A stretch of 64,000 nucleotides of DNA from a virus (IMGVR_UViG_3300021960_000019); one strand, 5' to 3'; positions 1 to 64,000 are shown, numbered from the stretch's first letter. Translations and numbers: made by a program. The notes: generated by a model not told the origin, from the sequence alone.

Positions 1-1
1 T

Positions 2-316
2 ACTGGACCTGCTTTGTCAACTATTGCAAAAGTTGCGTCAATAAACTCTTTACCAGATTATGCATTGATGACCGAGGATGGTGTAATTAACTTTGTTGCT
101 CTGGATAAAAAATCTGATACATCTGATCTTGCGAAAGAACCTGTTGGTAAATCTGATGCAGATTTTAAAATGTTTTTCCGCGCTGAAAACTTGAAACTTG
201 TAGAGGGTGATTACAATGTACGTGTATCACGCCATAAGATTTCTACTTTCCGCCATCAAACAAAGGCCCTGCAATATTGGGTAACTCTTGAACAGGATTC
301 GGAGTACAATGGGTAA
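2..316 (+). CDS. gp45: Sliding clamp gp45, C-terminal part (5' truncated by window edge)
   Basis: C-terminal motif FRAENLKLVEGDYNV...YWVTLE; immediately upstream of gp44 as in T4-like phages. Confidence 0.9.
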   Translation, partial: TGPALSTIAKVASINSLPDYALMTEDGVINFVALDKKSDTSDLAKEPVGKSDADFKMFFRAENLKLVEGDYNVRVSRHKISTFRHQTKALQYWVTLEQDSEYNG

Positions 317-1254
317 TGAAAGAACAATTCCTATGGGTCGAGAAATATCGGCCACAATCTATTGATGATTGTATTCTGCCAGAAGAATTAAAAGATACAT
401 TCAAAGAGTTTGTGGATAATAAAGACTTGCCTAACCTGTTATTGACAGGTGGGCCCGGCGTAGGTAAAACTACAGTTGCAAAGGCTCTGTGTCTAGAAAT
501 GGGCATGGATCATCTTCTAATAAATGGTTCGGAGGAGGGTGGTATTGATACCCTCCGAAATACTATTAGAAATTACGCATCCACTGTGAGTTTTTCGAGT
601 CAGGGTAAAGTTGTGATTCTAGATGAGGCGGATTATCTTAATCCACAGTCTACACAGCCTGCATTGCGTGGTTTCATTGAAGAATTTGCAGGCAACTGTA
701 GATTTATTTTGACTTGTAATTTCAAAAACCGCATAATCGAACCGTTGCACTCACGATGTTCTGTAATTGAATTTAAAATAAAAAAATCTGATAAACCCAG
801 ACTTGCTGCAAGTTTTGGTAAAAGGGTTTGTGGTATTTTGGATGATGAGAACATTAAATACCAAAAAAGTGTAGTTGGTCAGGTAATGATGAAATACTTT
901 CCTGATTGGAGAAGGGTATTAAACGAACTACAACGTTATTCTGTTGGTGGTACAATTGATTCTGGTATTTTTGAAAATCTTGGTGAGATATCTTTAGACA
1001 GTCTGGCAAATTCACTCAAAAATAGAGACTTTACTGAAATGCGTAAATGGGTTGCAGAAAACTCTGACAACGACCCAAATCAACTTTTTAGAAAGATTTA
1101 TGATGGCATGTATGACTACCTTGAACCAAATTCGATTCCAGATGCAGTACTTATTATTGCACAATATCAATATCAATCTGGATTTGTTGCAAATACTGAT
1201 ATTAATCTTGTTGCATGTCTTACAGAGATGATGGTTAGTTGTCAGTGGAAATAA
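316..1254 (+). CDS. gp44: Clamp loader large subunit gp44 (AAA+)
   Basis: LWVEKYRP start, Walker A GPGVGKTT, Walker B ILDEAD, SRC motif. Confidence 0.97.
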   Translation: MKEQFLWVEKYRPQSIDDCILPEELKDTFKEFVDNKDLPNLLLTGGPGVGKTTVAKALCLEMGMDHLLINGSEEGGIDTLRNTIRNYASTVSFSSQGKVVILDEADYLNPQSTQPALRGFIEEFAGNCRFILTCNFKNRIIEPLHSRCSVIEFKIKKSDKPRLAASFGKRVCGILDDENIKYQKSVVGQVMMKYFPDWRRVLNELQRYSVGGTIDSGIFENLGEISLDSLANSLKNRDFTEMRKWVAENSDNDPNQLFRKIYDGMYDYLEPNSIPDAVLIIAQYQYQSGFVANTDINLVACLTEMMVSCQWK

Positions 1255-1257
1255 CAA

Positions 1258-1722
1258 ATGTCAAAAAAACATTTCAAAAAACTTCTTAAAAATGTAGATT
1301 TTTCTGCAAACTATGGCGCAGCCGGAGGGAGAACTTTTACTCTACTGCGCGATGCTGGATACACTGAAAACCAAATTTCTAATAAATTTAATGGTCACGA
1401 TAATAGTATCAGCTGGGAAGATTTGAGAGATATTTTTGAATTTCAAAATAGATTGTGTTATTATCTTTCTTGGAAAATAGATTTAGATGAATTGTATGTA
1501 CCATATTCTCCCTTTGCCCCTTCGGTAGATAGAATTGATAATTCTAAAGGATATGATTTAGATAATATTGTTATATGTACTAGATTTGCAAACTTGGGAA
1601 TGAGTGCATACAACCATCCTAATTTCAGAGAAAGATTGCAGTATGAAATGGATAATAGAGAAAACATATTTGTTGAAAGATACAAAAAGCAACCAAAGTT
1701 TGGATTGGACAATTTTTTATGA
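1258..1722 (+). CDS. HNH/His-Me-finger-like endonuclease inserted between gp44 and gp62
   Basis: LCYY...PSVDRIDNSKGY..DNIVICT..AN pattern typical of phage HNH-like nucleases; splits the normally adjacent gp44-gp62 pair. Confidence 0.6.
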   Translation: MSKKHFKKLLKNVDFSANYGAAGGRTFTLLRDAGYTENQISNKFNGHDNSISWEDLRDIFEFQNRLCYYLSWKIDLDELYVPYSPFAPSVDRIDNSKGYDLDNIVICTRFANLGMSAYNHPNFRERLQYEMDNRENIFVERYKKQPKFGLDNFL

Positions 1723-2105
1723 GTTATGATTTATTTAAAGACTATATCCCAGCAATATCAAACACTAAATTAGATTTAATGAATAGTGGTGATGAACTGT
1801 GGGAAAAAAATTATCCAGCATTTATGGTAAATAAAACATTTTCACATTTTCAAGATACAATTTTATATGCACAGGAGATGAATCGACGCCCCCACCTAGA
1901 CAATAAGCTTCAGTTTGACTATTTACTAAATACAATTAGACCGATGAAAAGATTTTCAAGATGGCCTAAAAAGATTGCTCATGATGATTTAGAATATGTT
2001 AAAGAATATTATGGGTATAATGATGTAAGAGCTGAAGAGGCTCTTAGTTTACTTAATGATGAACAAATAAAAATAATAAAACAAAAGTTGAACAAAGGTG
2101 GATAG
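1719..2105 (+). CDS. gp62: Clamp loader small subunit gp62
   Basis: Y.AFMVN..FS...DT...A.EMN, LQFDYLLN.IR..KRFS.W, VKEYYGY; position before regA. Confidence 0.92.
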   Translation: MSYDLFKDYIPAISNTKLDLMNSGDELWEKNYPAFMVNKTFSHFQDTILYAQEMNRRPHLDNKLQFDYLLNTIRPMKRFSRWPKKIAHDDLEYVKEYYGYNDVRAEEALSLLNDEQIKIIKQKLNKGG

Positions 2106-2107
2106 TT

Positions 2108-2503
2108 ATGGGGAATACAGATGTAGAAAGTCTGGTTGAGGTACGCCTCTCAGACCAAGAGGATTTCTTAAAAATTAGAGAAACATTAACACGAATTGGT
2201 GTTGCCTCTAGAAAAGATCGAAAACTATATCAGTCATGCCATATTTTACATAAACAAGGAAAGTATTACATTGTACACTTCAAAGAATTGTTTAAGTTGG
2301 ATGGGAAAGATTCAGATTTTTCCGAAAACGACAGGGCAAGAAGAAATACTATCGTAAACTTACTTAAAGAGTGGGCATTAATTGATGTAGTAAGAGAAGA
2401 TGATTACGAGGCTGCACCATTGTCTCAGATAAAAATTTTATCACACAAAGAAAAAGATGGTTGGGAATTAGTTCCTAAGTATAATATTGGAAGAAAACGT
2501 TAA
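2108..2503 (+). CDS. regA: Translational repressor RegA
   Basis: DFLKIRETLTRIGVAS..LYQSCHILHKQGKYYIVHFKELF signature. Confidence 0.97.
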   Translation: MGNTDVESLVEVRLSDQEDFLKIRETLTRIGVASRKDRKLYQSCHILHKQGKYYIVHFKELFKLDGKDSDFSENDRARRNTIVNLLKEWALIDVVREDDYEAAPLSQIKILSHKEKDGWELVPKYNIGRKR

Positions 2504-2510
2504 ATAATTT

Positions 2511-3035
2511 ATGGAATTTGTTATGGAAAATTTGAATGTTGGTTGCTATAAAGTAACCGAAAACGCACACTTACCAGAATATGGAACTGAACAGGCTGCA
2601 TGTTTTGACTTGAAGGCAAGTTTACAAGATGTAGAAACTGTATCTGTCTTTGGTTATTCAAATTCAAAATCAAAAAGAACTGTAAAGAATAATAGTGTAA
2701 CACTATATTCTAATGAAAGAGTATTAGTTCCTACTGGAATAATTTTTGACTTGAATTTTGGACAATCTCTTAGAATTCATCCAAGATCTGGACTTGCATG
2801 GAAAACTGGTATAACTTTATTAAATTGCGAAGGTGTGGTCGATGCAGATTATGTTGACCCTACTTTTGTGATGTTATACAACATCTCTGATGTACAATTT
2901 AAAATTACTGATGGTGATAGAATTGCACAGGCAGAAATTATTACTGCAAGTCCTAGAATGAATTTCGATGTTATATCGGAAAAACCTGTTATTAAAACTG
3001 ACCGTAAAGGCGGTTTTGGTTCAACAGGAGTATAA
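2511..3035 (+). CDS. dut: Trimeric dUTPase
   Basis: Motifs ACFDL, PRSGLA, GVVDADY, GDRIAQ, RKGGFGSTG. Confidence 0.95.
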   Translation: MEFVMENLNVGCYKVTENAHLPEYGTEQAACFDLKASLQDVETVSVFGYSNSKSKRTVKNNSVTLYSNERVLVPTGIIFDLNFGQSLRIHPRSGLAWKTGITLLNCEGVVDADYVDPTFVMLYNISDVQFKITDGDRIAQAEIITASPRMNFDVISEKPVIKTDRKGGFGSTGV

Positions 3036-3072
3036 TTTTTTTTGTTTTTATTAATAAAAGTGAAAAAAGTTT

Positions 3073-3080
3073 TATAAATA
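3073..3080 (+). promoter_or_regulatory. T4-type late promoter TATAAATA upstream of hsp20
   Basis: Exact T4 late consensus in the intergenic region. Confidence 0.7.
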
Positions 3081-3082
3081 AT

Positions 3083-3144
3083 ATTGGAGTTGCCGATAGG
3101 GGCTCCAATTTTAACCTTGCTAAATATAATAGGAGGAAAATATG
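3083..3144 (+). promoter_or_regulatory. ROSE-like RNA thermometer in the hsp20 5' UTR
   Basis: 5' hairpin 3083-3109; CCTTGCTA (3115-3122) pairs with SD TAGGAGG (3130-3136) leaving a bulged G (U(U/C)GCU ROSE motif). Confidence 0.65.
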
Positions 3145-3600
3145 GTTAGGTTTACAACAGGACAATTAGATCCATTTCTACGTAGTAGTATCGGGTTCGA
3201 TCATTTATTTAGAGAATTGGATAGGGATGCGACAAGAACGCAACAATCCTATCCACCATACAATATTATTAAAGAAACAGATGAAAAATACCGCATTGAG
3301 GTGGCTGTTTCTGGATTCTCTGAGAATGAATTGAATGTCGAAGTAAAAGAAAACACTTTGACAGTTAGTGGAGTTAAAGAAAAGGAAACTGAAATCGAAT
3401 ATCTACATAAAGGTATTGGTGGAAGAAACTTTGAAAGAACTTTTACACTGGCAACCGACCTCGTAGTAAAAAGTGCCGATATTCAAAACGGCATTCTTGT
3501 AATTGGAATGGAATTATTAATTCCAGAACACAAGAAACCAAGAACCATCAAAATCAATGGTGAAGAATCTACTTCAGAACCAGAGTTATTGGTTGAATAA
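3142..3600 (+). CDS. hsp20: Small heat-shock protein (Hsp20/IbpA family)
   Basis: SIGFD.LF, SYPPYNI, YLHKGI..RNF.R.F.LA, NGIL motifs. Confidence 0.95.
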   Translation: MVRFTTGQLDPFLRSSIGFDHLFRELDRDATRTQQSYPPYNIIKETDEKYRIEVAVSGFSENELNVEVKENTLTVSGVKEKETEIEYLHKGIGGRNFERTFTLATDLVVKSADIQNGILVIGMELLIPEHKKPRTIKINGEESTSEPELLVE

Positions 3601-3609
3601 ATATTATAA

Positions 3610-3629
3610 GGTGGGGGGAAACCCCCACC
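3610..3629 (+). terminator. GC-rich hairpin after hsp20 (terminator or stabilising stem)
   Basis: GGTGGGGG-GAAA-CCCCCACC perfect 8-bp stem with GNRA loop; no U-tract. Confidence 0.5.
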
Positions 3630-3653
3630 AAACAACATGTAAAGGTGATAGTA

Positions 3654-3833
3654 ATGGAAACGCACGATCAAATTATTGCTGTAATTGAGCAATACAAACT
3701 AGAAAATCAAAAATTCGCAAGTGGTAATAAAAGTGCTGGCATTCGTGCCAGAAAATCACTTATGGAACTTAATAAATTGACTAAAGTTCGCCGAGCTGAA
3801 ATCCAAGAAGAAAAGGAATGGATTGTCAAATGA
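3654..3833 (+). CDS. Histone H1-like (Hc1-type) small basic protein
   Basis: KF..GNKSAG.RARK.L.EL.KL....R motif. Confidence 0.7.
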   Translation: METHDQIIAVIEQYKLENQKFASGNKSAGIRARKSLMELNKLTKVRRAEIQEEKEWIVK

Positions 3834-4141
3834 GCGATAAAATTCTTTATCGCACCAAGAGAGGTAAATCTGGAAAGATTGGAGATTTAGAATTTCGTCC
3901 AGCACTTCCCAATGACCAACTCATGGGCGCGATTATGAATAATAAAGTACTTATGTCAAATGGAAATCCACAAGTAATTATGCAAAAAGTTATAGATATG
4001 GAGTGGAGATGGTTTGAACGTAGGATTATTAAATTTTGTGGAAACACAGAAGAATCTCATGCATTACAACATGCATTGAGAGAACACATTAAAAAAGAAA
4101 AAAAATGGATCGCAAAAGGAGCAAAAGCAGATGCAATTTAA
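3830..4141 (+). CDS. Hypothetical protein
   Basis: ORF with ATGA overlap inside a tightly packed operon. Confidence 0.6.
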   Translation: MSDKILYRTKRGKSGKIGDLEFRPALPNDQLMGAIMNNKVLMSNGNPQVIMQKVIDMEWRWFERRIIKFCGNTEESHALQHALREHIKKEKKWIAKGAKADAI

Positions 4142-4388
4142 TTATGTTACAAGCCCATTTATGAGGGCATTAATTCGAAAATATGAATTTGAAAGAGATG
4201 AAGCAATCGCAAATCTACATGCATTTTTCGAAAATGGTGTAGGTGTGGGAGATCATGCAAATATTGTTTCAAGTATGGATGAGCAAGTATCTAAGTTAGA
4301 AGCTGCAGAGGGTAAACTAAAATCATTGATTACACATTTTGCAGCACAACCATCTGCGCCTGTCGAAGAACCATCAAATGAGTCTTAA
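4131..4388 (+). CDS. Hypothetical protein (helical)
   Basis: SD AAGGAG upstream; packed in operon. Confidence 0.65.
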   Translation: MQFNYVTSPFMRALIRKYEFERDEAIANLHAFFENGVGVGDHANIVSSMDEQVSKLEAAEGKLKSLITHFAAQPSAPVEEPSNES

Positions 4389-4728
4389 ATCTGTAAAACT
4401 TGTACGTTTAATATCTGGTGAAGAACTTTTGGGTGAAGTTACCGTACTTGATAGTGGTAATGTTAAACTCAAAAATTCTTGTCAGGTTGCAACATCATAT
4501 GCAGATCCTACATCTGCTACAGCAAGAATAGGCCTCGCACCATTTTTACCGTATACAAACGCAAAAGATGGTGTAGAGGTACAACAGAATTATATTGGAT
4601 TTATTACAGAACCTGTTACAGAACTTTTAAATGAGTATAGTAAAGTATTTGGTAGTGGATTAGTATTACCAGATAATGCATTGAAGGCTGCAACTTCTAC
4701 ATCAAATCATGGATTTGTGAAGGCATAA
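4378..4728 (+). CDS. Sm-like fold hypothetical protein typical upstream of gp43
   Basis: VKLVRLISGEELLG start, APFLPY, Y.KVFGSGLVLP. Confidence 0.65.
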   Translation: MSLKSVKLVRLISGEELLGEVTVLDSGNVKLKNSCQVATSYADPTSATARIGLAPFLPYTNAKDGVEVQQNYIGFITEPVTELLNEYSKVFGSGLVLPDNALKAATSTSNHGFVKA

Positions 4729-4732
4729 TAGC

Positions 4733-4761
4733 TTGACATTTTGTATCATTAATGGTACTAT
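4733..4761 (+). promoter_or_regulatory. sigma70-type promoter for gp43
   Basis: TTGACA-17 bp-TACTAT. Confidence 0.7.
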
Positions 4762-4798
4762 AACAACTAATACGATTTAATAATGACTGTGGTGGTAA

Positions 4799-7336
4799 AT
4801 GCGTTTTTATACAAATGTACAATGTGTCGGTAATAAAATATTCCTCAGAGAATACGACAATGGAAAGCGTAGGGAAGTAAAACTAGATTACTCTCCTACT
4901 CTTTTTGTATCTGGTGGTAGTGGTAAATCCAAATATAAAACTTTGCATGGAGAAAGTGTTGAGCCTATTAGACATGGTTCAATACGTGATGCAAGAGAAT
5001 TTATCAAAAAGTATGACGATATAGAAAATATGAAAATCTATGGTCATACACAATTCATCTATCCATTTATTGGTGATGAGTATCCAAGTGAAATTCAGTA
5101 TGATGAATCAAAGATAAACATTTGCAATATCGATATCGAAGTTGAGTGCGAAAATGGTTTTCCAGAACCAACTCTTGCAAACGAAATTGTTAACGCAATC
5201 ACAATGAAAATGAAAGATCAATATATTGTTCTTGGATTGGGTGATTGGGAAAACAAAAGTCCAGAAACACAACATCTTAAAATTAAATACTATAAGTTTA
5301 CTGATGAACTTGCACTCTTGCGTAGTTTTTTGGAAATTTGGACACATGCAAAAATCGATATTGTTACTGGTTGGAATGTGAACCAGTTTGATATGACGTA
5401 TCTTGTCAATCGTATTGGTAAAACTCTTGGTGATGATGAAGTCAAAAGATTGTCCACATGGGGGATTGTCAGGAAAATAGAAAAGAATATTCGTGGTCAG
5501 ATGCAGACACAAGTACAGATCAGTGGATTATCTATTATTGATTATCTTGATTTGTACAAAAAGTTTACATATGTAACTAGAGAAACGTATCGATTAGATC
5601 ATATTGCATATGTCGAGTTGGGTCGGAAAAAACTTGACCACTCTGAATTTGCAAATATGCATTTATTCTATAAACAAGATTATCAAAAGTTTATTGATTA
5701 TAACATTATCGACGTTGAGTTGGTCGATAAACTTGAAGATAAACTTAAACTAATGGAATTACTTATTACCATTGCATATCAGTCTAAAGTAAATTATGAC
5801 GAAGTATTCTCACCTATTAAGGTGTGGGATTCCATTGCATTTCATGAATTGCGTAGAAGTAAAACTGTAATTCCGCCTCGTAATAATAATACTAAATCGG
5901 AAGCTTATGAGGGTGCATATGTAAAAGACCCAACTGTTGGTAAACATGAATGGGTTATGTCATTTGATTTAAACAGTTTGTATCCACACTTAATTATGCA
6001 GTATAATATTTCACCAGAAACATTGTATGACAAAGAAAGAGTCAACACATCTGTTGAGAAACTATTGAATCAAGAAACGGATTTATCTAGTTTGCAGCGC
6101 AGTAATATGACTGTGTGTCCAAGTGGGGTTCTTTTCAATAAAGATAAACGTGGGTTTCTGCCCAAGTTGATGCAAAGTATGTATGATGATCGTACTACAT
6201 ATAAGAAGTTGATGTTAAAGACCAAACAAGATAAGATTGATGGTAAGGGCGACCCTGTTGAATTGGACAAGAAGATTGCTCAGTTAAACAACAAACAAAT
6301 GGCCGCAAAGATTTTGTTAAACTCTGCTTATGGTGCTTTGGGAAATCAGTACTTTAGATACTTTGATATCAGACAGGCAGAATCTATCACTTTGTCTGGA
6401 CAACTTTCAATTCGATGGATCGAAGAGAAAGTAAATATATACATGAATAAAATTTTAAAAAACGATGAGGATAAAAATTATGTCATTGCAAGCGATACGG
6501 ATTCAATTTACGTTGCTCTTGGTGACTTGGTTGACAAGTTTGTTAAAATCAAGGAAGGTGAGTCAAAATCAGAAGAAACACGAAGGAAAGTTGACTTTCT
6601 TGATAAGGTTGCCCAAGAGAAGTTTGAACCATATATCGATAAGTGTTATCAAGATCTTGCTACGTATGTAAATGCATACGACCAGAAGATGCAGATGGCC
6701 AGAGAGGTTATTGCCGATAGTGGTATCTGGACTGCAAAGAAAAGATACATTCTCAATGTTTGGGATAACGAAGGTGTTAGATATAAATCACCAGAACTTA
6801 AAATCATGGGTTTGGAGGCAGTTCGTTCATCAACACCAGAATCTTGTAGAAATATGATTAAGAAATCACTTGAACTTATTCTGCGTAGTAACAACGATAG
6901 TTTGATTGAATTTATTGAACAGTTTAGACAAGATTTCAAAACATATGAAGTTGATGATGTTGCATTTCCTAGAAGTGTAAATGGACTTACTAAATATCAT
7001 GACCCCGTTCTCACATACAAAAAAGGTACACCAATTCATGTAAAGGGTGTATTATTCTACAACCAACTAGTCAAAAAACATAAACTAGAAATGCAGTATC
7101 CGCCTATAAAAGACGGTGAAAAAATTAAGTTTTGTTATCTAAAAGAACCAAACCCATTGCAAAATAATACTATTGCAATTGCGGCCGGTACATTACCCAA
7201 AGAATTTGAGTTGGATAAGTTTCTTGATTATGATACACAATTTGAAAAGGCATATCTCGAACCAATTAAAACTATTGCGGAAACAATTGGTTGGGAAATA
7301 GAAAAGAAAATAACATTAGACAGTTTTTTTAATTAG
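4799..7336 (+). CDS. gp43: DNA polymerase, family B (gp43)
   Basis: Exo DIEV and GWNV..FD; SFDLNSLYP; KILLNSAYGALGN; SDTDS; KKRY; C-terminal clamp-binding LDSFF. Confidence 0.98.
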   Translation: MRFYTNVQCVGNKIFLREYDNGKRREVKLDYSPTLFVSGGSGKSKYKTLHGESVEPIRHGSIRDAREFIKKYDDIENMKIYGHTQFIYPFIGDEYPSEIQYDESKINICNIDIEVECENGFPEPTLANEIVNAITMKMKDQYIVLGLGDWENKSPETQHLKIKYYKFTDELALLRSFLEIWTHAKIDIVTGWNVNQFDMTYLVNRIGKTLGDDEVKRLSTWGIVRKIEKNIRGQMQTQVQISGLSIIDYLDLYKKFTYVTRETYRLDHIAYVELGRKKLDHSEFANMHLFYKQDYQKFIDYNIIDVELVDKLEDKLKLMELLITIAYQSKVNYDEVFSPIKVWDSIAFHELRRSKTVIPPRNNNTKSEAYEGAYVKDPTVGKHEWVMSFDLNSLYPHLIMQYNISPETLYDKERVNTSVEKLLNQETDLSSLQRSNMTVCPSGVLFNKDKRGFLPKLMQSMYDDRTTYKKLMLKTKQDKIDGKGDPVELDKKIAQLNNKQMAAKILLNSAYGALGNQYFRYFDIRQAESITLSGQLSIRWIEEKVNIYMNKILKNDEDKNYVIASDTDSIYVALGDLVDKFVKIKEGESKSEETRRKVDFLDKVAQEKFEPYIDKCYQDLATYVNAYDQKMQMAREVIADSGIWTAKKRYILNVWDNEGVRYKSPELKIMGLEAVRSSTPESCRNMIKKSLELILRSNNDSLIEFIEQFRQDFKTYEVDDVAFPRSVNGLTKYHDPVLTYKKGTPIHVKGVLFYNQLVKKHKLEMQYPPIKDGEKIKFCYLKEPNPLQNNTIAIAAGTLPKEFELDKFLDYDTQFEKAYLEPIKTIAETIGWEIEKKITLDSFFN

Positions 7337-7342
7337 GAGAAT

Positions 7343-8377
7343 ATGATGAGTCTTATGAATAAAATTAGAAAGAACACTACCTTCAAGGATGGGAGAGTTG
7401 ATGTTTTATCAGAGTCAAAGTTTCTGAATCAAAAAGACATGACCTCAACAAGTATCCCTGCAGTAAATATTGCATTGTCTGGATCGCCAGATGGTGGATT
7501 CACTTCAGGACTTACTATGATTGCCGGGCCAAGTAAACACTTTAAGACTGCATTTGGTCTTTTGATGATGAAATCTTATTTGGATAAAAATCCAGATGGC
7601 GTTGCATTGTTTTATGATTCGGAGTTTGGTACGCCGCAGGCATATTTCGATACTTTCCAAATCGATACTAGTAGAGTTATTCATGTGCCTGTTACAAACC
7701 TAGAAGAATTAAAATTTGATATTATGTCACAACTATCAGACATTGAAGTTGGCGATAAGTTGTTTATCGTAATAGATTCTGTAGGAAATCTTGCATCGAA
7801 GAAAGAAGTTGACGATGCGGAATCTGGTAAGTCTGCAGCAGACATGACACGAGCAAAACAATTCAAGTCTTTGTTTAGAATGGTAACACCACATCTATCA
7901 ATGAAAGATATCCCTATGGTTGCGATTAACCATACATACGACTCACAGGGTATGTTCCCCACTAAAGTCGTTTCTGGGGGTACTGGCATGTACTACAGTG
8001 CAGATACTATATGGATCATTGGTAGACAACAAGAAAAAACTGGTACAGAAATCTCTGGATATAACTTTATCATCAATGTAGAAAAATCTCGATATGTACG
8101 AGAAAAATCTAAAATTCCTGTGTCGGTAAGACATGAAGGTGGTATGGATACTTGGAGTGGTCTACTTGATATGGCATTAGATGCTGGGTGTATAAGTCAA
8201 TCTGGTGCGTGGTATCAATTAGTTGATTTGGAATCTGGAGAAGTACAGGATAAAAAATATCGATCCAAAGAATTTACTGGAAAAGAGTTTTGGACACCTA
8301 TTTTAGAAAGTAATCATTTTAAGAAATATTTGAAAGAAAGATATGTAGTAGGTAATAGTGCGATTATGGAGGAATAA
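7343..8377 (+). CDS. uvsX: RecA-like recombinase UvsX
   Basis: AGPSKHFKT, FYDSEFG, IDSVGNLASKKE, NHTY, GGTG. Confidence 0.97.
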   Translation: MMSLMNKIRKNTTFKDGRVDVLSESKFLNQKDMTSTSIPAVNIALSGSPDGGFTSGLTMIAGPSKHFKTAFGLLMMKSYLDKNPDGVALFYDSEFGTPQAYFDTFQIDTSRVIHVPVTNLEELKFDIMSQLSDIEVGDKLFIVIDSVGNLASKKEVDDAESGKSAADMTRAKQFKSLFRMVTPHLSMKDIPMVAINHTYDSQGMFPTKVVSGGTGMYYSADTIWIIGRQQEKTGTEISGYNFIINVEKSRYVREKSKIPVSVRHEGGMDTWSGLLDMALDAGCISQSGAWYQLVDLESGEVQDKKYRSKEFTGKEFWTPILESNHFKKYLKERYVVGNSAIMEE

Positions 8378-8701
8378 ATGGCACTATTTGCATCGAAGTA
8401 TGTATATAAGCAAAGACTAGATATTTGTAAAGGGTGCGATCAATTTCAAAAGATGGCACTACTTTGCAAATCGTGTGGTTGTTTTATGCCTGCCAAGGCA
8501 AAGATTGCGAATATAAGGTGTCCAGAAGATAAGTGGGTAGAAGTTTATGGTACTGAAGAAAAAGAACCAGAGACAGTAACCCTCTTAAAATCTGTACAAA
8601 CAGAAACATATCAAGAAAAAACAAGTAGACTTATGAATACTGCAAAAAATCTTAGGATAGAGGCAGATAAATTAGAGAAAGAGGCGAAAGGAATATTATG
8701 A
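8378..8701 (+). CDS. Cys-rich hypothetical protein (CxxC...CxxCGC...CP..KW)
   Basis: RLDICKGC...LCKSCGCFMPAKAK...CPEDKW, probable metal-binding domain. Confidence 0.65.
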   Translation: MALFASKYVYKQRLDICKGCDQFQKMALLCKSCGCFMPAKAKIANIRCPEDKWVEVYGTEEKEPETVTLLKSVQTETYQEKTSRLMNTAKNLRIEADKLEKEAKGIL

Positions 8702-9009
8702 CCGACACTGTTACTGAACAAACTTTTACCATGATGCAAACCGAAAATGAAGAAGATGGGTATGCAATCAAAATTAATGAAGGCCAATTTCTTAATGTGA
8801 TTTATACAATTGGTTCTGTAAAGATCCATGAAGAAGGTGATGAGGCAAGATTAGAGTTTGATTTTACTCCAATAAAGGGTAACATTATGTGGCCAGTAGA
8901 AAAGTTATATGAAAACGAAAAATTACAAGAACTTGCTGGACAAATCCTAAAATATATGTTAGAAGTATCAGTCAATGATGCACTTAACAATGTAAACACG
9001 CAGGCCTAA
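8698..9009 (+). CDS. Hypothetical protein in the gp40 position (between uvsX and gp41)
   Basis: Size and synteny only. Confidence 0.55.
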   Translation: MTDTVTEQTFTMMQTENEEDGYAIKINEGQFLNVIYTIGSVKIHEEGDEARLEFDFTPIKGNIMWPVEKLYENEKLQELAGQILKYMLEVSVNDALNNVNTQA

Positions 9010-10389
9010 ATGGAAATTACAGAACTTATAATTTTAAAGAATTTGATTCACAATGATGAGTATTGTCGCAAGGCAATGCCTTTCATACAGAATGAGTATT
9101 TCGTAGATGAAAAAAACAAGGTTATATTTAATGCAATATATGACCATGTAGACAAATATAATACTGCACCATCTACAACAACTTTGACTGTAACACTAGA
9201 TGAAATGCAAGTCAGTGATATGGTACATAAAGAGTGTACTGAAACTATTTCTGTTATGAACCAATTAGAAGATGTTAGTTCTGATTGGTTGGTAGATACA
9301 ACAGAGAAATGGTGCAAAGACCGAGCGTTATATCTTGCTATCATGGAATCAATTCAAATTATTGATGGAAATGACAAGACACAAGATAAAGGTTCATTAC
9401 CTAAAATTTTATCTGATGCACTTGCAGTTTCTTTTGATAATAATATCGGACACGATTTTATAGAAGATTTTGAATCTAGATTTGAATTCTATCAAAGAGT
9501 GGAAGAAAGAATTCCTTTTCATTTGGATATGTTGAACAAAATCACCAAAGGTGGTTTGGTTAACAAATCTCTTAATATTGCACTTGCTGGTACTGGTGTC
9601 GGTAAATCTTTGTTTATGTGTGATGTCGCAGCAAACCATTTGATGATGGGTAAGAATGTTTTGTATATTACTTTGGAGATGTCCGAAGAAAAAATTGCAG
9701 AACGTATTGATGCAAACCTTTTAAATGTACCTATATCTCAAGTTGAGAGTATGCCGAAAGACTTGTTTGAAAAAAAGATTGAAAAATTAAGACAAAAAAC
9801 AACTGGAAAACTTATTGTAAAAGAGTATCCAACTGCTTCTGCAAATGCAAATCATTTCAGACATTTAATACAAGAACTTGCACTCAAAAAGAATTTTGTG
9901 CCAGATATTATATACATTGATTATCTCAACATATGTACGTCATCTCGCATTAAACAGGGTGGTAGTGTTAATTCATACACATATATTAAATCTATTGCAG
10001 AAGAAATACGTGGACTTGCAGTAGAGAATAATTTGCCTATCGTTAGTGCAACACAAACTACACGTAGTGGATATACCAACTCTGATGTTGGACTAGAAGA
10101 TACGTCAGAGTCATTCGGTTTGCCTGCAACTGCAGATTTGATGTTTGCTTTAATTAGTACAGAAGAATTACAGGAATTAGATCAGATACTTGTAAAACAG
10201 TTGAAAAATCGATATAATGATCCAAATGTAAATAAAAGATTTGTAGTTGGTATCGATAGACCTAAAATGAGACTATACGATGCAGAAGATGCAGCCCAAG
10301 ATGAATTGATTACAGAACAACAAGATAGTACATTTAAATCAAACTTTGGACAAAGAAAGAAATTAGGAAGTGTAGAGATAAAAATATGA
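9010..10389 (+). CDS. gp41: Replicative DnaB-like helicase gp41
   Basis: LAGTGVGKSL, YITLEMSE, IDYLNI, SATQTTRSG, SESFGLPATAD, KQLKNRY. Confidence 0.98.
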   Translation: MEITELIILKNLIHNDEYCRKAMPFIQNEYFVDEKNKVIFNAIYDHVDKYNTAPSTTTLTVTLDEMQVSDMVHKECTETISVMNQLEDVSSDWLVDTTEKWCKDRALYLAIMESIQIIDGNDKTQDKGSLPKILSDALAVSFDNNIGHDFIEDFESRFEFYQRVEERIPFHLDMLNKITKGGLVNKSLNIALAGTGVGKSLFMCDVAANHLMMGKNVLYITLEMSEEKIAERIDANLLNVPISQVESMPKDLFEKKIEKLRQKTTGKLIVKEYPTASANANHFRHLIQELALKKNFVPDIIYIDYLNICTSSRIKQGGSVNSYTYIKSIAEEIRGLAVENNLPIVSATQTTRSGYTNSDVGLEDTSESFGLPATADLMFALISTEELQELDQILVKQLKNRYNDPNVNKRFVVGIDRPKMRLYDAEDAAQDELITEQQDSTFKSNFGQRKKLGSVEIKI

Positions 10390-11027
10390 GTGAAGAATTT
10401 ACAGAAGAACAGACAGTTTTAGAAACTGAAGATACATTCGAAATGGTACAACCAAGTGGTGCAAAGTCATTTATTTGTATGTATGATAATGCATTAGAAG
10501 ATGATATGTGCGACAAGTTGGTTGAACTTTTTGATAAATCAGAAGAATATCATAAAGTAACAGAAACTGAAGGGTTTCGTAAGTTTACTGAATTAAATAT
10601 ATTCAATAGTGAACTTTTGGAAAAAGAACCAGAGTTTAATAGACTCGGATTTAGAATGTTGGAAAAGGTGCAAGAATATACCGAATCATATCGTAGATTT
10701 TGGAATATTGAACATTTTCCAACCCAGGCATCTAATGAAGAAATTAGAATGAAAAAGTACACTGCAAATGCGGAGACAGAAGAACATTTTGGTTATCATT
10801 CTGATGTTGGAGATTATGCCTCCGCAAAGAGATTTTTGGTAGTTATGTTTTACCTTAATGACGTTGAAGAAGGTGGCCAGACTATTTTTCCAGAATATCA
10901 ACTTGCCGCAAAACCAACAAAGGGTAGTCTTATGGTGTTTCCACCATTCTGGACTCATCCTCATCTTGCAGAAGCACCTAAAAGTAACGACAAATATATC
11001 ATTAGTACGTATTTGCACTATCTATAG
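10386..11027 (+). CDS. 2OG-Fe(II) oxygenase
   Basis: HSD...FYLNDVEEGG.T.F...FPP.W.HPH...KYI motifs. Confidence 0.9.
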   Translation: MSEEFTEEQTVLETEDTFEMVQPSGAKSFICMYDNALEDDMCDKLVELFDKSEEYHKVTETEGFRKFTELNIFNSELLEKEPEFNRLGFRMLEKVQEYTESYRRFWNIEHFPTQASNEEIRMKKYTANAETEEHFGYHSDVGDYASAKRFLVVMFYLNDVEEGGQTIFPEYQLAAKPTKGSLMVFPPFWTHPHLAEAPKSNDKYIISTYLHYL

Positions 11028-11040
11028 TATACTTTTTTAC

Positions 11041-11069
11041 TTGACAATCCTTGCCTAATAGTTTTTAAT
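11041..11069 (+). promoter_or_regulatory. sigma70-type promoter
   Basis: TTGACA-17 bp-TTTAAT; an overlapping AATAAATA late-like box at 11067-11074. Confidence 0.5.
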
Positions 11070-11102
11070 AAATATGAACTAACAGAGCAAGGATTGATTC
11101 TA

Positions 11103-12506
11103 ATGGCATATAATCTAAGATTAAATGACGCAAAAGACACTAAACTAGTTCCCGCAACACGCCCTAGGCGAAAAGATATAGTTGGAATACAACAGTATAT
11201 CAACGAAACATATAGAAGTCCAATTATCTTAGATCCTAAAGGTAATTATACTACTATTAAAATTCCTAGAAGTGTTTCTAAGAATATCACTATCCCAAAT
11301 CTCAAACGTGCATTAACAAAAGCTGGTTGTAACATCAGTCAATTAAATATTACATTTGGTGATGGTTCTGGTAAAACCAAAGGTGGCATGGATGCATCTG
11401 AAACCAAGTTTCAAGAAAATGCCACACTAGAGTTTTGCAAACAAATGATTGAAAAAAATAAAAAACCTACATTTAATACAATTAAAAATATCTACAAAAA
11501 AGTGGATGATGATTGGATGGAAAGTTTTGAGGCAACCGCTCAGGCATTAAAAGACTATGTGAAACGAGGTGGATATGAATATAGTAGAGATACAGGAGTC
11601 ATGCCAGTAATTGAAAAACTCGCATCACAATATTGTGGAGTTACTAAAAAAGATGCTTGGAACCCAATGGATATTGTTATTATTCGTAGTTCTAAGAAAT
11701 TTAAAATTATGAAGGAGTTGAATGAAGTGAGAAAATTTAATGATAAAGATGCCGCACTAGATTACTTAAATTCTAAAATGAGATATTATGCCCATGATAA
11801 AGATTTGTTGGGAATCTCTTTAAAGAAAGTAAACCCTAAGAAAAGAATTAAAACTGAATGGAGTGACCCTAAAATAATCAGACAACAAGAATCTCCAAAC
11901 ATCAAAATTATTCAGAGTGGGATAAATTTTGATTGGACACTTCAAAGTAATGGAGAATTCAAAACTGGAGAACTTTCCTTTCAATTGGATATTAATGGAA
12001 ACTTAGTTACGATGCAGAAAAGATCCTTTTCTGGTGGAGTGCGAGAGAAAAACCAAATAGACATGACTGCAAAGGGTGCATCTGCAAAATTGGGTAAAGT
12101 ATCTGGACCTCTTGCTGTAGACCCTTTCTTAAAACTATACTCTATGTCACGGTTTGATATGAAAAATATGCCAAGAATGGGATCATTCACTCAAAATGAA
12201 ATTGATTATTGGGTACACTTATATAAAAAGGTTTACTTGAAGAAAATTGATAGACAGAATATCAATTTTGGACCTGCAAAAAATCCGACTATATTTAAAA
12301 ACACTTTAACAGCCGCAATTGAATTGGAACAAGATATCGCAAGAACTGCATCACAACTAAGTTCGAAATTACAGTCTCTTTATTTCTTAAATTTGTTGGT
12401 ACAAATTGACGAAAAGGGTGGTATTAAAGATTTCTTTGAAGTGATGTATTATGGTGCAAAAAAACAATATGAAAGTGCCGGTGTGTTTTTGAAAATATCC
12501 GATTAA
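11103..12506 (+). CDS. Putative PD-(D/E)xK restriction-endonuclease-like protein
   Basis: T..QE...WNPMDI...LLGISLKK pattern. Confidence 0.55.
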   Translation: MAYNLRLNDAKDTKLVPATRPRRKDIVGIQQYINETYRSPIILDPKGNYTTIKIPRSVSKNITIPNLKRALTKAGCNISQLNITFGDGSGKTKGGMDASETKFQENATLEFCKQMIEKNKKPTFNTIKNIYKKVDDDWMESFEATAQALKDYVKRGGYEYSRDTGVMPVIEKLASQYCGVTKKDAWNPMDIVIIRSSKKFKIMKELNEVRKFNDKDAALDYLNSKMRYYAHDKDLLGISLKKVNPKKRIKTEWSDPKIIRQQESPNIKIIQSGINFDWTLQSNGEFKTGELSFQLDINGNLVTMQKRSFSGGVREKNQIDMTAKGASAKLGKVSGPLAVDPFLKLYSMSRFDMKNMPRMGSFTQNEIDYWVHLYKKVYLKKIDRQNINFGPAKNPTIFKNTLTAAIELEQDIARTASQLSSKLQSLYFLNLLVQIDEKGGIKDFFEVMYYGAKKQYESAGVFLKISD

Positions 12507-12546
12507 AAAAATACATAAATAATAGTTTAACAACAGGAAAAGTAGG

Positions 12547-13800
12547 ATGATGGAATCCTTTAATGAATTTTTGACAGAAGATAAGGGTGGTAAGAACCTG
12601 CATCTCGAACATATTGAAGATGAAATCATCAATTATGGAATTAGTGGTGGTAGGGCTTCAATAAATTTCTTACGTTCGTTGAGAGATATGTTATCTGGTT
12701 CTTCTACCAAACAAGTTAATATGACTGTTAAGTGGGATGGTGCTCCAGCAATCTTTGCTGGAGTTGACCCATCTGATGGAAAATTCTTTGTTGCAAAGAA
12801 AGGAGTATTTAATATAACTCCAAAACTTTACAAAACTAAAGAGGAAATAGATAATGATCTCTCAGGCAACCTTAATTCAAAATTTAAAGTCGCGTTGGAA
12901 GAACTTTCGAAATTGGGTATCACTAATGTTTTACAAGGTGATCTTATGTATACCGATGATGTAGAAACTAAAACTATAGATGGGATTAATTACTACACAT
13001 TTCAACCGAATACAATTGTATATGCAGTACCAGTAGCTTCTGAATTGGGCAAAACCATCAAAAAGTCAAAATTGGGAATTGTTTGGCATACTACATATAC
13101 AGGTAATGAGTTACAGGGTATGACTGCATCCTTTGGTGCTGATATTAGTAAGTTAAGAAAACCATCTACTGTGTGGATGGACGATGCTACATACAAAGAT
13201 GTTTCTGGAAGTGCAAAATTTACTAAAAAAGAAACTTCTGAAATTACTAAAATACTATCATCTACTGGAAAAAGGTTTCAAAAAATTAAAACCTCAGATT
13301 TTAATAAATTTCAAAAGATGCAAATAGATGTAATGAAGGGAACATTATCTGGCGCATCATTTAAAACATATTTAAACTCTTTTATTAGAAAAGGTGAGTC
13401 ATTTGACTCGACGAAGGCAAAAAGATTTGACTATCCTATGTACGTAAAGAAATATTTTGATGAAAAAATTATAGTCAAATTGAAAACTGAAAAGTCTCGA
13501 ACTGCTAAGGCAGAATTGAGAGACCAATTAGTTAAAGATTTAATAAAGTATAATTCTATGATAATTCAACTAATAGAATTTATGTCTGGAATTGTAAACG
13601 CAAAAATGATTATTGTCAAAAAACTTGACAAAGTACAACAATTAACAAAAACTTTCATTCGTACATCGAATGGATATAAAGTAACAAATGCAGAAGGTTA
13701 CGTTGCTATTGATAATAATGGTAAATCTGCAGTAAAATTAGTGGATAGATTAGAATTCAGTTATAATAATTTCACAGCAGCTAAGGCATGGGATAAATAA
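12547..13800 (+). CDS. Conserved T4-like protein (DUF6267-like) with nucleotidyltransferase/ligase motifs and a capsid-targeting-like N-terminus
   Basis: MMESFNEFLTE; KNLHLEHIED; TVKWDGAP; LQGDLMY; EGYV; VKLVDR; late-like CATAAATA at 12514. Confidence 0.7.
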   Translation: MMESFNEFLTEDKGGKNLHLEHIEDEIINYGISGGRASINFLRSLRDMLSGSSTKQVNMTVKWDGAPAIFAGVDPSDGKFFVAKKGVFNITPKLYKTKEEIDNDLSGNLNSKFKVALEELSKLGITNVLQGDLMYTDDVETKTIDGINYYTFQPNTIVYAVPVASELGKTIKKSKLGIVWHTTYTGNELQGMTASFGADISKLRKPSTVWMDDATYKDVSGSAKFTKKETSEITKILSSTGKRFQKIKTSDFNKFQKMQIDVMKGTLSGASFKTYLNSFIRKGESFDSTKAKRFDYPMYVKKYFDEKIIVKLKTEKSRTAKAELRDQLVKDLIKYNSMIIQLIEFMSGIVNAKMIIVKKLDKVQQLTKTFIRTSNGYKVTNAEGYVAIDNNGKSAVKLVDRLEFSYNNFTAAKAWDK

Positions 13801-14157
13801 ATGTTTACATATAGAGCAACAATATTAAGATGGGTTGACGGTGATACCGTTGATGTGGATATTGATCTAGGTTTTGGGGTATGGTTACGAAAACAACGTG
13901 TAAGGTTGTTTGGAATTAACACTCCAGAAAGTCGTACTAGAGATTTGGAAGAAAAGGAGCGTGGACTTGCTGCAAAAGAATTTGCAAAAAGTTGTGCGCC
14001 AGTTGGTACATCAGTTACTATTCAAACTACTAAGGGTAAAGAGACAGGAAAATACGGTCGTATCCTTGGTACTATAATGGTAAATGAAGATCAATCAGTA
14101 AATCAAATGTTAATTGAAAACGGACATGCAGTAGAGTACTTTGGAGGAAAAAGATGA
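13801..14157 (+). CDS. Thermonuclease (SNase-like)
   Basis: VDGDT, RVRLFGINTPE, GKYGRILG, NQMLIENGHA. Confidence 0.9.
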   Translation: MFTYRATILRWVDGDTVDVDIDLGFGVWLRKQRVRLFGINTPESRTRDLEEKERGLAAKEFAKSCAPVGTSVTIQTTKGKETGKYGRILGTIMVNEDQSVNQMLIENGHAVEYFGGKR

Positions 14158-14465
14158 CTAATCATATAAATGCATGGCAAAAGATGATTGAAAATCTAAA
14201 TGACAGATTTGACCCATCTTCTGACATAGAAGAAGATTTTGTACAGCCTTTAGTTGAAGATCATGAGGCAGATATGGCACTCACTGAGTTAAAATCTATT
14301 TCTGATAAGGCATTACAACTGGCAGAAGAAATTGAAAAGAAGAAAAATGCAATGGGTGGTGAATTAGAACTTGCTGCATGGTGTCAATCCAAAATCACCA
14401 AATGCAATGATTATATGAACAGTGTATATGATTACATGATGTATTCTGGTGATGAGAATAGTTAA
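14154..14465 (+). CDS. Hypothetical protein
   Basis: DHEADMA..EL...LAAWCQSKIT...DY module; packed in operon. Confidence 0.65.
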   Translation: MTNHINAWQKMIENLNDRFDPSSDIEEDFVQPLVEDHEADMALTELKSISDKALQLAEEIEKKKNAMGGELELAAWCQSKITKCNDYMNSVYDYMMYSGDENS

Positions 14466-14758
14466 TGAAATCTTTTGGTTATTTCATATCTGAGGGTGTT
14501 AAACTCAAACTCATTCGTGGCAAAGACATGGATGTTTTGAAGATGTGGAATAAGGGTGATAAAAAGTGGGTTGAACTTAGGGGTAAGAGTGGATTTGAAA
14601 CGAAGTATGATCCAAAAGACCCACTGCATAAGGCAATCACCGCACTTGGAAAGTCTGCAAGTATATCAGACTTTATGAATGGTGATGAAGTAAGTATTAA
14701 TCCAAAACATGCAGATGGTAAAAAGGCACTAAAGATGATTAAAGGACTGATGAGGTGA
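14465..14758 (+). CDS. Putative internal head protein (capsid-targeting-like N-terminus)
   Basis: Starts MKSFGYFISE; Lys-rich. Confidence 0.6.
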   Translation: MKSFGYFISEGVKLKLIRGKDMDVLKMWNKGDKKWVELRGKSGFETKYDPKDPLHKAITALGKSASISDFMNGDEVSINPKHADGKKALKMIKGLMR

Positions 14759-15360
14759 AAAGTTTTAATACATTTTTAGTTGAGGCCTCAGGTAAAGGAC
14801 TAACAATCTTTGACATAGATGAAACTATGTTTATAACTAAGGCAGAAGTAAAGGTTGTTAAAGATGGAAAAGTTGTTAAAAAATTAAACAATCAGGAATT
14901 TAATACATATAAGAAAAAATCTGGAGAAGTGTTTGATTTTGGGGAGTTTAAAAGTGCAGAAGTGTTTAATAAAACTTCAACACCGATTGCCAGAATGATT
15001 AATAAAGTAAAGGTAATACTGAAAAATGCAACTAAGGCTGGTTCAAAGGTTATTATTGTAACGGCAAGACCAGATTTTGATGACAAAAAATTATTTCTTG
15101 ATACATTTAAAAATCAAGGGATTGATATAGATAAAATTTTTGTGGAACGCGCTGGAAATTTAGGTTCTGGTCCTGCTGCGGATAATAAGAAAGTTATTTT
15201 TAAAAAGTACTTAGATACAAAAATATATAAAAGAATTAGACTGTTTGATGATGCAAATTCAAACTTAAAAATGTTTCTAAGTTTACAAAAAGAATATCCA
15301 GAAGTATCTTTTGAGGCATTTCTGGCAAAACATAATGGATCAGTTAAGAGGGTAAGATGA
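14755..15360 (+). CDS. HAD-family phosphatase with capsid-targeting-like N-terminus
   Basis: MKSFNTFLVE; motif I FDIDET, motif II VTAR, motif III K, motif IV LFDD. Confidence 0.75.
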   Translation: MKSFNTFLVEASGKGLTIFDIDETMFITKAEVKVVKDGKVVKKLNNQEFNTYKKKSGEVFDFGEFKSAEVFNKTSTPIARMINKVKVILKNATKAGSKVIIVTARPDFDDKKLFLDTFKNQGIDIDKIFVERAGNLGSGPAADNKKVIFKKYLDTKIYKRIRLFDDANSNLKMFLSLQKEYPEVSFEAFLAKHNGSVKRVR

Positions 15361-15704
15361 AAAGTTTTAACAGAGTAGAAGAAATTGACCAGATTTGCGA
15401 AGAATGCAATCTATATGAAGATTTAGAATTGATTGAATCTGAATATCAAGGTAAAAAAGTTACATTAAATAAACCTAGTAGATCCCAAGATGGAAAGAAA
15501 AAGTTTTATGTGTATGTAAAGAATGAAAAGGGTAATGTTGTTAAAGTTGGATTTGGTGACCCTAATATGGAAATCAAAAGAGATGATCCTGCAAGGAGAA
15601 AATCTTTCAGAGCAAGACATAACTGCGACAATCCTGGCCCTAAATGGAAAGCTAGATATTGGAGTTGTTATCAATGGCGTGGTGGAGCAAAAGTAAAGGA
15701 CTAA
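15357..15704 (+). CDS. Basic hypothetical protein (DUF6321-like)
   Basis: KKFYVYVKN...VKVGFGDPNM.IKRDDP.RRKSFRARHNC...ARYWSC; starts MKSF. Confidence 0.7.
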   Translation: MKSFNRVEEIDQICEECNLYEDLELIESEYQGKKVTLNKPSRSQDGKKKFYVYVKNEKGNVVKVGFGDPNMEIKRDDPARRKSFRARHNCDNPGPKWKARYWSCYQWRGGAKVKD

Positions 15705-15712
15705 ATAGTAGT

Positions 15713-16141
15713 ATGACAAACGAATACAAATATGAAGATGTAGATTTTGGATTTACTGCAGTAGATGAAGATGAATTACGTAGTCTCTCTGGTGGTGATG
15801 AATCTGTAGAAAAAGTAACACAAGTCGCAGAGGCGACTAGTGCAGAACTACGTGGACTTGACGGCAAACTCTCAGAATTAATTGAAATGCAAAGAGATGT
15901 TATGTCTGAATTAATTGCATCTAAAAGTTTGTATGAAGAAAAGAGTAGTGGACTTGATATTTCTAAGGAAGTATTAGAAGATAAGTTATTAAAGTTGGAA
16001 AGACTTATTATGCCATTATTGCAAAACCTATTAAAGAATAAAGATAAAGAATATATTTTCTGGCCGAATAGAGAACCTATCATCAAAGCGCAAATGGAAA
16101 AAGTCTTAGAAATTACGAGGGATAACGATGGCGAAGGATAA
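15713..16141 (+). CDS. Hypothetical coiled-coil protein
   Basis: DFGFTAVDEDEL ... PLLQNL.KN..KEYI.WPNR. Confidence 0.65.
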   Translation: MTNEYKYEDVDFGFTAVDEDELRSLSGGDESVEKVTQVAEATSAELRGLDGKLSELIEMQRDVMSELIASKSLYEEKSSGLDISKEVLEDKLLKLERLIMPLLQNLLKNKDKEYIFWPNREPIIKAQMEKVLEITRDNDGEG

Positions 16142-18338
16142 AATTGTTTTTACGTTTGGTAGATTTAATCCTCCAACTACTGGACACGAAAAGTTAATTG
16201 AAAAGGTTGCTGCAGTCGCTAAAAAAGAGGCCGCAGATTTTATGGTCTTTCCAAGTCATTCTCAAAATCCAAAAAAAGATCCTCTTGATTTTAAGACCAA
16301 AGTCAGATTTATGAAAAAGATGTTTCCAAAATATTCAAGAAATATCATTTCAAATAATAAAGCAAAAACTGCAATTAATGTTGCAACAATTTTATATGAA
16401 ATGGGATATAAAGAATGTGCAATGGTTGTCGGTGGAGATAGAGTTACAGAGTTTAAAACTTTATTAAACAAGTATAATGGTGTTGAAGGCAGACACGGAC
16501 TTTATGATTTTAAGGGTGGTATTAAGATATATTCCGCAGGGGAAAGAGACCCAGATGCAGAAGGTGTTACTGGTATGTCTGCATCTAAGATGAGAGCTGC
16601 TGCAGCTGCAGATGATTATGATAGTTTTAAAAACGGTTTACCATCAAAGTTTGAAAGGACTGATGGTAAAAAATTATACACTGCGATCAGAAAGGCAATG
16701 AAAGTTGAAAATACCGAATTTGGATTGTGGTTGGGTGATGCAGAATTATTCTCAGAATTTATGAATTCTGGTTTCATTGATACTATAGGAGAGTCATCTA
16801 ATGATGAGGTCTTTGATATGATTTATGAAAAGGTATCTCAAAAACAAGTTGGAGATTTAGAGAAGTTTGCAGATAAATTACTTGCAAAATTTAACATTGA
16901 TGTTACATTTACGAAACACTTTGCAGATAGAATGAATGATTCTAGAAACTCTCCAGATATTAAAATTGCAGAGTTGCAAAAATTATTTAAAAAGATACAA
17001 AAAAATAAAGGTAAGAATATCTTATCAAATCCTGATATAGAGGCTGTACTAAAAGATATCTCAACTGACTTAAATTTGCCTGTAGTTATCAACTACAATA
17101 ATGGTGAATTTGAATTGGTTACAAAAACTATTATGAGAAAGAAAAATTTTAGTACTTCTAGTAAAGTTATGAAATATGAAGAAAACGAAATGAAAGATTT
17201 TTCTAGTTTTATATCAGAAAGAAAAACTGCCCAAGACCCAGATGTAAAAGACAAAGAAGGCACTCAACCTAAAAAGTATTATGCAAAAGATGCTGATGGT
17301 GATGATATGTCTAAGGGTACGAAAGAAAAGCGTGCAGCACATTTCAAGAAACAGGCAGACAAACCAGATGGTGATGATAAGTCATATAAACCAGCGCCAG
17401 GTGATGCAAATGCAAAAACTAAACCATCTAAACATACGAAAAAATATAAAGATATGTTTGGTGAGCAGATTGACGGACTAAGAAAAAAGGCAGATAAGTC
17501 TGGTATGCCATACAGTATACTTAAAAAGGTATATGATAGAGGTATGGCTGCATGGAAATCTGGACATAGGCCAGGCACTACTCCACAACAATGGGCATTT
17601 GCAAGAGTCAATTCTTTTGTTACGAAATCATCTGGTACATGGGGTGGTGCAGATAAAGATCTTGCTGCAAAAGTAAAAAAAGAAAGTGTTGAAGAAGATA
17701 GAGATTATAAAAAAGAACGTGAAAACTATCATGGCACTCCAGAACAGATGGAAAAAAATCGTGCCAGAAAACGTGCAAGATATGCAATGGAAAAGGCCGG
17801 TAAAGCAAAACGTGGTGATGGTAAAGATGTACATCACAAAGACAATAATCCATTAAACAATGATCCAAAAAATCTATCATTAGTAACTCAACACTATAAT
17901 AGAAAAGAACCTAGAATGAGAGAAGAACTTTCGCTAGATAAAATAGATGAAATTACTAGTAAAAGACGAATGCAACTGATAAACAAAATCAAAAAATCTG
18001 GTGTTGTCAAAAAAGGTTCTATGTCAAAAGATACCAAAGATAAAAAAGAAAATAATGGCCCATGCTGGCCTGGCTATAAACAAGTCGGTATGAAAATGAA
18101 AAATGGAAAAGAAGTACCAAATTGTGTACCAGAGGAAACAGTGCATGAATCATTGTCTGGTGCAGAAAATCCACCAAAATTACCAAAGGCCGGTGGTGGA
18201 GAGTTTGGTACTAAAACTTTAAGAGACACTTATTTGAAAGATACTCCTTTTATGGAATTAGTTATGACGCCGAATGAATTAAAAAATTATCGCAATATAA
18301 TTGATATTATAAATATAGAGAAAACCAAGGGAAATTGA
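16128..18338 (+). CDS. Multi-module protein: cytidylyltransferase-family NTase + putative RNase-fold module + basic modules + HNH
   Basis: TFGRFNPPTTGH and SASKMR (HxGH NTase); FTKHFADRM; internal MKDFSSFISE; DVHHKDNNPLNN..NL...N (HNH); CWPGY..VG.K...VPNCVP. Confidence 0.75.
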   Translation: MAKDKIVFTFGRFNPPTTGHEKLIEKVAAVAKKEAADFMVFPSHSQNPKKDPLDFKTKVRFMKKMFPKYSRNIISNNKAKTAINVATILYEMGYKECAMVVGGDRVTEFKTLLNKYNGVEGRHGLYDFKGGIKIYSAGERDPDAEGVTGMSASKMRAAAAADDYDSFKNGLPSKFERTDGKKLYTAIRKAMKVENTEFGLWLGDAELFSEFMNSGFIDTIGESSNDEVFDMIYEKVSQKQVGDLEKFADKLLAKFNIDVTFTKHFADRMNDSRNSPDIKIAELQKLFKKIQKNKGKNILSNPDIEAVLKDISTDLNLPVVINYNNGEFELVTKTIMRKKNFSTSSKVMKYEENEMKDFSSFISERKTAQDPDVKDKEGTQPKKYYAKDADGDDMSKGTKEKRAAHFKKQADKPDGDDKSYKPAPGDANAKTKPSKHTKKYKDMFGEQIDGLRKKADKSGMPYSILKKVYDRGMAAWKSGHRPGTTPQQWAFARVNSFVTKSSGTWGGADKDLAAKVKKESVEEDRDYKKERENYHGTPEQMEKNRARKRARYAMEKAGKAKRGDGKDVHHKDNNPLNNDPKNLSLVTQHYNRKEPRMREELSLDKIDEITSKRRMQLINKIKKSGVVKKGSMSKDTKDKKENNGPCWPGYKQVGMKMKNGKEVPNCVPEETVHESLSGAENPPKLPKAGGGEFGTKTLRDTYLKDTPFMELVMTPNELKNYRNIIDIINIEKTKGN
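18308..18315 (+). promoter_or_regulatory. T4-type late promoter TATAAATA
   Basis: Exact consensus 25 bp upstream of the ORF at 18340. Confidence 0.65.
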
Positions 18339-18339
18339 A

Positions 18340-20310
18340 ATGACCAATAATATTTTCACACAAAAGAAAGAAGTTCTTGACCTAATCCAAAATATTATGG
18401 AGAATTCAGATACGGCCGAGATTCTAGAAGAAAAGTATAAACTGTATCACAAAGATTTTTCTAGTGCTATGAAACATGCATACGATACTGTTAAGAAAAT
18501 GGGATACGAAGTAGACCCAGAGAGTATTAATGATAAAGTTGCATTTGGACCTAGAAAACCTTCAAGTGGTAAAACAAATAGTTATAGATTAGATTTACTC
18601 AAAAAAGGTAAACCCCAGAAAAAGGGTGTGCAAATTCAAGTTTACAACATGGATAATAAAAGTTATGAATTGAATATGTACCTTGAAGAAGTTGAACTTG
18701 CAGAGGCTACTGGTGGTTTAAAGATGTTAGGTGCCGCCGATGAATTAGAAAAGTATGCCAAAAAATATGGTGGTATGGACAAAAAAGATTTTCTTAAAGT
18801 TGCAAAACTGATGAGAAAAGGTATGTCTGATAAAGTTGTCGGAATGACTAATAACTTAGATACTGAACCTAGAGAAAAAATTGTTGATGTTGTTGCAAAT
18901 CACATTGGTGTTAAATCTACAGAAAAAATGTTTGGTGTAAAATTCTTACATAGAAAAGAATCTGTTGAAAATAAAGAAGTTTCTGAAAACAAAAGTCTCA
19001 TCAAAGACTATGAAAAGTATATGTCGCAAAGTGGTAAGAAATCCCACAATGCATTTGATTACTTAATGTCTATGCCAAAGTATAAGCGTATGTCAAAAGA
19101 CCAGATGACAAAAATCATCGGTGATGCGAAACGCAAAGGCATCTTCAAAGAAGAAGGTGAACTTGATGAAAACAAAAAGGCTGCATTGCAAAAGAAACTC
19201 GCAAAAACCGCACAGTCATCCAAATCAGGAAAAGATAAAGTAACTCTGAAAAAGGCTCCTTGGGATAAAAAGGAAGAACTTTCACCAAAACAAAAGAAAA
19301 TTGACGCAAATAATAATGGTAAAGTTGACGGGGAGGATCTTGCCAAGTTAAGATCTAAAAAAGAAGAAGTACTTTCTCAAATTAAAAACCTTATTTTAGA
19401 CGAAGGTAGAAAACAAGTTCTTGCACATGGTGGTAAAGGACAATATAAAGTAGTTAGTACTGATGGTGCTGTTGATGTTGTTTTCAAAGGTAAAGTAGTA
19501 GGTAAAGGTGACTATGATAGAGGTGCAGATTCTTTCTTTATCAGTATGAAGGGGCAAAAAGGACAAAAATCTTTTGATGACGCTCAAGATATCGCCGATT
19601 ATTTTGCAAAAAACAAAATTAAAGAAGAAGTTGAATTGCAAGAGTATTCTGCACTACCAACTGTCGAAACTTTAAAGAAAATGCATGATGAAGGTAAAAC
19701 TAAAAAACAAATCATGGCTGCATACTCAGGATGTGATTCAGTAAAATTAGAAAAACTCTATGCACAACATTGTACCGAAGAATTAGAAGAAAAGTTTTCT
19801 CCAAAAGAAATTAAGATGGCAATTGGTGTTGCATCAGATAAGAGATATGCTGGTGGTAACATGACAGGTGCAGTAAAGGCAATCGATAAAATTAAAAAAG
19901 GATTATCTAATCATCCACAAGTCTCTGCAGTATTAAAAAGACAAAACGAAGATAATGTACAAGAGTCAGAATGTGATTGTTGCAATGAAGATCCTTGTAA
20001 CTGCCCTGCAGACTGTAAATGTCGTAAATCCGAAGAACTTTCTCCAAAACAAAAGAAAATCGATAAAAATAAAAATGGTAAAATTGATGGATCGGACTTG
20101 GCAAATTTGAGAAAGAAGAATGAAGATTTTGATGTTGAATCATTAATAGAATCATCTGATAAAAAAGATGCAAAAGAAATGGCAGATTTGGTGAAAGAAT
20201 TAGAACCAAAAATCAAAATGACTGAACTTAAAAAACAAGTTTACGATATGGCCATGGAAAAATATAACAATAAAACAAGAGCGAAGAAAATCGCATCTAT
20301 GATTAAATAA
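18340..20310 (+). CDS. Lys/Glu-rich multi-module protein, putative internal head polyprotein
   Basis: Short basic modules separated by xxEE/LxE linkers; two EELSPKQKKIDxNxNGKxDGxDLA repeats; Cys cluster. Confidence 0.65.
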   Translation: MTNNIFTQKKEVLDLIQNIMENSDTAEILEEKYKLYHKDFSSAMKHAYDTVKKMGYEVDPESINDKVAFGPRKPSSGKTNSYRLDLLKKGKPQKKGVQIQVYNMDNKSYELNMYLEEVELAEATGGLKMLGAADELEKYAKKYGGMDKKDFLKVAKLMRKGMSDKVVGMTNNLDTEPREKIVDVVANHIGVKSTEKMFGVKFLHRKESVENKEVSENKSLIKDYEKYMSQSGKKSHNAFDYLMSMPKYKRMSKDQMTKIIGDAKRKGIFKEEGELDENKKAALQKKLAKTAQSSKSGKDKVTLKKAPWDKKEELSPKQKKIDANNNGKVDGEDLAKLRSKKEEVLSQIKNLILDEGRKQVLAHGGKGQYKVVSTDGAVDVVFKGKVVGKGDYDRGADSFFISMKGQKGQKSFDDAQDIADYFAKNKIKEEVELQEYSALPTVETLKKMHDEGKTKKQIMAAYSGCDSVKLEKLYAQHCTEELEEKFSPKEIKMAIGVASDKRYAGGNMTGAVKAIDKIKKGLSNHPQVSAVLKRQNEDNVQESECDCCNEDPCNCPADCKCRKSEELSPKQKKIDKNKNGKIDGSDLANLRKKNEDFDVESLIESSDKKDAKEMADLVKELEPKIKMTELKKQVYDMAMEKYNNKTRAKKIASMIK

Positions 20311-20322
20311 GGGAGACTGTTA

Positions 20323-20625
20323 ATGTCTATTAAGAAACCAAGTTATGCCCCTGATGCCGTTGCTACAAATCGCGGTTGGGAATCGCCGAAAGGTGAACTA
20401 CTCGTATCTCATAGGGGATTGAAAGATAAACTAGGAGCATCAGCACCGGCACCCAAAAAGTCGAAACCCGCCCCAAAACCAGAAGTTGTTGAGGATGCAG
20501 GACCAGATTTTGCCAGTATGTCTAAAGATGAATTAGAATCGTGGGCAAGAGAAAATCTTGATGTAGAACTAGATAAAAGACAATCAAAGAAAAGTCTTAT
20601 TGAAGAAATTAAAGAATTAATGTAA
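20323..20625 (+). CDS. Hypothetical protein with C-terminal helix-extension-helix-like motif
   Basis: MSKDELE.WA....VELDKR.SKK.LI; PAPK linker; SD GGGAG. Confidence 0.6.
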   Translation: MSIKKPSYAPDAVATNRGWESPKGELLVSHRGLKDKLGASAPAPKKSKPAPKPEVVEDAGPDFASMSKDELESWARENLDVELDKRQSKKSLIEEIKELM

Positions 20626-20656
20626 TCTCCTATTTGGGGCCCTTGGTGAATATTGA

Positions 20657-21046
20657 ATGTTTGAGAATTTAACTGAAGCGAACGTGAGCTTATATCAAAT
20701 GAAATCTTATGAAAATCCTAGTTGTCATACTATGGATGAATTCATGGATGATATGAAGCGGATTAAATATATAAAAAGATTGTTTTATAGGTATCATACT
20801 AAAAATCAACTTAAAGAAAGATTGATATTAAATCATCTGATAGTATTGTATAATGTGTTGGGTAACGAACCTTGCACAAGAATTCTATTTTTAAAAATAG
20901 ATAAAGAACAGTATTATATTTTAGTTAGTTTCTTAACCTTTATTAACAAGTTGCCTAGTGTAGTAAATGGAATTGAGAGTGGAAATATTCATACAGAGGA
21001 CATTCCAGTAAAAAAAGAAATTATTGAAGTTTTGCAACAAATTTAA
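20657..21046 (+). CDS. Conserved T4-like hypothetical protein
   Basis: YENP.C...EF.DD.KRIKYIKRL..RY...LKERLILNHLIVLYNV. Confidence 0.75.
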   Translation: MFENLTEANVSLYQMKSYENPSCHTMDEFMDDMKRIKYIKRLFYRYHTKNQLKERLILNHLIVLYNVLGNEPCTRILFLKIDKEQYYILVSFLTFINKLPSVVNGIESGNIHTEDIPVKKEIIEVLQQI

Positions 21047-21048
21047 AT

Positions 21049-21056
21049 TATAAATA
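21049..21056 (+). promoter_or_regulatory. T4-type late promoter TATAAATA heading the fibre array
   Basis: Exact consensus, then SD GGAG and ATG 21083. Confidence 0.75.
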
Positions 21057-21082
21057 ATAGAAAAGATTATTGGAGTTTTTAA

Positions 21083-23335
21083 ATGGCAGATACTAGATTA
21101 TCCAGTTCGATATCATCACTCAGACAGAAACTATTAGATCAAATTCCGTCGGCAAATCCTGAACAATTAAAAAGAATTGCAAGGTCTGCAAGAAACCTTG
21201 GGCACACTCAAGATACTGATATTGAAGATGCAATCAATACAAGAGCAAATACTCTTATTGTAACTGCAGATGCAACAGAATCTGAAGCTATTGCTGCCGC
21301 GATCAATCAAGTTGACGATTCAATAAATCCAAATATTACTGCATCTGGTACAACCGCAACAGCTGCTGGTACAAATATTGTCACTTCTGACTCTGCGCCT
21401 GGTAATCCCGAAGATGGTGATTTATGGTTTAAAACAGATGAGATGAATTTATATATTTATTATGATGATGGAACATCTTCTCAGTGGGTACAATCAAACG
21501 CACCAACAGTTAGTGGTGGTTCTGGTGATATATCAGACTTGACAGACAGTACTGGACTATTAGGTTCTGGTGGTGCTACTGTCTATGCAGATATGGCGGC
21601 ACTAATAGCCGCTACTGGAATGTCTTCTGGCGATCTTGCTTTGGTTACTGCAAATAATAATATGTATGTATATAATGGATCTGGTTGGTATAAGATTGCT
21701 ACAGTACAAAACGATTCACCTAGTGCAATCACTGGAGTGAATGGAACTTATTCGTTGGCAAAGGACGGAACACCTACGGTTATCACAGCAGTTTCTACAG
21801 ACCCCGAAGGATTCACTCTCATATGGAGTTATGCAGTCACTTCTGGTTCTTTAGGAACAACTGCAACTGTTTCACAAAATGAAAATGTATTTACAATTAC
21901 ACCTAGTACTGATAGTGCTAATGCTGGAACATTTGGGTTGACATTTTCGGTTACTGATGGAGTCAACGGTGCAGTTAATGCAATTAGTACATTTACTTTA
22001 ACATTTTCTATAGATTGGTCATCTGGGTCGTTACAGCATAGTCATCGTGCCTGGGGATGGGATGCTACAAGTCAGGGCAGTGATATAGCATTATCCGAAG
22101 ATGGAGATAAAATGATTGTGGGCAATCCATCATCTGGCAACAACAATGAAGGTACTTGGTCTATATTCACAAGGTCTGGTACTAATTGGGGGAGTCCAAC
22201 TCATATCGCACACACTGATAATTATGAAAACGGTAGGTTAGGAACATCAGTTGCTATGGACGCAACTGGTTCGAGAGTAGCGATTTCTGCTTTGTATGGT
22301 AGTACTTCAGGAAATACTTCAAATAAGGCGGGAAATGTAATAATATATACACTAAGTGGTACAACTGCAACAAGAGAAGCTGTTATAGTTGCTGATACAA
22401 ATTATTTATATGCATTAAATTATCCCACTTATGGTGGATGTATAAGTATGGATAAATTAGGAGAAAGAATAATTGTTGGTCATGCAGGAGCCACTGCAGG
22501 AAATCGAACTAATCGTGGACAAGCACACATATATAAGAGGACTGGAACAACGTGGGCAAAAGAACAAACTTTGGAAAGCGATTACAATTATGATTACCAA
22601 GGAAATGGAGTAGCAATTTCTGGTGATGGTAATACTGTTTTTGTGACAAGGGGCGCTGGTGGCGGAAATTCCAATGAGAGGGCCCAAACGGCCGCACCAT
22701 CTGTTAAAATATACACAAGAAGTGGAACGAGTTGGAGCCTTCAAACAGAAATAGATTCTCCGGCGGGTATCTATCAGAACAATCGATTTGGTGGTATATC
22801 GACGGGCGGGATTGGGTCAATATCATGCACTAATGATGGTAATATTCTAGTGATTGGTGATGGTGGGGCATCAAGCAACGGCTCGAACAATAATAAGCAT
22901 GGAAAGGCATGGGTGTTTACAAGAACTGGCACTTCATGGGATTCTGGAGTAGCATTAACTCCATCTAGCTCGTTGGGTACGAGGGATGGATTTGGAACAA
23001 GAGTTACAATAGATGACAATGGAACTGTTATTGTTGTAGGTAAACCACAAGCGGAAAATAGCCAATATTTAGATGGTGGTGAGTTTCATGTTTTTCAGAA
23101 AAACGAATCGGGAAGTTTTGTGGAAGTAGATAAAATATCAAATCCAGACGATCTCAGTTCTGTATCAGGCACTGAAGGACCACAGGACGGCGCGAAATTT
23201 GGGCAAGGCCTTGCTATATCTGGCAATGCGGAATATCTAGGTGTCGGGGCCCCAATCCATTTCTATTACGTGAGTGGCAACCCCACTGGTTATCATGGCG
23301 ATCACTACGGCAAAACTTATGTTTATATACCTTAA
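21083..23335 (+). CDS. Virion appendage protein: MAD-type anchor + Ig/cadherin-like module + FG-GAP-like beta-propeller
   Basis: Repeated G.SVAIS.DG..I.VG...G...IYTR.GT.W blades; TDPEG module. Confidence 0.7.
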   Translation: MADTRLSSSISSLRQKLLDQIPSANPEQLKRIARSARNLGHTQDTDIEDAINTRANTLIVTADATESEAIAAAINQVDDSINPNITASGTTATAAGTNIVTSDSAPGNPEDGDLWFKTDEMNLYIYYDDGTSSQWVQSNAPTVSGGSGDISDLTDSTGLLGSGGATVYADMAALIAATGMSSGDLALVTANNNMYVYNGSGWYKIATVQNDSPSAITGVNGTYSLAKDGTPTVITAVSTDPEGFTLIWSYAVTSGSLGTTATVSQNENVFTITPSTDSANAGTFGLTFSVTDGVNGAVNAISTFTLTFSIDWSSGSLQHSHRAWGWDATSQGSDIALSEDGDKMIVGNPSSGNNNEGTWSIFTRSGTNWGSPTHIAHTDNYENGRLGTSVAMDATGSRVAISALYGSTSGNTSNKAGNVIIYTLSGTTATREAVIVADTNYLYALNYPTYGGCISMDKLGERIIVGHAGATAGNRTNRGQAHIYKRTGTTWAKEQTLESDYNYDYQGNGVAISGDGNTVFVTRGAGGGNSNERAQTAAPSVKIYTRSGTSWSLQTEIDSPAGIYQNNRFGGISTGGIGSISCTNDGNILVIGDGGASSNGSNNNKHGKAWVFTRTGTSWDSGVALTPSSSLGTRDGFGTRVTIDDNGTVIVVGKPQAENSQYLDGGEFHVFQKNESGSFVEVDKISNPDDLSSVSGTEGPQDGAKFGQGLAISGNAEYLGVGAPIHFYYVSGNPTGYHGDHYGKTYVYIP
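21543..21689 (+). repeat. Shared DNA module among fibre genes (copies at 34262-34344 and 23571-23646)
   Basis: 21543-21625 vs 34262-34344: 1 mismatch in 83 bp; 21614-21689 vs 23571-23646: 2 mismatches in 76 bp. Confidence 0.9.
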
Positions 23336-23363
23336 TTTTAAATAGTACGAAAAGGATAATACT

Positions 23364-24833
23364 ATGGCAATCAATTTTCCAAATTCACCAACAAATGGCC
23401 AAGCATTTGATGTTGGGTCTATGACATTTGAATATAATTCCACTAAAGCAAGATGGGAAATTGTCGCTGGCACAACTAATACAGATATTTCCGATTTAAC
23501 AGACACTGGTGGACTATTAGGTTCTGGTGGTGCAACTGTTTATGCAGACCTGCCAGCATTAATTGCTGTAACTGGAATGTCTTCTGGTGATCTTGCTTTG
23601 GTTACTGCAAATAATAATATGTATGCATATAATGGATCTGGTTGGTGGAAAATTGCAACACTTGAAAACAATTCTCCAACTGCAATCACTGGAGTAAATG
23701 GATCTTATTCACTAGAATCTGATGGAACACCTACAGTGATTACAGCAGTATCCACAGACCCCGAAGGGTTCCCCCTAACATGGAGTTATGCAGTCACATC
23801 TGGTTCTCTTGGTACAACAGCAACTGTTTCACAAAATGAAAATGTATTTACTATAACGCCAGGCACAAACGATCCATCAGATGCTGGTACATTTACTCTA
23901 ACATTTAGTGTTACTGATGGTAGTTCTGGTGCGACATCCGTGGCCTCAGCATTTAGTCTTAACTTTCTACCGATTAATGGTGAGGTCACAAACGTATCTG
24001 GACTAAGTGCAGCTGCATATGGTGATTATTTAATTAAAAAACTAACCTCTGGGAGTGGTAGTTTCACAATTCCAACTACAGCCAAGTACGACTTATTAAT
24101 GGTCGGCGGTGGTGGCGGTGGTGGTGATGGTAATGCTGCCGGTGGCGGCGGTGGCGCTGGTGGAATGGTCGAAGGGTTTGAGGTAACTTTGCCGGCTGGT
24201 AATTATACCATTTCAGTTGGTGCCGGTGGATCTGGTGCAACATCCAATGATGGCAGTGGGAGTACTGGTGGAAATACAGTATTAACAAATACTACTACTG
24301 GAGACTCTATGACTGCCTTGGGTGGTGGTGCTGGTAGAGGTTGGAGTGGTAATTTGGCAACTTCTAACGGTGGTTCTGGTGGTGGTGATACAGGGCCCGA
24401 CAATTCTTCTGGTACATCTATCGCACAAGCAAAAGGAGCATTTACCGCATTTGGTGGTGAATCATTCCATGAATATGGTAATAACGGCGGCAACAAATGG
24501 GGCAACGATTATGGAGGCGGCGGTGGCGGCGCAGGCAGCGCGGCTGGCACTCAGGGCGCATCCGGCGATCCAAGAGCTAATTCGATAGAGACAGGTAGTG
24601 CTCAATACTATGCAGAAGGTGCTACTGGCGCCACTTTTCAAGGTACTTCTCATGCAACCACTAGTTATGGACTTGGTGGTAATGGTGGGAAATACGGTAA
24701 TTCTTCCACTGAGATAGCACCGACCAATGGAACAAATGGAACTGGATCTGGTGGTGGAGGCAAGACTGATTCGTATCTCGACGCGAATGTCGGCCAAGGT
24801 GGCAGTGGTATTTTTGTATTACGACATGTATAA
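23364..24833 (+). CDS. Virion appendage protein: MAINFP anchor + Ig-like module + Gly-rich domain
   Basis: MAINFPNSP; TDPEG; LMVGGGGGGG...GGGGAGG...GGSGIFVLR. Confidence 0.7.
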   Translation: MAINFPNSPTNGQAFDVGSMTFEYNSTKARWEIVAGTTNTDISDLTDTGGLLGSGGATVYADLPALIAVTGMSSGDLALVTANNNMYAYNGSGWWKIATLENNSPTAITGVNGSYSLESDGTPTVITAVSTDPEGFPLTWSYAVTSGSLGTTATVSQNENVFTITPGTNDPSDAGTFTLTFSVTDGSSGATSVASAFSLNFLPINGEVTNVSGLSAAAYGDYLIKKLTSGSGSFTIPTTAKYDLLMVGGGGGGGDGNAAGGGGGAGGMVEGFEVTLPAGNYTISVGAGGSGATSNDGSGSTGGNTVLTNTTTGDSMTALGGGAGRGWSGNLATSNGGSGGGDTGPDNSSGTSIAQAKGAFTAFGGESFHEYGNNGGNKWGNDYGGGGGGAGSAAGTQGASGDPRANSIETGSAQYYAEGATGATFQGTSHATTSYGLGGNGGKYGNSSTEIAPTNGTNGTGSGGGGKTDSYLDANVGQGGSGIFVLRHV

Positions 24834-24860
24834 TCAATAGAACTAAAGGATAAAATATAG

Positions 24861-25484
24861 ATGGCCGATACAAACTTGAACACTTCTATTGCTTCAGTCA
24901 AATCTAAAATTCTTAATGATTTGCCAACTGCAACTATAGAAGAAGTTACTCAACTTGCAAGAGGTGCTAGAGCTGCTGGACTAGACGAAGATGCTACAGT
25001 AGAAACTGCATTAAATTCCAGAGTCAATACTTTGGTATCGGGGGCATCCGCTGAAGATTTGAGGAAACTTTCTGTCGCATTAAGACAACTCAGAAATCCT
25101 GGCTTAACAGTTGCATCTTCGATTAGTAATACAGATGGCTTGACAGAAGGCACAACTAATGTATACTATACTAATGCAAGAGTGCAATCTCATCTAGGAA
25201 GTTTTTCTGGTAATATCTTACCAGATGCAAATGATACATATGATATTGGTTCTGCAGAATATAAAATTAGAGATTTATATGTAAGTGATAATTCTATACA
25301 TATTGGAGATAAGACTTTAAGTAGAGACAATGTGGACAGAAGTATGGAGGTTTTTGATGAATTGCCACCATCTTCACCCACAGATATTGGTAACAAGGGT
25401 GATGTTCGTATAGATTCTGATTATATGTACGTATGTAAAGACCTAAATAGTTGGGTAAGAATTCCTATAGATAAAACGTGGTAA
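24861..25484 (+). CDS. Short fibre-like protein with MAD-type anchor
   Basis: MAD anchor; TDGLTEGTTNVYYT..R; ILPDANDTYDIGS...RDLY; C-terminal YVC...W.R. Confidence 0.65.
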   Translation: MADTNLNTSIASVKSKILNDLPTATIEEVTQLARGARAAGLDEDATVETALNSRVNTLVSGASAEDLRKLSVALRQLRNPGLTVASSISNTDGLTEGTTNVYYTNARVQSHLGSFSGNILPDANDTYDIGSAEYKIRDLYVSDNSIHIGDKTLSRDNVDRSMEVFDELPPSSPTDIGNKGDVRIDSDYMYVCKDLNSWVRIPIDKTW

Positions 25485-25489
25485 AATAA

Positions 25490-28231
25490 ATGGCAGATAG
25501 TAATCTAGACACATCATTAAGTGCAGTATCTTCTGCAATACTTTCACAAATTCCTACTGCGACTATAGACGAGTTGGTTAATTTATCTAGAGCGGCACTG
25601 CAAATTGGTGAAAGTGAAAATGCAACTATAGAAACTGCAATAAATGCAAGAGTCAATACTCTAGTATCTGGTGCAACTGCGACAGAATTAAAAAAACTTG
25701 GTGATGTTATCAATAGAATGAAAACAACACCAGTTACGACAACTGCAGATTCTGGTAGTTCAGGACCGACTGCGGCAGTAACAACTTCAGATACTGCACC
25801 TTCTGCACCAAGTGATGGTGATTTGTGGTGGAACTCTAGTAATGGTGGATTATATCTTTATTACAATGATGGAAGTAGTACACAATGGGTAAGTGTTAGA
25901 GGAGCAACTGGGCCTGCTGGCGCTGATGGTGCCGATGGCGCTGATGGTGTTGGTGGGGGTTCATCTGTAACAACTTCAGATACAGCACCAACAAGTCCTA
26001 ATTCTGGCGATCAATGGTTTGACACCACTTCTGGTACTCTGTATGTCTACTATAACGATGGAACTAGTTCACAATGGATTGGTGTTTCTGGACCTTCTGG
26101 AGCAGATGGTGCTGATGGCGTTGATGGTGCAGATGCATCAAATCCTAGTCCTACTATAACATCAATTTCTCCAACGTCATACGATGGAACAACTGGTACA
26201 AGCATTACAATAATCGGTACAAATTTTGATATAGGTACTATAGTGTCGTTCATAGATTCTGGCGGAAATGAATATAATGCATCAACAACCTCTGTCATAA
26301 CTCAAGGAGAACTTACTGCTGTGACACCTCAGGCATTTACGGCCGCAGATGGTCCGTTGGATTTGAAGGTAACAACAGGTGGCGGACAAAATACGACTAC
26401 AACAGATGCAATCCAAACTGGAGGGTCTCCGATATGGACTACTGCCGCTGGACAACTTGGTTCATCATTATATAAAGATACAATTGGAGTCTCATTGCCG
26501 ATTGTTGCAACTGATCCAGAAGGACAATTTGTATCATATACAGTAAACAGTGGAGCATTAGTGCCAGGCCTCAGTCTTGGTGGTGGAACAGGTTTAATCA
26601 CTGGAGATGTTACGTCTGCAAGTATTACGGCAACAACAAATTATTCCTTTACTGTAAATGCCAGTGATACATCAGGAAACGCAACTCCCAGAACATTTTT
26701 TATTAATGTTTTAAATGAGTTTGGAACTTACTTCACTAGAAATTCTACATACAAGTGGACATATTCACAAAATGTTACTAGGGCATCAGAGTTATATACT
26801 GACCTAGCAGCCAATACCGATGGAGCACCTGAGTTTAGAACCAATTTATTATCAGATAATACTTCCGCTACAGGTGATGCACTAAAATATGCTTACGGTG
26901 CATATATTAAATTTAATATGTTGGTTGGCCCATCTAGTACACCTAAAACGGTTATAGGATTTGTAAATAGAAACTCATCAAATAATAATTGGTCATTATC
27001 GCCATTTGATTACGGTGACGCACCAAATATTGATAATAATTATAGAAATTTTATGTTTATCAATAGTAATTCAAGTACTAGTACAACTTCTGATTGGTCA
27101 AATACTAGTAATGGTAACGGAAGATTAATACACCTTGTCTCTGTAGATGATAATGATTGTAGTTTTATGAGGGCAGATGGAGCAGCAATTATACACGGTG
27201 GCCAAGGGGCCACTAATCAAGCAGAACCAACATATGTATATCAGCCAAATACAGACTACTCATCAAATGCGTCTAATATCACCGCCCATGCTGGAGCAAC
27301 AAGCGTTCCAACTCAAGCTGCAAATTGGCCTGGTGGAGGTGCAGCAATTGGAATGCATCCTTGGTTACAACAAGTAAAAGCATCCACTTCAGCGCCGTGG
27401 GCTGGTATTTCATCTTATGATGTGACAAATAGACAAAGTAGTTATAGTGGCTATACAGGTGGCAACACCGGCACTCAAAGGTTTGCAGTAGTATCATTTA
27501 TGGGAATAGGTGGAGAAGTAGTATTTGAATATTTTGGTGGCAATGTTGCTTATTATGTTTCAGTAATATTGCCAAATGGATATGTACATAGGTTTGCAAG
27601 ACAAACTATAACTTCTCCTTCTAATATTCCATTAGTATTTACAAATAACCCAAACGAACGAAATAATACTATAACTTCTGTTAATGATGGATTTAGTGAA
27701 GCCATGATGCAGAAAAGTGACTCATCAACTGGTGCAATTACCTTCAATGTAAATTGGACTAATGGCACATTGGAAAATGTTACAAATATAACATTATCTA
27801 CAGTGAATAAAATCCAGACTGAAGAAGATATTTATGGTGATCCTATACATCTTGTTCTTGGGAGTCCTTGGTTTCACAAATACTACAACAATTCGCCGCA
27901 TGGATCCACTTTTCTTCATTCTTGGGCAGATGGAATTCCACTCTCCAATCATGAAAATTGGAAAAGTACTAACAATTATGGTAGATGGATGGGCGAAAAT
28001 ATTTATACATACTATAAAAGTAGTAGTCGAGTGTTGCATTATAGCAACGCGCAAGGCGGCCAACAGACAGGATTAGATTTATTTTCAATGATAGGTCCAC
28101 AAAATTATGTGTACTTGGGTGATTGGGGTCATGATAATGAAGGAATGTTTGGTCAAAGTGGTATTGGCCAAGACTCGCAATTTACTTTTTCACGAACTAA
28201 TATTAGACTTATTCCCTCAGATTGGTATTAA
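25490..28231 (+). CDS. Fibre protein: MAD anchor, collagen-like GADGADG tracts, IPT/Ig modules, unique C-terminus
   Basis: Two TSDTAP..P..GD.W motifs each followed by G-X-Y repeats; PTITSISP...GTNF; TDPEG. Confidence 0.7.
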   Translation: MADSNLDTSLSAVSSAILSQIPTATIDELVNLSRAALQIGESENATIETAINARVNTLVSGATATELKKLGDVINRMKTTPVTTTADSGSSGPTAAVTTSDTAPSAPSDGDLWWNSSNGGLYLYYNDGSSTQWVSVRGATGPAGADGADGADGVGGGSSVTTSDTAPTSPNSGDQWFDTTSGTLYVYYNDGTSSQWIGVSGPSGADGADGVDGADASNPSPTITSISPTSYDGTTGTSITIIGTNFDIGTIVSFIDSGGNEYNASTTSVITQGELTAVTPQAFTAADGPLDLKVTTGGGQNTTTTDAIQTGGSPIWTTAAGQLGSSLYKDTIGVSLPIVATDPEGQFVSYTVNSGALVPGLSLGGGTGLITGDVTSASITATTNYSFTVNASDTSGNATPRTFFINVLNEFGTYFTRNSTYKWTYSQNVTRASELYTDLAANTDGAPEFRTNLLSDNTSATGDALKYAYGAYIKFNMLVGPSSTPKTVIGFVNRNSSNNNWSLSPFDYGDAPNIDNNYRNFMFINSNSSTSTTSDWSNTSNGNGRLIHLVSVDDNDCSFMRADGAAIIHGGQGATNQAEPTYVYQPNTDYSSNASNITAHAGATSVPTQAANWPGGGAAIGMHPWLQQVKASTSAPWAGISSYDVTNRQSSYSGYTGGNTGTQRFAVVSFMGIGGEVVFEYFGGNVAYYVSVILPNGYVHRFARQTITSPSNIPLVFTNNPNERNNTITSVNDGFSEAMMQKSDSSTGAITFNVNWTNGTLENVTNITLSTVNKIQTEEDIYGDPIHLVLGSPWFHKYYNNSPHGSTFLHSWADGIPLSNHENWKSTNNYGRWMGENIYTYYKSSSRVLHYSNAQGGQQTGLDLFSMIGPQNYVYLGDWGHDNEGMFGQSGIGQDSQFTFSRTNIRLIPSDWY

Positions 28232-28310
28232 GGCAAAAAACAATAAGATGACGTATTCATACACAATTTTTTTATTAAATATATAATAAGAACTAAAGGA
28301 ATTTCTATAA

Positions 28311-30785
28311 ATGGCAATTAATTTTCCAGATAGTCCAACAAATGGCCAGGTGGCAACGGTAGGTGGCAAGAATTACACATACAATTCTACGAAGAATACT
28401 TGGACTCCGACACAGGTAACGGAAGCAGACTTATCTACTGTAGGATCTACAACAGTAGTTGCCACGCATGATTTATTGCCATCATCCCCAAGTGCCGGTG
28501 ACATGGCATTAGTATCTAGTGTTAATAAGATGTATGTTTATTTTTTAAGTGGGTGGTGGTTAATGTCATCACTACAAAATGCATCTCCTAGTGGTATCAC
28601 TGGAAATGCAGCAATATATGACTTGGCTGCGGATGGTACTCCAACAACAGTCACACTAAGTTCTTCTGACCCAGAAGGATTTCCAATTGTTTGGTCACAT
28701 AGCGTCATCTCAGGTTCGCTTGGGGGTACAACAGTAACTAATGTTAATAATGTATTTACTATTACACCAAGCACAGACGCTGCAGACGCTGGTACTTTTA
28801 CTTTAAGGTTTGCCGCATCTGATGGTCAAGGTGGTGAGTCTGGTTCACAATCTCAGTTTACATTAGATTTTGTATTTATAGTTGCAAATAGTAGATATAC
28901 TACTCTGTTAGCGACAGCAACTGGTACGTCAGACAACAACAACATTACTGATACATCTTCGAATAATCATAGCATTACCGTAAATGGCGATGCCTACGCT
29001 GGTACGTTCAGCCCTTACAGAAGTAGAGGTTATTCTACTTATTTTGAAGATACTGCTGCTAATGTATTATACGCATCTCCTTCAAGTGATTTTGCGTTTG
29101 GTACTGGTGCATTTACAATTTCGGTTTGGGTGAAATTATTACATCAATATCTCGGAACTATATTTGATACCAATGATGGTATTAATCCTGGCGTCATGAT
29201 GTCAGTAAATAATATTACTTTTTATACCTATTCAAATACTTGGTTAAGTAGTACGTCAACCTCAAGTCAAGATGTTTGGCAACATTTCTGTTGGACTCGT
29301 GATGGATCAGGTAATAATAAAGTATTCGTTAATGGTACACAAGCTACAACTTTTACAGATAGTACTAATTACACTTCACAAAATTTCAAAATGGGCGAGG
29401 AACAAAACGGTACTAGTGACTTAAAGGCTTATATAAAAGACTTACATATAGTAAAAGGTTATGCATATGAACCAGATTCAACGTATGCCGATGGTGCTGC
29501 CGAACCTACAACTGGAACTGTGTTTTTGGGTTGCGGATTACCTTATCATGGAGATAAAAGTTCTTCTCCTAAAACACTTACAATAGCAAATTCTGGTATA
29601 TCTATAGTTAATGATACACCACACGACTACATAGAATACTCAGTAACTGATCACGGTGGGTCCATAGTGATAAACAGCACAAGTGCTTGGGTGCAGTCTA
29701 CAGTAACAGCTCCATCGTCTGGAAGTTTTGCGGTTGAATGTTGGGTGTATTGGGATGAATTTCCAAACACTTCTAATGGCAACAACCAGTCTATAATTTC
29801 CTTCAAAGGTTCAGACAATTATGACGGCGTAAGGCTGATGTACCAAAACCCCTCAGCTGGCGGATTTGCTGTTTATGCAAACGACTCTTGGTTTATGACA
29901 CCATCAAGCAATAAGGCGCTACAGGTAAAAACTTGGTATCATGCAGCTATTACTTATGATGGTACAAATCTACGATTATTTGTGAACGGATCTTTACAAA
30001 ATACTGAAGCATTTAGTACTAATCTCACTAATGCCGATCTTCGTATAGGTAATGATGGGTGGTGGCGCATGGGCCTTGGCAAAGTATCCGATGTTAGGTA
30101 CACCAGAGGATCTGCTGTTTACACTTCAAGCTTCACTCCACCAACTGCCCCTCTATCTTCAACTGGCACAGAACTACATATCAAAGGCACTGACGCTTCT
30201 ATTATAGATAAATCTCAAGGCGCTAACTTAAAGCTGGTAGGTAATACTACTGGATCAACTACTCAGGCTAAGTTTGCTAGTACTAAGTCAATGTATTTTG
30301 ATGCTTCTGGAGATTATATTTCTATTTCAGATGATGAAGCATATGGTTTTGGTACAGGTGATTGGACAATCGAGACTTGGCTGTATTGCACAAAAACTGG
30401 TGGGTTTAACGCAATATTTGACACACGAGTTGGTGCGGGTACTGAGACAGGTAGTTTTGGCCTTGGTATGTATAATACTGGACGAGTTCAAATGTTCTCA
30501 GGTGGGATATTTTACTACCCAACCGACACTTTAAGTTTTAATACTTGGCAACATTTGGCTATAGTTAAAAACTCTGGAACAACTACAATGTACTTTAACG
30601 GTACAGCCGCAAGTTCAACGTATTCAGACTCTAGAAATTATGGATCAAGTCAACCTGTTCAGATTGGCAAGGATGATACAACTTCAAATTACTTTGGGGG
30701 GTATATGCAAGACTTCCGTATCACTAAAGGTTTAGCAAGATACACCGCAAACTTTACACCACCAACTGCTTCATTAGAAGGATAA
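28311..30785 (+). CDS. Fibre protein: MAINFP anchor + Ig-like module + three LamG/ConA-like lectin domains
   Basis: Three FGTG.FTI..W...W.H...F.NG...G.I.D.R units; ends RYTANFTPPT. Confidence 0.75.
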   Translation: MAINFPDSPTNGQVATVGGKNYTYNSTKNTWTPTQVTEADLSTVGSTTVVATHDLLPSSPSAGDMALVSSVNKMYVYFLSGWWLMSSLQNASPSGITGNAAIYDLAADGTPTTVTLSSSDPEGFPIVWSHSVISGSLGGTTVTNVNNVFTITPSTDAADAGTFTLRFAASDGQGGESGSQSQFTLDFVFIVANSRYTTLLATATGTSDNNNITDTSSNNHSITVNGDAYAGTFSPYRSRGYSTYFEDTAANVLYASPSSDFAFGTGAFTISVWVKLLHQYLGTIFDTNDGINPGVMMSVNNITFYTYSNTWLSSTSTSSQDVWQHFCWTRDGSGNNKVFVNGTQATTFTDSTNYTSQNFKMGEEQNGTSDLKAYIKDLHIVKGYAYEPDSTYADGAAEPTTGTVFLGCGLPYHGDKSSSPKTLTIANSGISIVNDTPHDYIEYSVTDHGGSIVINSTSAWVQSTVTAPSSGSFAVECWVYWDEFPNTSNGNNQSIISFKGSDNYDGVRLMYQNPSAGGFAVYANDSWFMTPSSNKALQVKTWYHAAITYDGTNLRLFVNGSLQNTEAFSTNLTNADLRIGNDGWWRMGLGKVSDVRYTRGSAVYTSSFTPPTAPLSSTGTELHIKGTDASIIDKSQGANLKLVGNTTGSTTQAKFASTKSMYFDASGDYISISDDEAYGFGTGDWTIETWLYCTKTGGFNAIFDTRVGAGTETGSFGLGMYNTGRVQMFSGGIFYYPTDTLSFNTWQHLAIVKNSGTTTMYFNGTAASSTYSDSRNYGSSQPVQIGKDDTTSNYFGGYMQDFRITKGLARYTANFTPPTASLEG

Positions 30786-30792
30786 TATAAAG

Positions 30793-32499
30793 ATGGCAAT
30801 TAATTTTCCAGATAGTCCAAGTGATGGGGATACTCACGAAGGATATGCGTATAATGCTACGACAGGTACGTGGGAAATCACTGTTGCGCCTATTAATGGT
30901 CCTATTACTGGTCATGTATTACCAGATACAACATTAACATACGATTTAGGTTCTGCAGATAAGAAATTTAGAGATATCTATCTATCATCTGGTACAATTT
31001 ATCTTGGAGATGAAAATTTATCAATTACAGATGGTCAACTTACAAGTTCTGCATCTATTGCTTCACCAGATTTAGATGTATCACTAATTCCAGAAAATAT
31101 GGAATTGGTTGTGAATGCAAACGAAGGTGGCCATGGAATGAATTGGTTTTGGACTTGGGGAGAAACTTTGTTATATGGTAGAGGTTCAGTTACAAATTCA
31201 AGTTCAGAAACGGAAGTACCACTCTATAGAGAAGGAACATATACCTTTGTAAACTTTGCATATACACAATATGGAGATATGACACAGACACATGCCGGTT
31301 ATTTAAAATCAGTTTTAGGAGCGGGTACAGATAATATAATTCCAGGCGTAACAAGCACTACAGAAGATCGTTTTAATTCGGTGGCTGGCGGAAACACACA
31401 GGTGCAGAAACATGTATGGACTATTCCATCCGATTTTTCAGCATCTGATATCACCTTAGTTGCGCCATCTATTTCTATGAATGTTTCTACAAATTCTGGT
31501 GCATATGATATAGATATTGTCCATGGTACAGATATTGAAGCAGTTTATCGTGGCGGAACTTATACGTTTAATTTAAATGTTACAGGACATCCATTTTATT
31601 TAACAACAGATGATGGCACAAACTGGACACAAGGTGGTTATGTTGGAGAATATACAAACGGTGTCTCTGGGTCTAGAACAGAAGTCGGCACTCTCACGTT
31701 TACAGTTCCCAATGATGCTCCTGATACACTATATTATCAGTGTGCAAATCATAGCGGAATGAAAGGTACAATTCATGTAAAAGATTTAGAAGTTGATGTG
31801 TTGGGTGACGCAGACAATTCTATTAGGATTTACTTTCAACACACACAATTTGGACATAAGACATCGTTTTTGATCAAAGACAAGCCAGTAATACCAACTA
31901 CTGCATGTTTAATGTATGATGGAACAAAATTTGTACCAACTCATATGAATGACTATCTTAATTCTCATGCAGAAGTTGAAACAAAAATAGGACAAATTGC
32001 CCAAACGAGTGTTACTAGTGTAAATTATAATAATTTAACAAATTTACCAACATTGTCTACCGTGGCCACTTCTAATGATTTTAATGATTTGACAAACAAA
32101 CCAACAGTACCCACAGATATAAACGAACTCTCTGATGGTTCTGGATTATTAACTGGTGGTGGTGTTGGATTGGGTGTCGTTAGTCTTGTACAGGAAGGCG
32201 AACTTTTAGTAACAACAGGAACTAAAAGATGGTATGCCCCAAGAAATATTGTGGTAAATAAAATAATTGCAAGGGTTGATACAGTTGCAGCTGGAAGTAG
32301 TATAAATATAACAATAAACAAAGTTTCTGGTGGAGCGACTACTACTAAAACAATGTCCATTGCTGCTGGTTCAACAAAACAAGAAGATACAAATCCAAGT
32401 TTTTCGTTGAATGCAGATGATTATATGACATTGGATATCACACAAGTCGGTAGTGGTACGGCCGGAGAAAATTTAAGAGTTACATTTACATATTCATAG
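30793..32499 (+). CDS. Cassette A gene 1: MAINFP anchor + cupredoxin-like domain + C-terminal RWYAP domain
   Basis: YRGGTYTF..GHPFY...YYQCANHSGM; GEL...GTKRWYAP; paralogous to 57914 and 53809. Confidence 0.7.
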   Translation: MAINFPDSPSDGDTHEGYAYNATTGTWEITVAPINGPITGHVLPDTTLTYDLGSADKKFRDIYLSSGTIYLGDENLSITDGQLTSSASIASPDLDVSLIPENMELVVNANEGGHGMNWFWTWGETLLYGRGSVTNSSSETEVPLYREGTYTFVNFAYTQYGDMTQTHAGYLKSVLGAGTDNIIPGVTSTTEDRFNSVAGGNTQVQKHVWTIPSDFSASDITLVAPSISMNVSTNSGAYDIDIVHGTDIEAVYRGGTYTFNLNVTGHPFYLTTDDGTNWTQGGYVGEYTNGVSGSRTEVGTLTFTVPNDAPDTLYYQCANHSGMKGTIHVKDLEVDVLGDADNSIRIYFQHTQFGHKTSFLIKDKPVIPTTACLMYDGTKFVPTHMNDYLNSHAEVETKIGQIAQTSVTSVNYNNLTNLPTLSTVATSNDFNDLTNKPTVPTDINELSDGSGLLTGGGVGLGVVSLVQEGELLVTTGTKRWYAPRNIVVNKIIARVDTVAAGSSINITINKVSGGATTTKTMSIAAGSTKQEDTNPSFSLNADDYMTLDITQVGSGTAGENLRVTFTYS

Positions 32500-32508
32500 G
32501 GGAATAAA

Positions 32509-32778
32509 ATGCCTATTACAGACGAAACAATAGTTGCAGATTTAAAATCTAAATATCAATTACCAGTAGATGAAGATGGTAATATGGAAACACTAACAGT
32601 GTATCGTTCTGCAACTGCAACCAACGATCAAATATCAAGAGAATATCTTTTTGGTGAAGATGACACTGATACTCAGTTGTTCGGTGGATTACATAACGGA
32701 CAACAAGAGATTGTAATCTTAGGATCACATTCATTAATAGATGCTGATAGTGTCTGGACAGAATTTACAGGAGAATAA
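32509..32778 (+). CDS. Cassette A gene 2: small acidic protein
   Basis: MPITD...VWTE; paralog of 57611-57901. Confidence 0.65.
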   Translation: MPITDETIVADLKSKYQLPVDEDGNMETLTVYRSATATNDQISREYLFGEDDTDTQLFGGLHNGQQEIVILGSHSLIDADSVWTEFTGE

Positions 32779-32782
32779 AGAA

Positions 32783-33922
32783 ATGTACGCAAAATTAGTC
32801 TCAAGTGGAAATAGCAGTGGCACTGGTACTCTCGCGGCAATAAATAACATCAGAAGTGTTCTGTCGGGAACCATTACTGATGCTAATAGTTTAGATTCGA
32901 ATGGACACAATCCTGGCCAGTCTTTTATTACAGGTTCTATGCCAAGTACAGGAATTTATTCTATTGGTGGCCTATCTGGCGGTACGACTAGTTATAATGG
33001 TTCCGGCAATTTCAGCATGACAAAACATCATTATGCAAAAGGTCAAACTGCTGGATACACGCCTTCAAGAAAAATTAAATTGATTGTCAATAGAGATTAC
33101 AGTTGGAGATTTACAGTATATGATTCTTCTAGTGGCAATGGACACCCACACTCAAATGATAATCATTTTTGGACTTCTGAAACCAGCACATCATATAGAA
33201 GGACACAGATTCCTCCTTATGACCAGCAAATGCCAAGTAAGTGGGATGAAATGCACATTATTATGAATGATACAACTTTTGCGTTTCAATTAATTACAAA
33301 TGGTACTGATTCTCAAAAAGATTATGCAACTTTTGTAGAGTGCGATTTAGAATATATGCCTTCTATCGATAATCATGCATATTCTGGAAATTCTAGATAT
33401 TGTCCTAGTATTCAATTTTATACTATTGTATATGATCAAATGCATAAGGCTGATGGAGTTGCTGCGCAGACAGGTACATATGGATTTTATTATGGAATTC
33501 ATAATTCACAATACTTGAGTATGGACGGAACATATAGAAACACTGAGCATGGTTCAAATTCAAATTATCATTATGGCGACCAAGATGCACAATATACCAA
33601 TTATCCTACAATGTGGCCGCTTGGTAGATCGAGAATGTATAAACATCCTATAGATGGCGGTCAATTTGGATATCCATTGGTGCCGATGCAATATAAAGGA
33701 CACTTTGATGATGAAGATGATAATGGAGATCCAAGATATGGTAGATTGATGAATTGGTATCGAACCACAGACGATATTGGATTTAGTGGAGATGTATTAA
33801 CAGAAAATTCAACAAATTACAGAATTTTTAGAACTCATAAATGCGGAAAAAACAATAGACTCGATGCTGGAAATGATTACAATGCATGTTATGCTTTCCC
33901 AGAAGATAACGTACCGTTCTGA
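32783..33922 (+). CDS. Cassette A gene 3: Tyr/Asn/Gly-rich structural protein
   Basis: TKHHY, D.RYG...YR..D, YRI, CYAFPE; paralog of 56479-57606. Confidence 0.65.
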   Translation: MYAKLVSSGNSSGTGTLAAINNIRSVLSGTITDANSLDSNGHNPGQSFITGSMPSTGIYSIGGLSGGTTSYNGSGNFSMTKHHYAKGQTAGYTPSRKIKLIVNRDYSWRFTVYDSSSGNGHPHSNDNHFWTSETSTSYRRTQIPPYDQQMPSKWDEMHIIMNDTTFAFQLITNGTDSQKDYATFVECDLEYMPSIDNHAYSGNSRYCPSIQFYTIVYDQMHKADGVAAQTGTYGFYYGIHNSQYLSMDGTYRNTEHGSNSNYHYGDQDAQYTNYPTMWPLGRSRMYKHPIDGGQFGYPLVPMQYKGHFDDEDDNGDPRYGRLMNWYRTTDDIGFSGDVLTENSTNYRIFRTHKCGKNNRLDAGNDYNACYAFPEDNVPF

Positions 33923-34113
33923 TGTCTACTGCAACCGAAATAGCAGCCGCAGGAGTTTTTAAGATTGCAAATGTTTCCAAATCTGGAACAGAGATTGGAA
34001 GTACATCTGCATTTAAACTCTCATTAAGATCTTTAAGTGCGATTAATATTGGATTTAAACCCAGTGAGGGTGTTGTATCGAATACTGACCCACAAACATG
34101 GACAGATAGTTAA
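33922..34113 (+). CDS. Cassette A gene 4: small protein ending PQTWTDS
   Basis: TGATG-coupled to gene 3; Q-x-W near the C-terminus like 55765 and 49724. Confidence 0.55.
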   Translation: MSTATEIAAAGVFKIANVSKSGTEIGSTSAFKLSLRSLSAINIGFKPSEGVVSNTDPQTWTDS

Positions 34114-34125
34114 GAGGAATAAAAA

Positions 34126-35568
34126 ATGGCAATAGATTTTCCAAGCAGTCCTACAGATGGACAAGAAGTTTCAATCACAGGACGTACTTTTAGATACTCC
34201 GCAGTTACAGGTGTTTGGAGAGTTTTGACAGGCACAGTAAGTAACGATATTTCTGAACTTGCAGACAGTACTGGACTATTAGGTTCTGGTGGTGCTACTG
34301 TCTATGCAGATATGGCAGCACTAATAGCCGCTACTGGAATGTCTAATGGAGATCAGGCATATGTCACAACAACTAACGATTTCTATCTGTATAATGGTGG
34401 TTGGTTTCTAATTGCAACTGGCGTAAATAATCCACCAAGTGCGATCTCTGGTGTTGATGTTAATTATAATCTTGCAAAAGACGGAACTGCAACTGTCATT
34501 ACAGCAATATCAACAGACCCAGAAGGATTTCCTTTAACATGGAGTTATGCAGTCACAACTGGTACTCTTGGAACAACAGCAACTGTATCTCAAACAAATA
34601 ATGTATTTACTATTACACCAAGTACTACAGAGGCGGATGCTGGAGAATTTTCTATCACATTTTCGGCAACTGATGGTGTAAACACAATAAGTGCAGTATC
34701 ATCTTTTGTACTTTCGTTTTCAGAAGATAATTATTTTATCGACCCTAGAGATTATGGTATGTCTACTGGAACTTTTTCTGGTGTTGGTGCAAATTCTAAT
34801 GATGAAAACCTCTATGTTTTGGGATATAGTGGAGACCAAAGAGTTTATAAATGGGAATTGGGAACACCAAAAGAACTAGCATCAATACCTAGTACCTATA
34901 CTCAGAGGGCAGGTATATCCAACGCCACACCTTCTGGATTTTATATGAACCGAGCTGGGGATCGATATTATTACTGTAGTTATGGTACTGTTTATCAAGT
35001 TAGTTTATCGACTCCAAACGATTTAACTACTGGTTATCTTTATCAAAACGGTTCCACATATAGTGGACAGGCATTTAATAATAGTGGACTTATTTTCGGC
35101 GCCACTTGGAGTCATACAGGAGATAGACTTTATATTAGTGAAACAAATACCAATCAAATACAAGAACATCCTGTAAATCTTGTCGGTGGATCGCCTTTTG
35201 ATTTGTATTATGTCCAGAACCGTACCAATTCATTTAATCCTAATAATATTACTTATGCTTATGGGATGGGATGGAGTTCTAATGGAATGAAATTTTGGTG
35301 TGGGGAAAATAGATATATCCGCGAATATTCCGCAGTTTCTGCATATTCATTATCGGGCATGAATGCAACCCCAAGCGCAACATTTGACACACAAAATTTA
35401 AATAATAATGTTAATAATTATACAGCAAACAATATTAATAATCCAGAGATCAGAGGTATACACGCATCGGATGACGGAAATACATTGTATTTAAACCTCA
35501 GAGGCGTTGGCGTTTTCAAACTTACTATGGTAACTCAAAATACAATCGCAGATGGTTTTGTATTTTAA
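34126..35568 (+). CDS. Fibre protein: MAIDFP anchor + Ig-like module + beta-propeller-like C-terminus
   Basis: Shares an 83-bp near-identical DNA block with 21083; repeated G..W...G.R.Y....Y.L..P.DL blades. Confidence 0.7.
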   Translation: MAIDFPSSPTDGQEVSITGRTFRYSAVTGVWRVLTGTVSNDISELADSTGLLGSGGATVYADMAALIAATGMSNGDQAYVTTTNDFYLYNGGWFLIATGVNNPPSAISGVDVNYNLAKDGTATVITAISTDPEGFPLTWSYAVTTGTLGTTATVSQTNNVFTITPSTTEADAGEFSITFSATDGVNTISAVSSFVLSFSEDNYFIDPRDYGMSTGTFSGVGANSNDENLYVLGYSGDQRVYKWELGTPKELASIPSTYTQRAGISNATPSGFYMNRAGDRYYYCSYGTVYQVSLSTPNDLTTGYLYQNGSTYSGQAFNNSGLIFGATWSHTGDRLYISETNTNQIQEHPVNLVGGSPFDLYYVQNRTNSFNPNNITYAYGMGWSSNGMKFWCGENRYIREYSAVSAYSLSGMNATPSATFDTQNLNNNVNNYTANNINNPEIRGIHASDDGNTLYLNLRGVGVFKLTMVTQNTIADGFVF

Positions 35569-35588
35569 TTAATAAAGAGGATTAAGTT

Positions 35589-36485
35589 ATGGCATCAGTA
35601 TTCAATGCATTTATTGCATATCAGTTTTTAAAAACCCTCACTAACAAGTGGGATCAGATGGAAGCATATAAACTGGGCATTATTGATAAAAATGGTAAAC
35701 AGTTAAAAAAGACTGCAGAATTAGAAACTGCAAAAGAAAAACAAGCTTATACAATTTTTCATAGATTGGTATTCAATCTAAAGAGAGTTTTAGAAAAATT
35801 TCCATTTGGAAAGTCTCGAATTGCATCATATAGTGCAGCCTTTGCATTATTGAAAGAGAGTAGAGATGATTTTTCTGACGATGAGTATGAGTTGATGGAA
35901 TCTATGTTGATGGATTATATTAATTTGCAGGAAAGTACTTTAAGTGACTCTTACTTTGAATCTGTAGAATTGGTAGAAGGTGTTGCAGTTCCTAAAAAAA
36001 CTTATCAACACGCAGTCAATGCACTTAAAAGTGTTGTAGATAGAAAAATGAAAGAGGCAGGAAAACGTGGACTGAAACATTCGGTGGGTTACTATTCTGC
36101 AATGGTTGCAAAAACCTACTCAGGTGTAAATAGTAGAGAACTTGAAAGAATGTTTAAATCTGCACATCCACAACTTGCAAAGGAATGTGTAGAAGAAGAA
36201 ATGTCAGAAGAAATTGTCAACGCAGTTGGCACAGGTGCAAATGTTGCCGGTTTAACAGGTGTACCATCTAAGTTTGCAGGGATGAAAGTATTTCCTATTA
36301 AAACTCAGACATATGTTGGATTGATGAAGGGTAAGAAAAAGTATGCCCGATGGAAAAAATATATGGAAACTCAGGAGGCAACTCCTATCAGAGAATACAT
36401 AAAAAAGAGACCAAAAGAAAAAGTAGTCCTAATGGATCAATCTTCTGGTACAATGATGATTTTACATAGACACAACGAGATTTAA
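35589..36485 (+). CDS. Conserved T4-like hypothetical protein
   Basis: Y.FLK.L...W....AYKLGIIDKNG..LK...AYT.FHRLVFNLKR. Confidence 0.7.
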   Translation: MASVFNAFIAYQFLKTLTNKWDQMEAYKLGIIDKNGKQLKKTAELETAKEKQAYTIFHRLVFNLKRVLEKFPFGKSRIASYSAAFALLKESRDDFSDDEYELMESMLMDYINLQESTLSDSYFESVELVEGVAVPKKTYQHAVNALKSVVDRKMKEAGKRGLKHSVGYYSAMVAKTYSGVNSRELERMFKSAHPQLAKECVEEEMSEEIVNAVGTGANVAGLTGVPSKFAGMKVFPIKTQTYVGLMKGKKKYARWKKYMETQEATPIREYIKKRPKEKVVLMDQSSGTMMILHRHNEI

Positions 36486-36487
36486 AT

Positions 36488-36874
36488 ATGTTTTCTACAA
36501 TTAAAATTTTAGCAGTGGTACTCCCGCTCCTTGCATTGGGCGGTGGTTTGTGGTATACTGATAACTTGAAAGAAGAAATTAAGTTATTAGAGGAAAATCA
36601 GGTAAAATTAAATAGTGCTGTAGATAGTAAAAATGCAGAAATAGAAAGACTCAATCAAAACGTTGAAGAAGTTTTATCTGTCAATGTGAGATTAAGTGAA
36701 GAAAGAGAAAAACTATCAAATTCGGTTGACGTATTGCGTGATAAGTTAAGCGAACATGATTTGGGATACCTTGCAGAGAACAAGCCAGGGTTGATTGAAA
36801 AAATTATAAATAAAGATATAGAGAAAACTTTGAAAAATGATGTAATTGAAATTATGAGAATTGAAAATGACTAA
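36488..36874 (+). CDS. Putative i-spanin (Rz-like)
   Basis: Single N-terminal TM helix followed by coiled coil; overlaps a lipoprotein gene. Confidence 0.6.
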   Translation: MFSTIKILAVVLPLLALGGGLWYTDNLKEEIKLLEENQVKLNSAVDSKNAEIERLNQNVEEVLSVNVRLSEEREKLSNSVDVLRDKLSEHDLGYLAENKPGLIEKIINKDIEKTLKNDVIEIMRIEND

Positions 36875-37217
36875 ATATCTTCTAATAGTATTAGTATTTC
36901 TTGGATTGACTGCATGTAGTAGTATTCAAGAAAAGGTTGTGACTGAAGAGGTTTACGTGGAAAAAATTCCACTCAACTTACAGATGCCTAAATCGTTTGA
37001 ATGGAAAGACTTTGAAGTAATTGTAGTAACTGAAGAAAATTTTGATGATGTAATACAAGAATTGAAAGTTGATGGTAAGAGTTTGGCACTATTTGCATTT
37101 GATACCGATTCTTATGAGGCACTGACTCTCAATGTGACAGAAATGAAACGTTACATGAGTGAGCAAAAAGTTATAATATTAGAATATAAAAATTACTACG
37201 AAAATAAAGATAAGTAG
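36867..37217 (+). CDS. Putative o-spanin lipoprotein (Rz1-like)
   Basis: Signal II MTKYLLIVLVFLGLTA-C lipobox. Confidence 0.65.
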   Translation: MTKYLLIVLVFLGLTACSSIQEKVVTEEVYVEKIPLNLQMPKSFEWKDFEVIVVTEENFDDVIQELKVDGKSLALFAFDTDSYEALTLNVTEMKRYMSEQKVIILEYKNYYENKDK

Positions 37218-37219
37218 AT

Positions 37220-37525
37220 ATGGACAAAACAGATATTGTAACAGATAATAAAGAAAAGGCTCACGCATTGGAAACACGTATTCAAACCGTTGCGATGGTT
37301 CTTATAGTTGGATTTTTATCTTGGGTTGGCACTGGTTTAGTTGACGTAAAGGTAGGATTGGCTCAAGTACTATCAGAAAGTGTATCACTAAGAGATACAT
37401 TAAATAGACAATCCATTCGTATCAATGATCTAGAAAGAGAGATTGGTGATATGAGCAAGGAAATGGGCAATTTTGTCACTAGAGAAGAATTGCGCGAATC
37501 TTTAAGAGATTTACCACCAAACTAA
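37220..37525 (+). CDS. Single-TM coiled-coil membrane protein (possible holin-like)
   Basis: Hydrophobic VAMVLIVGFLSWVG segment; next to spanins. Confidence 0.45.
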   Translation: MDKTDIVTDNKEKAHALETRIQTVAMVLIVGFLSWVGTGLVDVKVGLAQVLSESVSLRDTLNRQSIRINDLEREIGDMSKEMGNFVTREELRESLRDLPPN

Positions 37526-37537
37526 TTTAATAATCTA

Positions 37538-37566
37538 TTGACATTGTATACCTTTTAGGTTATAGT
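37538..37566 (+). promoter_or_regulatory. sigma70-type promoter for primase
   Basis: TTGACA-17 bp-TATAGT. Confidence 0.7.
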
Positions 37567-37589
37567 AGTACTTAAATCATGAGGTATAA

Positions 37590-38597
37590 ATGCAACACAT
37601 AGATAAAATCTATATATCCCGACTCGGCGCAAAGTTAGAAAGATTTACTGAAAAAAGATCAAATCTATTTAACTGTAAATGTCCTTTGTGTGGAGACTCA
37701 AAGAAAAAGTCATACAAAGCGAGGGGATTCATATACATTCGTAAAAGTAATTTTAACTACATGTGTCATAACTGTGGTGCAAGTATGTCTTTGTCTGCTT
37801 TCATGAAACAGATTGATCCTGAGTTGCATAAAGAATATGTTCTAGAAAAGTGGAAATCTGGACAAACCGGCAGTAGAAAGAATATTGCTACTCCAGAGTT
37901 TAAATTTGATGCACCAACTTTCACCAAATCAAAAGTTTGTGATTTTAGTCTAGGTACTAAAGTTGTAGACTTACCAGATAACCATCCAGCAAAAATTTAT
38001 TGTATAGAAAGAAAGATACCCAAACTCGACTTACTGTATTATACTAAAGAATTTAAATCTATGGTATCAGAGTTAACTAATGGATATGATAATCTAATTG
38101 AAGAAGAAAGACTTGTAATACCATTCTTTGACACAGAATGTAATGTTTTCGCATTACAGGGTAGAGCCCTTAAACAAAGTGGTATGAGATATATCACCAT
38201 TAAAATAGATGAAGAAAAAACAAAGATTTACGGTCTAGAAAGATTAGACCCAACAAAAACTGTATATGTGGTAGAAGGCCCTTTGGACTCACTGTTCTTA
38301 GAAAACTCTATTGCAATGGCAGGGGCAGATGTTGATTTGCAATACTTTTCAGAGTGGAAAGATGTTGTGTTCATTCTTGATAATGAACCAAGAAACAAAC
38401 AAATTGTGGATAAGTATGTAAAATTAATTGATGCTGGATTTAAGGTCATGGTATGGCCAGAAAAAATAAAAGAAAAAGATTTGAATGACATTATACTGTC
38501 TGGAATCGACACTTCTGAACTGAAACAGATTATAAGTAAAAATACCACTTATGGTCTACAAGCAAAACTAAGAATCAACAATTGGAAACGGTGTTGA
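37590..38597 (+). CDS. gp61: DNA primase gp61
   Basis: Zn finger CPLCGDS...CHNCG; VVEGPLDSLF and DNEPRN Toprim motifs. Confidence 0.96.
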   Translation: MQHIDKIYISRLGAKLERFTEKRSNLFNCKCPLCGDSKKKSYKARGFIYIRKSNFNYMCHNCGASMSLSAFMKQIDPELHKEYVLEKWKSGQTGSRKNIATPEFKFDAPTFTKSKVCDFSLGTKVVDLPDNHPAKIYCIERKIPKLDLLYYTKEFKSMVSELTNGYDNLIEEERLVIPFFDTECNVFALQGRALKQSGMRYITIKIDEEKTKIYGLERLDPTKTVYVVEGPLDSLFLENSIAMAGADVDLQYFSEWKDVVFILDNEPRNKQIVDKYVKLIDAGFKVMVWPEKIKEKDLNDIILSGIDTSELKQIISKNTTYGLQAKLRINNWKRC

Positions 38598-38646
38598 TTC
38601 TTGTTCACGTACAATTAATAAAACAATATAACAAAAGGGTAAACGG

Positions 38647-40872
38647 ATGTTGAAAGTAGTTAATACTAGCAAGGAAACTGATGTTCGCTCTGTGATGGCA
38701 CAGGCGAAATTTTATGAATCATATTCCAGATGGAATGACGAAAAAGATAGATATGAAACTTGGGAAGAATCTGTCGCAAGAGTAATGGATATGCACAGAG
38801 GATACTATAAAGATATAATGACACCAGAGTTGGCGTTACTAGTTGATGAGGCAGAAAATCTTTATAAGTTAAAATATGCATTGGGTGCCCAACGTGCATT
38901 GCAGTTTGGGGGAGATCAGTTACTGAAACATCAGATGAGAATGTATAATTGTACATCTTCGTATGCAGATAGACCTGCATTCTTTAATGAACTTTTTTAT
39001 GTTCTTTTGTGTGGTGCTGGTGCTGGATTTTCAGTACAAAAACATCATGTAGATAGATTGCCGAATATTGCAGAAAGAAAAAAACAGGCAAAAGGTTGGA
39101 ACGTAGAAGATTCAATCGAAGGATGGGCAGATTCACTTGGTGTTCTCATGTCATCATATTTCGTGGGTGGTGGTACGCATCCAGATTTTGAAGGTCGTAA
39201 AGTATATTTCGATCTGTCTCAAGTAAGACCAAAAGGTGCAGAAATTAGTGGAGGGTTTAAGGCGCCTGGACCAGAACCACTACGCAAATCCTTGGACAAA
39301 ATTGAACATATGTTGCAAGGACTAGTACTCTCTGGCGTTACTAGGCTAAGTCCTATTCATGTGTATGACATTTGTATGCACGCTGCTGATGCTGTCCTTG
39401 CTGGGGGTGTTAGACGTAGTGCTACGATATGTTTATTCTCACCAGACGATGAGGAAATGTTGACTGCAAAAACAGGTAATTGGTTTATAGACAATCCGCA
39501 ACGTGGTAGATCAAATAACTCTGCTGTAATTGTACGAGATGAAATTACAAAAGAAGAATTTTCTAACGCAATGAAATCTATTAAGGAGTTTGGAGAGCCA
39601 GGATTTTACTTTGTGGAATCTAAAGAACATACTACAAACCCATGTGTTGAGATTGGTATGTATCCACAGATTGACGGCGAGTCTGGTTGGCAGGGATGTA
39701 ATCTAACAGAAATTAATGGTGCAAAATGCACAACTAAAGAAGAGTTCTTTAAGGCATGTCGTGCCGGTGCTATTATGGGTACATTACAGGCAGGATATAC
39801 AAACTTTAAATATTTGTCTGAATCTTCAACGAAAATTTTTCAGAGAGAAGCCTTATTGGGTGTTTCTGTAACTGGTTGGATGAACAATCCAGATATCCTA
39901 TTAGATTCAGAAATTCAAATCGAAGGTGCGAATATTGTAAAACAAGTAAATAAGGAAGTTGCAGAGTTACTTAATATTAATGCTGCAGCTCGTACAACTT
40001 GTGTAAAACCATCTGGTAATGCTTCCGTACTCTTAGAAACTGCTTCTGGTATTCATGCCGAACATTCTCCAAGATACCTTAGACACGTACAGATGAATAA
40101 AGAGGCAGAAGTTGCAAACTTGATTGCCGAAACTAACCCATACATGGTAGAAGAGTCTGTATGGTCAACCAATCGTACCGATTATTGTATTGCATTTCCT
40201 GTAATTTCACCAAAAGGTTCTTTATATAAAGAAGATTTATTTGGTGTGGATTTACTTGAAAAAGTACAACTAGTACAACAAAATTGGGTAGAGGCCGGCA
40301 CAAATGAACATTTGTGTGCAGACTCAACATTGAGACATAATGTATCAAATACTGTAACAGTACCAGAACATATGTGGGGTCAAGTTGAAGGTTATCTCTT
40401 TGCAAATAAAAACTACTTTGCAGGGGTATCATTCTTGTCTGGATCTGGTGATAAAGATTTCAATCAAGCTCCAATGACTGAAGTGTTAACCGAAGAACAG
40501 ATTGTCGCAAAACATGGACGTGCTTCTATGTTTGCTGCAGGGTTGATTGTTGACACCAGAAAGGGATTTACCGACCTGTGGGAAGCAACATCTATCGCAC
40601 AAATGCCACCAGAATTCCAAGGTGAGTTATCAGACTTACGTGCAGAATGGATTCGTAGATTTAATAAATTTGCAGATAATTATTTTGGTGGTGATATGAA
40701 AGACGCAGAATATTGTTTGAAAGATGTTTTCCTATTACATAAGTGGACAAAAATTCAACAAAATATTCAACCTATTGATTTTGTAAATCAATTAACAGAT
40801 AAAACCTTTACAGATATTGACACGATGGGTGCGGTAGCTTGTCAGGGTGGAGCGTGTGAAATTACCTTTTAA
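38647..40872 (+). CDS. nrdJ: Class II (adenosylcobalamin-dependent) ribonucleotide reductase, monomeric type
   Basis: YNC, GVRRSA, NPCVEI, CNLTEIN, TCVKPSG, C-terminal ACQGGAC; no nrdB adjacent. Confidence 0.85.
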   Translation: MLKVVNTSKETDVRSVMAQAKFYESYSRWNDEKDRYETWEESVARVMDMHRGYYKDIMTPELALLVDEAENLYKLKYALGAQRALQFGGDQLLKHQMRMYNCTSSYADRPAFFNELFYVLLCGAGAGFSVQKHHVDRLPNIAERKKQAKGWNVEDSIEGWADSLGVLMSSYFVGGGTHPDFEGRKVYFDLSQVRPKGAEISGGFKAPGPEPLRKSLDKIEHMLQGLVLSGVTRLSPIHVYDICMHAADAVLAGGVRRSATICLFSPDDEEMLTAKTGNWFIDNPQRGRSNNSAVIVRDEITKEEFSNAMKSIKEFGEPGFYFVESKEHTTNPCVEIGMYPQIDGESGWQGCNLTEINGAKCTTKEEFFKACRAGAIMGTLQAGYTNFKYLSESSTKIFQREALLGVSVTGWMNNPDILLDSEIQIEGANIVKQVNKEVAELLNINAAARTTCVKPSGNASVLLETASGIHAEHSPRYLRHVQMNKEAEVANLIAETNPYMVEESVWSTNRTDYCIAFPVISPKGSLYKEDLFGVDLLEKVQLVQQNWVEAGTNEHLCADSTLRHNVSNTVTVPEHMWGQVEGYLFANKNYFAGVSFLSGSGDKDFNQAPMTEVLTEEQIVAKHGRASMFAAGLIVDTRKGFTDLWEATSIAQMPPEFQGELSDLRAEWIRRFNKFADNYFGGDMKDAEYCLKDVFLLHKWTKIQQNIQPIDFVNQLTDKTFTDIDTMGAVACQGGACEITF

Positions 40873-40901
40873 GTAGGTTTTCAGACACCATTTTAAAATT
40901 A

Positions 40902-40939
40902 GTGTTCTCCTAAATAATTTCTGGTATTTGGGAGAACAC
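40902..40939 (+). promoter_or_regulatory. 15-bp hairpin joining a late-promoter-like TAAATA with the SD of the next gene
   Basis: GTGTTCTCCTAAATA / TATTTGGGAGAACAC (one G.U pair), ATG at 40944. Confidence 0.65.
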
Positions 40940-40943
40940 AACT

Positions 40944-41129
40944 ATGCCTAAGAATAAACAGCTGCAAGATTGTAACTATTGTGGTGTTGAATTTATTGTT
41001 AAATACGTAGACGAAGATGAAACCGTAAAATTCTGCCCCGCCTGTGGGGAGTCTCTGGATGACTATATATTAGACAGTGACTCTTATATGGATGAGGATG
41101 AAGAATGGTACGGCGAATCGGAGGAATAG
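40944..41129 (+). CDS. Small zinc-ribbon protein
   Basis: CNYC...FCPACG followed by an acidic tail. Confidence 0.7.
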   Translation: MPKNKQLQDCNYCGVEFIVKYVDEDETVKFCPACGESLDDYILDSDSYMDEDEEWYGESEE

Positions 41130-41674
41130 ACTATAGTTTAACATCACCAGCGGTGTGTACATATGTTGGTGAAGAACAAGACTTTAGTTTTGAAAAATGC
41201 AAGATATACTTTTTATCTAACAAGAAAAAACTTTCAAACTATAATTATAAAAATATAGATGGACAACAAAATCTATCGGATTTTGAGAGCGCAGAAGAAC
41301 GATATGATTTCATTTCTGATTGGGCAATGGACATTCTTATTACGGACGAAATTGACACTATTGCATTAGAAGATTATAGTTATGGTTCTACAGGAAAAGT
41401 ATTTCATATCGCAGAAAATGCTGGACTTCTAAAATGGAAATTATGGCAGGCAGAATTATCATATCAAGTGGTAGCTCCTACAGTCATCAAAAAATTCGCC
41501 AGTGGTAAGGGAAATGCGAAAAAAGAAATGATGTATGAGAGTTTTATTTCTGATGGTGGTAGAAATCTGCAAGATGAATTTGAAATCAAAAGTGAAAAAG
41601 TAGGCAATCCTGTTTCTGATATAGTAGATTCTTTTTATATTTGTAAATTTTTACTTGACAATACGGAATCATAG
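41105..41674 (+). CDS. RuvC-like Holliday junction resolvase
   Basis: GIDYSL, ALEDY, P..IKKFASGKGNA.KE.M, SDIVDS. Confidence 0.8.
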   Translation: MVRRIGGIDYSLTSPAVCTYVGEEQDFSFEKCKIYFLSNKKKLSNYNYKNIDGQQNLSDFESAEERYDFISDWAMDILITDEIDTIALEDYSYGSTGKVFHIAENAGLLKWKLWQAELSYQVVAPTVIKKFASGKGNAKKEMMYESFISDGGRNLQDEFEIKSEKVGNPVSDIVDSFYICKFLLDNTES

Positions 41675-41683
41675 TGGTAATAT
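41655..41683 (+). promoter_or_regulatory. sigma70-type promoter (GAATC in spacer)
   Basis: CTTGACA-17 bp-TAATAT. Confidence 0.6.
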
Positions 41684-41714
41684 GTACGTATAGTCAATAA
41701 CAGTGAGTACGTAC

Positions 41715-42272
41715 ATGAATATTTTCAGACTAGATAACGATCCTGTAATTGCTGCACAACTGCAATGTGATAAACATGTTGTGAAAATGATTGTTGAATC
41801 TGCACAAATGTTGTCAACTGCTCATCGTATGCTTGACGGTAGAGAAACCAAACGTCCATCTAAATCTGGCAAACGTATGGTTAAGTATTGGGTACATCCA
41901 AATAGTAATATGGAAAATGTACTATACAAGGCAGTACATCCAGGCCACCCTTCTACATTGTGGACAATGGAGAGTAATGCAAACTATGAGTGGCACTACA
42001 AACATTTTGTTGGGTTGTGTAACGAGTACACTTATAGGTACAATAAAGTGCATTCTACTGACACTTTATTGCGCGATATACTAAAACGTCCTCCATCGCA
42101 TACTAACTGGTCAAACTTGTATACACCATTTAAACTTGCAATGAAGTCTAACCCAGAATGTATGTTTGAATGTCCTGTTAAATCATATCAGGCATTTTAT
42201 CAGACAAAACAAGACCGTTTCCAAATGATTTGGACAGGTCGAGATATCCCAGAATGGTTCGAGGTTGTATAA
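41715..42272 (+). CDS. Pyrimidine-dimer DNA glycosylase (DenV-like family)
   Basis: MNIF.LD.DP..AA...CDKHVVKMI.ESAQMLSTAH; H..HP..LW. Confidence 0.75.
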   Translation: MNIFRLDNDPVIAAQLQCDKHVVKMIVESAQMLSTAHRMLDGRETKRPSKSGKRMVKYWVHPNSNMENVLYKAVHPGHPSTLWTMESNANYEWHYKHFVGLCNEYTYRYNKVHSTDTLLRDILKRPPSHTNWSNLYTPFKLAMKSNPECMFECPVKSYQAFYQTKQDRFQMIWTGRDIPEWFEVV

Positions 42273-42586
42273 TGGAAAACAAATATATTGGTAAACTAAT
42301 GGAACGTGATGTTTGGTATGGTAAAATTCTTGGTGTGCGAAAAGTACGCACAGACTATGGTTTACGCCATGTATATAAATTTATTACCAGAACCAATAAA
42401 TTTGGTGTATTCTTTTCCGACGAAAAACCAGAGTTGGATGTTGGAGTATGTTTTACATTTAACGGTACGGTGAAAAAACACTCGTTTAATGAATACGACA
42501 AACAAGACGAAACTACATTCAATCGCGTAGAAATCGTAAAAATTGTTGGAAAATCTGAAGAAGATTCTCCAGAAGTACCATTTTAG
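42272..42586 (+). CDS. Hypothetical OB-fold-like protein
   Basis: YG...YKF...VG....GTVK.H..Y....T...RV pattern. Confidence 0.55.
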   Translation: MENKYIGKLMERDVWYGKILGVRKVRTDYGLRHVYKFITRTNKFGVFFSDEKPELDVGVCFTFNGTVKKHSFNEYDKQDETTFNRVEIVKIVGKSEEDSPEVPF

Positions 42587-42588
42587 TC

Positions 42589-42630
42589 TTGACAGTTGCA
42601 ACATTTAATGTTATAATTGGTGTATAAATA
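42589..42630 (+). promoter_or_regulatory. Perfect sigma70 promoter followed by a late TATAAATA box upstream of rnh
   Basis: TTGACA-17 bp-TATAAT (42589-42617); TATAAATA 42623-42630. Confidence 0.75.
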
Positions 42631-42658
42631 ATAATGTAAACAAAATAATGGTGATATT

Positions 42659-43543
42659 ATGATATTGATCGACCTAAATCAAGTGGTCATTTCAAATCTA
42701 ATGGTACAAATAAACAAGTTATCTGATGAAGAAGAGCTTGATCAAAACCTAATAAAACATATGATACTAAACAGTATTCTTAGTATCAAGAAAAGATTTG
42801 CGAATGATTATGGTAACATTGTAATATGTTGCGACAATAAAAACTTTTGGAGAAAGGATGTATTTCCTTACTACAAAGGTATGCGTAAAAAAACAAGAGA
42901 AGATTCTGGTTATGATTGGAATCTTATCTTTAATACTATTACGCAGACAAAACAAGATTTGCGTAAGGTATTTCCTTATAAAATTATCGAGGTAGATAGG
43001 ACTGAGGCTGATGATATCATTGGTACTCTTACTAAACAGTTTTCTACTAAGGAGAAAATACTTATAATTTCAAGTGATAAAGACTTTAAACAGTTGCAAC
43101 GATATCCTAATGTGACTCAATATAGTCCTATTCTAAAGAAATTTTTAGTGACAGAAGACCCTTATAAATATATTCGTGAACATATTATTCGCGGAGATCG
43201 TGGTGATGGTGTTCCTAATGTTCTTTCTGATGATGATGTTTTTGTAAACGAAAAAAGACAAAAACCTTTATCTAAGAAAAAACTAGAAGATTGGTTGGAT
43301 ACTGGTAGAAACCCTGAAGATTTTTGTGATGCAAATATGTTGGCACGATATCGTAGAAACGAACAGTTAGTGGATTTAACATTCGTGCCCGCTGCAATAC
43401 AAGAAGAAGTTTTATCTCAGTTTAGTAAAACTCCCGAAGGTGATATGCAAAAAGTATTTAACTATTTTATAGAAAACAAAATGGTACTCATGATGGATGA
43501 GATATCAAATTTTAAGGAACAAGAATATGAAACTTTTTCATGA
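42659..43543 (+). CDS. rnh: T4 RNase H (5'-3' exonuclease/FEN family)
   Basis: LIDLNQ, WR..FPYYK..R, EADDII, SSDKDF.QL, GDRGDGVPN. Confidence 0.95.
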   Translation: MILIDLNQVVISNLMVQINKLSDEEELDQNLIKHMILNSILSIKKRFANDYGNIVICCDNKNFWRKDVFPYYKGMRKKTREDSGYDWNLIFNTITQTKQDLRKVFPYKIIEVDRTEADDIIGTLTKQFSTKEKILIISSDKDFKQLQRYPNVTQYSPILKKFLVTEDPYKYIREHIIRGDRGDGVPNVLSDDDVFVNEKRQKPLSKKKLEDWLDTGRNPEDFCDANMLARYRRNEQLVDLTFVPAAIQEEVLSQFSKTPEGDMQKVFNYFIENKMVLMMDEISNFKEQEYETFS

Positions 43544-43964
43544 ATTGGTGCAAGAATTAGAAAGTACCAGATCTGTGAACGCTAAAAAAGATATTTTAAT
43601 AAATAATAATAATAAAACTTTACAAACTATATTAATTCATATGTTTGAAAAAAATATTGACTTTGGTTATACCCAGAAGACACTACCTATGTGGACCCCA
43701 GCTGATGATCCTGCTGGTTTGTCTATAAGTAACATGACATTGGCAATGCGAAAAATACATCTATTTTATACTGAAAATATGAAAAATCAATCAGAGAAAC
43801 AAAAAGAACGTATACTTGTCAGACAACTAGAAAGTTTAAACGCAAATGATGCAGAAATTTTAGTTAAGATTATCTGCAAAAAATTTAAAATTTCTGGAGT
43901 CACAGAAAAATTAGTTCGCGAAACCTTTCCTGATTTATTGTCAAAAGAAACCAGCAACGCCTAA
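43527..43964 (+). CDS. Conserved T4-like hypothetical protein
   Basis: QLESL...DAEIL...KK...GVT.KLV..TFP.L C-terminus. Confidence 0.65.
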   Translation: MKLFHELVQELESTRSVNAKKDILINNNNKTLQTILIHMFEKNIDFGYTQKTLPMWTPADDPAGLSISNMTLAMRKIHLFYTENMKNQSEKQKERILVRQLESLNANDAEILVKIICKKFKISGVTEKLVRETFPDLLSKETSNA

Positions 43965-43973
43965 GGAAAGGTC

Positions 43974-44132
43974 ATGTCTTTACTCACTATGGAAATAAGG
44001 TCAAAGTTTACATACTTTTTGATTTTTGTAGTAATCTGCGCCGGTGCATTTACCTATTTGTGTGAAACAACAACTAACCAGTTAAATAAATATTGTTTAA
44101 CTAACTGCGAAAAACCATTGACAAATAAATAA
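43974..44132 (+). CDS. 52-aa single-TM protein (absent from ORF track)
   Basis: SD AAGGA; MSLLTMEIRSKFTYFLIFVVICAGAFTYLC...; fills an intergenic gap. Confidence 0.45.
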   Translation: MSLLTMEIRSKFTYFLIFVVICAGAFTYLCETTTNQLNKYCLTNCEKPLTNK

Positions 44133-44146
44133 ACATCTGTTATATT
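44118..44146 (+). promoter_or_regulatory. sigma70-type promoter
   Basis: TTGACA-17 bp-TATATT. Confidence 0.6.
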
Positions 44147-44182
44147 GAATAAATCAACTGTAGTATGGAGAGTGAATATAAA

Positions 44183-44395
44183 ATGGAAAAGAAAAGAAGT
44201 CCACATATTGTAAAAGTTAAAAATGTGGGAGATCGCAGAGAAATTTATGGATATGAGGTAAAACATATCGATTTTTCTTCACCTTGGTCACGCGAAGGTG
44301 GTCCTGAAGTCACGACTAAATTCTTCTTGAATGAAGATAACGCCCGCGCATTTGCAAAGACCTTGAAACCATTTAAGGAATTGCAACATGGGTAA
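44183..44395 (+). CDS. Hypothetical protein
   Basis: SD GGAG; downstream of promoter. Confidence 0.55.
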   Translation: MEKKRSPHIVKVKNVGDRREIYGYEVKHIDFSSPWSREGGPEVTTKFFLNEDNARAFAKTLKPFKELQHG

Positions 44396-44639
44396 GAAAA
44401 AGTTACGGTCTGGAGAAACCAGTAAAGGTATTCATGGTACTACAAAGAGTCGTAGTAAAAATGATCCAGATTATGCGACACGTCGAATTCTAAATCAACA
44501 AAAGTCTTGGATGTTGGGAAAGAATGTAGTCTTGACTATTGAAAATCCAAATAAAAACGAAACCAATAAAAAATTTATTAGAGTAAATGCAAAAGATCAT
44601 TGGGGAGACCCAAAACGTAAACCAATGGTTATGCAATGA
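44388..44639 (+). CDS. Basic hypothetical protein
   Basis: W..GKNVVLTIENPNK.ETNK.FIRV.A...WG. Confidence 0.6.
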   Translation: MGKKKLRSGETSKGIHGTTKSRSKNDPDYATRRILNQQKSWMLGKNVVLTIENPNKNETNKKFIRVNAKDHWGDPKRKPMVMQ

Positions 44640-45121
44640 TTAATGCCATTTTTGCAATGGATGCAAATGGTGGTATTGGTAAAGATGGTACTTTGCCATG
44701 GCCAAAAAACGATAGAGATTTTAGATGGTTTCGTTCTCACACAACAAATAAGATAGTGGTTATGGGCAAAAATACTTGGGATGACCCCAATATGCCCAAA
44801 CCATTGCCTAAAAGACATAATGTAGTAATTACTAGTAAAGTAAACAGTTTACCATATTATGAAAATTTGGACACAGTATCTATTCAAGATGCTAGATCTT
44901 GGTTGGAAAAAAATAATAATAAGGAATTATTCATCATAGGTGGTGCAAAAGTACTTACCGAATATTGGGATTTAATCGAAAGATTTTATATAACAGAATT
45001 TCCAGATTCATATGATTGTGATACTTTTATACCTAAAGATAATTTGGATAGTATGAAAAGTAAACGCATGTGGTTGGCCCAAAGTGATTTTGATGATTTG
45101 CAGTTTAAGGTGTATGGATGA
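44636..45121 (+). CDS. frd: Dihydrofolate reductase
   Basis: GIGKDGTLPW, D...F...T, VMGKNTW, PLPKR.NVVIT, IIGG, CDTF. Confidence 0.95.
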   Translation: MINAIFAMDANGGIGKDGTLPWPKNDRDFRWFRSHTTNKIVVMGKNTWDDPNMPKPLPKRHNVVITSKVNSLPYYENLDTVSIQDARSWLEKNNNKELFIIGGAKVLTEYWDLIERFYITEFPDSYDCDTFIPKDNLDSMKSKRMWLAQSDFDDLQFKVYG

Positions 45122-45999
45122 GTTTAGAAATGGAAATGTTACATAGATATGGTAACATATGGGAAGTTGAGTATCAAGATTTATTATATCATGTACTAGA
45201 TACCGGCGAAGATCGAAAAGACCGTACTGGAGTTGGTACAAAGTCAATTTTTCATGCAACATTAAATATAAATTTGAGAGAACAAATACCAGTTTTAACA
45301 ACAAAGAAACTTGCATTTAAAAGTGTTGTTTCAGAACTTTTATGGTTTCTTGAAGGTTCTGATGATGAAAGACGCCTAGCAGAAATTCATTATAACAAAG
45401 ATAGAGATGAGTTAAAAGACAAGAAAACTATCTGGACGGCGAATGCAAACAAACAGGGTGTTGAGTTAGGGTATGATGATGGTATTCTTGGACCTATATA
45501 TGGAGTACAGTGGAGAGATTGGAATGGTACTGACCAAATAAGGGAATTGTTGATTAACTTAGTCAAAGATCCACGTAGTCGCCGACATATTTTATCTGCA
45601 TGGAATGTTGATGATCTTGATAAGATGGCATTACCACCTTGTCACTTAATGTGTCAATTTCATCTAAGTGAAGATGGTGGACTTTCTTGTGCATTGTATC
45701 AAAGAAGTTGCGATTTGTTTTTAGGTGTACCTTTTAATATTGCAAGTTATTCTCTGTTAACTTATATCATTGCAAAGGAACTTGGTTACTATGCCAAAGA
45801 GTTAATATGGATTGGTGGAGATGTGCATATTTACAATAACCACATCGATGCGGTAGAGAAACAAATCAAACGCACACCATACATGTTCCCAAAACTTTGG
45901 ATTAATCCAGACAAACATCTGGGAAATTATACTGTCGATGATTTTAAGTTGGAAAATTACAGACACCATGATGCAATTAAAGCTGAAATGGCAGTATAA
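45118..45999 (+). CDS. td: Thymidylate synthase ThyA
   Basis: DRTGVGT, ELLWFL, GPIYGVQWR, ALPPCH, YQRSCD.FLGVPFNIASY, GDVHIY. Confidence 0.97.
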   Translation: MSLEMEMLHRYGNIWEVEYQDLLYHVLDTGEDRKDRTGVGTKSIFHATLNINLREQIPVLTTKKLAFKSVVSELLWFLEGSDDERRLAEIHYNKDRDELKDKKTIWTANANKQGVELGYDDGILGPIYGVQWRDWNGTDQIRELLINLVKDPRSRRHILSAWNVDDLDKMALPPCHLMCQFHLSEDGGLSCALYQRSCDLFLGVPFNIASYSLLTYIIAKELGYYAKELIWIGGDVHIYNNHIDAVEKQIKRTPYMFPKLWINPDKHLGNYTVDDFKLENYRHHDAIKAEMAV

Positions 46000-46004
46000 A
46001 TTAC

Positions 46005-46040
46005 TTGACAAATCGGATATAATCGGATATAATCGTATAT
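46005..46040 (+). promoter_or_regulatory. sigma70 promoter built from a 10-bp triple tandem repeat
   Basis: TTGACA-17 bp-TATAAT; AATCGGATAT x2 + AATCGTATAT at 46011-46040. Confidence 0.7.
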
Positions 46041-46059
46041 ATAACTTAATCAAGAAAGG

Positions 46060-46311
46060 ATGACTCTTATGAATTTTGAAACTTTAACAGAAATGTTACA
46101 AACTAATATTGTGAATGTCCAATTCACTAAATTGAATGGTGAAACTAGAAATATGCGTTGTACCCTCATAGAAGATTTCTTGCCGCCTGCAGCTGCGGAA
46201 ATTTCTACAAAGAAAGTGAATTTAGATTCTCGTTCGGTGTGGGATTTAGATAAAGATGCATGGCGTGCATTTCGTGTTGATAGTGTAGTATCTGCAACCG
46301 TGGAATCATAA
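46060..46311 (+). CDS. SH3/WYL-like beta-barrel protein (T4 a-gt.4-like)
   Basis: V.FTK.NGE.R.M.CTL...VWDLDK.AWR.FR.D.V. Confidence 0.75.
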   Translation: MTLMNFETLTEMLQTNIVNVQFTKLNGETRNMRCTLIEDFLPPAAAEISTKKVNLDSRSVWDLDKDAWRAFRVDSVVSATVES

Positions 46312-46670
46312 TGCTACCAATTGTCCTAATTTTGCCAGTCTTGTTATTGGCCTCCTTTCACAATCCCATGGCAATGCAAATATTGCCATGGATATCCCTT
46401 ATAATTCCATTGACAGTATTTTCTGGTAATATTAAGATTGTACACACTTTGAATTATTCGGAAGAAGGTGCAGTAATGTTTGGTCCTTATGCCCCCATTA
46501 CTGGTATATTAGGTATTACTGCCTCCATACAAATGTATGTAAATGGATATCAACTAATAAGTGGTATTGTTGGATTTTCCTCTATACTTATATTTTCTGC
46601 CGCCTTATGGTGTCTTTATATGGGGGAATCTAAAAAAGTGAATAGACTATTTGGAGATGAAAATGAGTAA
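46311..46670 (+). CDS. Hydrophobic multi-TM membrane protein
   Basis: About four hydrophobic segments. Confidence 0.55.
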   Translation: MLPIVLILPVLLLASFHNPMAMQILPWISLIIPLTVFSGNIKIVHTLNYSEEGAVMFGPYAPITGILGITASIQMYVNGYQLISGIVGFSSILIFSAALWCLYMGESKKVNRLFGDENE

Positions 46671-46860
46671 AATGGGTCAGTTTGTTTTTGCGATGGAAGA
46701 AGATATTACGTGGATGACAAAGGAACAATATGTCAACTCGTATGGTAGAATGGGTAAAGAATATTGGGAAGAAATATATGGATCCGAACTTCAATCTGCA
46801 AACGAAGAAATGGCCTTAATGAAATTAGAACATATGGAAATGATGACAGGTAGATTCTGA
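46663..46860 (+). CDS. Hypothetical protein
   Basis: SD GGAG; MSKMGQFVF start. Confidence 0.55.
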   Translation: MSKMGQFVFAMEEDITWMTKEQYVNSYGRMGKEYWEEIYGSELQSANEEMALMKLEHMEMMTGRF

Positions 46861-46948
46861 CACATTTCTAATGTATCGGTGTGAGTTCTACCGAAACCAA
46901 AAGACTTAAAACTGAAACTTTGTCATGTAATCTACAGGAGAATATAAT

Positions 46949-47218
46949 ATGACTAATACAACTAGAAAAGAAACTCAAACTACTAGAGTAGCAAACGCCC
47001 TATTGGGTGGTGCTCAATTAACCGCAAAACAAATTTCTGCACGATATGGTGTGAAAAATGTACGTGCGGTGATTAGTAAACTTCGTAGTGAGGGGTATTC
47101 AATCTATCTCAATAAACGTACATCATCATTTGATGGCAAGTCGTATATGAAATATATGATTGGTACGCCTACTCGCGCTGTTGTTGCCGCTGGACATGCT
47201 GCACTACGCACTGCATAA
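46949..47218 (+). CDS. Winged-helix DNA-binding protein
   Basis: LT.KQI..RYGV.N.RA.IS.LR.EGY.I; SD AGGAG. Confidence 0.75.
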   Translation: MTNTTRKETQTTRVANALLGGAQLTAKQISARYGVKNVRAVISKLRSEGYSIYLNKRTSSFDGKSYMKYMIGTPTRAVVAAGHAALRTA

Positions 47219-47291
47219 GTAGTTAAACTAGAGTATGGGTTCCACTTAGTAACAGAACGGGCCCATTTTAATTAATTATCTAAGGTGAAAT

Positions 47292-47576
47292 ATGTCTGGT
47301 ATAATAATCCCATCAAATCCTCAAGATCAGAAAAAAATACGTGAGTGTATGGAAGAAATTAGTAATTCGTATACACGTACTGAGGGTGAAAGAAGTTTTG
47401 TCAAGGAAGCAATCGAAAACTTGTCAGAAGAAGTTGATATTCCTAAAAAGATTTTACGTAAAATGTCTAGGATTTATCATAAACAGAATATGAGTGAAGT
47501 TGCCGGAGAAATAGAAGATATTGAAGCTCTAATGGAAACATTCACTCCTAAATTTGATAATAACGAAGATGGGTAA
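47292..47576 (+). CDS. dsbA: Double-stranded DNA-binding protein DsbA-like
   Basis: K.......IYHKQN..E......E.L pattern matching T4 DsbA. Confidence 0.7.
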   Translation: MSGIIIPSNPQDQKKIRECMEEISNSYTRTEGERSFVKEAIENLSEEVDIPKKILRKMSRIYHKQNMSEVAGEIEDIEALMETFTPKFDNNEDG

Positions 47577-48099
47577 ACGTAGTGAATTTCGCCGTAGAAA
47601 AAATGATTTGTATCCTACTCCAGAGGATGCATTTCGTCCTCTAATTCCATTCTTACCACAACATGATTTCACATTTTGGGAACCATGTGCAGGGGATGGT
47701 AGACTTGTAAAGTTTACAGAAGGCCTTACAAACGGCAAATCAATAGGTGCATCTGATTGTGACCCCCAAGTTGATTGGGTAGAAAAGAAAGATGCACTCG
47801 ATTCTACAATTCCAGAAAATGTGGATTTAATTATTACAAATCCACCTTGGACTAGGTGGTTATTACATCCTATGATTCTACATTTTACCAAGCAGGCACC
47901 TACATGGTTACTCTTTGATGCGGATTGGATGCACACAAAACAGGCAACACCATATTTGCCTATGTGCAGTAAGATAGTATCTATTGGTAGAGTTAAATGG
48001 ATTGAAGGTTCAAAACATACTGGTAAAGATAATTCTTGTTGGTATCTTTTCGATAAGGATACGACAAAAACTGAATTTTATCCTAAAATTTGGATATAA
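47569..48099 (+). CDS. Small amino (N6A/N4C) DNA methyltransferase-like protein
   Basis: D.YPTP, WEPCAGDG (SAM motif I), IITNPPW (motif IV). Confidence 0.75.
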   Translation: MGKRSEFRRRKNDLYPTPEDAFRPLIPFLPQHDFTFWEPCAGDGRLVKFTEGLTNGKSIGASDCDPQVDWVEKKDALDSTIPENVDLIITNPPWTRWLLHPMILHFTKQAPTWLLFDADWMHTKQATPYLPMCSKIVSIGRVKWIEGSKHTGKDNSCWYLFDKDTTKTEFYPKIWI

Positions 48100-48133
48100 C
48101 TATTTGCGTGAGTTTTCAAGAAAGGAATTCTCT

Positions 48134-48613
48134 GTGAAAAAACAACATAAAAAACTTTGGAAGAAAGTTAGTAAAATGGATTTAGGAAACCCTGTCATAA
48201 CTGCCTTAATCGGACTTGTTATTTTTTATATCGGTCTTAAAACATTCTCTGGTGGTATGAAGTCTATGGGGAATATGGAACATCTATCATTCTTTTTAGG
48301 CAACCCACTTTATATGTTCTTTGGTGGTATTATCATGACACTCTTATGGCAATCGTCTAGTTTATCAACAACTGCAATTATTGCACTAGTTGCCTCTGGA
48401 GCTTTACCATTGCCCGCTGCAATTGCATGTGTTCTTGGTGCAAATATAGGTACAACTGGCACAATCTGGTTGGCTGGGTTGTTCGTATCTGATGGAATTC
48501 CAAAAGGAGATACCCTGCGAATCGCAATGGCACATACAGGAATGAACCTATTAATGGCAATAATGTTACTTCCCTTTGTGGGTCATATTGCAAAATATCT
48601 CAATAAATTTTAA
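48134..48613 (+). CDS. Na+/phosphate cotransporter (NptA/NaPi-II family), single-repeat form
   Basis: T.L.QSSS.ST and GANIGTT signature motifs; hydrophobic; SD AAGGA before GTG. Confidence 0.8.
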   Translation: MKKQHKKLWKKVSKMDLGNPVITALIGLVIFYIGLKTFSGGMKSMGNMEHLSFFLGNPLYMFFGGIIMTLLWQSSSLSTTAIIALVASGALPLPAAIACVLGANIGTTGTIWLAGLFVSDGIPKGDTLRIAMAHTGMNLLMAIMLLPFVGHIAKYLNKF

Positions 48614-48620
48614 AAAAAAA

Positions 48621-48662
48621 TATAAGTCTTTGTTTTATAAAGGCTTATATTTCACTTTTTTT
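48621..48662 (+). terminator. Probable bidirectional rho-independent terminator
   Basis: TATAAGTCTTT / AAAGGCTTATA stem, flanked by an A-run and a T-rich run. Confidence 0.55.
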
Positions 48663-48673
48663 ACTCAAAACGC

Positions 48674-48722
48674 TTGACTCTTGGGTCATTATATCATATA
48701 CTGTATATGTAAGTTAGAGAAA
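48674..48722 (+). promoter_or_regulatory. Early sigma70 promoter with conserved leader
   Basis: GCTTGACT-17 bp-TATACT, then TGTATATGTAAGTTAGAGAAA identical to 49115-49135. Confidence 0.75.
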
Positions 48723-48736
48723 AGAGAGAGAAATCT

Positions 48737-49078
48737 ATGACCATTGAAAATCAAATAACCACTCTTGTTGAAAACATCAAAGAAGACTACTTGCGGTGGA
48801 CTTCTAGAAATTACACTAAAGAGTTGTCTGAAATCAATGAAACTATGATTGCACAATTCAACGAAAAAATCTCTTGGAATGAAGGTAATAAGTACATCAA
48901 AATTATTACCAATGGTTCTGTTTGGGGTTTTGTTGTTGCTGTTAATAATGACAAGAAATTCAAGTATGGTGATATTCTGAAAGCTGCAGGGTGGAATGCT
49001 CCTGCTCGGAATGCCGCTCGGGGAAATGTCTTTGAAGATTATGATATTCAATGGACAGGACCTAACTACCTTCGGTAA
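48737..49078 (+). CDS. Hypothetical early protein
   Basis: KYIKI....SVWGFV...F..GDILKAAGW.APARN.ARGN. Confidence 0.7.
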   Translation: MTIENQITTLVENIKEDYLRWTSRNYTKELSEINETMIAQFNEKISWNEGNKYIKIITNGSVWGFVVAVNNDKKFKYGDILKAAGWNAPARNAARGNVFEDYDIQWTGPNYLR

Positions 49079-49086
49079 AATAATGC

Positions 49087-49135
49087 TTGACTTTCATGTG
49101 CGAATCAGTTATATTGTATATGTAAGTTAGAGAAA
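49087..49135 (+). promoter_or_regulatory. Early sigma70 promoter with conserved leader (CGAATC in spacer)
   Basis: GCTTGACT-17 bp-TATATT; 21-bp leader shared with 48702. Confidence 0.75.
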
Positions 49136-49142
49136 GTAAATA

Positions 49143-49727
49143 ATGATTGCAAATAAAGAAAAAACAATACTAGTTGACTGTGATGGTGTGCTCCTTGATT
49201 GGGAGTATGCCTTTGACTGTTGGATGGCCCGGCATGGGTATCAAGTCATGAGTCATGGTGACTATAAAATGGACGTTAAATATGGACTTGATCGGAAAGA
49301 AAGTAAACGGTTGATTCGGATGTTTAACGAGAGTGCCTGGATACGGAAATTACCTCCCCTTCGGGATGCAATCAAGTATGTCAAAAAACTCCACGAAGAA
49401 CATGGTTATATTTTCCATGCGATTACTAGTTTGAGTAACGATCAATATGCACAACACCTTCGGACTAAGAACCTTCGGGAACTGTTTGGTGATAGTGCGT
49501 TTGAACGGTATGTTTATCTAGACACTGGTGCCGACAAAGACGAGGCTCTTGCCGAGTATCATGGTACTGGTTGTTATTGGGTTGAAGATAAACCTGAGAA
49601 TGCCGAAGTTGGACTTGATAACGGTTTACACAGTTTACTGGTTGCCCATGACCACAACACTGATTATGATGGTAGTGCTCATCGGGTTCGGAACTGGAAA
49701 GAAATCTATAATATTATTACTGATTAA
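49143..49727 (+). CDS. HAD-family 5'(3')-deoxyribonucleotidase-like protein
   Basis: LVDCDGVLLDW, ITS, K, WVEDK..N motifs. Confidence 0.8.
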   Translation: MIANKEKTILVDCDGVLLDWEYAFDCWMARHGYQVMSHGDYKMDVKYGLDRKESKRLIRMFNESAWIRKLPPLRDAIKYVKKLHEEHGYIFHAITSLSNDQYAQHLRTKNLRELFGDSAFERYVYLDTGADKDEALAEYHGTGCYWVEDKPENAEVGLDNGLHSLLVAHDHNTDYDGSAHRVRNWKEIYNIITD

Positions 49728-51646
49728 CTCCAAGACTGAATAGGACCACTACCTACTCCGCCTCCACCGCCGCCGGCATCTCCATCATCACCACCACTAT
49801 TTCCAGAACCAATTCTTGGGTCATTCTGTGGTGTAATAGTTTCAAAGTAACCATGTCCATCTCTTTCAAAATACCCCAATGGTGTTTGATTGGACGTAAA
49901 TATTACTAGTTGAACGGCATTACAGAAACTTGGTGATAGTGAGGCTTTATCGGCTTCTATACCTATGTATGTAGATGAGATAGGAATTTCTACAGGTGCT
50001 TTAGTTGTTGGATTGATATTAATACCAGTATTATTTTTAGAAGTTATAAAACTACCATTACTATCACTTGGTGGATTTTCAATTGATATTTTTTTATTGG
50101 TCAAAGTTTTTTCAATTGTAGTATCAGTATTATCAACAATTTTTAATTCTGTATTATTTATCCCACCATATGAACTATTAAATAAAGTTGGTGACTTTAT
50201 CGTTGATACGTTTTGATTTTTTATTACTCTATCAAAAGAATTGCGAGTGTTCAGTGTACCTGAGAAAGTTGGTGTAGGATCTAGATTAGTTTGAGAGAAT
50301 GACGCTGATAAAACTGATCCAACATTAGTTGATGGAAACTCAATGGTATTTGAACCTGTTGTCCAAACAAGTCTAACAGCTCCACCACCGCCGGGCCCAC
50401 CGCCTGCAGAAGTACCAGATCCTCCGCCGCCACCACCGAATTCTCCCCCTGCGATATCACCCTTACTGATTTTATTGTTTGATAGAGGTTCGCCATCATC
50501 ACCATCACCACCACCAGATCCACCTTTACCACCTTCGCCAGTTGTTGTTGACGCCGCGCCACTAGTTCCCTCACCAAAAAGTCCGACACCACCGCCGCCG
50601 GGCGATCCCCAAGTTGATGAATAATGCTGTCCAGCACCCCCACCGCCACCTTGTCCGGCATCACCATCACCACCATCGGCTCCCTGTCCAGAGTATCCTC
50701 CTGCACCACCACCACTTCGAGTCCAAGTTCCCTGATATCCACCATTACCACCTCGGCCGCCGCCATCACCAGTATATCCACCACCATAACCACCATTTCC
50801 AGAACCAGTTGAATCGGTGCCACCGCGACCTGCGCCAAATCCACAAACGGTAGTGTCACTAATAAAGTATGAATTGTTTCCCATCGCAGTTGAACTTGTT
50901 GCATTCGATACTAATGTAGGGCCCGCCGCACCGACTTCTACAGTATATGATTGGCCAGGCGTTACTGATATATTATTTTTATATCCAAGACCGCCTCCGC
51001 CGCCACCACCAGATGACCATTGATGTCCACCAGTACCACCAGAACCGACCGCAACAACACTAACTGAAGTAACTCCAGCTGGTGCAGTCCAAGAATATGT
51101 GCCTGGGGTTGTAAAACTCTGATTAAACATTGGATTACTTGCATCTGCGATACTAAAGTCAGCCCTAATAAACGCATAATTCACATTAACAGAAGAACCT
51201 AAAAAATTAAAGGTAGATGCATCATGAATTGGAATTTTAGAATTTGTTATTTTTGTTTCTAATGTATTTGTTGTGTTTCCAACATTGATATTAATATCTG
51301 CATTTTTTATGGCGAATCCAGTATTCCAAGTACCATTTTCTATTGGTATTGCTTTTGGTGGATATTTTGCAAGAATAGTAGTATCTGTACCATCAATAAT
51401 ATCAATTTTATTATTAAATTGTGGAACATTTTGATTTAAATTATTCCACACACCTTGATTGATTTGTATTTCTTTATTATTAATTATTGCATCAAGTGGA
51501 TTATTAAGTCTTGATGAAGTATCTTTAATTTCAATTGAAAGGGGCGGAAATGCCTGAATATTACTAGGAAGTGATTCAGGCCCCGCTTCTGCGTTAACTG
51601 TATTAAAACTAGTTTCTACAGAAACTGTTAGGGCCTGAATTGTCAT
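49724..51646 (-). CDS. Cassette C gene 4: Gly-rich virion protein ending PIQSWS
   Basis: FTTPGTYSWTAPAGVTSVSVVAVG.GG Gly-rich domain flanked by duplicated I.I.D.TDTT..K.I.IEN segments. Confidence 0.65.
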   Translation of the reverse strand: MTIQALTVSVETSFNTVNAEAGPESLPSNIQAFPPLSIEIKDTSSRLNNPLDAIINNKEIQINQGVWNNLNQNVPQFNNKIDIIDGTDTTILAKYPPKAIPIENGTWNTGFAIKNADININVGNTTNTLETKITNSKIPIHDASTFNFLGSSVNVNYAFIRADFSIADASNPMFNQSFTTPGTYSWTAPAGVTSVSVVAVGSGGTGGHQWSSGGGGGGGLGYKNNISVTPGQSYTVEVGAAGPTLVSNATSSTAMGNNSYFISDTTVCGFGAGRGGTDSTGSGNGGYGGGYTGDGGGRGGNGGYQGTWTRSGGGAGGYSGQGADGGDGDAGQGGGGGAGQHYSSTWGSPGGGGVGLFGEGTSGAASTTTGEGGKGGSGGGDGDDGEPLSNNKISKGDIAGGEFGGGGGGSGTSAGGGPGGGGAVRLVWTTGSNTIEFPSTNVGSVLSASFSQTNLDPTPTFSGTLNTRNSFDRVIKNQNVSTIKSPTLFNSSYGGINNTELKIVDNTDTTIEKTLTNKKISIENPPSDSNGSFITSKNNTGININPTTKAPVEIPISSTYIGIEADKASLSPSFCNAVQLVIFTSNQTPLGYFERDGHGYFETITPQNDPRIGSGNSGGDDGDAGGGGGGVGSGPIQSWS

Positions 51647-51659
51647 TTCTTATCCTACT

Positions 51660-53522
51660 TTAGATTTCGATAGATGCAGCAACGTTAGTAAATCCAGCAC
51701 CAGTAACTTTTGTACCTACTTGCAACTCTCCAGTTGTTAACGTAGTCACAGTTTTTGTCGTAGTACCATCAGTAAACGTCATAGAAGAACCTTCAATAAC
51801 GAGTTTAACACTTGTTGCAATTCTTGTACCTGATGCATTTACTGCACTTACATCAATATATGTAGTAATATCACTACCAGAATATGTGTAACTTGTATTC
51901 TCTGGAGTTACAGTAATAGAAACAGGTAATGTTGGTGTTAATAGATGTAACTCTGGGTAGTCTCCACCATATACAGAGCTTGGTTTTGTATACCAAATTC
52001 TATCTAAACTATCTCTACCACATTCGTGAATATACCCATCGACAACTGATGTTTCAGTCCAACCAGTACTATCATTCCATGCATAAACCCTAAATGCACT
52101 TGTGAACCAGACCCCAATCATTGTATGAGAATCATTCAACCAAACCCATTGTCTTGGTGTTGAGGGCATTGTAATATCGCTATGATATGTAAGATCTTTT
52201 GGGTTTGCAGCATCTACTGAATATGTAACCCAAGTTCTCCACCCTTCATCTGTATCTTGAAATGTATATCTTCCGTCAATTCTAAATTCAGAAACATATC
52301 TAGTTCCACCACTCACCCAAGAAGTAGTACTCCATTGCATAGGATGATGCGCGCCGGTATATGCCGTAAATCCACTCAAATCTGCTTTAGTACTACTCAG
52401 AACATCCGTAGAGATATCAGTTTCTACCGCAAAGGTATCTGAAGATCTATCCCAAGTAACTACAAGTGGGTGCCAGTTGTAATACTGATCGTAGTAAGAT
52501 TTATAAAACAGCATATTAGTACCAGAAACACCTCTTGGATCGTCCATTACTTCAGAGAAGTTGGATGCAATCTCTTTACTGTTCATGTTGCTGCCACCAG
52601 AATGGGTGCCGGACGGTCCAATGGAATTGGTATAATTAAACATGTTGGTTGATGTTGGATTATAGTTACTTGTCCACATCTCTTTTGCAACTTTTATGTA
52701 GTTCCCAGTTGTACCACTAGAAGCTTGCTGTCCAGCAAACAAAAGTCCACCATCATTTGATTCACCCAAAAATTGTACTGTCCAATCATTACCCATTTGA
52801 TAAACATCTCTAGTATACTGAGATGGCCAGTTATTCGGCCACTGAGAACCAGATGTGCTATGATAACCAACTTTTAGTTTAAATGATGGATAATTATAGG
52901 TCGAACCCCCATCGTCACCACGACTCAATGCTGGTACAAATTTATCCGAACCATAGGCTTTTCCCCAGAAATGGTATCTATGTGAATAATTGTCGCTCCA
53001 GTTGGCATGTCTTGCAGTTGGTCTTACGTCATCCAAATTAGTTGTGTTTTCCATCTTTGGCCATGCAAATTGATAACAAGTGGCACTTTGATTATATGCC
53101 CACACAGGGGCCTCATCAACACCATCAGAAATCATTTGCATAGAACCGCCTTTGTATCCACCTTCACCTACACCGTTGGAGGTACAGGTTAATGACATAT
53201 CAATCCATGCGCCAGAGTCTGGTGTGTTTGCATAATCTGCGCTATTATCATCTGGTCTATTCGCACCATTTTGCATTTTAGCGAGACCCATGGAACTTCC
53301 AGTGTAAGGGCCGTTATGATTAATTCTATTGTCTAGATAATTTCGTTCCCATGAACCATCTGATGGATTGTCGTTAAAATTAATACTTTTATTATATTGC
53401 GGCGTTAAACTATTTTTATCGTGTTTATCACCGTTAATGTAGAATCCATCATTTCCTGCTCTTGGGTCTTCAAGTACAACAGGACGATTATAATCTCCTT
53501 CGTAATCCCATACCTTAGCCAT
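51660..53522 (-). CDS. Cassette C gene 3: large structural protein with C-terminal Ig-like domain
   Basis: Trp/Tyr-rich body; GRDSLDRIW; TPTLPVSIT...Y.YSG...VSA.N..G.RIA. Confidence 0.6.
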   Translation of the reverse strand: MAKVWDYEGDYNRPVVLEDPRAGNDGFYINGDKHDKNSLTPQYNKSINFNDNPSDGSWERNYLDNRINHNGPYTGSSMGLAKMQNGANRPDDNSADYANTPDSGAWIDMSLTCTSNGVGEGGYKGGSMQMISDGVDEAPVWAYNQSATCYQFAWPKMENTTNLDDVRPTARHANWSDNYSHRYHFWGKAYGSDKFVPALSRGDDGGSTYNYPSFKLKVGYHSTSGSQWPNNWPSQYTRDVYQMGNDWTVQFLGESNDGGLLFAGQQASSGTTGNYIKVAKEMWTSNYNPTSTNMFNYTNSIGPSGTHSGGSNMNSKEIASNFSEVMDDPRGVSGTNMLFYKSYYDQYYNWHPLVVTWDRSSDTFAVETDISTDVLSSTKADLSGFTAYTGAHHPMQWSTTSWVSGGTRYVSEFRIDGRYTFQDTDEGWRTWVTYSVDAANPKDLTYHSDITMPSTPRQWVWLNDSHTMIGVWFTSAFRVYAWNDSTGWTETSVVDGYIHECGRDSLDRIWYTKPSSVYGGDYPELHLLTPTLPVSITVTPENTSYTYSGSDITTYIDVSAVNASGTRIATSVKLVIEGSSMTFTDGTTTKTVTTLTTGELQVGTKVTGAGFTNVAASIEI

Positions 53523-53524
53523 TT

Positions 53525-53770
53525 CTATTCTCCTGCTGCGTTGTTAGTCTTAACCCAAGCAATTGCTTCGTCAAGGTCATTCCATGCAGTACGGCTTCCG
53601 TCTGCATCAAAATTGAATGGTTGATTAATTCTAATTACACCATCTTCGTCAGTTGCTGTAAAAATTCCATCAGTTAGATCGCCAGTAAGTGACACATCTA
53701 CTACTTCGTGTACCTCGTTTCCATCATCGTCTAACGAGATTTGGTTTTCTTTTATAGTAAAAACAGACAT
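53525..53770 (-). CDS. Cassette C gene 2: small acidic protein
   Basis: SD AAGGAG; NQPF.......W....EAIAW. Confidence 0.6.
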   Translation of the reverse strand: MSVFTIKENQISLDDDGNEVHEVVDVSLTGDLTDGIFTATDEDGVIRINQPFNFDADGSRTAWNDLDEAIAWVKTNNAAGE

Positions 53771-53798
53771 TTTAAATGCTCCTTAAATTTTATACTTA

Positions 53799-53806
53799 TA
53801 TTTATA
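53799..53806 (-). promoter_or_regulatory. T4-type late promoter TATAAATA (minus strand)
   Basis: TATTTATA on the + strand, upstream of 53770. Confidence 0.65.
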
Positions 53807-53808
53807 AT

Positions 53809-55752
53809 TTATGTTTGTTTATATTTGAACTGGATAACTAAATCTTCGCCTTTATTTGTAGTACCTATAGTTAGGATGTCTACTGTCAAGTAATCCCCAG
53901 CATTCATATTCCATGTTTTGTTTGTGCCCGTAGGTGATGCAGTTGTTTGTCCACCCAAGATATCTATTGAAGATTGTGAAACATCATTCTTATTTATTTG
54001 AATTGATACAGTTGCATCTGCCGAGACATTCAACTTTGGTATAGTGTCTGATATAGTTAAATCATATGGTGCATACCATCTTGCAGTACCAGTATGTACT
54101 TGCAATTCGCCTTGTTGATATAAATTTGTCACAAATGTAGTTTGATCTTTTACTTTGGTTAGATTAGTAATAGTATCATCTGTTACCTTTTCAACAATTC
54201 TTTCTTCTGCGACATCTTTAACTTTTTCTTTAAAAACATTTGTTTGTTCTAAATACACGCCCAAATCTTGCGGTTCAAATTTTTGTGTAGTCGAGTTATA
54301 TACTAAACATACCTGTCCTACAATAGTAGGTACTGGTTTTATTTCTACTGGTGTTTTATGGCCCTGTTGATCATGTTGAAAATATAAAATATAATTACCA
54401 TCAACATTAGTTTCCACAGCAAGATCTTTGATTGCAATCTCGCCTTGCATTGCACCATGAATTCCACACTGATAAAATAGTGTATCTGGTGCATCCATGG
54501 GCACAGTAAATGTAACAGTACCAACATCTGTACGAGAACCAGTGACTCCACTAGTATATTCGTCTACATATGAACCACTAATAAAGTTTGCACCATTATC
54601 AGTTGTCAAATAGAATGGATGCCCTGATGCATCAACATTAAATGTATAGGTGCCTCCACGATATAATGGAGTCAGTGTTGGATTATCACCAAATGCATTA
54701 CCACCAAAAGTATAATTACCAGTATTAACAAAAGAAACATCGTATGAAACTGATGGATTCGTTAAAGTTGGTGGTGTTATGGTTGATGGTACAGAAATAT
54801 TTATTCTCTGCACTTCTGTTTCGGAACCACCCCTAACACTATCAAATGTAATATCTTGTACATTCAATGTAGATGTTGCCCACGAAACTAGGTTGTCAGT
54901 ACCAGGCCCATCAACCCACTTTAGATAAATCTTGTGAGTTTGAGTTAATGAAGTATCGGTTAAATCATGTGCCGCGAAATTAAACACGGTATACGTACCT
55001 TGGTTATAAATTGGCACATTTGATTGTGTTTGATTTCGAATAGTTGTTCTGGCATATGGTAAAGACCCTGCATCCCAACTCCACAACCAATCCATTCCGG
55101 CGCCGCCGCCGGCCATATTTGCATCTACTGCAATAGTTAAAGTTTCTGGTGGTATGTCTAATGTGACATTATCTAAGTCGTGAACATCATTTGGTACTGT
55201 ACCAGACGGCAATCTCAAATTTCCTTCACTATCAAGATCAATTTGATTTGTACCAACTTTTAATGCATCAACTACAATCCCAGATGCATCAGAAGAAATT
55301 GTAGTATCGCCCAAATGAATTGTATTTGAACTTAAATATAAATCTCTAAACTTATTGGTTGCACTACCTAAATCATATGTCTCATTAGAATCGGGTAAGA
55401 TGTGTCCTGATACACTACCAAGTTTAGTCTGTACCTTTGTGTCTGTGTAGTAAAGATTTGTCGTTCCTTCTGGTAAATTGTCAGAATTACCAACTTGTTG
55501 TTCAACACTAGTTGGATTTCTAAGTTTGTTTACTGCATCAGCTAGTTTTTTAATTTGTTCTGGAGTTGCAGATGAGTATAGTTGATTAACCCTTGAATTT
55601 AGTGCAGTCTCAATACTAGAATTTTCTTTTTGTCCTAATGCAGCGGCAGAACGCGAAAGTGCGAGCAACTCTTCGACACCAGCACTAGGTATATTACTAA
55701 GAATTTCTGCCGTAAGAGCTGATATAGATGTGTTTAGATTTGCATCTGCCAT
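53809..55752 (-). CDS. Cassette C gene 1: MAD anchor + cupredoxin-like domain + RWYAP domain
   Basis: YRGGTYTF..GHPFY...FYQCGIHGAM; GELQVHTGTARWYAP. Confidence 0.7.
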   Translation of the reverse strand: MADANLNTSISALTAEILSNIPSAGVEELLALSRSAAALGQKENSSIETALNSRVNQLYSSATPEQIKKLADAVNKLRNPTSVEQQVGNSDNLPEGTTNLYYTDTKVQTKLGSVSGHILPDSNETYDLGSATNKFRDLYLSSNTIHLGDTTISSDASGIVVDALKVGTNQIDLDSEGNLRLPSGTVPNDVHDLDNVTLDIPPETLTIAVDANMAGGGAGMDWLWSWDAGSLPYARTTIRNQTQSNVPIYNQGTYTVFNFAAHDLTDTSLTQTHKIYLKWVDGPGTDNLVSWATSTLNVQDITFDSVRGGSETEVQRINISVPSTITPPTLTNPSVSYDVSFVNTGNYTFGGNAFGDNPTLTPLYRGGTYTFNVDASGHPFYLTTDNGANFISGSYVDEYTSGVTGSRTDVGTVTFTVPMDAPDTLFYQCGIHGAMQGEIAIKDLAVETNVDGNYILYFQHDQQGHKTPVEIKPVPTIVGQVCLVYNSTTQKFEPQDLGVYLEQTNVFKEKVKDVAEERIVEKVTDDTITNLTKVKDQTTFVTNLYQQGELQVHTGTARWYAPYDLTISDTIPKLNVSADATVSIQINKNDVSQSSIDILGGQTTASPTGTNKTWNMNAGDYLTVDILTIGTTNKGEDLVIQFKYKQT

Positions 55753-55764
55753 TATTTTATCCTT

Positions 55765-56475
55765 TTAGAACCAAATTTGCGTTGTAGAGACTACTTCTTC
55801 TTCATCATCATCTTCTCTGATGTGTTCTGCGATTGCTCTATCATCACTAACACCAGTAAATAATAGTGGTAGTCCATCTTGTCCTACCCACTTTCCAACA
55901 TTAGGACTAATAATGTTCAATCCCAAATTGGTGGCGGGAATAGTTATAGAAAATTGTTCTGCTATAAGTGGCGTTTGCAGATTTTGTACATTGCCCATTG
56001 CAGTAATAGGACTGTCGAGATCTGGTTCGAGTCCTGTCTCAGAACCAGCAATATCATCTGTTGCACCACCAGAGTAAGTTCTACTTAAATCCCATTTACC
56101 ACCAGATTTGAGTAAGTTTGAACCATCAACAAAAAGTCTTGGAATATCTTCAGTTATTCCAGTAGGTACAAGGTTTGCTGGTGCTGTACCATAAAACAAA
56201 AATACATATGGTTCACTCATTCCAGCATGTTCGAGTGTTACTGAAGGGGGGGTTCCCAAATATTCAACTTTGTTTCCATCTTCTCCTACAATTGTAGCTG
56301 CACCAGCAACACTAGATATAGAAGAAACGCCACCCGGCGCTAAATTAATATCATATTGTGTCACATCAGATGGACTCAATATAGAAGAAACTCCACCTGA
56401 CGCCAAAAGAATCTCAGCTTGACCCATATTACTGGGTGAGCTGAGATTATTTGTGTTACTGTGCCCTACGGTCAT
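55765..56475 (-). CDS. Cassette B gene 4: acidic protein ending TTQIWF
   Basis: Packed in operon; Q-x-W at the C-terminus. Confidence 0.6.
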   Translation of the reverse strand: MTVGHSNTNNLSSPSNMGQAEILLASGGVSSILSPSDVTQYDINLAPGGVSSISSVAGAATIVGEDGNKVEYLGTPPSVTLEHAGMSEPYVFLFYGTAPANLVPTGITEDIPRLFVDGSNLLKSGGKWDLSRTYSGGATDDIAGSETGLEPDLDSPITAMGNVQNLQTPLIAEQFSITIPATNLGLNIISPNVGKWVGQDGLPLLFTGVSDDRAIAEHIREDDDEEEVVSTTQIWF

Positions 56476-56478
56476 TTA

Positions 56479-57606
56479 TTATGGACCAGTGATATTAGAT
56501 TCTGGTACTGCGTAACAACATACGCGATATCCATGATCCGCCGGTTGACTTCCTGACATGCCGCCTTTGATAATTCTATAATAATCACTACCAACTTGCA
56601 ATCTGTTGCCTTGGTTCGCAGTACCCATGTTGTCGGCAATTCTATAAATCCCTAACATCTGACCATATCGAGTGTCATTTTGTTGTGGCGATTGGTAGTT
56701 CCAATCTTGAAATGTTGGTGTAACATAACATGGATGTAATAGAGATGCAAAACCAGCATTAGTTGGGGTTTCTCTTACCGATTTTCTGCCCATTGGAGTC
56801 ATGAATAAATAATTTTGATATTGACTAGTGTAGTTACTAGAAGACCATCCCACATGATAACCACCATTGGTCTGGGTAGTATTTCTATATTGTTGTGTCT
56901 CATCAAACATCTGGAATCTATATAAACTATATGCCGCAGTAATCGAAGTGTTACCATTTGATACAATACCATATGAACCGGCAGAGAGCATACAACCAGC
57001 ATAATATCTATCATTTACGTCAACATGATAATCATCATAATCTGATACAGTTGGATAATCCCCCCAATGTTTAAACGCAATAGGTTGTTGGAATTGTTGA
57101 TTGTTTGGATCGCCATGTGCTGCAAATGTGAAACTACAATCAGTGATGTTAAGATCTATTGAACGACAATTGTACATGTTACTATCACCTATCTCAATAC
57201 TACTTGAGGCCATCGTCATGTAATCGCTTTCTGAAGATGGGTTTGCTCTGTACTTGTCGTTAACTCCCATCGCAAACCCAATTGATGAACTCCACCCCAG
57301 AGTAATTTTCATTGTTTGGGTGTTTGTACTGGTTTTATTTGCATGATCGTAGTGTTTTTTGGTAAACTCCCACCTACCCGAAGTATAATTCTGAGCAGAA
57401 GTATAAATTCCATTTGATGGTTTTGTACCAACAATATATGATGATGCAGTATCGATAAGATTTCCACTACTTACTGCGGCACCAAACTGTGCAATCGTAG
57501 TAATTGTTGGAGTGTCTTTGATTGTATTCCATACCGCTGACCAAATTTGTTCAGCTTGGGATGTACTTGTCGATCCTGTTGGTTTAAATTCTAAGTGTAT
57601 ATACAT
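56479..57606 (-). CDS. Cassette B gene 3 (paralog of 32783-33922)
   Basis: TKKHY, DTRYG...YR..D, YRI, CYAVPE. Confidence 0.65.
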   Translation of the reverse strand: MYIHLEFKPTGSTSTSQAEQIWSAVWNTIKDTPTITTIAQFGAAVSSGNLIDTASSYIVGTKPSNGIYTSAQNYTSGRWEFTKKHYDHANKTSTNTQTMKITLGWSSSIGFAMGVNDKYRANPSSESDYMTMASSSIEIGDSNMYNCRSIDLNITDCSFTFAAHGDPNNQQFQQPIAFKHWGDYPTVSDYDDYHVDVNDRYYAGCMLSAGSYGIVSNGNTSITAAYSLYRFQMFDETQQYRNTTQTNGGYHVGWSSSNYTSQYQNYLFMTPMGRKSVRETPTNAGFASLLHPCYVTPTFQDWNYQSPQQNDTRYGQMLGIYRIADNMGTANQGNRLQVGSDYYRIIKGGMSGSQPADHGYRVCCYAVPESNITGP

Positions 57607-57610
57607 TTTT

Positions 57611-57901
57611 TTACTCCGTTACCTCTGTCCATACGTTATCTTCGTCTTTTAATGCAACAGTTCCTAAGAATAAGATTTCATTCCCAGAACCATATGCAAT
57701 CGATGATTGATCTTCAACTAAGTATGACAATTGTTTTTGATCTTCTGTTGCACTATCAGTTGTAAACACTGAAATCGAATCTGGTGTTGCAAGTGGTGTT
57801 TCGACAACAAGTTGTCCATCATCGTCTATTGTATTATTTAGTGACTGAATCGCATACTTTCCCATATATTCTTCGATAGTCGCTGTATCTGTTATTGGCA
57901 T
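57611..57901 (-). CDS. Cassette B gene 2 (paralog of 32509-32778)
   Basis: MPITD...VWTE. Confidence 0.65.
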   Translation of the reverse strand: MPITDTATIEEYMGKYAIQSLNNTIDDDGQLVVETPLATPDSISVFTTDSATEDQKQLSYLVEDQSSIAYGSGNEILFLGTVALKDEDNVWTEVTE

Positions 57902-57913
57902 TTTTAACTCCTA

Positions 57914-60235
57914 TTATGTTGTATAAAATATTTGAACATTTAAATTTTCGCCCGGCGTTGAACCCACATTTGTGATGTCAATTGTAAGATAATCACCCTC
58001 ATTCATTGAAAATCCAGATGTTTCTGTTTGTTCTAAACTTCCTGCGCTTATATTTATAATTTTTGAACTTACGTCATTCTTCTTGATATCGACTCTTAAC
58101 ACATCATTTCCAGCAGTAGTTATTCTAGCTTTAATCTTAGATATTGTTAAATCATCTGGGGCATACCATCTTGTCACACCTGTAGTTAGTGCGAGTGTAC
58201 CATTTTGTGCCATATTAACAGTTTGTGTTATTGACGCATTACTAACCTGAGAATTTACATAACTTTCTGTTGCAAGTCCTGATATAGATGGAATTGATGG
58301 TTGATTTGACAAATCATTATAGTTTCCAGAGAATGTATTTGATGAAACCTGAGAATTTACATAACTTTCCGTTGCAAGGCCCGTAAGGTCTGATTGGGAA
58401 ATTGTTTCTACCCATGAATCTGTTGCATTTTTATAAATGTATAGTTTCTGAGTATCTTCTACAAATGCAATATCTCCTATAGTGTTGCCAACGGCTGGTA
58501 GATATGTTGCATCACTATAAATCTCAACACTTGCAACTAGAGATGTACCATCTGGTGCAACCAATGTTGCAGTACCAGCAACCTCTTTAATTTTGTTTTT
58601 GAATGCTGGTGTGTTCTCTACGTAAGTCGCTAAATCTTGTGGTACAAACTTTGATGTATTTGCATCATAAACAAGACACATTTGAGATGTGAGTGTAGGA
58701 ATAGGACGCAATTCAATCTTTTGTTCATGTCCTTCTTGTGAGTGTTGTCCATAAATGATGTAATTACCGTTTTCATTAGTTTCTACCGCAAGATCACGTA
58801 CCCTGATAGTACCACGCATTGCACTATGAATACCACATTGATAAAACAATGTATCTGGTGCATTTGATGGTACAGTAAATGTAATAGTACCACTTTCTGT
58901 GCGAGAACCAGTTACACCTGAAGTCCATTCTCCAAAATATGTGCCAGATGAATAATTAGTTCCATTGTCAGTTGTAAAGTAAAATGGATGGCCGGTTGCA
59001 TTGATATTTACTGTATAAGTGCCGCCACGAAAGAATGGTCCGATTTCAGGATTTTGACCCATTTGAGTTCCAGTGAAAACGTAGGCTCCTGTTGTATGTC
59101 CGACTGTATATGTAACTGATGGTGCAGTTAAAGTTGGTGGAGTGATAGTAGATGGTACGTTTACTGTCAATCTTTGTACATCTTGTGTTGTGCCACTATT
59201 GATATCTGGATGTGAATCACTTACTATCTGACTTGTTGACCAACTTACAAGATTATCATCACCAGCACCTTCAATCCACTTCAGTTTGAATGCGTGTGTT
59301 TGTGTCATATTATCATGAAGTGTATGTGCAAAGTTGTTAATTTGATAAGAACCTTGCATATACAATGGCACAACATTTTGTGGCGAATTTGTGATTGGAG
59401 TACGTGCATACGGTAGTGATGATTGCAACCATGTCCATAACCACGGTGATTCGTGACCAGCTTCTGGTGCATCGACTTGTATTTCCAATGTTTCTGGTGC
59501 AACATCAGTATCAACATTGGTTAAATCATTAATCTGTGTAGGTACAGGGTCAGTACCAACTTTAGATCCAGCTGGTAAAGAAACTAAACCATTTGTATCT
59601 GATGTAATTTGTGCATTACCAAGATGAATAGTGTTTCCACTTAAATATGCATCTCTAAATCTTAGTGAGGATGTACCCAAATCATAAGTTTCATTTGTGT
59701 CTGGAATAATACTTTGTGATACCGAAGCGGGATTGAAACTTGATACGTTAGAATCTACATAAGATTTAGTTGCGGCATCATTTGCATCTAGAGGTGCAAG
59801 TAATCCTGTTACCTTCCCTGCATATACTGTATTAAACTTATATAGTGCTTCTCCAAGATTTCTTGTTACATCTGCATCTGGTTTAATATTCGTAGTTAGT
59901 GATTGTAATTCTGTATTTAAATTTGCGGTTGATAAAAATTTATTATTAACGCCATCAATAATATCATCCGCACTAGAAATAGTACTACCAGCAACGTCAT
60001 TTTTTACTTGTTTTACTGCCTGTGCTAGATCTTTAATTTCTTCAACTGTGGCACCAGATGTGAGAGCGTTTGCCCTCGTATTAATCGCAGACTCCACAGA
60101 TGTATCTTCTGTAAGTCCTAGTGCCTTCGCAGAACGTGCAAGATGAACCAATTCTTTTACACTTGCCGAAGCAATGTCATTGATAATCTTAGTACGTAAT
60201 GCGGTTATTGAAGAAGTGAGTAGTGAATCGGCCAT
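57914..60235 (-). CDS. Cassette B gene 1: MAD anchor + cupredoxin-like domain + RWYAP domain
   Basis: FRGGTYT..GHPFY...FYQCGIHSAM; GVTRWYAP; internal GLATESYVNSQVS x2. Confidence 0.7.
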   Translation of the reverse strand: MADSLLTSSITALRTKIINDIASASVKELVHLARSAKALGLTEDTSVESAINTRANALTSGATVEEIKDLAQAVKQVKNDVAGSTISSADDIIDGVNNKFLSTANLNTELQSLTTNIKPDADVTRNLGEALYKFNTVYAGKVTGLLAPLDANDAATKSYVDSNVSSFNPASVSQSIIPDTNETYDLGTSSLRFRDAYLSGNTIHLGNAQITSDTNGLVSLPAGSKVGTDPVPTQINDLTNVDTDVAPETLEIQVDAPEAGHESPWLWTWLQSSLPYARTPITNSPQNVVPLYMQGSYQINNFAHTLHDNMTQTHAFKLKWIEGAGDDNLVSWSTSQIVSDSHPDINSGTTQDVQRLTVNVPSTITPPTLTAPSVTYTVGHTTGAYVFTGTQMGQNPEIGPFFRGGTYTVNINATGHPFYFTTDNGTNYSSGTYFGEWTSGVTGSRTESGTITFTVPSNAPDTLFYQCGIHSAMRGTIRVRDLAVETNENGNYIIYGQHSQEGHEQKIELRPIPTLTSQMCLVYDANTSKFVPQDLATYVENTPAFKNKIKEVAGTATLVAPDGTSLVASVEIYSDATYLPAVGNTIGDIAFVEDTQKLYIYKNATDSWVETISQSDLTGLATESYVNSQVSSNTFSGNYNDLSNQPSIPSISGLATESYVNSQVSNASITQTVNMAQNGTLALTTGVTRWYAPDDLTISKIKARITTAGNDVLRVDIKKNDVSSKIINISAGSLEQTETSGFSMNEGDYLTIDITNVGSTPGENLNVQIFYTT

Positions 60236-60266
60236 TTTTTATCTATCTCCAAACCATTTTCTCTTT

Positions 60267-60274
60267 TATTTATA
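60267..60274 (-). promoter_or_regulatory. T4-type late promoter TATAAATA heading the minus-strand island
   Basis: TATTTATA on +; SD GGAG (CTCC on +) before the ATG at 60235. Confidence 0.7.
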
Positions 60275-60285
60275 TTTATTTTCTA

Positions 60286-60314
60286 TTGACATTTCACCAA
60301 AAACAATATATATT
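60286..60314 (+). promoter_or_regulatory. sigma70-type promoter, divergent from the late promoter
   Basis: TTGACA-17 bp-TATATT. Confidence 0.6.
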
Positions 60315-60333
60315 AGTAGCAATGGAGGTTTAT

Positions 60334-60558
60334 ATGCAACATTCAGTAGAACAACTGATAAAAAAATTGAATACAATGAAAGATATCGCAGTTTTACTAC
60401 ACCGCGAAAGGAACAAATATAGCAATCTCGCAGAAGATAGTTATGATAAAGGTGCATGTCAACATATGCTAGATCAAGTACAATCAATGGCCCTTGAAAT
60501 TGCATATGATAGAGAAGGTGATGAGATTATAACAGATATGGAATATTATAATGAATGA
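60334..60558 (+). CDS. Hypothetical early protein
   Basis: SD GGAGG; ATG 60334. Confidence 0.6.
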   Translation: MQHSVEQLIKKLNTMKDIAVLLHRERNKYSNLAEDSYDKGACQHMLDQVQSMALEIAYDREGDEIITDMEYYNE

Positions 60559-60739
60559 TACGCAAAAAAGAATTGAATGGTTGACCAAGAGACACCGCGA
60601 AATAGATGATACAATCTTAAATATAGATGATAATCTAAATCGCGGCGAGAGGCATCAATCATTGGTAAAGGGATTGAAACAACAAAAACTGAAAATTAAA
60701 GATGAGATATCTCTACTTGAGAGAACTTTACAGTCTTAG
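60551..60739 (+). CDS. YdcH/DUF465-like small coiled-coil protein
   Basis: L..RH.E.D..I......LK.QKL.IKDEI..L. Confidence 0.7.
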   Translation: MNDTQKRIEWLTKRHREIDDTILNIDDNLNRGERHQSLVKGLKQQKLKIKDEISLLERTLQS

Positions 60740-61087
60740 TCCAGATTTTGTTTCGAAACCATCTAGTAATTGAAATTCTCTACCATTAACGATCATGCAT
60801 GTAACACCCACCTCTGGGAAGGTAACTGATACAGTAAAAGATTTTTTGTCTTTGTTTGTCCACATTACCAGATCTCCAGATACTGGGAGGCCATCATTTC
60901 GAATTAAAGTACCAACACCAAGCGCAAAAGGTTCTTCTTGATACTTATTTTGTAACATATCCCACACTGCAGAACTTTGTCCACACTGAATAAGGGTTGG
61001 TAAATTAAAATCTGGTTTATTTTTTTGTTGTGCAAAACTTAAAGTTGGAAACAATATAATCGTAACAAGTATAAGAATTTTATACAT
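60728..61087 (-). CDS. Secreted/periplasmic hypothetical protein
   Basis: Signal peptide MYKILILVTIILFPTLSFA; C...L..KY.E.P...G....N....S.T......TC. Confidence 0.6.
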   Translation of the reverse strand: MYKILILVTIILFPTLSFAQQKNKPDFNLPTLIQCGQSSAVWDMLQNKYQEEPFALGVGTLIRNDGLPVSGDLVMWTNKDKKSFTVSVTFPEVGVTCMIVNGREFQLLDGFETKSGLRL

Positions 61088-61146
61088 GGTATTTCCTTTC
61101 AAAAACAATTAGATCGAACAACTATTTATAAAACTTAAATTAATGC

Positions 61147-61175
61147 TTGACAATCTCTACGAAACCCCATATAAT
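61147..61175 (+). promoter_or_regulatory. Early sigma70 promoter
   Basis: GCTTGACA-17 bp-TATAAT. Confidence 0.75.
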
Positions 61176-61205
61176 AGTGGTGTAATAAGAAAGGAATCAG
61201 TACAA

Positions 61206-61427
61206 ATGAACATGAATGATGTGTTATTTTGTGAAGACGAAAATAATCGGATTAATGCAGAATCCGCACAGGGCTCCCAATCTATTATGGTGCAGTCTGA
61301 CATGAAATCATATGCTTTAAAAACAGGATTGTGGCCAAGTTCGGATTATAATTTTATCATTAATGCCCACGCAGAAGATCGTGGTTGGTCGCAAGAAGGT
61401 TTTACTGGAATGGAGATAATTCAATAA
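61206..61427 (+). CDS. Hypothetical early protein
   Basis: SD AAGGA; downstream of promoter. Confidence 0.55.
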   Translation: MNMNDVLFCEDENNRINAESAQGSQSIMVQSDMKSYALKTGLWPSSDYNFIINAHAEDRGWSQEGFTGMEIIQ

Positions 61428-61428
61428 A

Positions 61429-61713
61429 ATGGGATACTACACATATACCAAATCCCCGATAGGTTGCTTCACTGAAAAAGAAGTTGGTAATTATTTTGAG
61501 TATTCTCTGAATGATGATCCAATTAACAATATCAATGAAGATTTCCCACATAAGGTTTGGGTAGGTGGTGGACAGATAAATGATTCTGGATATCGATATG
61601 CGAATGTGAAGAAGACAGTGGCTTACATATGCGTTGATGAGGATGAGTTTGGTTTACCTGTCATAGAGAAATGGTATCTCAAAAAGAATGTTGAATATGC
61701 AATAGATCGGTGA
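61429..61713 (+). CDS. Hypothetical early protein
   Basis: R.A.VKKTVAYI.VDEDEFG.P..EKW motif; SD GGAG. Confidence 0.6.
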   Translation: MGYYTYTKSPIGCFTEKEVGNYFEYSLNDDPINNINEDFPHKVWVGGGQINDSGYRYANVKKTVAYICVDEDEFGLPVIEKWYLKKNVEYAIDR

Positions 61714-61779
61714 AGTGTTACGGTAGCACGTCAGTCTCCAAAACTGAAAGCTGGGGTTCGACTCCCTGCACCGATGCCA
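61706..61779 (+). tRNA. trnW: tRNA-Trp(CCA)
   Basis: Acceptor stem ATCGGTG/CACCGAT, anticodon arm TCAGT-CTCCAAA-ACTGA, GTTCGA T-loop, encoded CCA end. Confidence 0.93.
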
Positions 61780-61788
61780 AATGAATGC

Positions 61789-61817
61789 TTGACATTAAAC
61801 GAATCATATGTTATAGT
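61789..61817 (+). promoter_or_regulatory. Early sigma70 promoter (CGAATC in spacer)
   Basis: GCTTGACA-17 bp-TATAGT; AGAGAGAGAAAT leader like that at 48723. Confidence 0.7.
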
Positions 61818-61846
61818 AAAGTATAAATTGAGAAAGAGAGAGAAAT

Positions 61847-62179
61847 ATGCAAGTTGCAGTGATACATACCGCCTTTGAACAAGCTCCAAATACAGTTGCA
61901 TTAGTTGAAGTTGATGATGCCATGTCAGTTGAAGAACAACTGGAGTATGCATATCGTTGGACAAATAACGTGATGGGTTCTTGGAGTATCCAATCAGAGT
62001 TTTTGTCTAGTGGTAAAAACGGTGACTATAATGAGAACGTAACTGTTATGGCACCCCTACCAGTTGATGACCGTGGACAGTCATGGGGCCTGCGTTCTAC
62101 ATCCATGGGAGATCAAATGTTAATTGGTAACACCAAGTATGAAGTTGCAATGTGTGGGTTTGAAAAAATTAGTGCTTGA
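61847..62179 (+). CDS. Hypothetical early protein
   Basis: LEYAYRWTNN..GSWS...RSTSMGD...Y.VA..GF. Confidence 0.65.
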   Translation: MQVAVIHTAFEQAPNTVALVEVDDAMSVEEQLEYAYRWTNNVMGSWSIQSEFLSSGKNGDYNENVTVMAPLPVDDRGQSWGLRSTSMGDQMLIGNTKYEVAMCGFEKISA

Positions 62180-62204
62180 CATTGTTCTCTTAATATGTGA
62201 TAAT
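62176..62204 (+). promoter_or_regulatory. Early sigma70 promoter
   Basis: GCTTGACA-17 bp-GATAAT. Confidence 0.55.
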
Positions 62205-62232
62205 GTATAGGTAATCAAGAGAGGTGATTCGA

Positions 62233-62574
62233 ATGACACAGACTGATGCAGAATTCATGAAAGAAATGGACTATTTCGACACATATGGTGCCGGTTGTGG
62301 ATTTGAAACACGGTGGTCTATTTATGATGAGAACATCAAAATGGGTAACAAACATCCCTTCAAAACTCCTATGACTATTCAGAACAAATGTGAAGTGTGG
62401 GGTTATGATGCCTCTGCAGTTTGTACTGGTGAGACTTGGGGGGATATCTGGCAAGCTTGTGATGCTGTCATACGAAATTCGGTTGATAGTGATGGAAACA
62501 AAGATCATCATATCTTTATTGAAGATTTGGAAACGCAAGGTAACGGCGTTTGGAATTTGGTAACAGGATCTTAA
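62233..62574 (+). CDS. Hypothetical early protein
   Basis: TW.D.W.ACD..IR.S...HHIFIE...L.TGS. Confidence 0.6.
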   Translation: MTQTDAEFMKEMDYFDTYGAGCGFETRWSIYDENIKMGNKHPFKTPMTIQNKCEVWGYDASAVCTGETWGDIWQACDAVIRNSVDSDGNKDHHIFIEDLETQGNGVWNLVTGS

Positions 62575-62594
62575 TTTACTTGGAGGACTTTAAT

Positions 62595-63143
62595 ATGGAA
62601 CAGGCTCTTATCGACTACATCAATTCCGCAAATGCAAAATCTCAAGCATGGATGGATGCAGAAGAAGGTCGTTGGGTGGGTATGATTCCAACTGATGAGC
62701 AGTATTGGATTGATCGGGGGTGTACTACTCTTGAACAATACATGCGTGAAACTCTAGAGGAGGACGCATATTATACTATTGCCGAGGCAACATCTAAATC
62801 ATACGCTCGGAGTTTTGACTTCACTACCATGTCTGACGAACAGTTAAATGTCATGTGTAATGAATATGGTGCAATGATTGAGCAACAAATACAGGAACAA
62901 GAGGCCGAAGATTTGTTGATAGTCACTAACTTTGAAAAATCAATTGCAGAAATGATTTCGTGGGGTGCAAAGACTCGTGAAACTGCAATTCGCTGGTTAC
63001 TAGAGGCACAACAGTTTGATGAATACGACCTTGCATACGGCGGTTCCTTTGCGTGTCACACTATGAATTTGCCAACTAATAAGTATCACCAAGAGTTTGA
63101 TATGGTGATGCAAACGATGCAACCTTATTCAGAGGTTGCATAA
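62595..63143 (+). CDS. Hypothetical early protein
   Basis: SD GGAGG; GA..RETAIRW motif. Confidence 0.65.
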   Translation: MEQALIDYINSANAKSQAWMDAEEGRWVGMIPTDEQYWIDRGCTTLEQYMRETLEEDAYYTIAEATSKSYARSFDFTTMSDEQLNVMCNEYGAMIEQQIQEQEAEDLLIVTNFEKSIAEMISWGAKTRETAIRWLLEAQQFDEYDLAYGGSFACHTMNLPTNKYHQEFDMVMQTMQPYSEVA

Positions 63144-63151
63144 ATATTCCA

Positions 63152-63403
63152 ATGAGCATACCACATAATTCAAAATCAGAACCATACATCTTACATGAAG
63201 ATCTGACAATGGATCGTGAGAGACATGGTGGCCCGTATGATAGAGGTAGTGCAGATGCATATTATGATAGACCATTTGAACCACACTACTACGTTGGCAA
63301 TACATATCAATCGCCTCGTATCGGGGAAGATCAAATGACAGAAAAACAAATCAGTGAATATTCTGCCGGATATGGCGAGGAAGAGGATAGAAAAGAATGG
63401 TAA
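63152..63403 (+). CDS. Hypothetical protein
   Basis: RHGGPYDRGSADAYY.R...PHYY...Y.AGY. Confidence 0.6.
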   Translation: MSIPHNSKSEPYILHEDLTMDRERHGGPYDRGSADAYYDRPFEPHYYVGNTYQSPRIGEDQMTEKQISEYSAGYGEEEDRKEW

Positions 63404-63594
63404 TGGAAGATGGCCCAATGAAAGGTGCAGTTGACGCAGAAACTGAAAATGTTTTGCGTCAAGAATTTGTAACGTATTCAGTACGTGATGGTGAAACCGT
63501 TGTAAAAACTGTTGTTACAAGAACTTTTAGTGAAGGTGATTATATTGATACCACCACAGTTATACCAATGGGAAAAGTCTGGCATAAGGATTGA
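63403..63594 (+). CDS. Hypothetical protein
   Basis: TAATG coupling to the previous ORF. Confidence 0.55.
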   Translation: MEDGPMKGAVDAETENVLRQEFVTYSVRDGETVVKTVVTRTFSEGDYIDTTTVIPMGKVWHKD

Positions 63595-63597
63595 TAC

Positions 63598-64000
63598 ATG
63601 GCGGTTTTAGAAAAACCAAAACGTAAAAGACGCACAAAGGCGGAAATGGAAGCTGCAAGGATTGCAGAGAAACAACCTACAAAAACTAAAAGGAAACGTA
63701 GGACAAAGGCCGAGATGGAGGCATCCAAGTCAAAGGATGCAACTCCACCACCAGAAAAATTACAACCATGGGAAATAGGATATCCAAGAGAAAAGATAAC
63801 TGCAAAACCCAAAAAAACAAGAAAGGTAAAGACATATCCAAAACAACCCCCAAGTCCTAAGTTTGATATCTCTCTTATAGAAGATGAAATCACAATGCCT
63901 GGTGGTGCGAAATATGGAATTACAATAGAAACTAAACATGGTAAACATGTCATATCACACTGCGATATAAACAAAGATTGGGGTATATTATATAATGCAC
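63598..64000 (+). CDS. Basic protein with duplicated KRKRRTKAEMEA motif (3' truncated by window edge)
   Basis: SD AAGGA; MAVLEKPKRKRRTKAEMEAARIAEKQPTKTKRKRRTKAEMEAS...; open to the window end. Confidence 0.6.
   Translation, partial: MAVLEKPKRKRRTKAEMEAARIAEKQPTKTKRKRRTKAEMEASKSKDATPPPEKLQPWEIGYPREKITAKPKKTRKVKTYPKQPPSPKFDISLIEDEITMPGGAKYGITIETKHGKHVISHCDINKDWGILYNA

Follow-up and report, generated by a model that had tools for sequence, protein, structure and literature searches.

The pairing of a C-terminal fibre domain, the RWYAP knob, with a Q-x-W peptide at the end of a protein encoded downstream is found again behind unrelated fibres, in one cultured and many uncultured phages, and, read from sequences, points to an undescribed plug-and-socket for exchangeable host-binding tips. 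We describe it from a viral window of 64,000 nt (IMGVR_UViG_3300021960_000019), whose source is a marine T4-like phage with OM43 phage Melnitz as closest cultured relative and Pelagibacter phage HTVC008M as the next. Gene order, homologies, predicted folds, co-occurrence and covariation of the terminal peptide with the knob clade were observed. In our judgement it is somewhat more probable than not that the knob carries a docked fibre tip of several proteins, with the tail of gene 4 as its plug.

Organization of the three cassettes

The earlier note had described a four-gene cassette occurring three times in the window, as A on the plus strand and as B and C on the minus strand. The three sets of genes were recovered exactly at the positions it gives, in one shared order:

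30793..32499, plus strand: gene A1, 568 aa, fibre shaft (by paralogy and AF2 model)
32509..32778, plus strand: gene A2, 89 aa, pI 4.1, small acidic protein of type 2A
32783..33922, plus strand: gene A3, 379 aa from its likely start, globular, fold like JBD30 gp47/gp48
33922..34113, plus strand: gene A4, 63 aa, minimal form of gene 4, ending ...DPQTWTDS
57914..60235, minus strand: gene B1, 773 aa, fibre shaft with cupredoxin-like domain and knob
57611..57901, minus strand: gene B2, 96 aa, pI 4.1, homolog of A2 (E 1e-9)
56479..57606, minus strand: gene B3, 375 aa, homolog of A3 (E 1e-13)
55765..56475, minus strand: gene B4, 236 aa, ending ...TTQIWF
53809..55752, minus strand: gene C1, 647 aa, fibre shaft with knob
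53525..53770, minus strand: gene C2, 81 aa, pI 4.1, type 2C
51660..53522, minus strand: gene C3, 620 aa, type 3C
49724..51646, minus strand: gene C4, 640 aa, 19% Gly, ending ...GPIQSWS
60267..60274, minus strand: TATAAATA box of the T4 late-promoter type, 32 nt 5' of the B1 start
53799..53806, minus strand: TATAAATA box in the C1-C2 gap

The cassette genes are tightly packed: most gaps measure 2-13 nt, A3 overlaps A4 by 1 nt, and 38 nt separate C1 from C2. The position of the TATAAATA boxes is only suggestive, since they are no more numerous in the window than expected by chance.

The three gene 1 products are paralogs according to blastp (A1/B1 37%, E 7e-113; A1/C1 39%, E 1e-112; B1/C1 45%, E 6e-156). 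Homology was also found between A2 and B2 (32%, blastp E 1e-9) and between A3 and B3 (26%, blastp E 1e-13), while C2, C3, C4, A4 and B4 had no pairwise blastp match among the cassettes. Profile-profile comparison of type A with type C gave no match in either the gene-2 or the gene-3 family. Cassette C thus resembles A and B only in gene 1, gene order, gene sizes and the acidity of gene 2; the claim of a threefold occurrence holds for these traits and is too strong on homology, since genes 2-4 of C have no detectable relation to those of A and B. Gene 2 is a small acidic protein of 81-96 aa with a pI of 4.1 in all three cassettes, gene 3 is homologous in A and B and different in C by both methods, and gene 4, with sizes of 63, 236 and 640 aa, carries Q-x-W at or near its end each time.

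The shaft gene and the RWYAP knob

The motifs noticed earlier in gene 1 (W.W.W, YRGGTY, GHPFY, C-x2-H-x2-M, RWYAP and DY.T.D) were all recovered, and 32 relatives keep them with almost no change. A1, modelled with AF2 (m320ca22dca52, pLDDT 75), has a short N-terminal address, followed by a beta-rich shaft, the cupredoxin-like domain, a helical neck and, at the C-terminus, the knob; the N-terminal address of B1 has about 80 aa and is of the MAD type. The domains discussed below are located as follows:

31459..31791, plus strand: cupredoxin-like domain of A1 (residues 223-333), ligand set H266/C317/H320/M323
32164..32496, plus strand: RWYAP knob of A1 (residues 458-568), jelly-roll
57917-58249, minus strand: RWYAP knob, C-terminal part of B1
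53812-54144, minus strand: RWYAP knob, C-terminal part of C1

Residues ~223-333 of A1 are predicted to form a Greek-key beta-sandwich of the cupredoxin fold (rusticyanin 1cur, Z 8.9; AcoP 7z3b, Z 8.1; Cupredoxin_1 4hcf, Z 8.0), and the best Foldseek matches of this domain are copper nitrite reductases and laccases. The putative copper ligands H266, C317, H320 and M323 (His ... Cys-x2-His-x2-Met) are invariant in 32 sequences. No Pfam family was found at E <= 0.1 in the cupredoxin-like region of A1, B1 or C1. Compared with Pfam and PHROGs, gene 1 did not match any T4 gp34, gp35, gp36 or gp37 family, and its sole PHROGs match, to the C-terminal part of phrog_677 (cyanophage 'gp9' connector), lies within the cupredoxin domain.

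The knob of A1, in the monomer model, is a TNF/C1q-like jelly-roll sandwich of ~110 residues. Its best structural match is the C-terminal triple jelly roll of the long tail fibre of phage 7-7-1 (9rkv_M, Z 9.3, 104 residues), followed by the KHP40 cement protein (7dou, Z 9.2), 4-1BBL (6fib, Z 8.9), XepA (6i56, Z 8.8) and PRD1 P5 (1yq5, Z 7.6). A Z of ~9 is also common to many TNF/C1q-like jelly rolls. No Pfam match was obtained for the knob, and its profile retrieved LecA alone among PDB sequences, weakly (E 0.09). The domain occupies the C-terminus in 44/44 ORFs, as it does with few exceptions in the 150 best representatives; it belongs to a large family (6,726 clusters at 50% identity) that caps many shaft types.

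This fold is the usual distal receptor-binding head of trimeric fibres, as in PRD1 P5, the Bd2133 fibre and BclA. Gene 1 might hence be a complete fibre with the knob as its receptor-binding head, and genes 2-4 might encode non-structural assembly factors in the manner of T4 gp38/gp57A, lambda Tfa or Mu gpU; these would fold or trimerise the knob and hold it by the Q-x-W tail. Because jelly-roll knobs are typical of such heads too, we leave this chaperone reading a place in the discussion, as an unlikely one. In T4, lambda, Mu and P2, a chaperone gene typically lies directly 3' of the gene for the fibre and varies together with the C-terminus of that fibre, and such genes would produce an identical genomic pattern.

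Conservation of the neighbourhood

The earlier note had proposed a survey of the gene neighbourhood. The lack of a conserved neighbourhood elsewhere, which would have counted against its reading, is clearly contradicted: the RWYAP domain and the downstream genes were found together in about 25 of 26 relatives and in 0/18 relatives devoid of the domain. The count included gene-1 relatives with at least 3 kb of downstream sequence, 26 with the knob and 18 with other C-termini. Behind the knob, gene 2 was present in 24/26, gene 3 in 25/26 and a gene with a Q-x-W tail in 23/26; two exceptions for the tail (L011 and L037) were regained by a stop-to-stop ORF search. Each of the three was found in 0/18 of the knob-less relatives.

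The knob and downstream genes also occur behind unrelated shafts of collagen-like, Mtd_N and PTR types. A collagen-like shaft is followed by 2C, 3C and a Gly_rich_2 protein ending QFWF in L081, and an Mtd_N-type shaft by 2C, 3C and a 203-aa protein ending QYWSS in L082. Another collagen-like shaft, in L086, precedes 3A and two further proteins, of 488 aa and of 97 aa, the latter ending QYWGGF. The tail in L088 reads ...EQWT, and no recognisable tail was seen in L089, a distant context of the knob. In the cultured Alteromonas podophage R22Y, a PTR shaft with the knob is followed by a 277-aa gene and then by one for a Laminin_G_3 protein that ends in IQFW.

The proposal of the earlier note, a stalk that bears an exchangeable tip on its terminal domain, is well supported by this conserved neighbourhood, including the unrelated shafts and the recombinant cassettes described below. 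The genes might otherwise be independent fibre or adhesin genes, brought side by side by duplication and shuffling of a host-recognition cluster and not assembled jointly. In related pelagimyophages the region is indeed a hypervariable host-recognition cluster (PMC7029224), and gene 1 is the sole homologous gene between cassette C and A/B. The strictness of the association (0/18 against ~24/26), the recurrence of the pairing behind unrelated shafts and in a podovirus, and the conservation of the terminal peptide on otherwise unrelated proteins all argue against independent genes, which we regard as very improbable.

Gene 4 and its terminal peptide

Gene 4 ranges from 57 to 640 aa and nearly always ends with a linker, often Gly-rich, followed by Q-x-W. 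Among ORFs of at least 50 aa in the window, an ending of [QE]-x-W plus no more than 4 residues is found solely in gene 4 of A, B and C, and the background of such endings in related loci is 8/883 ORFs (0.9%). Among cassettes, the bodies of gene 4 hold domains of lectin/CBM type (Laminin_G_3, Gly_rich_2/CBM-like); C4 itself has Gly_rich_2 and a weak CBM_4_9 match.

The variant of the tail tracks the knob clade and not the type of gene 3. Knobs ending ..TVTFTYS are paired with the tail AQSWSDG, whether gene 3 is of type A or C, whereas the tail is DPQ[ST]WTDS in the clade of the window-A knob and [IV]Q[TS]W[YFS] in that of C. The cassettes of L004 and L017 are recombinant, with a B-like knob and a C-type gene 3, and their gene 4 is a mosaic: the body is similar to C-type gene 4 (E 3e-4), and the last 14-18 residues are 89-93% identical to A-type gene 4 of the same knob clade. 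As L004, L013 and L017 all represent one recombinant, the covariation of tail and knob corresponds to few independent lineages. Nothing but the knob and the tail is common to the A-type, C-type and R22Y cassettes.

Genes 2 and 3

The ORF of A3 opens at 32741 (32741-33922, 393 aa). The true start is most likely the ATG at 32783 (MYAK...), which has a GGAG ~10 nt 5' and where both the alignment of all relatives and the ordered part of the model begin. The model (md27e9fff5f31, pLDDT 84.8, pTM 0.88) has the fold of JBD30 gp47/gp48 (8rk3_c, Z 15.8, 269/317 residues, rmsd 3.9), the next best match reaching Z 5.2, and Foldseek retrieved two JBD30 8rk3 chains (E 7e-7 and 1e-4). Identity to JBD30 8rk3 is 12%; the profile of gene 3A (44 sequences) gave nothing among PDB sequences at E <= 1, and a tblastn search of 50,697 phage records found nothing. 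Among the matches of gene 3A in BFVD are proteins of phages AchV4, KL1 and FoX4 that are annotated 'virion structural protein'. Since G, K, D, P, P, R, G and Y are the residues that stay invariant in the 3A family, a nitrilase-type Glu-Lys-Cys triad cannot be strictly conserved. In C3, the last 160 aa match phrog_20698 and phrog_22549. Gene 2 is missing in the cassettes of R22Y, L086 and L088, and is thus not essential to the system.

These proteins bear on the assembly-factor explanation. In size, gene 2 and the short gene 4s (57-72 aa) would fit chaperones. Against it, the fold of gene 3A is that of virion arm proteins (JBD30 gp47/gp48) and of proteins annotated as virion structural, and gene 4 bodies of up to 640 aa with Laminin_G_3 and Gly_rich_2/CBM-like domains suit adhesins better. 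Three or four helpers per fibre would also be unusual, in particular when they exceed the fibre in size, as in cassette C where genes 2-4 total 1341 aa and the C1 fibre has 647 aa.

The tip might also be mounted on the knob by a conserved N-terminal strand-helix module of gene 3, the tail of gene 4 then binding gene 3 or another virion part. Such docking by gene 3 rather than gene 4 is suggested by the first ~60 residues of 3A, which align with the N-terminus of a protein encoded after the knob in L088 that is otherwise unrelated to it (hhalign probability 88%, E 3e-6). Many post-knob proteins begin with a similar M-A-x-hydrophobic-K strand pattern, and gene 3 is directly 3' of the knob gene where gene 2 is absent. 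We nevertheless find this arrangement quite doubtful, a shade more so than that of assembly factors: the tail variant follows the knob clade even across differing gene-3 types, and 3A and 3C, without detectable homology, have the tail in common.

Proposed assembly

In the docked-tip model, the proteins of one cassette would together make up one tail fibre of a marine T4-like phage. Gene 1 would be the shaft, with its N-terminus as address for the baseplate or another fibre, and a beta-rich stalk including the cupredoxin-like domain would lead through the helical neck to the jelly-roll knob, which would be a socket rather than the end of the fibre. The downstream products would form a separately encoded, exchangeable tip on it. 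Gene 4 would act as the connector: its N-terminal part would match the type of gene 3, its middle would consist of almost nothing (57-72 aa forms) or of a lectin/CBM-like adhesin domain, and its C-terminal linker and Q-x-W would plug into the knob. Gene 3 would be a globular virion protein, with an arm-protein fold in type A, and gene 2 its small acidic partner, a different one for each gene-3 type, possibly an adaptor or assembly factor. We infer here the physical contacts, the trimeric state, the stoichiometry and the location in the virion. With socket and plug inherited together, tips could be swapped between shafts by recombination, and the phage may display three such assemblies alongside other fibres.

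It is possible, at somewhat short of even chances, that the knob and the C-terminal Q-x-W form a general plug-and-socket, used in thousands of phage lineages, in myoviruses and podoviruses, to mount unrelated adhesins on unrelated shafts. If so, sequence could tell which fibre a tip belongs to, and the evolution of host range would proceed by exchange of matched plug-socket pairs.

Comparison with known systems

The T4 long tail fibre (gp34-gp35-gp36-gp37, with gp38/gp57A) similarly consists of several consecutively encoded proteins, the distal parts being placed on the far end of the proximal shaft, and the cassettes are likewise a row of four genes in a T4-like phage. However, they have no sequence or profile relation to it (Pfam, PHROGs), their proposed joint is a jelly-roll knob, and their distal proteins are globular (3A) or lectin-like (gene 4), whereas those of T4 are fibrous trimers. 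The gp38 of T2/S16 type is a separate, exchangeable adhesin encoded just 3' of gp37, on the C-terminal end of which, a trimer, it docks via its N-terminal domain; compared by description, the cassettes differ in that their conserved element is a C-terminal Q-x-W peptide and in having two or three extra genes. In CBA120 TSP1-4, G7C gp63.1/gp66 and the lactococcal BppU-BppA-BppL, an anchored protein has a docking domain for separately encoded, swappable receptor-binding proteins, which dock by their N-terminus. The mounting principle is the one proposed here, but docking domains and orientation are different and, compared by description, no homology is apparent.

The best structural match of the RWYAP knob, gp015 of Agrobacterium phage 7-7-1 (PDB 9rkv), carries its 'triple jelly roll' at the C-terminus of a trimeric long tail fibre (PMC12796354). 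It differs from the knob in having no sequence relation to it, and a Q-x-W plug is not described for gp015. JBD30 gp47/gp48 (PDB 8rk3) are virion proteins forming a lateral arm that embraces the type IV pilus and sits on the Dit and upper baseplate protein of a siphovirus (PMC11445458). The cassettes share with them the predicted fold of gene 3A, but at 12% identity and with no profile match, and the JBD30 arm is not carried by a fibre knob. In L053, L077 and L086, 3A is followed by another gene of about its length, in likeness to the gp47/gp48 pair, but this gene has no detectable homology to 3A.

Three cassettes in a marine T4-like myovirus

The window covers part of the genome of a marine T4-like myovirus. 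Its long run of fibre genes adjoins genes for a T4-type DNA polymerase, UvsX, a DnaB-like helicase, primase and ribonucleotide reductase, and for a conserved gene of the window the nearest relatives from cultured phages are those of OM43 phage Melnitz (63% identity) and, next, Pelagibacter phage HTVC008M (45%). The genes compared in this section are the following:

30793-34113, + strand: cassette A (genes A1 to A4)
60235-55765, - strand: cassette B (genes B1 to B4)
55752-49724, - strand: cassette C (genes C1 to C4)
25490-28231: fibre gene with the N-terminal stretch of B1 and C1
28311-30785: fibre gene with the N-terminal stretch of A1
34126-35568: second fibre gene with the N-terminal stretch of A1

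All twelve cassette ORFs lie exactly at the coordinates that the earlier note had assigned to them. The gene-1 products, made of a fibre shaft and a C-terminal knob (the RWYAP domain), are paralogs by blastp (A1/B1 37%, A1/C1 39% and B1/C1 45% identity; E 1e-112 to 1e-156). A2 and B2 are homologous (E 1e-9) and so are A3 and B3 (E 1e-13), C3 matching neither, as the earlier note had proposed for gene 3. No pairwise blastp match was found between C2, C3 or C4 and the genes of A and B, and hhalign of enlarged family profiles detected no relation of the gene-2 and gene-3 types of A and B (2A and 3A) to those of C (2C and 3C). Therefore, the threefold recurrence claimed in the earlier note holds as an arrangement, whereas homology across all three cassettes is restricted to gene 1. 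On the null profile comparison, the idea that cassette C is a diverged copy of the whole cassette was rejected.

The first 78 residues of B1 and C1 are common to the first of the three other fibre genes, and the first ~30-40 residues of A1 to the two others, which indicates, on sequence grounds, that gene 1 and other fibres of this phage have N-terminal addresses in common. These three neighbours reuse the two gene-1 address types (MAD... and MAINFP...) and end in TIG, three Laminin_G_3 stretches and Ig-like domains, with neither a knob nor downstream tip genes.

A conserved neighbourhood behind the knob

IMG/VR was scanned with the gene-1 alignment, yielding 473 relatives, and 77 loci were kept. 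In these loci, a profile of the knob (last ~110 residues) identified 44 ORFs and lay at the protein end in all 44. They are almost always followed by an ORF of 75-101 aa, then by gene 3, either of type 3A (353-405 aa) or of type 3C (602-609 aa), and then by a protein of very variable size. Only unique gene-1 relatives followed by 3 kb or more of sequence were used to count co-occurrence; they are related sequences and not independent trials. Relatives with the knob were accompanied by gene 2 in 24/26 cases, by gene 3 in 25/26 and by a gene with a terminal Q-x-W in 23/26, whereas those sharing the shaft and the cupredoxin-like domain but having another ending (741-1350 aa) presented none of the three (0/18). 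The split is complete, and the conserved neighbourhood anticipated by the earlier note is thus present in other genomes. The type of gene 2 always goes with the type of gene 3, not with the subtype of gene 1. Indeed, a B-like gene 1 precedes 2C and 3C at three loci (L004, L013 and L017), and a C-like gene 1 precedes 3A at two (L047 and L050).

The terminal peptide of gene 4

The Q-x-W at or near the end of gene 4 is the most informative detail of the earlier note, and it was seen in both cassette types. Gene 4 can be as short as 57 or as long as 640 aa, and most of its bodies have no relation to one another; in both types it ends with a linker, often Gly-rich, followed by Q-[STIFYVR]-W and 0-4 residues (for example DPQTWTDS, AQSWSDG, IQTWY, IQSWS or QIWF). 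Most of the apparent exceptions could be explained: at L053 and L077 the tailed gene comes fifth in the cassette, at L040 it comes after an uncalled gap, and at L011 the tail is on a small ORF outside the initial ORF chain. A Q-x-W ending occurs in 8 of the 883 other ORFs of the loci, and in the window it is confined to the three gene 4s. When knob domains are arranged in a tree, tail variants go with the knob clade, not with the gene-3 type. The clearest case is that of L004 and L017, where the body of gene 4 is C-type-like (E 3e-4 to C4) and the final 14-18 residues share 89-93% identity with those of A-type gene 4s behind the same knob clade.

A 489-aa protein of the window (23364-24833) and C4 (49724-51646, - strand) have in common a Gly_rich_2 domain and matches to phrog_2295 and phrog_863; of the two, C4 alone carries the tail.

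Knob and tail on other shafts

A search of 1.84 billion representative proteins with a knob-only profile matched 6,726 clusters (50% identity) with E <= 1e-3, 1,789 of them with E <= 1e-10. The knob is nearly always at the very C-terminus, in proteins of 93-2,328 aa, and among the proteins inspected there were shafts with collagen-like GYTGS repeats, with repeats of other types and with Mtd_N-type starts. Genomic contexts were fetched for nine knob proteins with shafts other than the cupredoxin type. Collagen-like shafts precede 2C, 3C and a Gly_rich_2 protein ending in QFWF at L081, and 3A, then proteins of 488 aa and 97 aa, the latter ending in QYWGGF, at L086. At L082, T4 gp13/14/15-like neck genes adjoin a Mtd_N-type shaft, behind which lie 2C, 3C and a protein of 203 aa that ends in QYWSS; behind the knob gene of L088 lie a protein of 339 aa and one of 86 aa that ends in EQWT. 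The Alteromonas podophage vB_AmeP-R22Y (PP212876.1, 4282-7947, a record without annotation) is the only cultured phage found with the system; it encodes a 676-aa PTR-repeat fibre ending in the knob, then a 277-aa gene product and a 266-aa Laminin_G_3 protein ending in PIQFW. At L084 (6875-10884) and L090 (7080-9876), the order is knob, 3C, 2C, 3C up to the contig end; 2C precedes the second 3C only, which suggests that it is not needed for every 3C protein. No tail was seen at L089, a distant, GC-rich context. Overall, a tailed gene is present in five of the six contexts complete enough to judge, R22Y included, and knob and tail are the sole elements common to all these cassettes.

This context evidence shows that the knob and the genes downstream of it function jointly, as a unit that moves from shaft to shaft. 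A multi-protein fibre is the mechanism considered most likely: the knob would be a socket, the C-terminus of gene 4 a plug, and the exposed tip would consist of the gene-4 body and gene 3, joined by gene 2 in the cassettes that have it. As a variant, docking could be performed by gene 3 through its conserved N-terminal ~60 residues. This would agree with the recurrence of that stretch in the L088 protein, whose first 59 residues gave the only hhalign match of the 3A profile among other post-knob proteins; there was none to the proteins of R22Y (277 aa), L053 (376 aa), L077 (382 aa), L086 (488 aa) and L087 (417 aa).

Rhodococcus phage Grayson (3858-6599) was considered as a member of the system and rejected, the knob-like match of gp74 being too weak (tblastn E 2e-3). 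Two genes downstream, gp76 ends in ESQW, also too weak to count; from their sequences, gp74 and gp76 hint at an extension of the system to actinophages.

Predicted folds and the possible role of the downstream genes

Pfam searches gave no match for A1-A4, B2-B4, C2 and C3, and only sub-threshold ones for B1 (NigD_N) and C1 (End_tail_spike, covering the YDLGS motif). Similarly, there was no match in PHROGs for genes 2, 3A and A4/B4, none by PDB sequence searches for B1, the 3A profile and the knob profile, no informative one in the ESM Atlas for A3 or C3, and none by tblastn of A3 against cultured phages. B1 matched cultured phages through its cupredoxin domain only (cyanophage gp9-like and fibre genes).

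In the AF2 model of A1 (32 sequences, pLDDT 75, high in domains), residues 223-333 are predicted to adopt a cupredoxin fold (rusticyanin Z 8.9, AcoP Z 8.1), with an amicyanin-like ligand set H...C-x2-H-x2-M that is invariant in 32/32 sequences, and a copper site in the virion fibre is possible. This domain lies inside the fibre shaft (31459-31791 in A1, with counterparts in B1 and C1); it is the part matching phrog_677 (cyanophage "gp9 baseplate wedge tail fibre connector") and also matches fibre genes of P-SSM2, Bellamy and others.

The knob (A1 residues ~455-568) is modelled as a jelly roll, whose top structural match is the C-terminal "triple jelly roll" of the phage 7-7-1 long tail fibre (Z 9.3; PMC12796354), followed by a trimeric phage cement protein, TNF-family ligands, XepA/YomS, PRD1 P5 and a Bdellovibrio fibre head. 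The model thus places it in the fold class of trimeric fibre knobs, a Z of ~9 indicating fold class and not kinship. That fold class speaks for the main rival explanation, according to which the knob itself is the receptor-binding head and genes 2-4 encode assembly factors, and so does the location of these genes, where fibre chaperone genes usually are; genes 3 and 4, by their folds and their sizes, argue against it. The AF2 model of A3 is confident (44 sequences, pLDDT 84.8, pTM 0.88) and globular, and only the JBD30 baseplate entry 8rk3 stands out among its matches (Z 15.8, 269 residues aligned; next Z 5.2). Two chains of this entry are matched, one of 317 residues (Foldseek E 7e-7) and one of 305 (1e-4). 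Judging from how long the chains are and how much they resemble each other, they most probably correspond to gp47 and gp48. In JBD30 these are described as a pair of similar "tail fibre forming" proteins, three heterodimers of which build the bent arm embracing the type IV pilus (PMC11445458). Large gene 4s carry lectin/CBM-type domains and, together with the virion-arm fold of 3A, these fit structural and host-binding roles, as in the multi-protein fibre proposed here.

The 3A fold also occurs in proteins annotated as virion structural in several siphophages, within a library of predicted viral structures. The gene 3A family itself is small and unnamed (38 clusters among 5.8 billion proteins) and absent from 50,697 phage records. 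At L053 (1980-4471), L077 (9762-12382) and L086 (4507-7399), 3A is followed by a protein of 376-488 aa and then by a small Q-x-W-tailed gene; this second protein has a similar strand pattern at its start, with no detectable homology, and by analogy with JBD30 gp47/gp48 the pair may form a two-protein arm.

Significance for host recognition

Multi-component or adaptor-mounted fibres are well known, as exemplified by T4 gp34-37, gp38 mounted on gp37 in T2 and S16, the branched complexes of CBA120 and G7C, and BppU-BppA-BppL, so that the kind of system is not new. As far as could be determined, its parts are new: the knob, without match in Pfam and with no PHROGs match over it, the C-terminal Q-x-W, which may be a docking signal, and the two families of tip proteins, neither peptide nor families having been found in the literature searched. 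In pelagimyophages and related marine T4-like phages, tail fibres are reported not to have been identifiable within the large hypervariable host-recognition cluster (PMC7029224). The present finding, drawn by genomic inference, gives this cluster some structure in the form of a widespread knob, a short terminal peptide that marks the protein likely to partner it, and two tip-protein families, one of them sharing its fold with arm proteins that bind pili. Should the plug-and-socket mechanism be true, tip-to-fibre assignments would become predictable from metagenomes, host-range modules could be delimited, and both host and phage are in culture for a test with Alteromonas phage R22Y.

Minor observations

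One TATAAATA box precedes B1 by 32 nt and another falls between C1 and C2; the number of such boxes in the window is not above chance (14 found vs 8.7 expected). A3 probably starts at 32783 rather than 32741: the ORF from 32741 overlaps A2 by 38 nt, and the ATG at 32783 is backed by relatives, by the structure model and by a GGAG ~10 nt upstream. Finally, a giant fibre protein of 2328 aa (P0044) from the knob search ends with two tandem knob domains.
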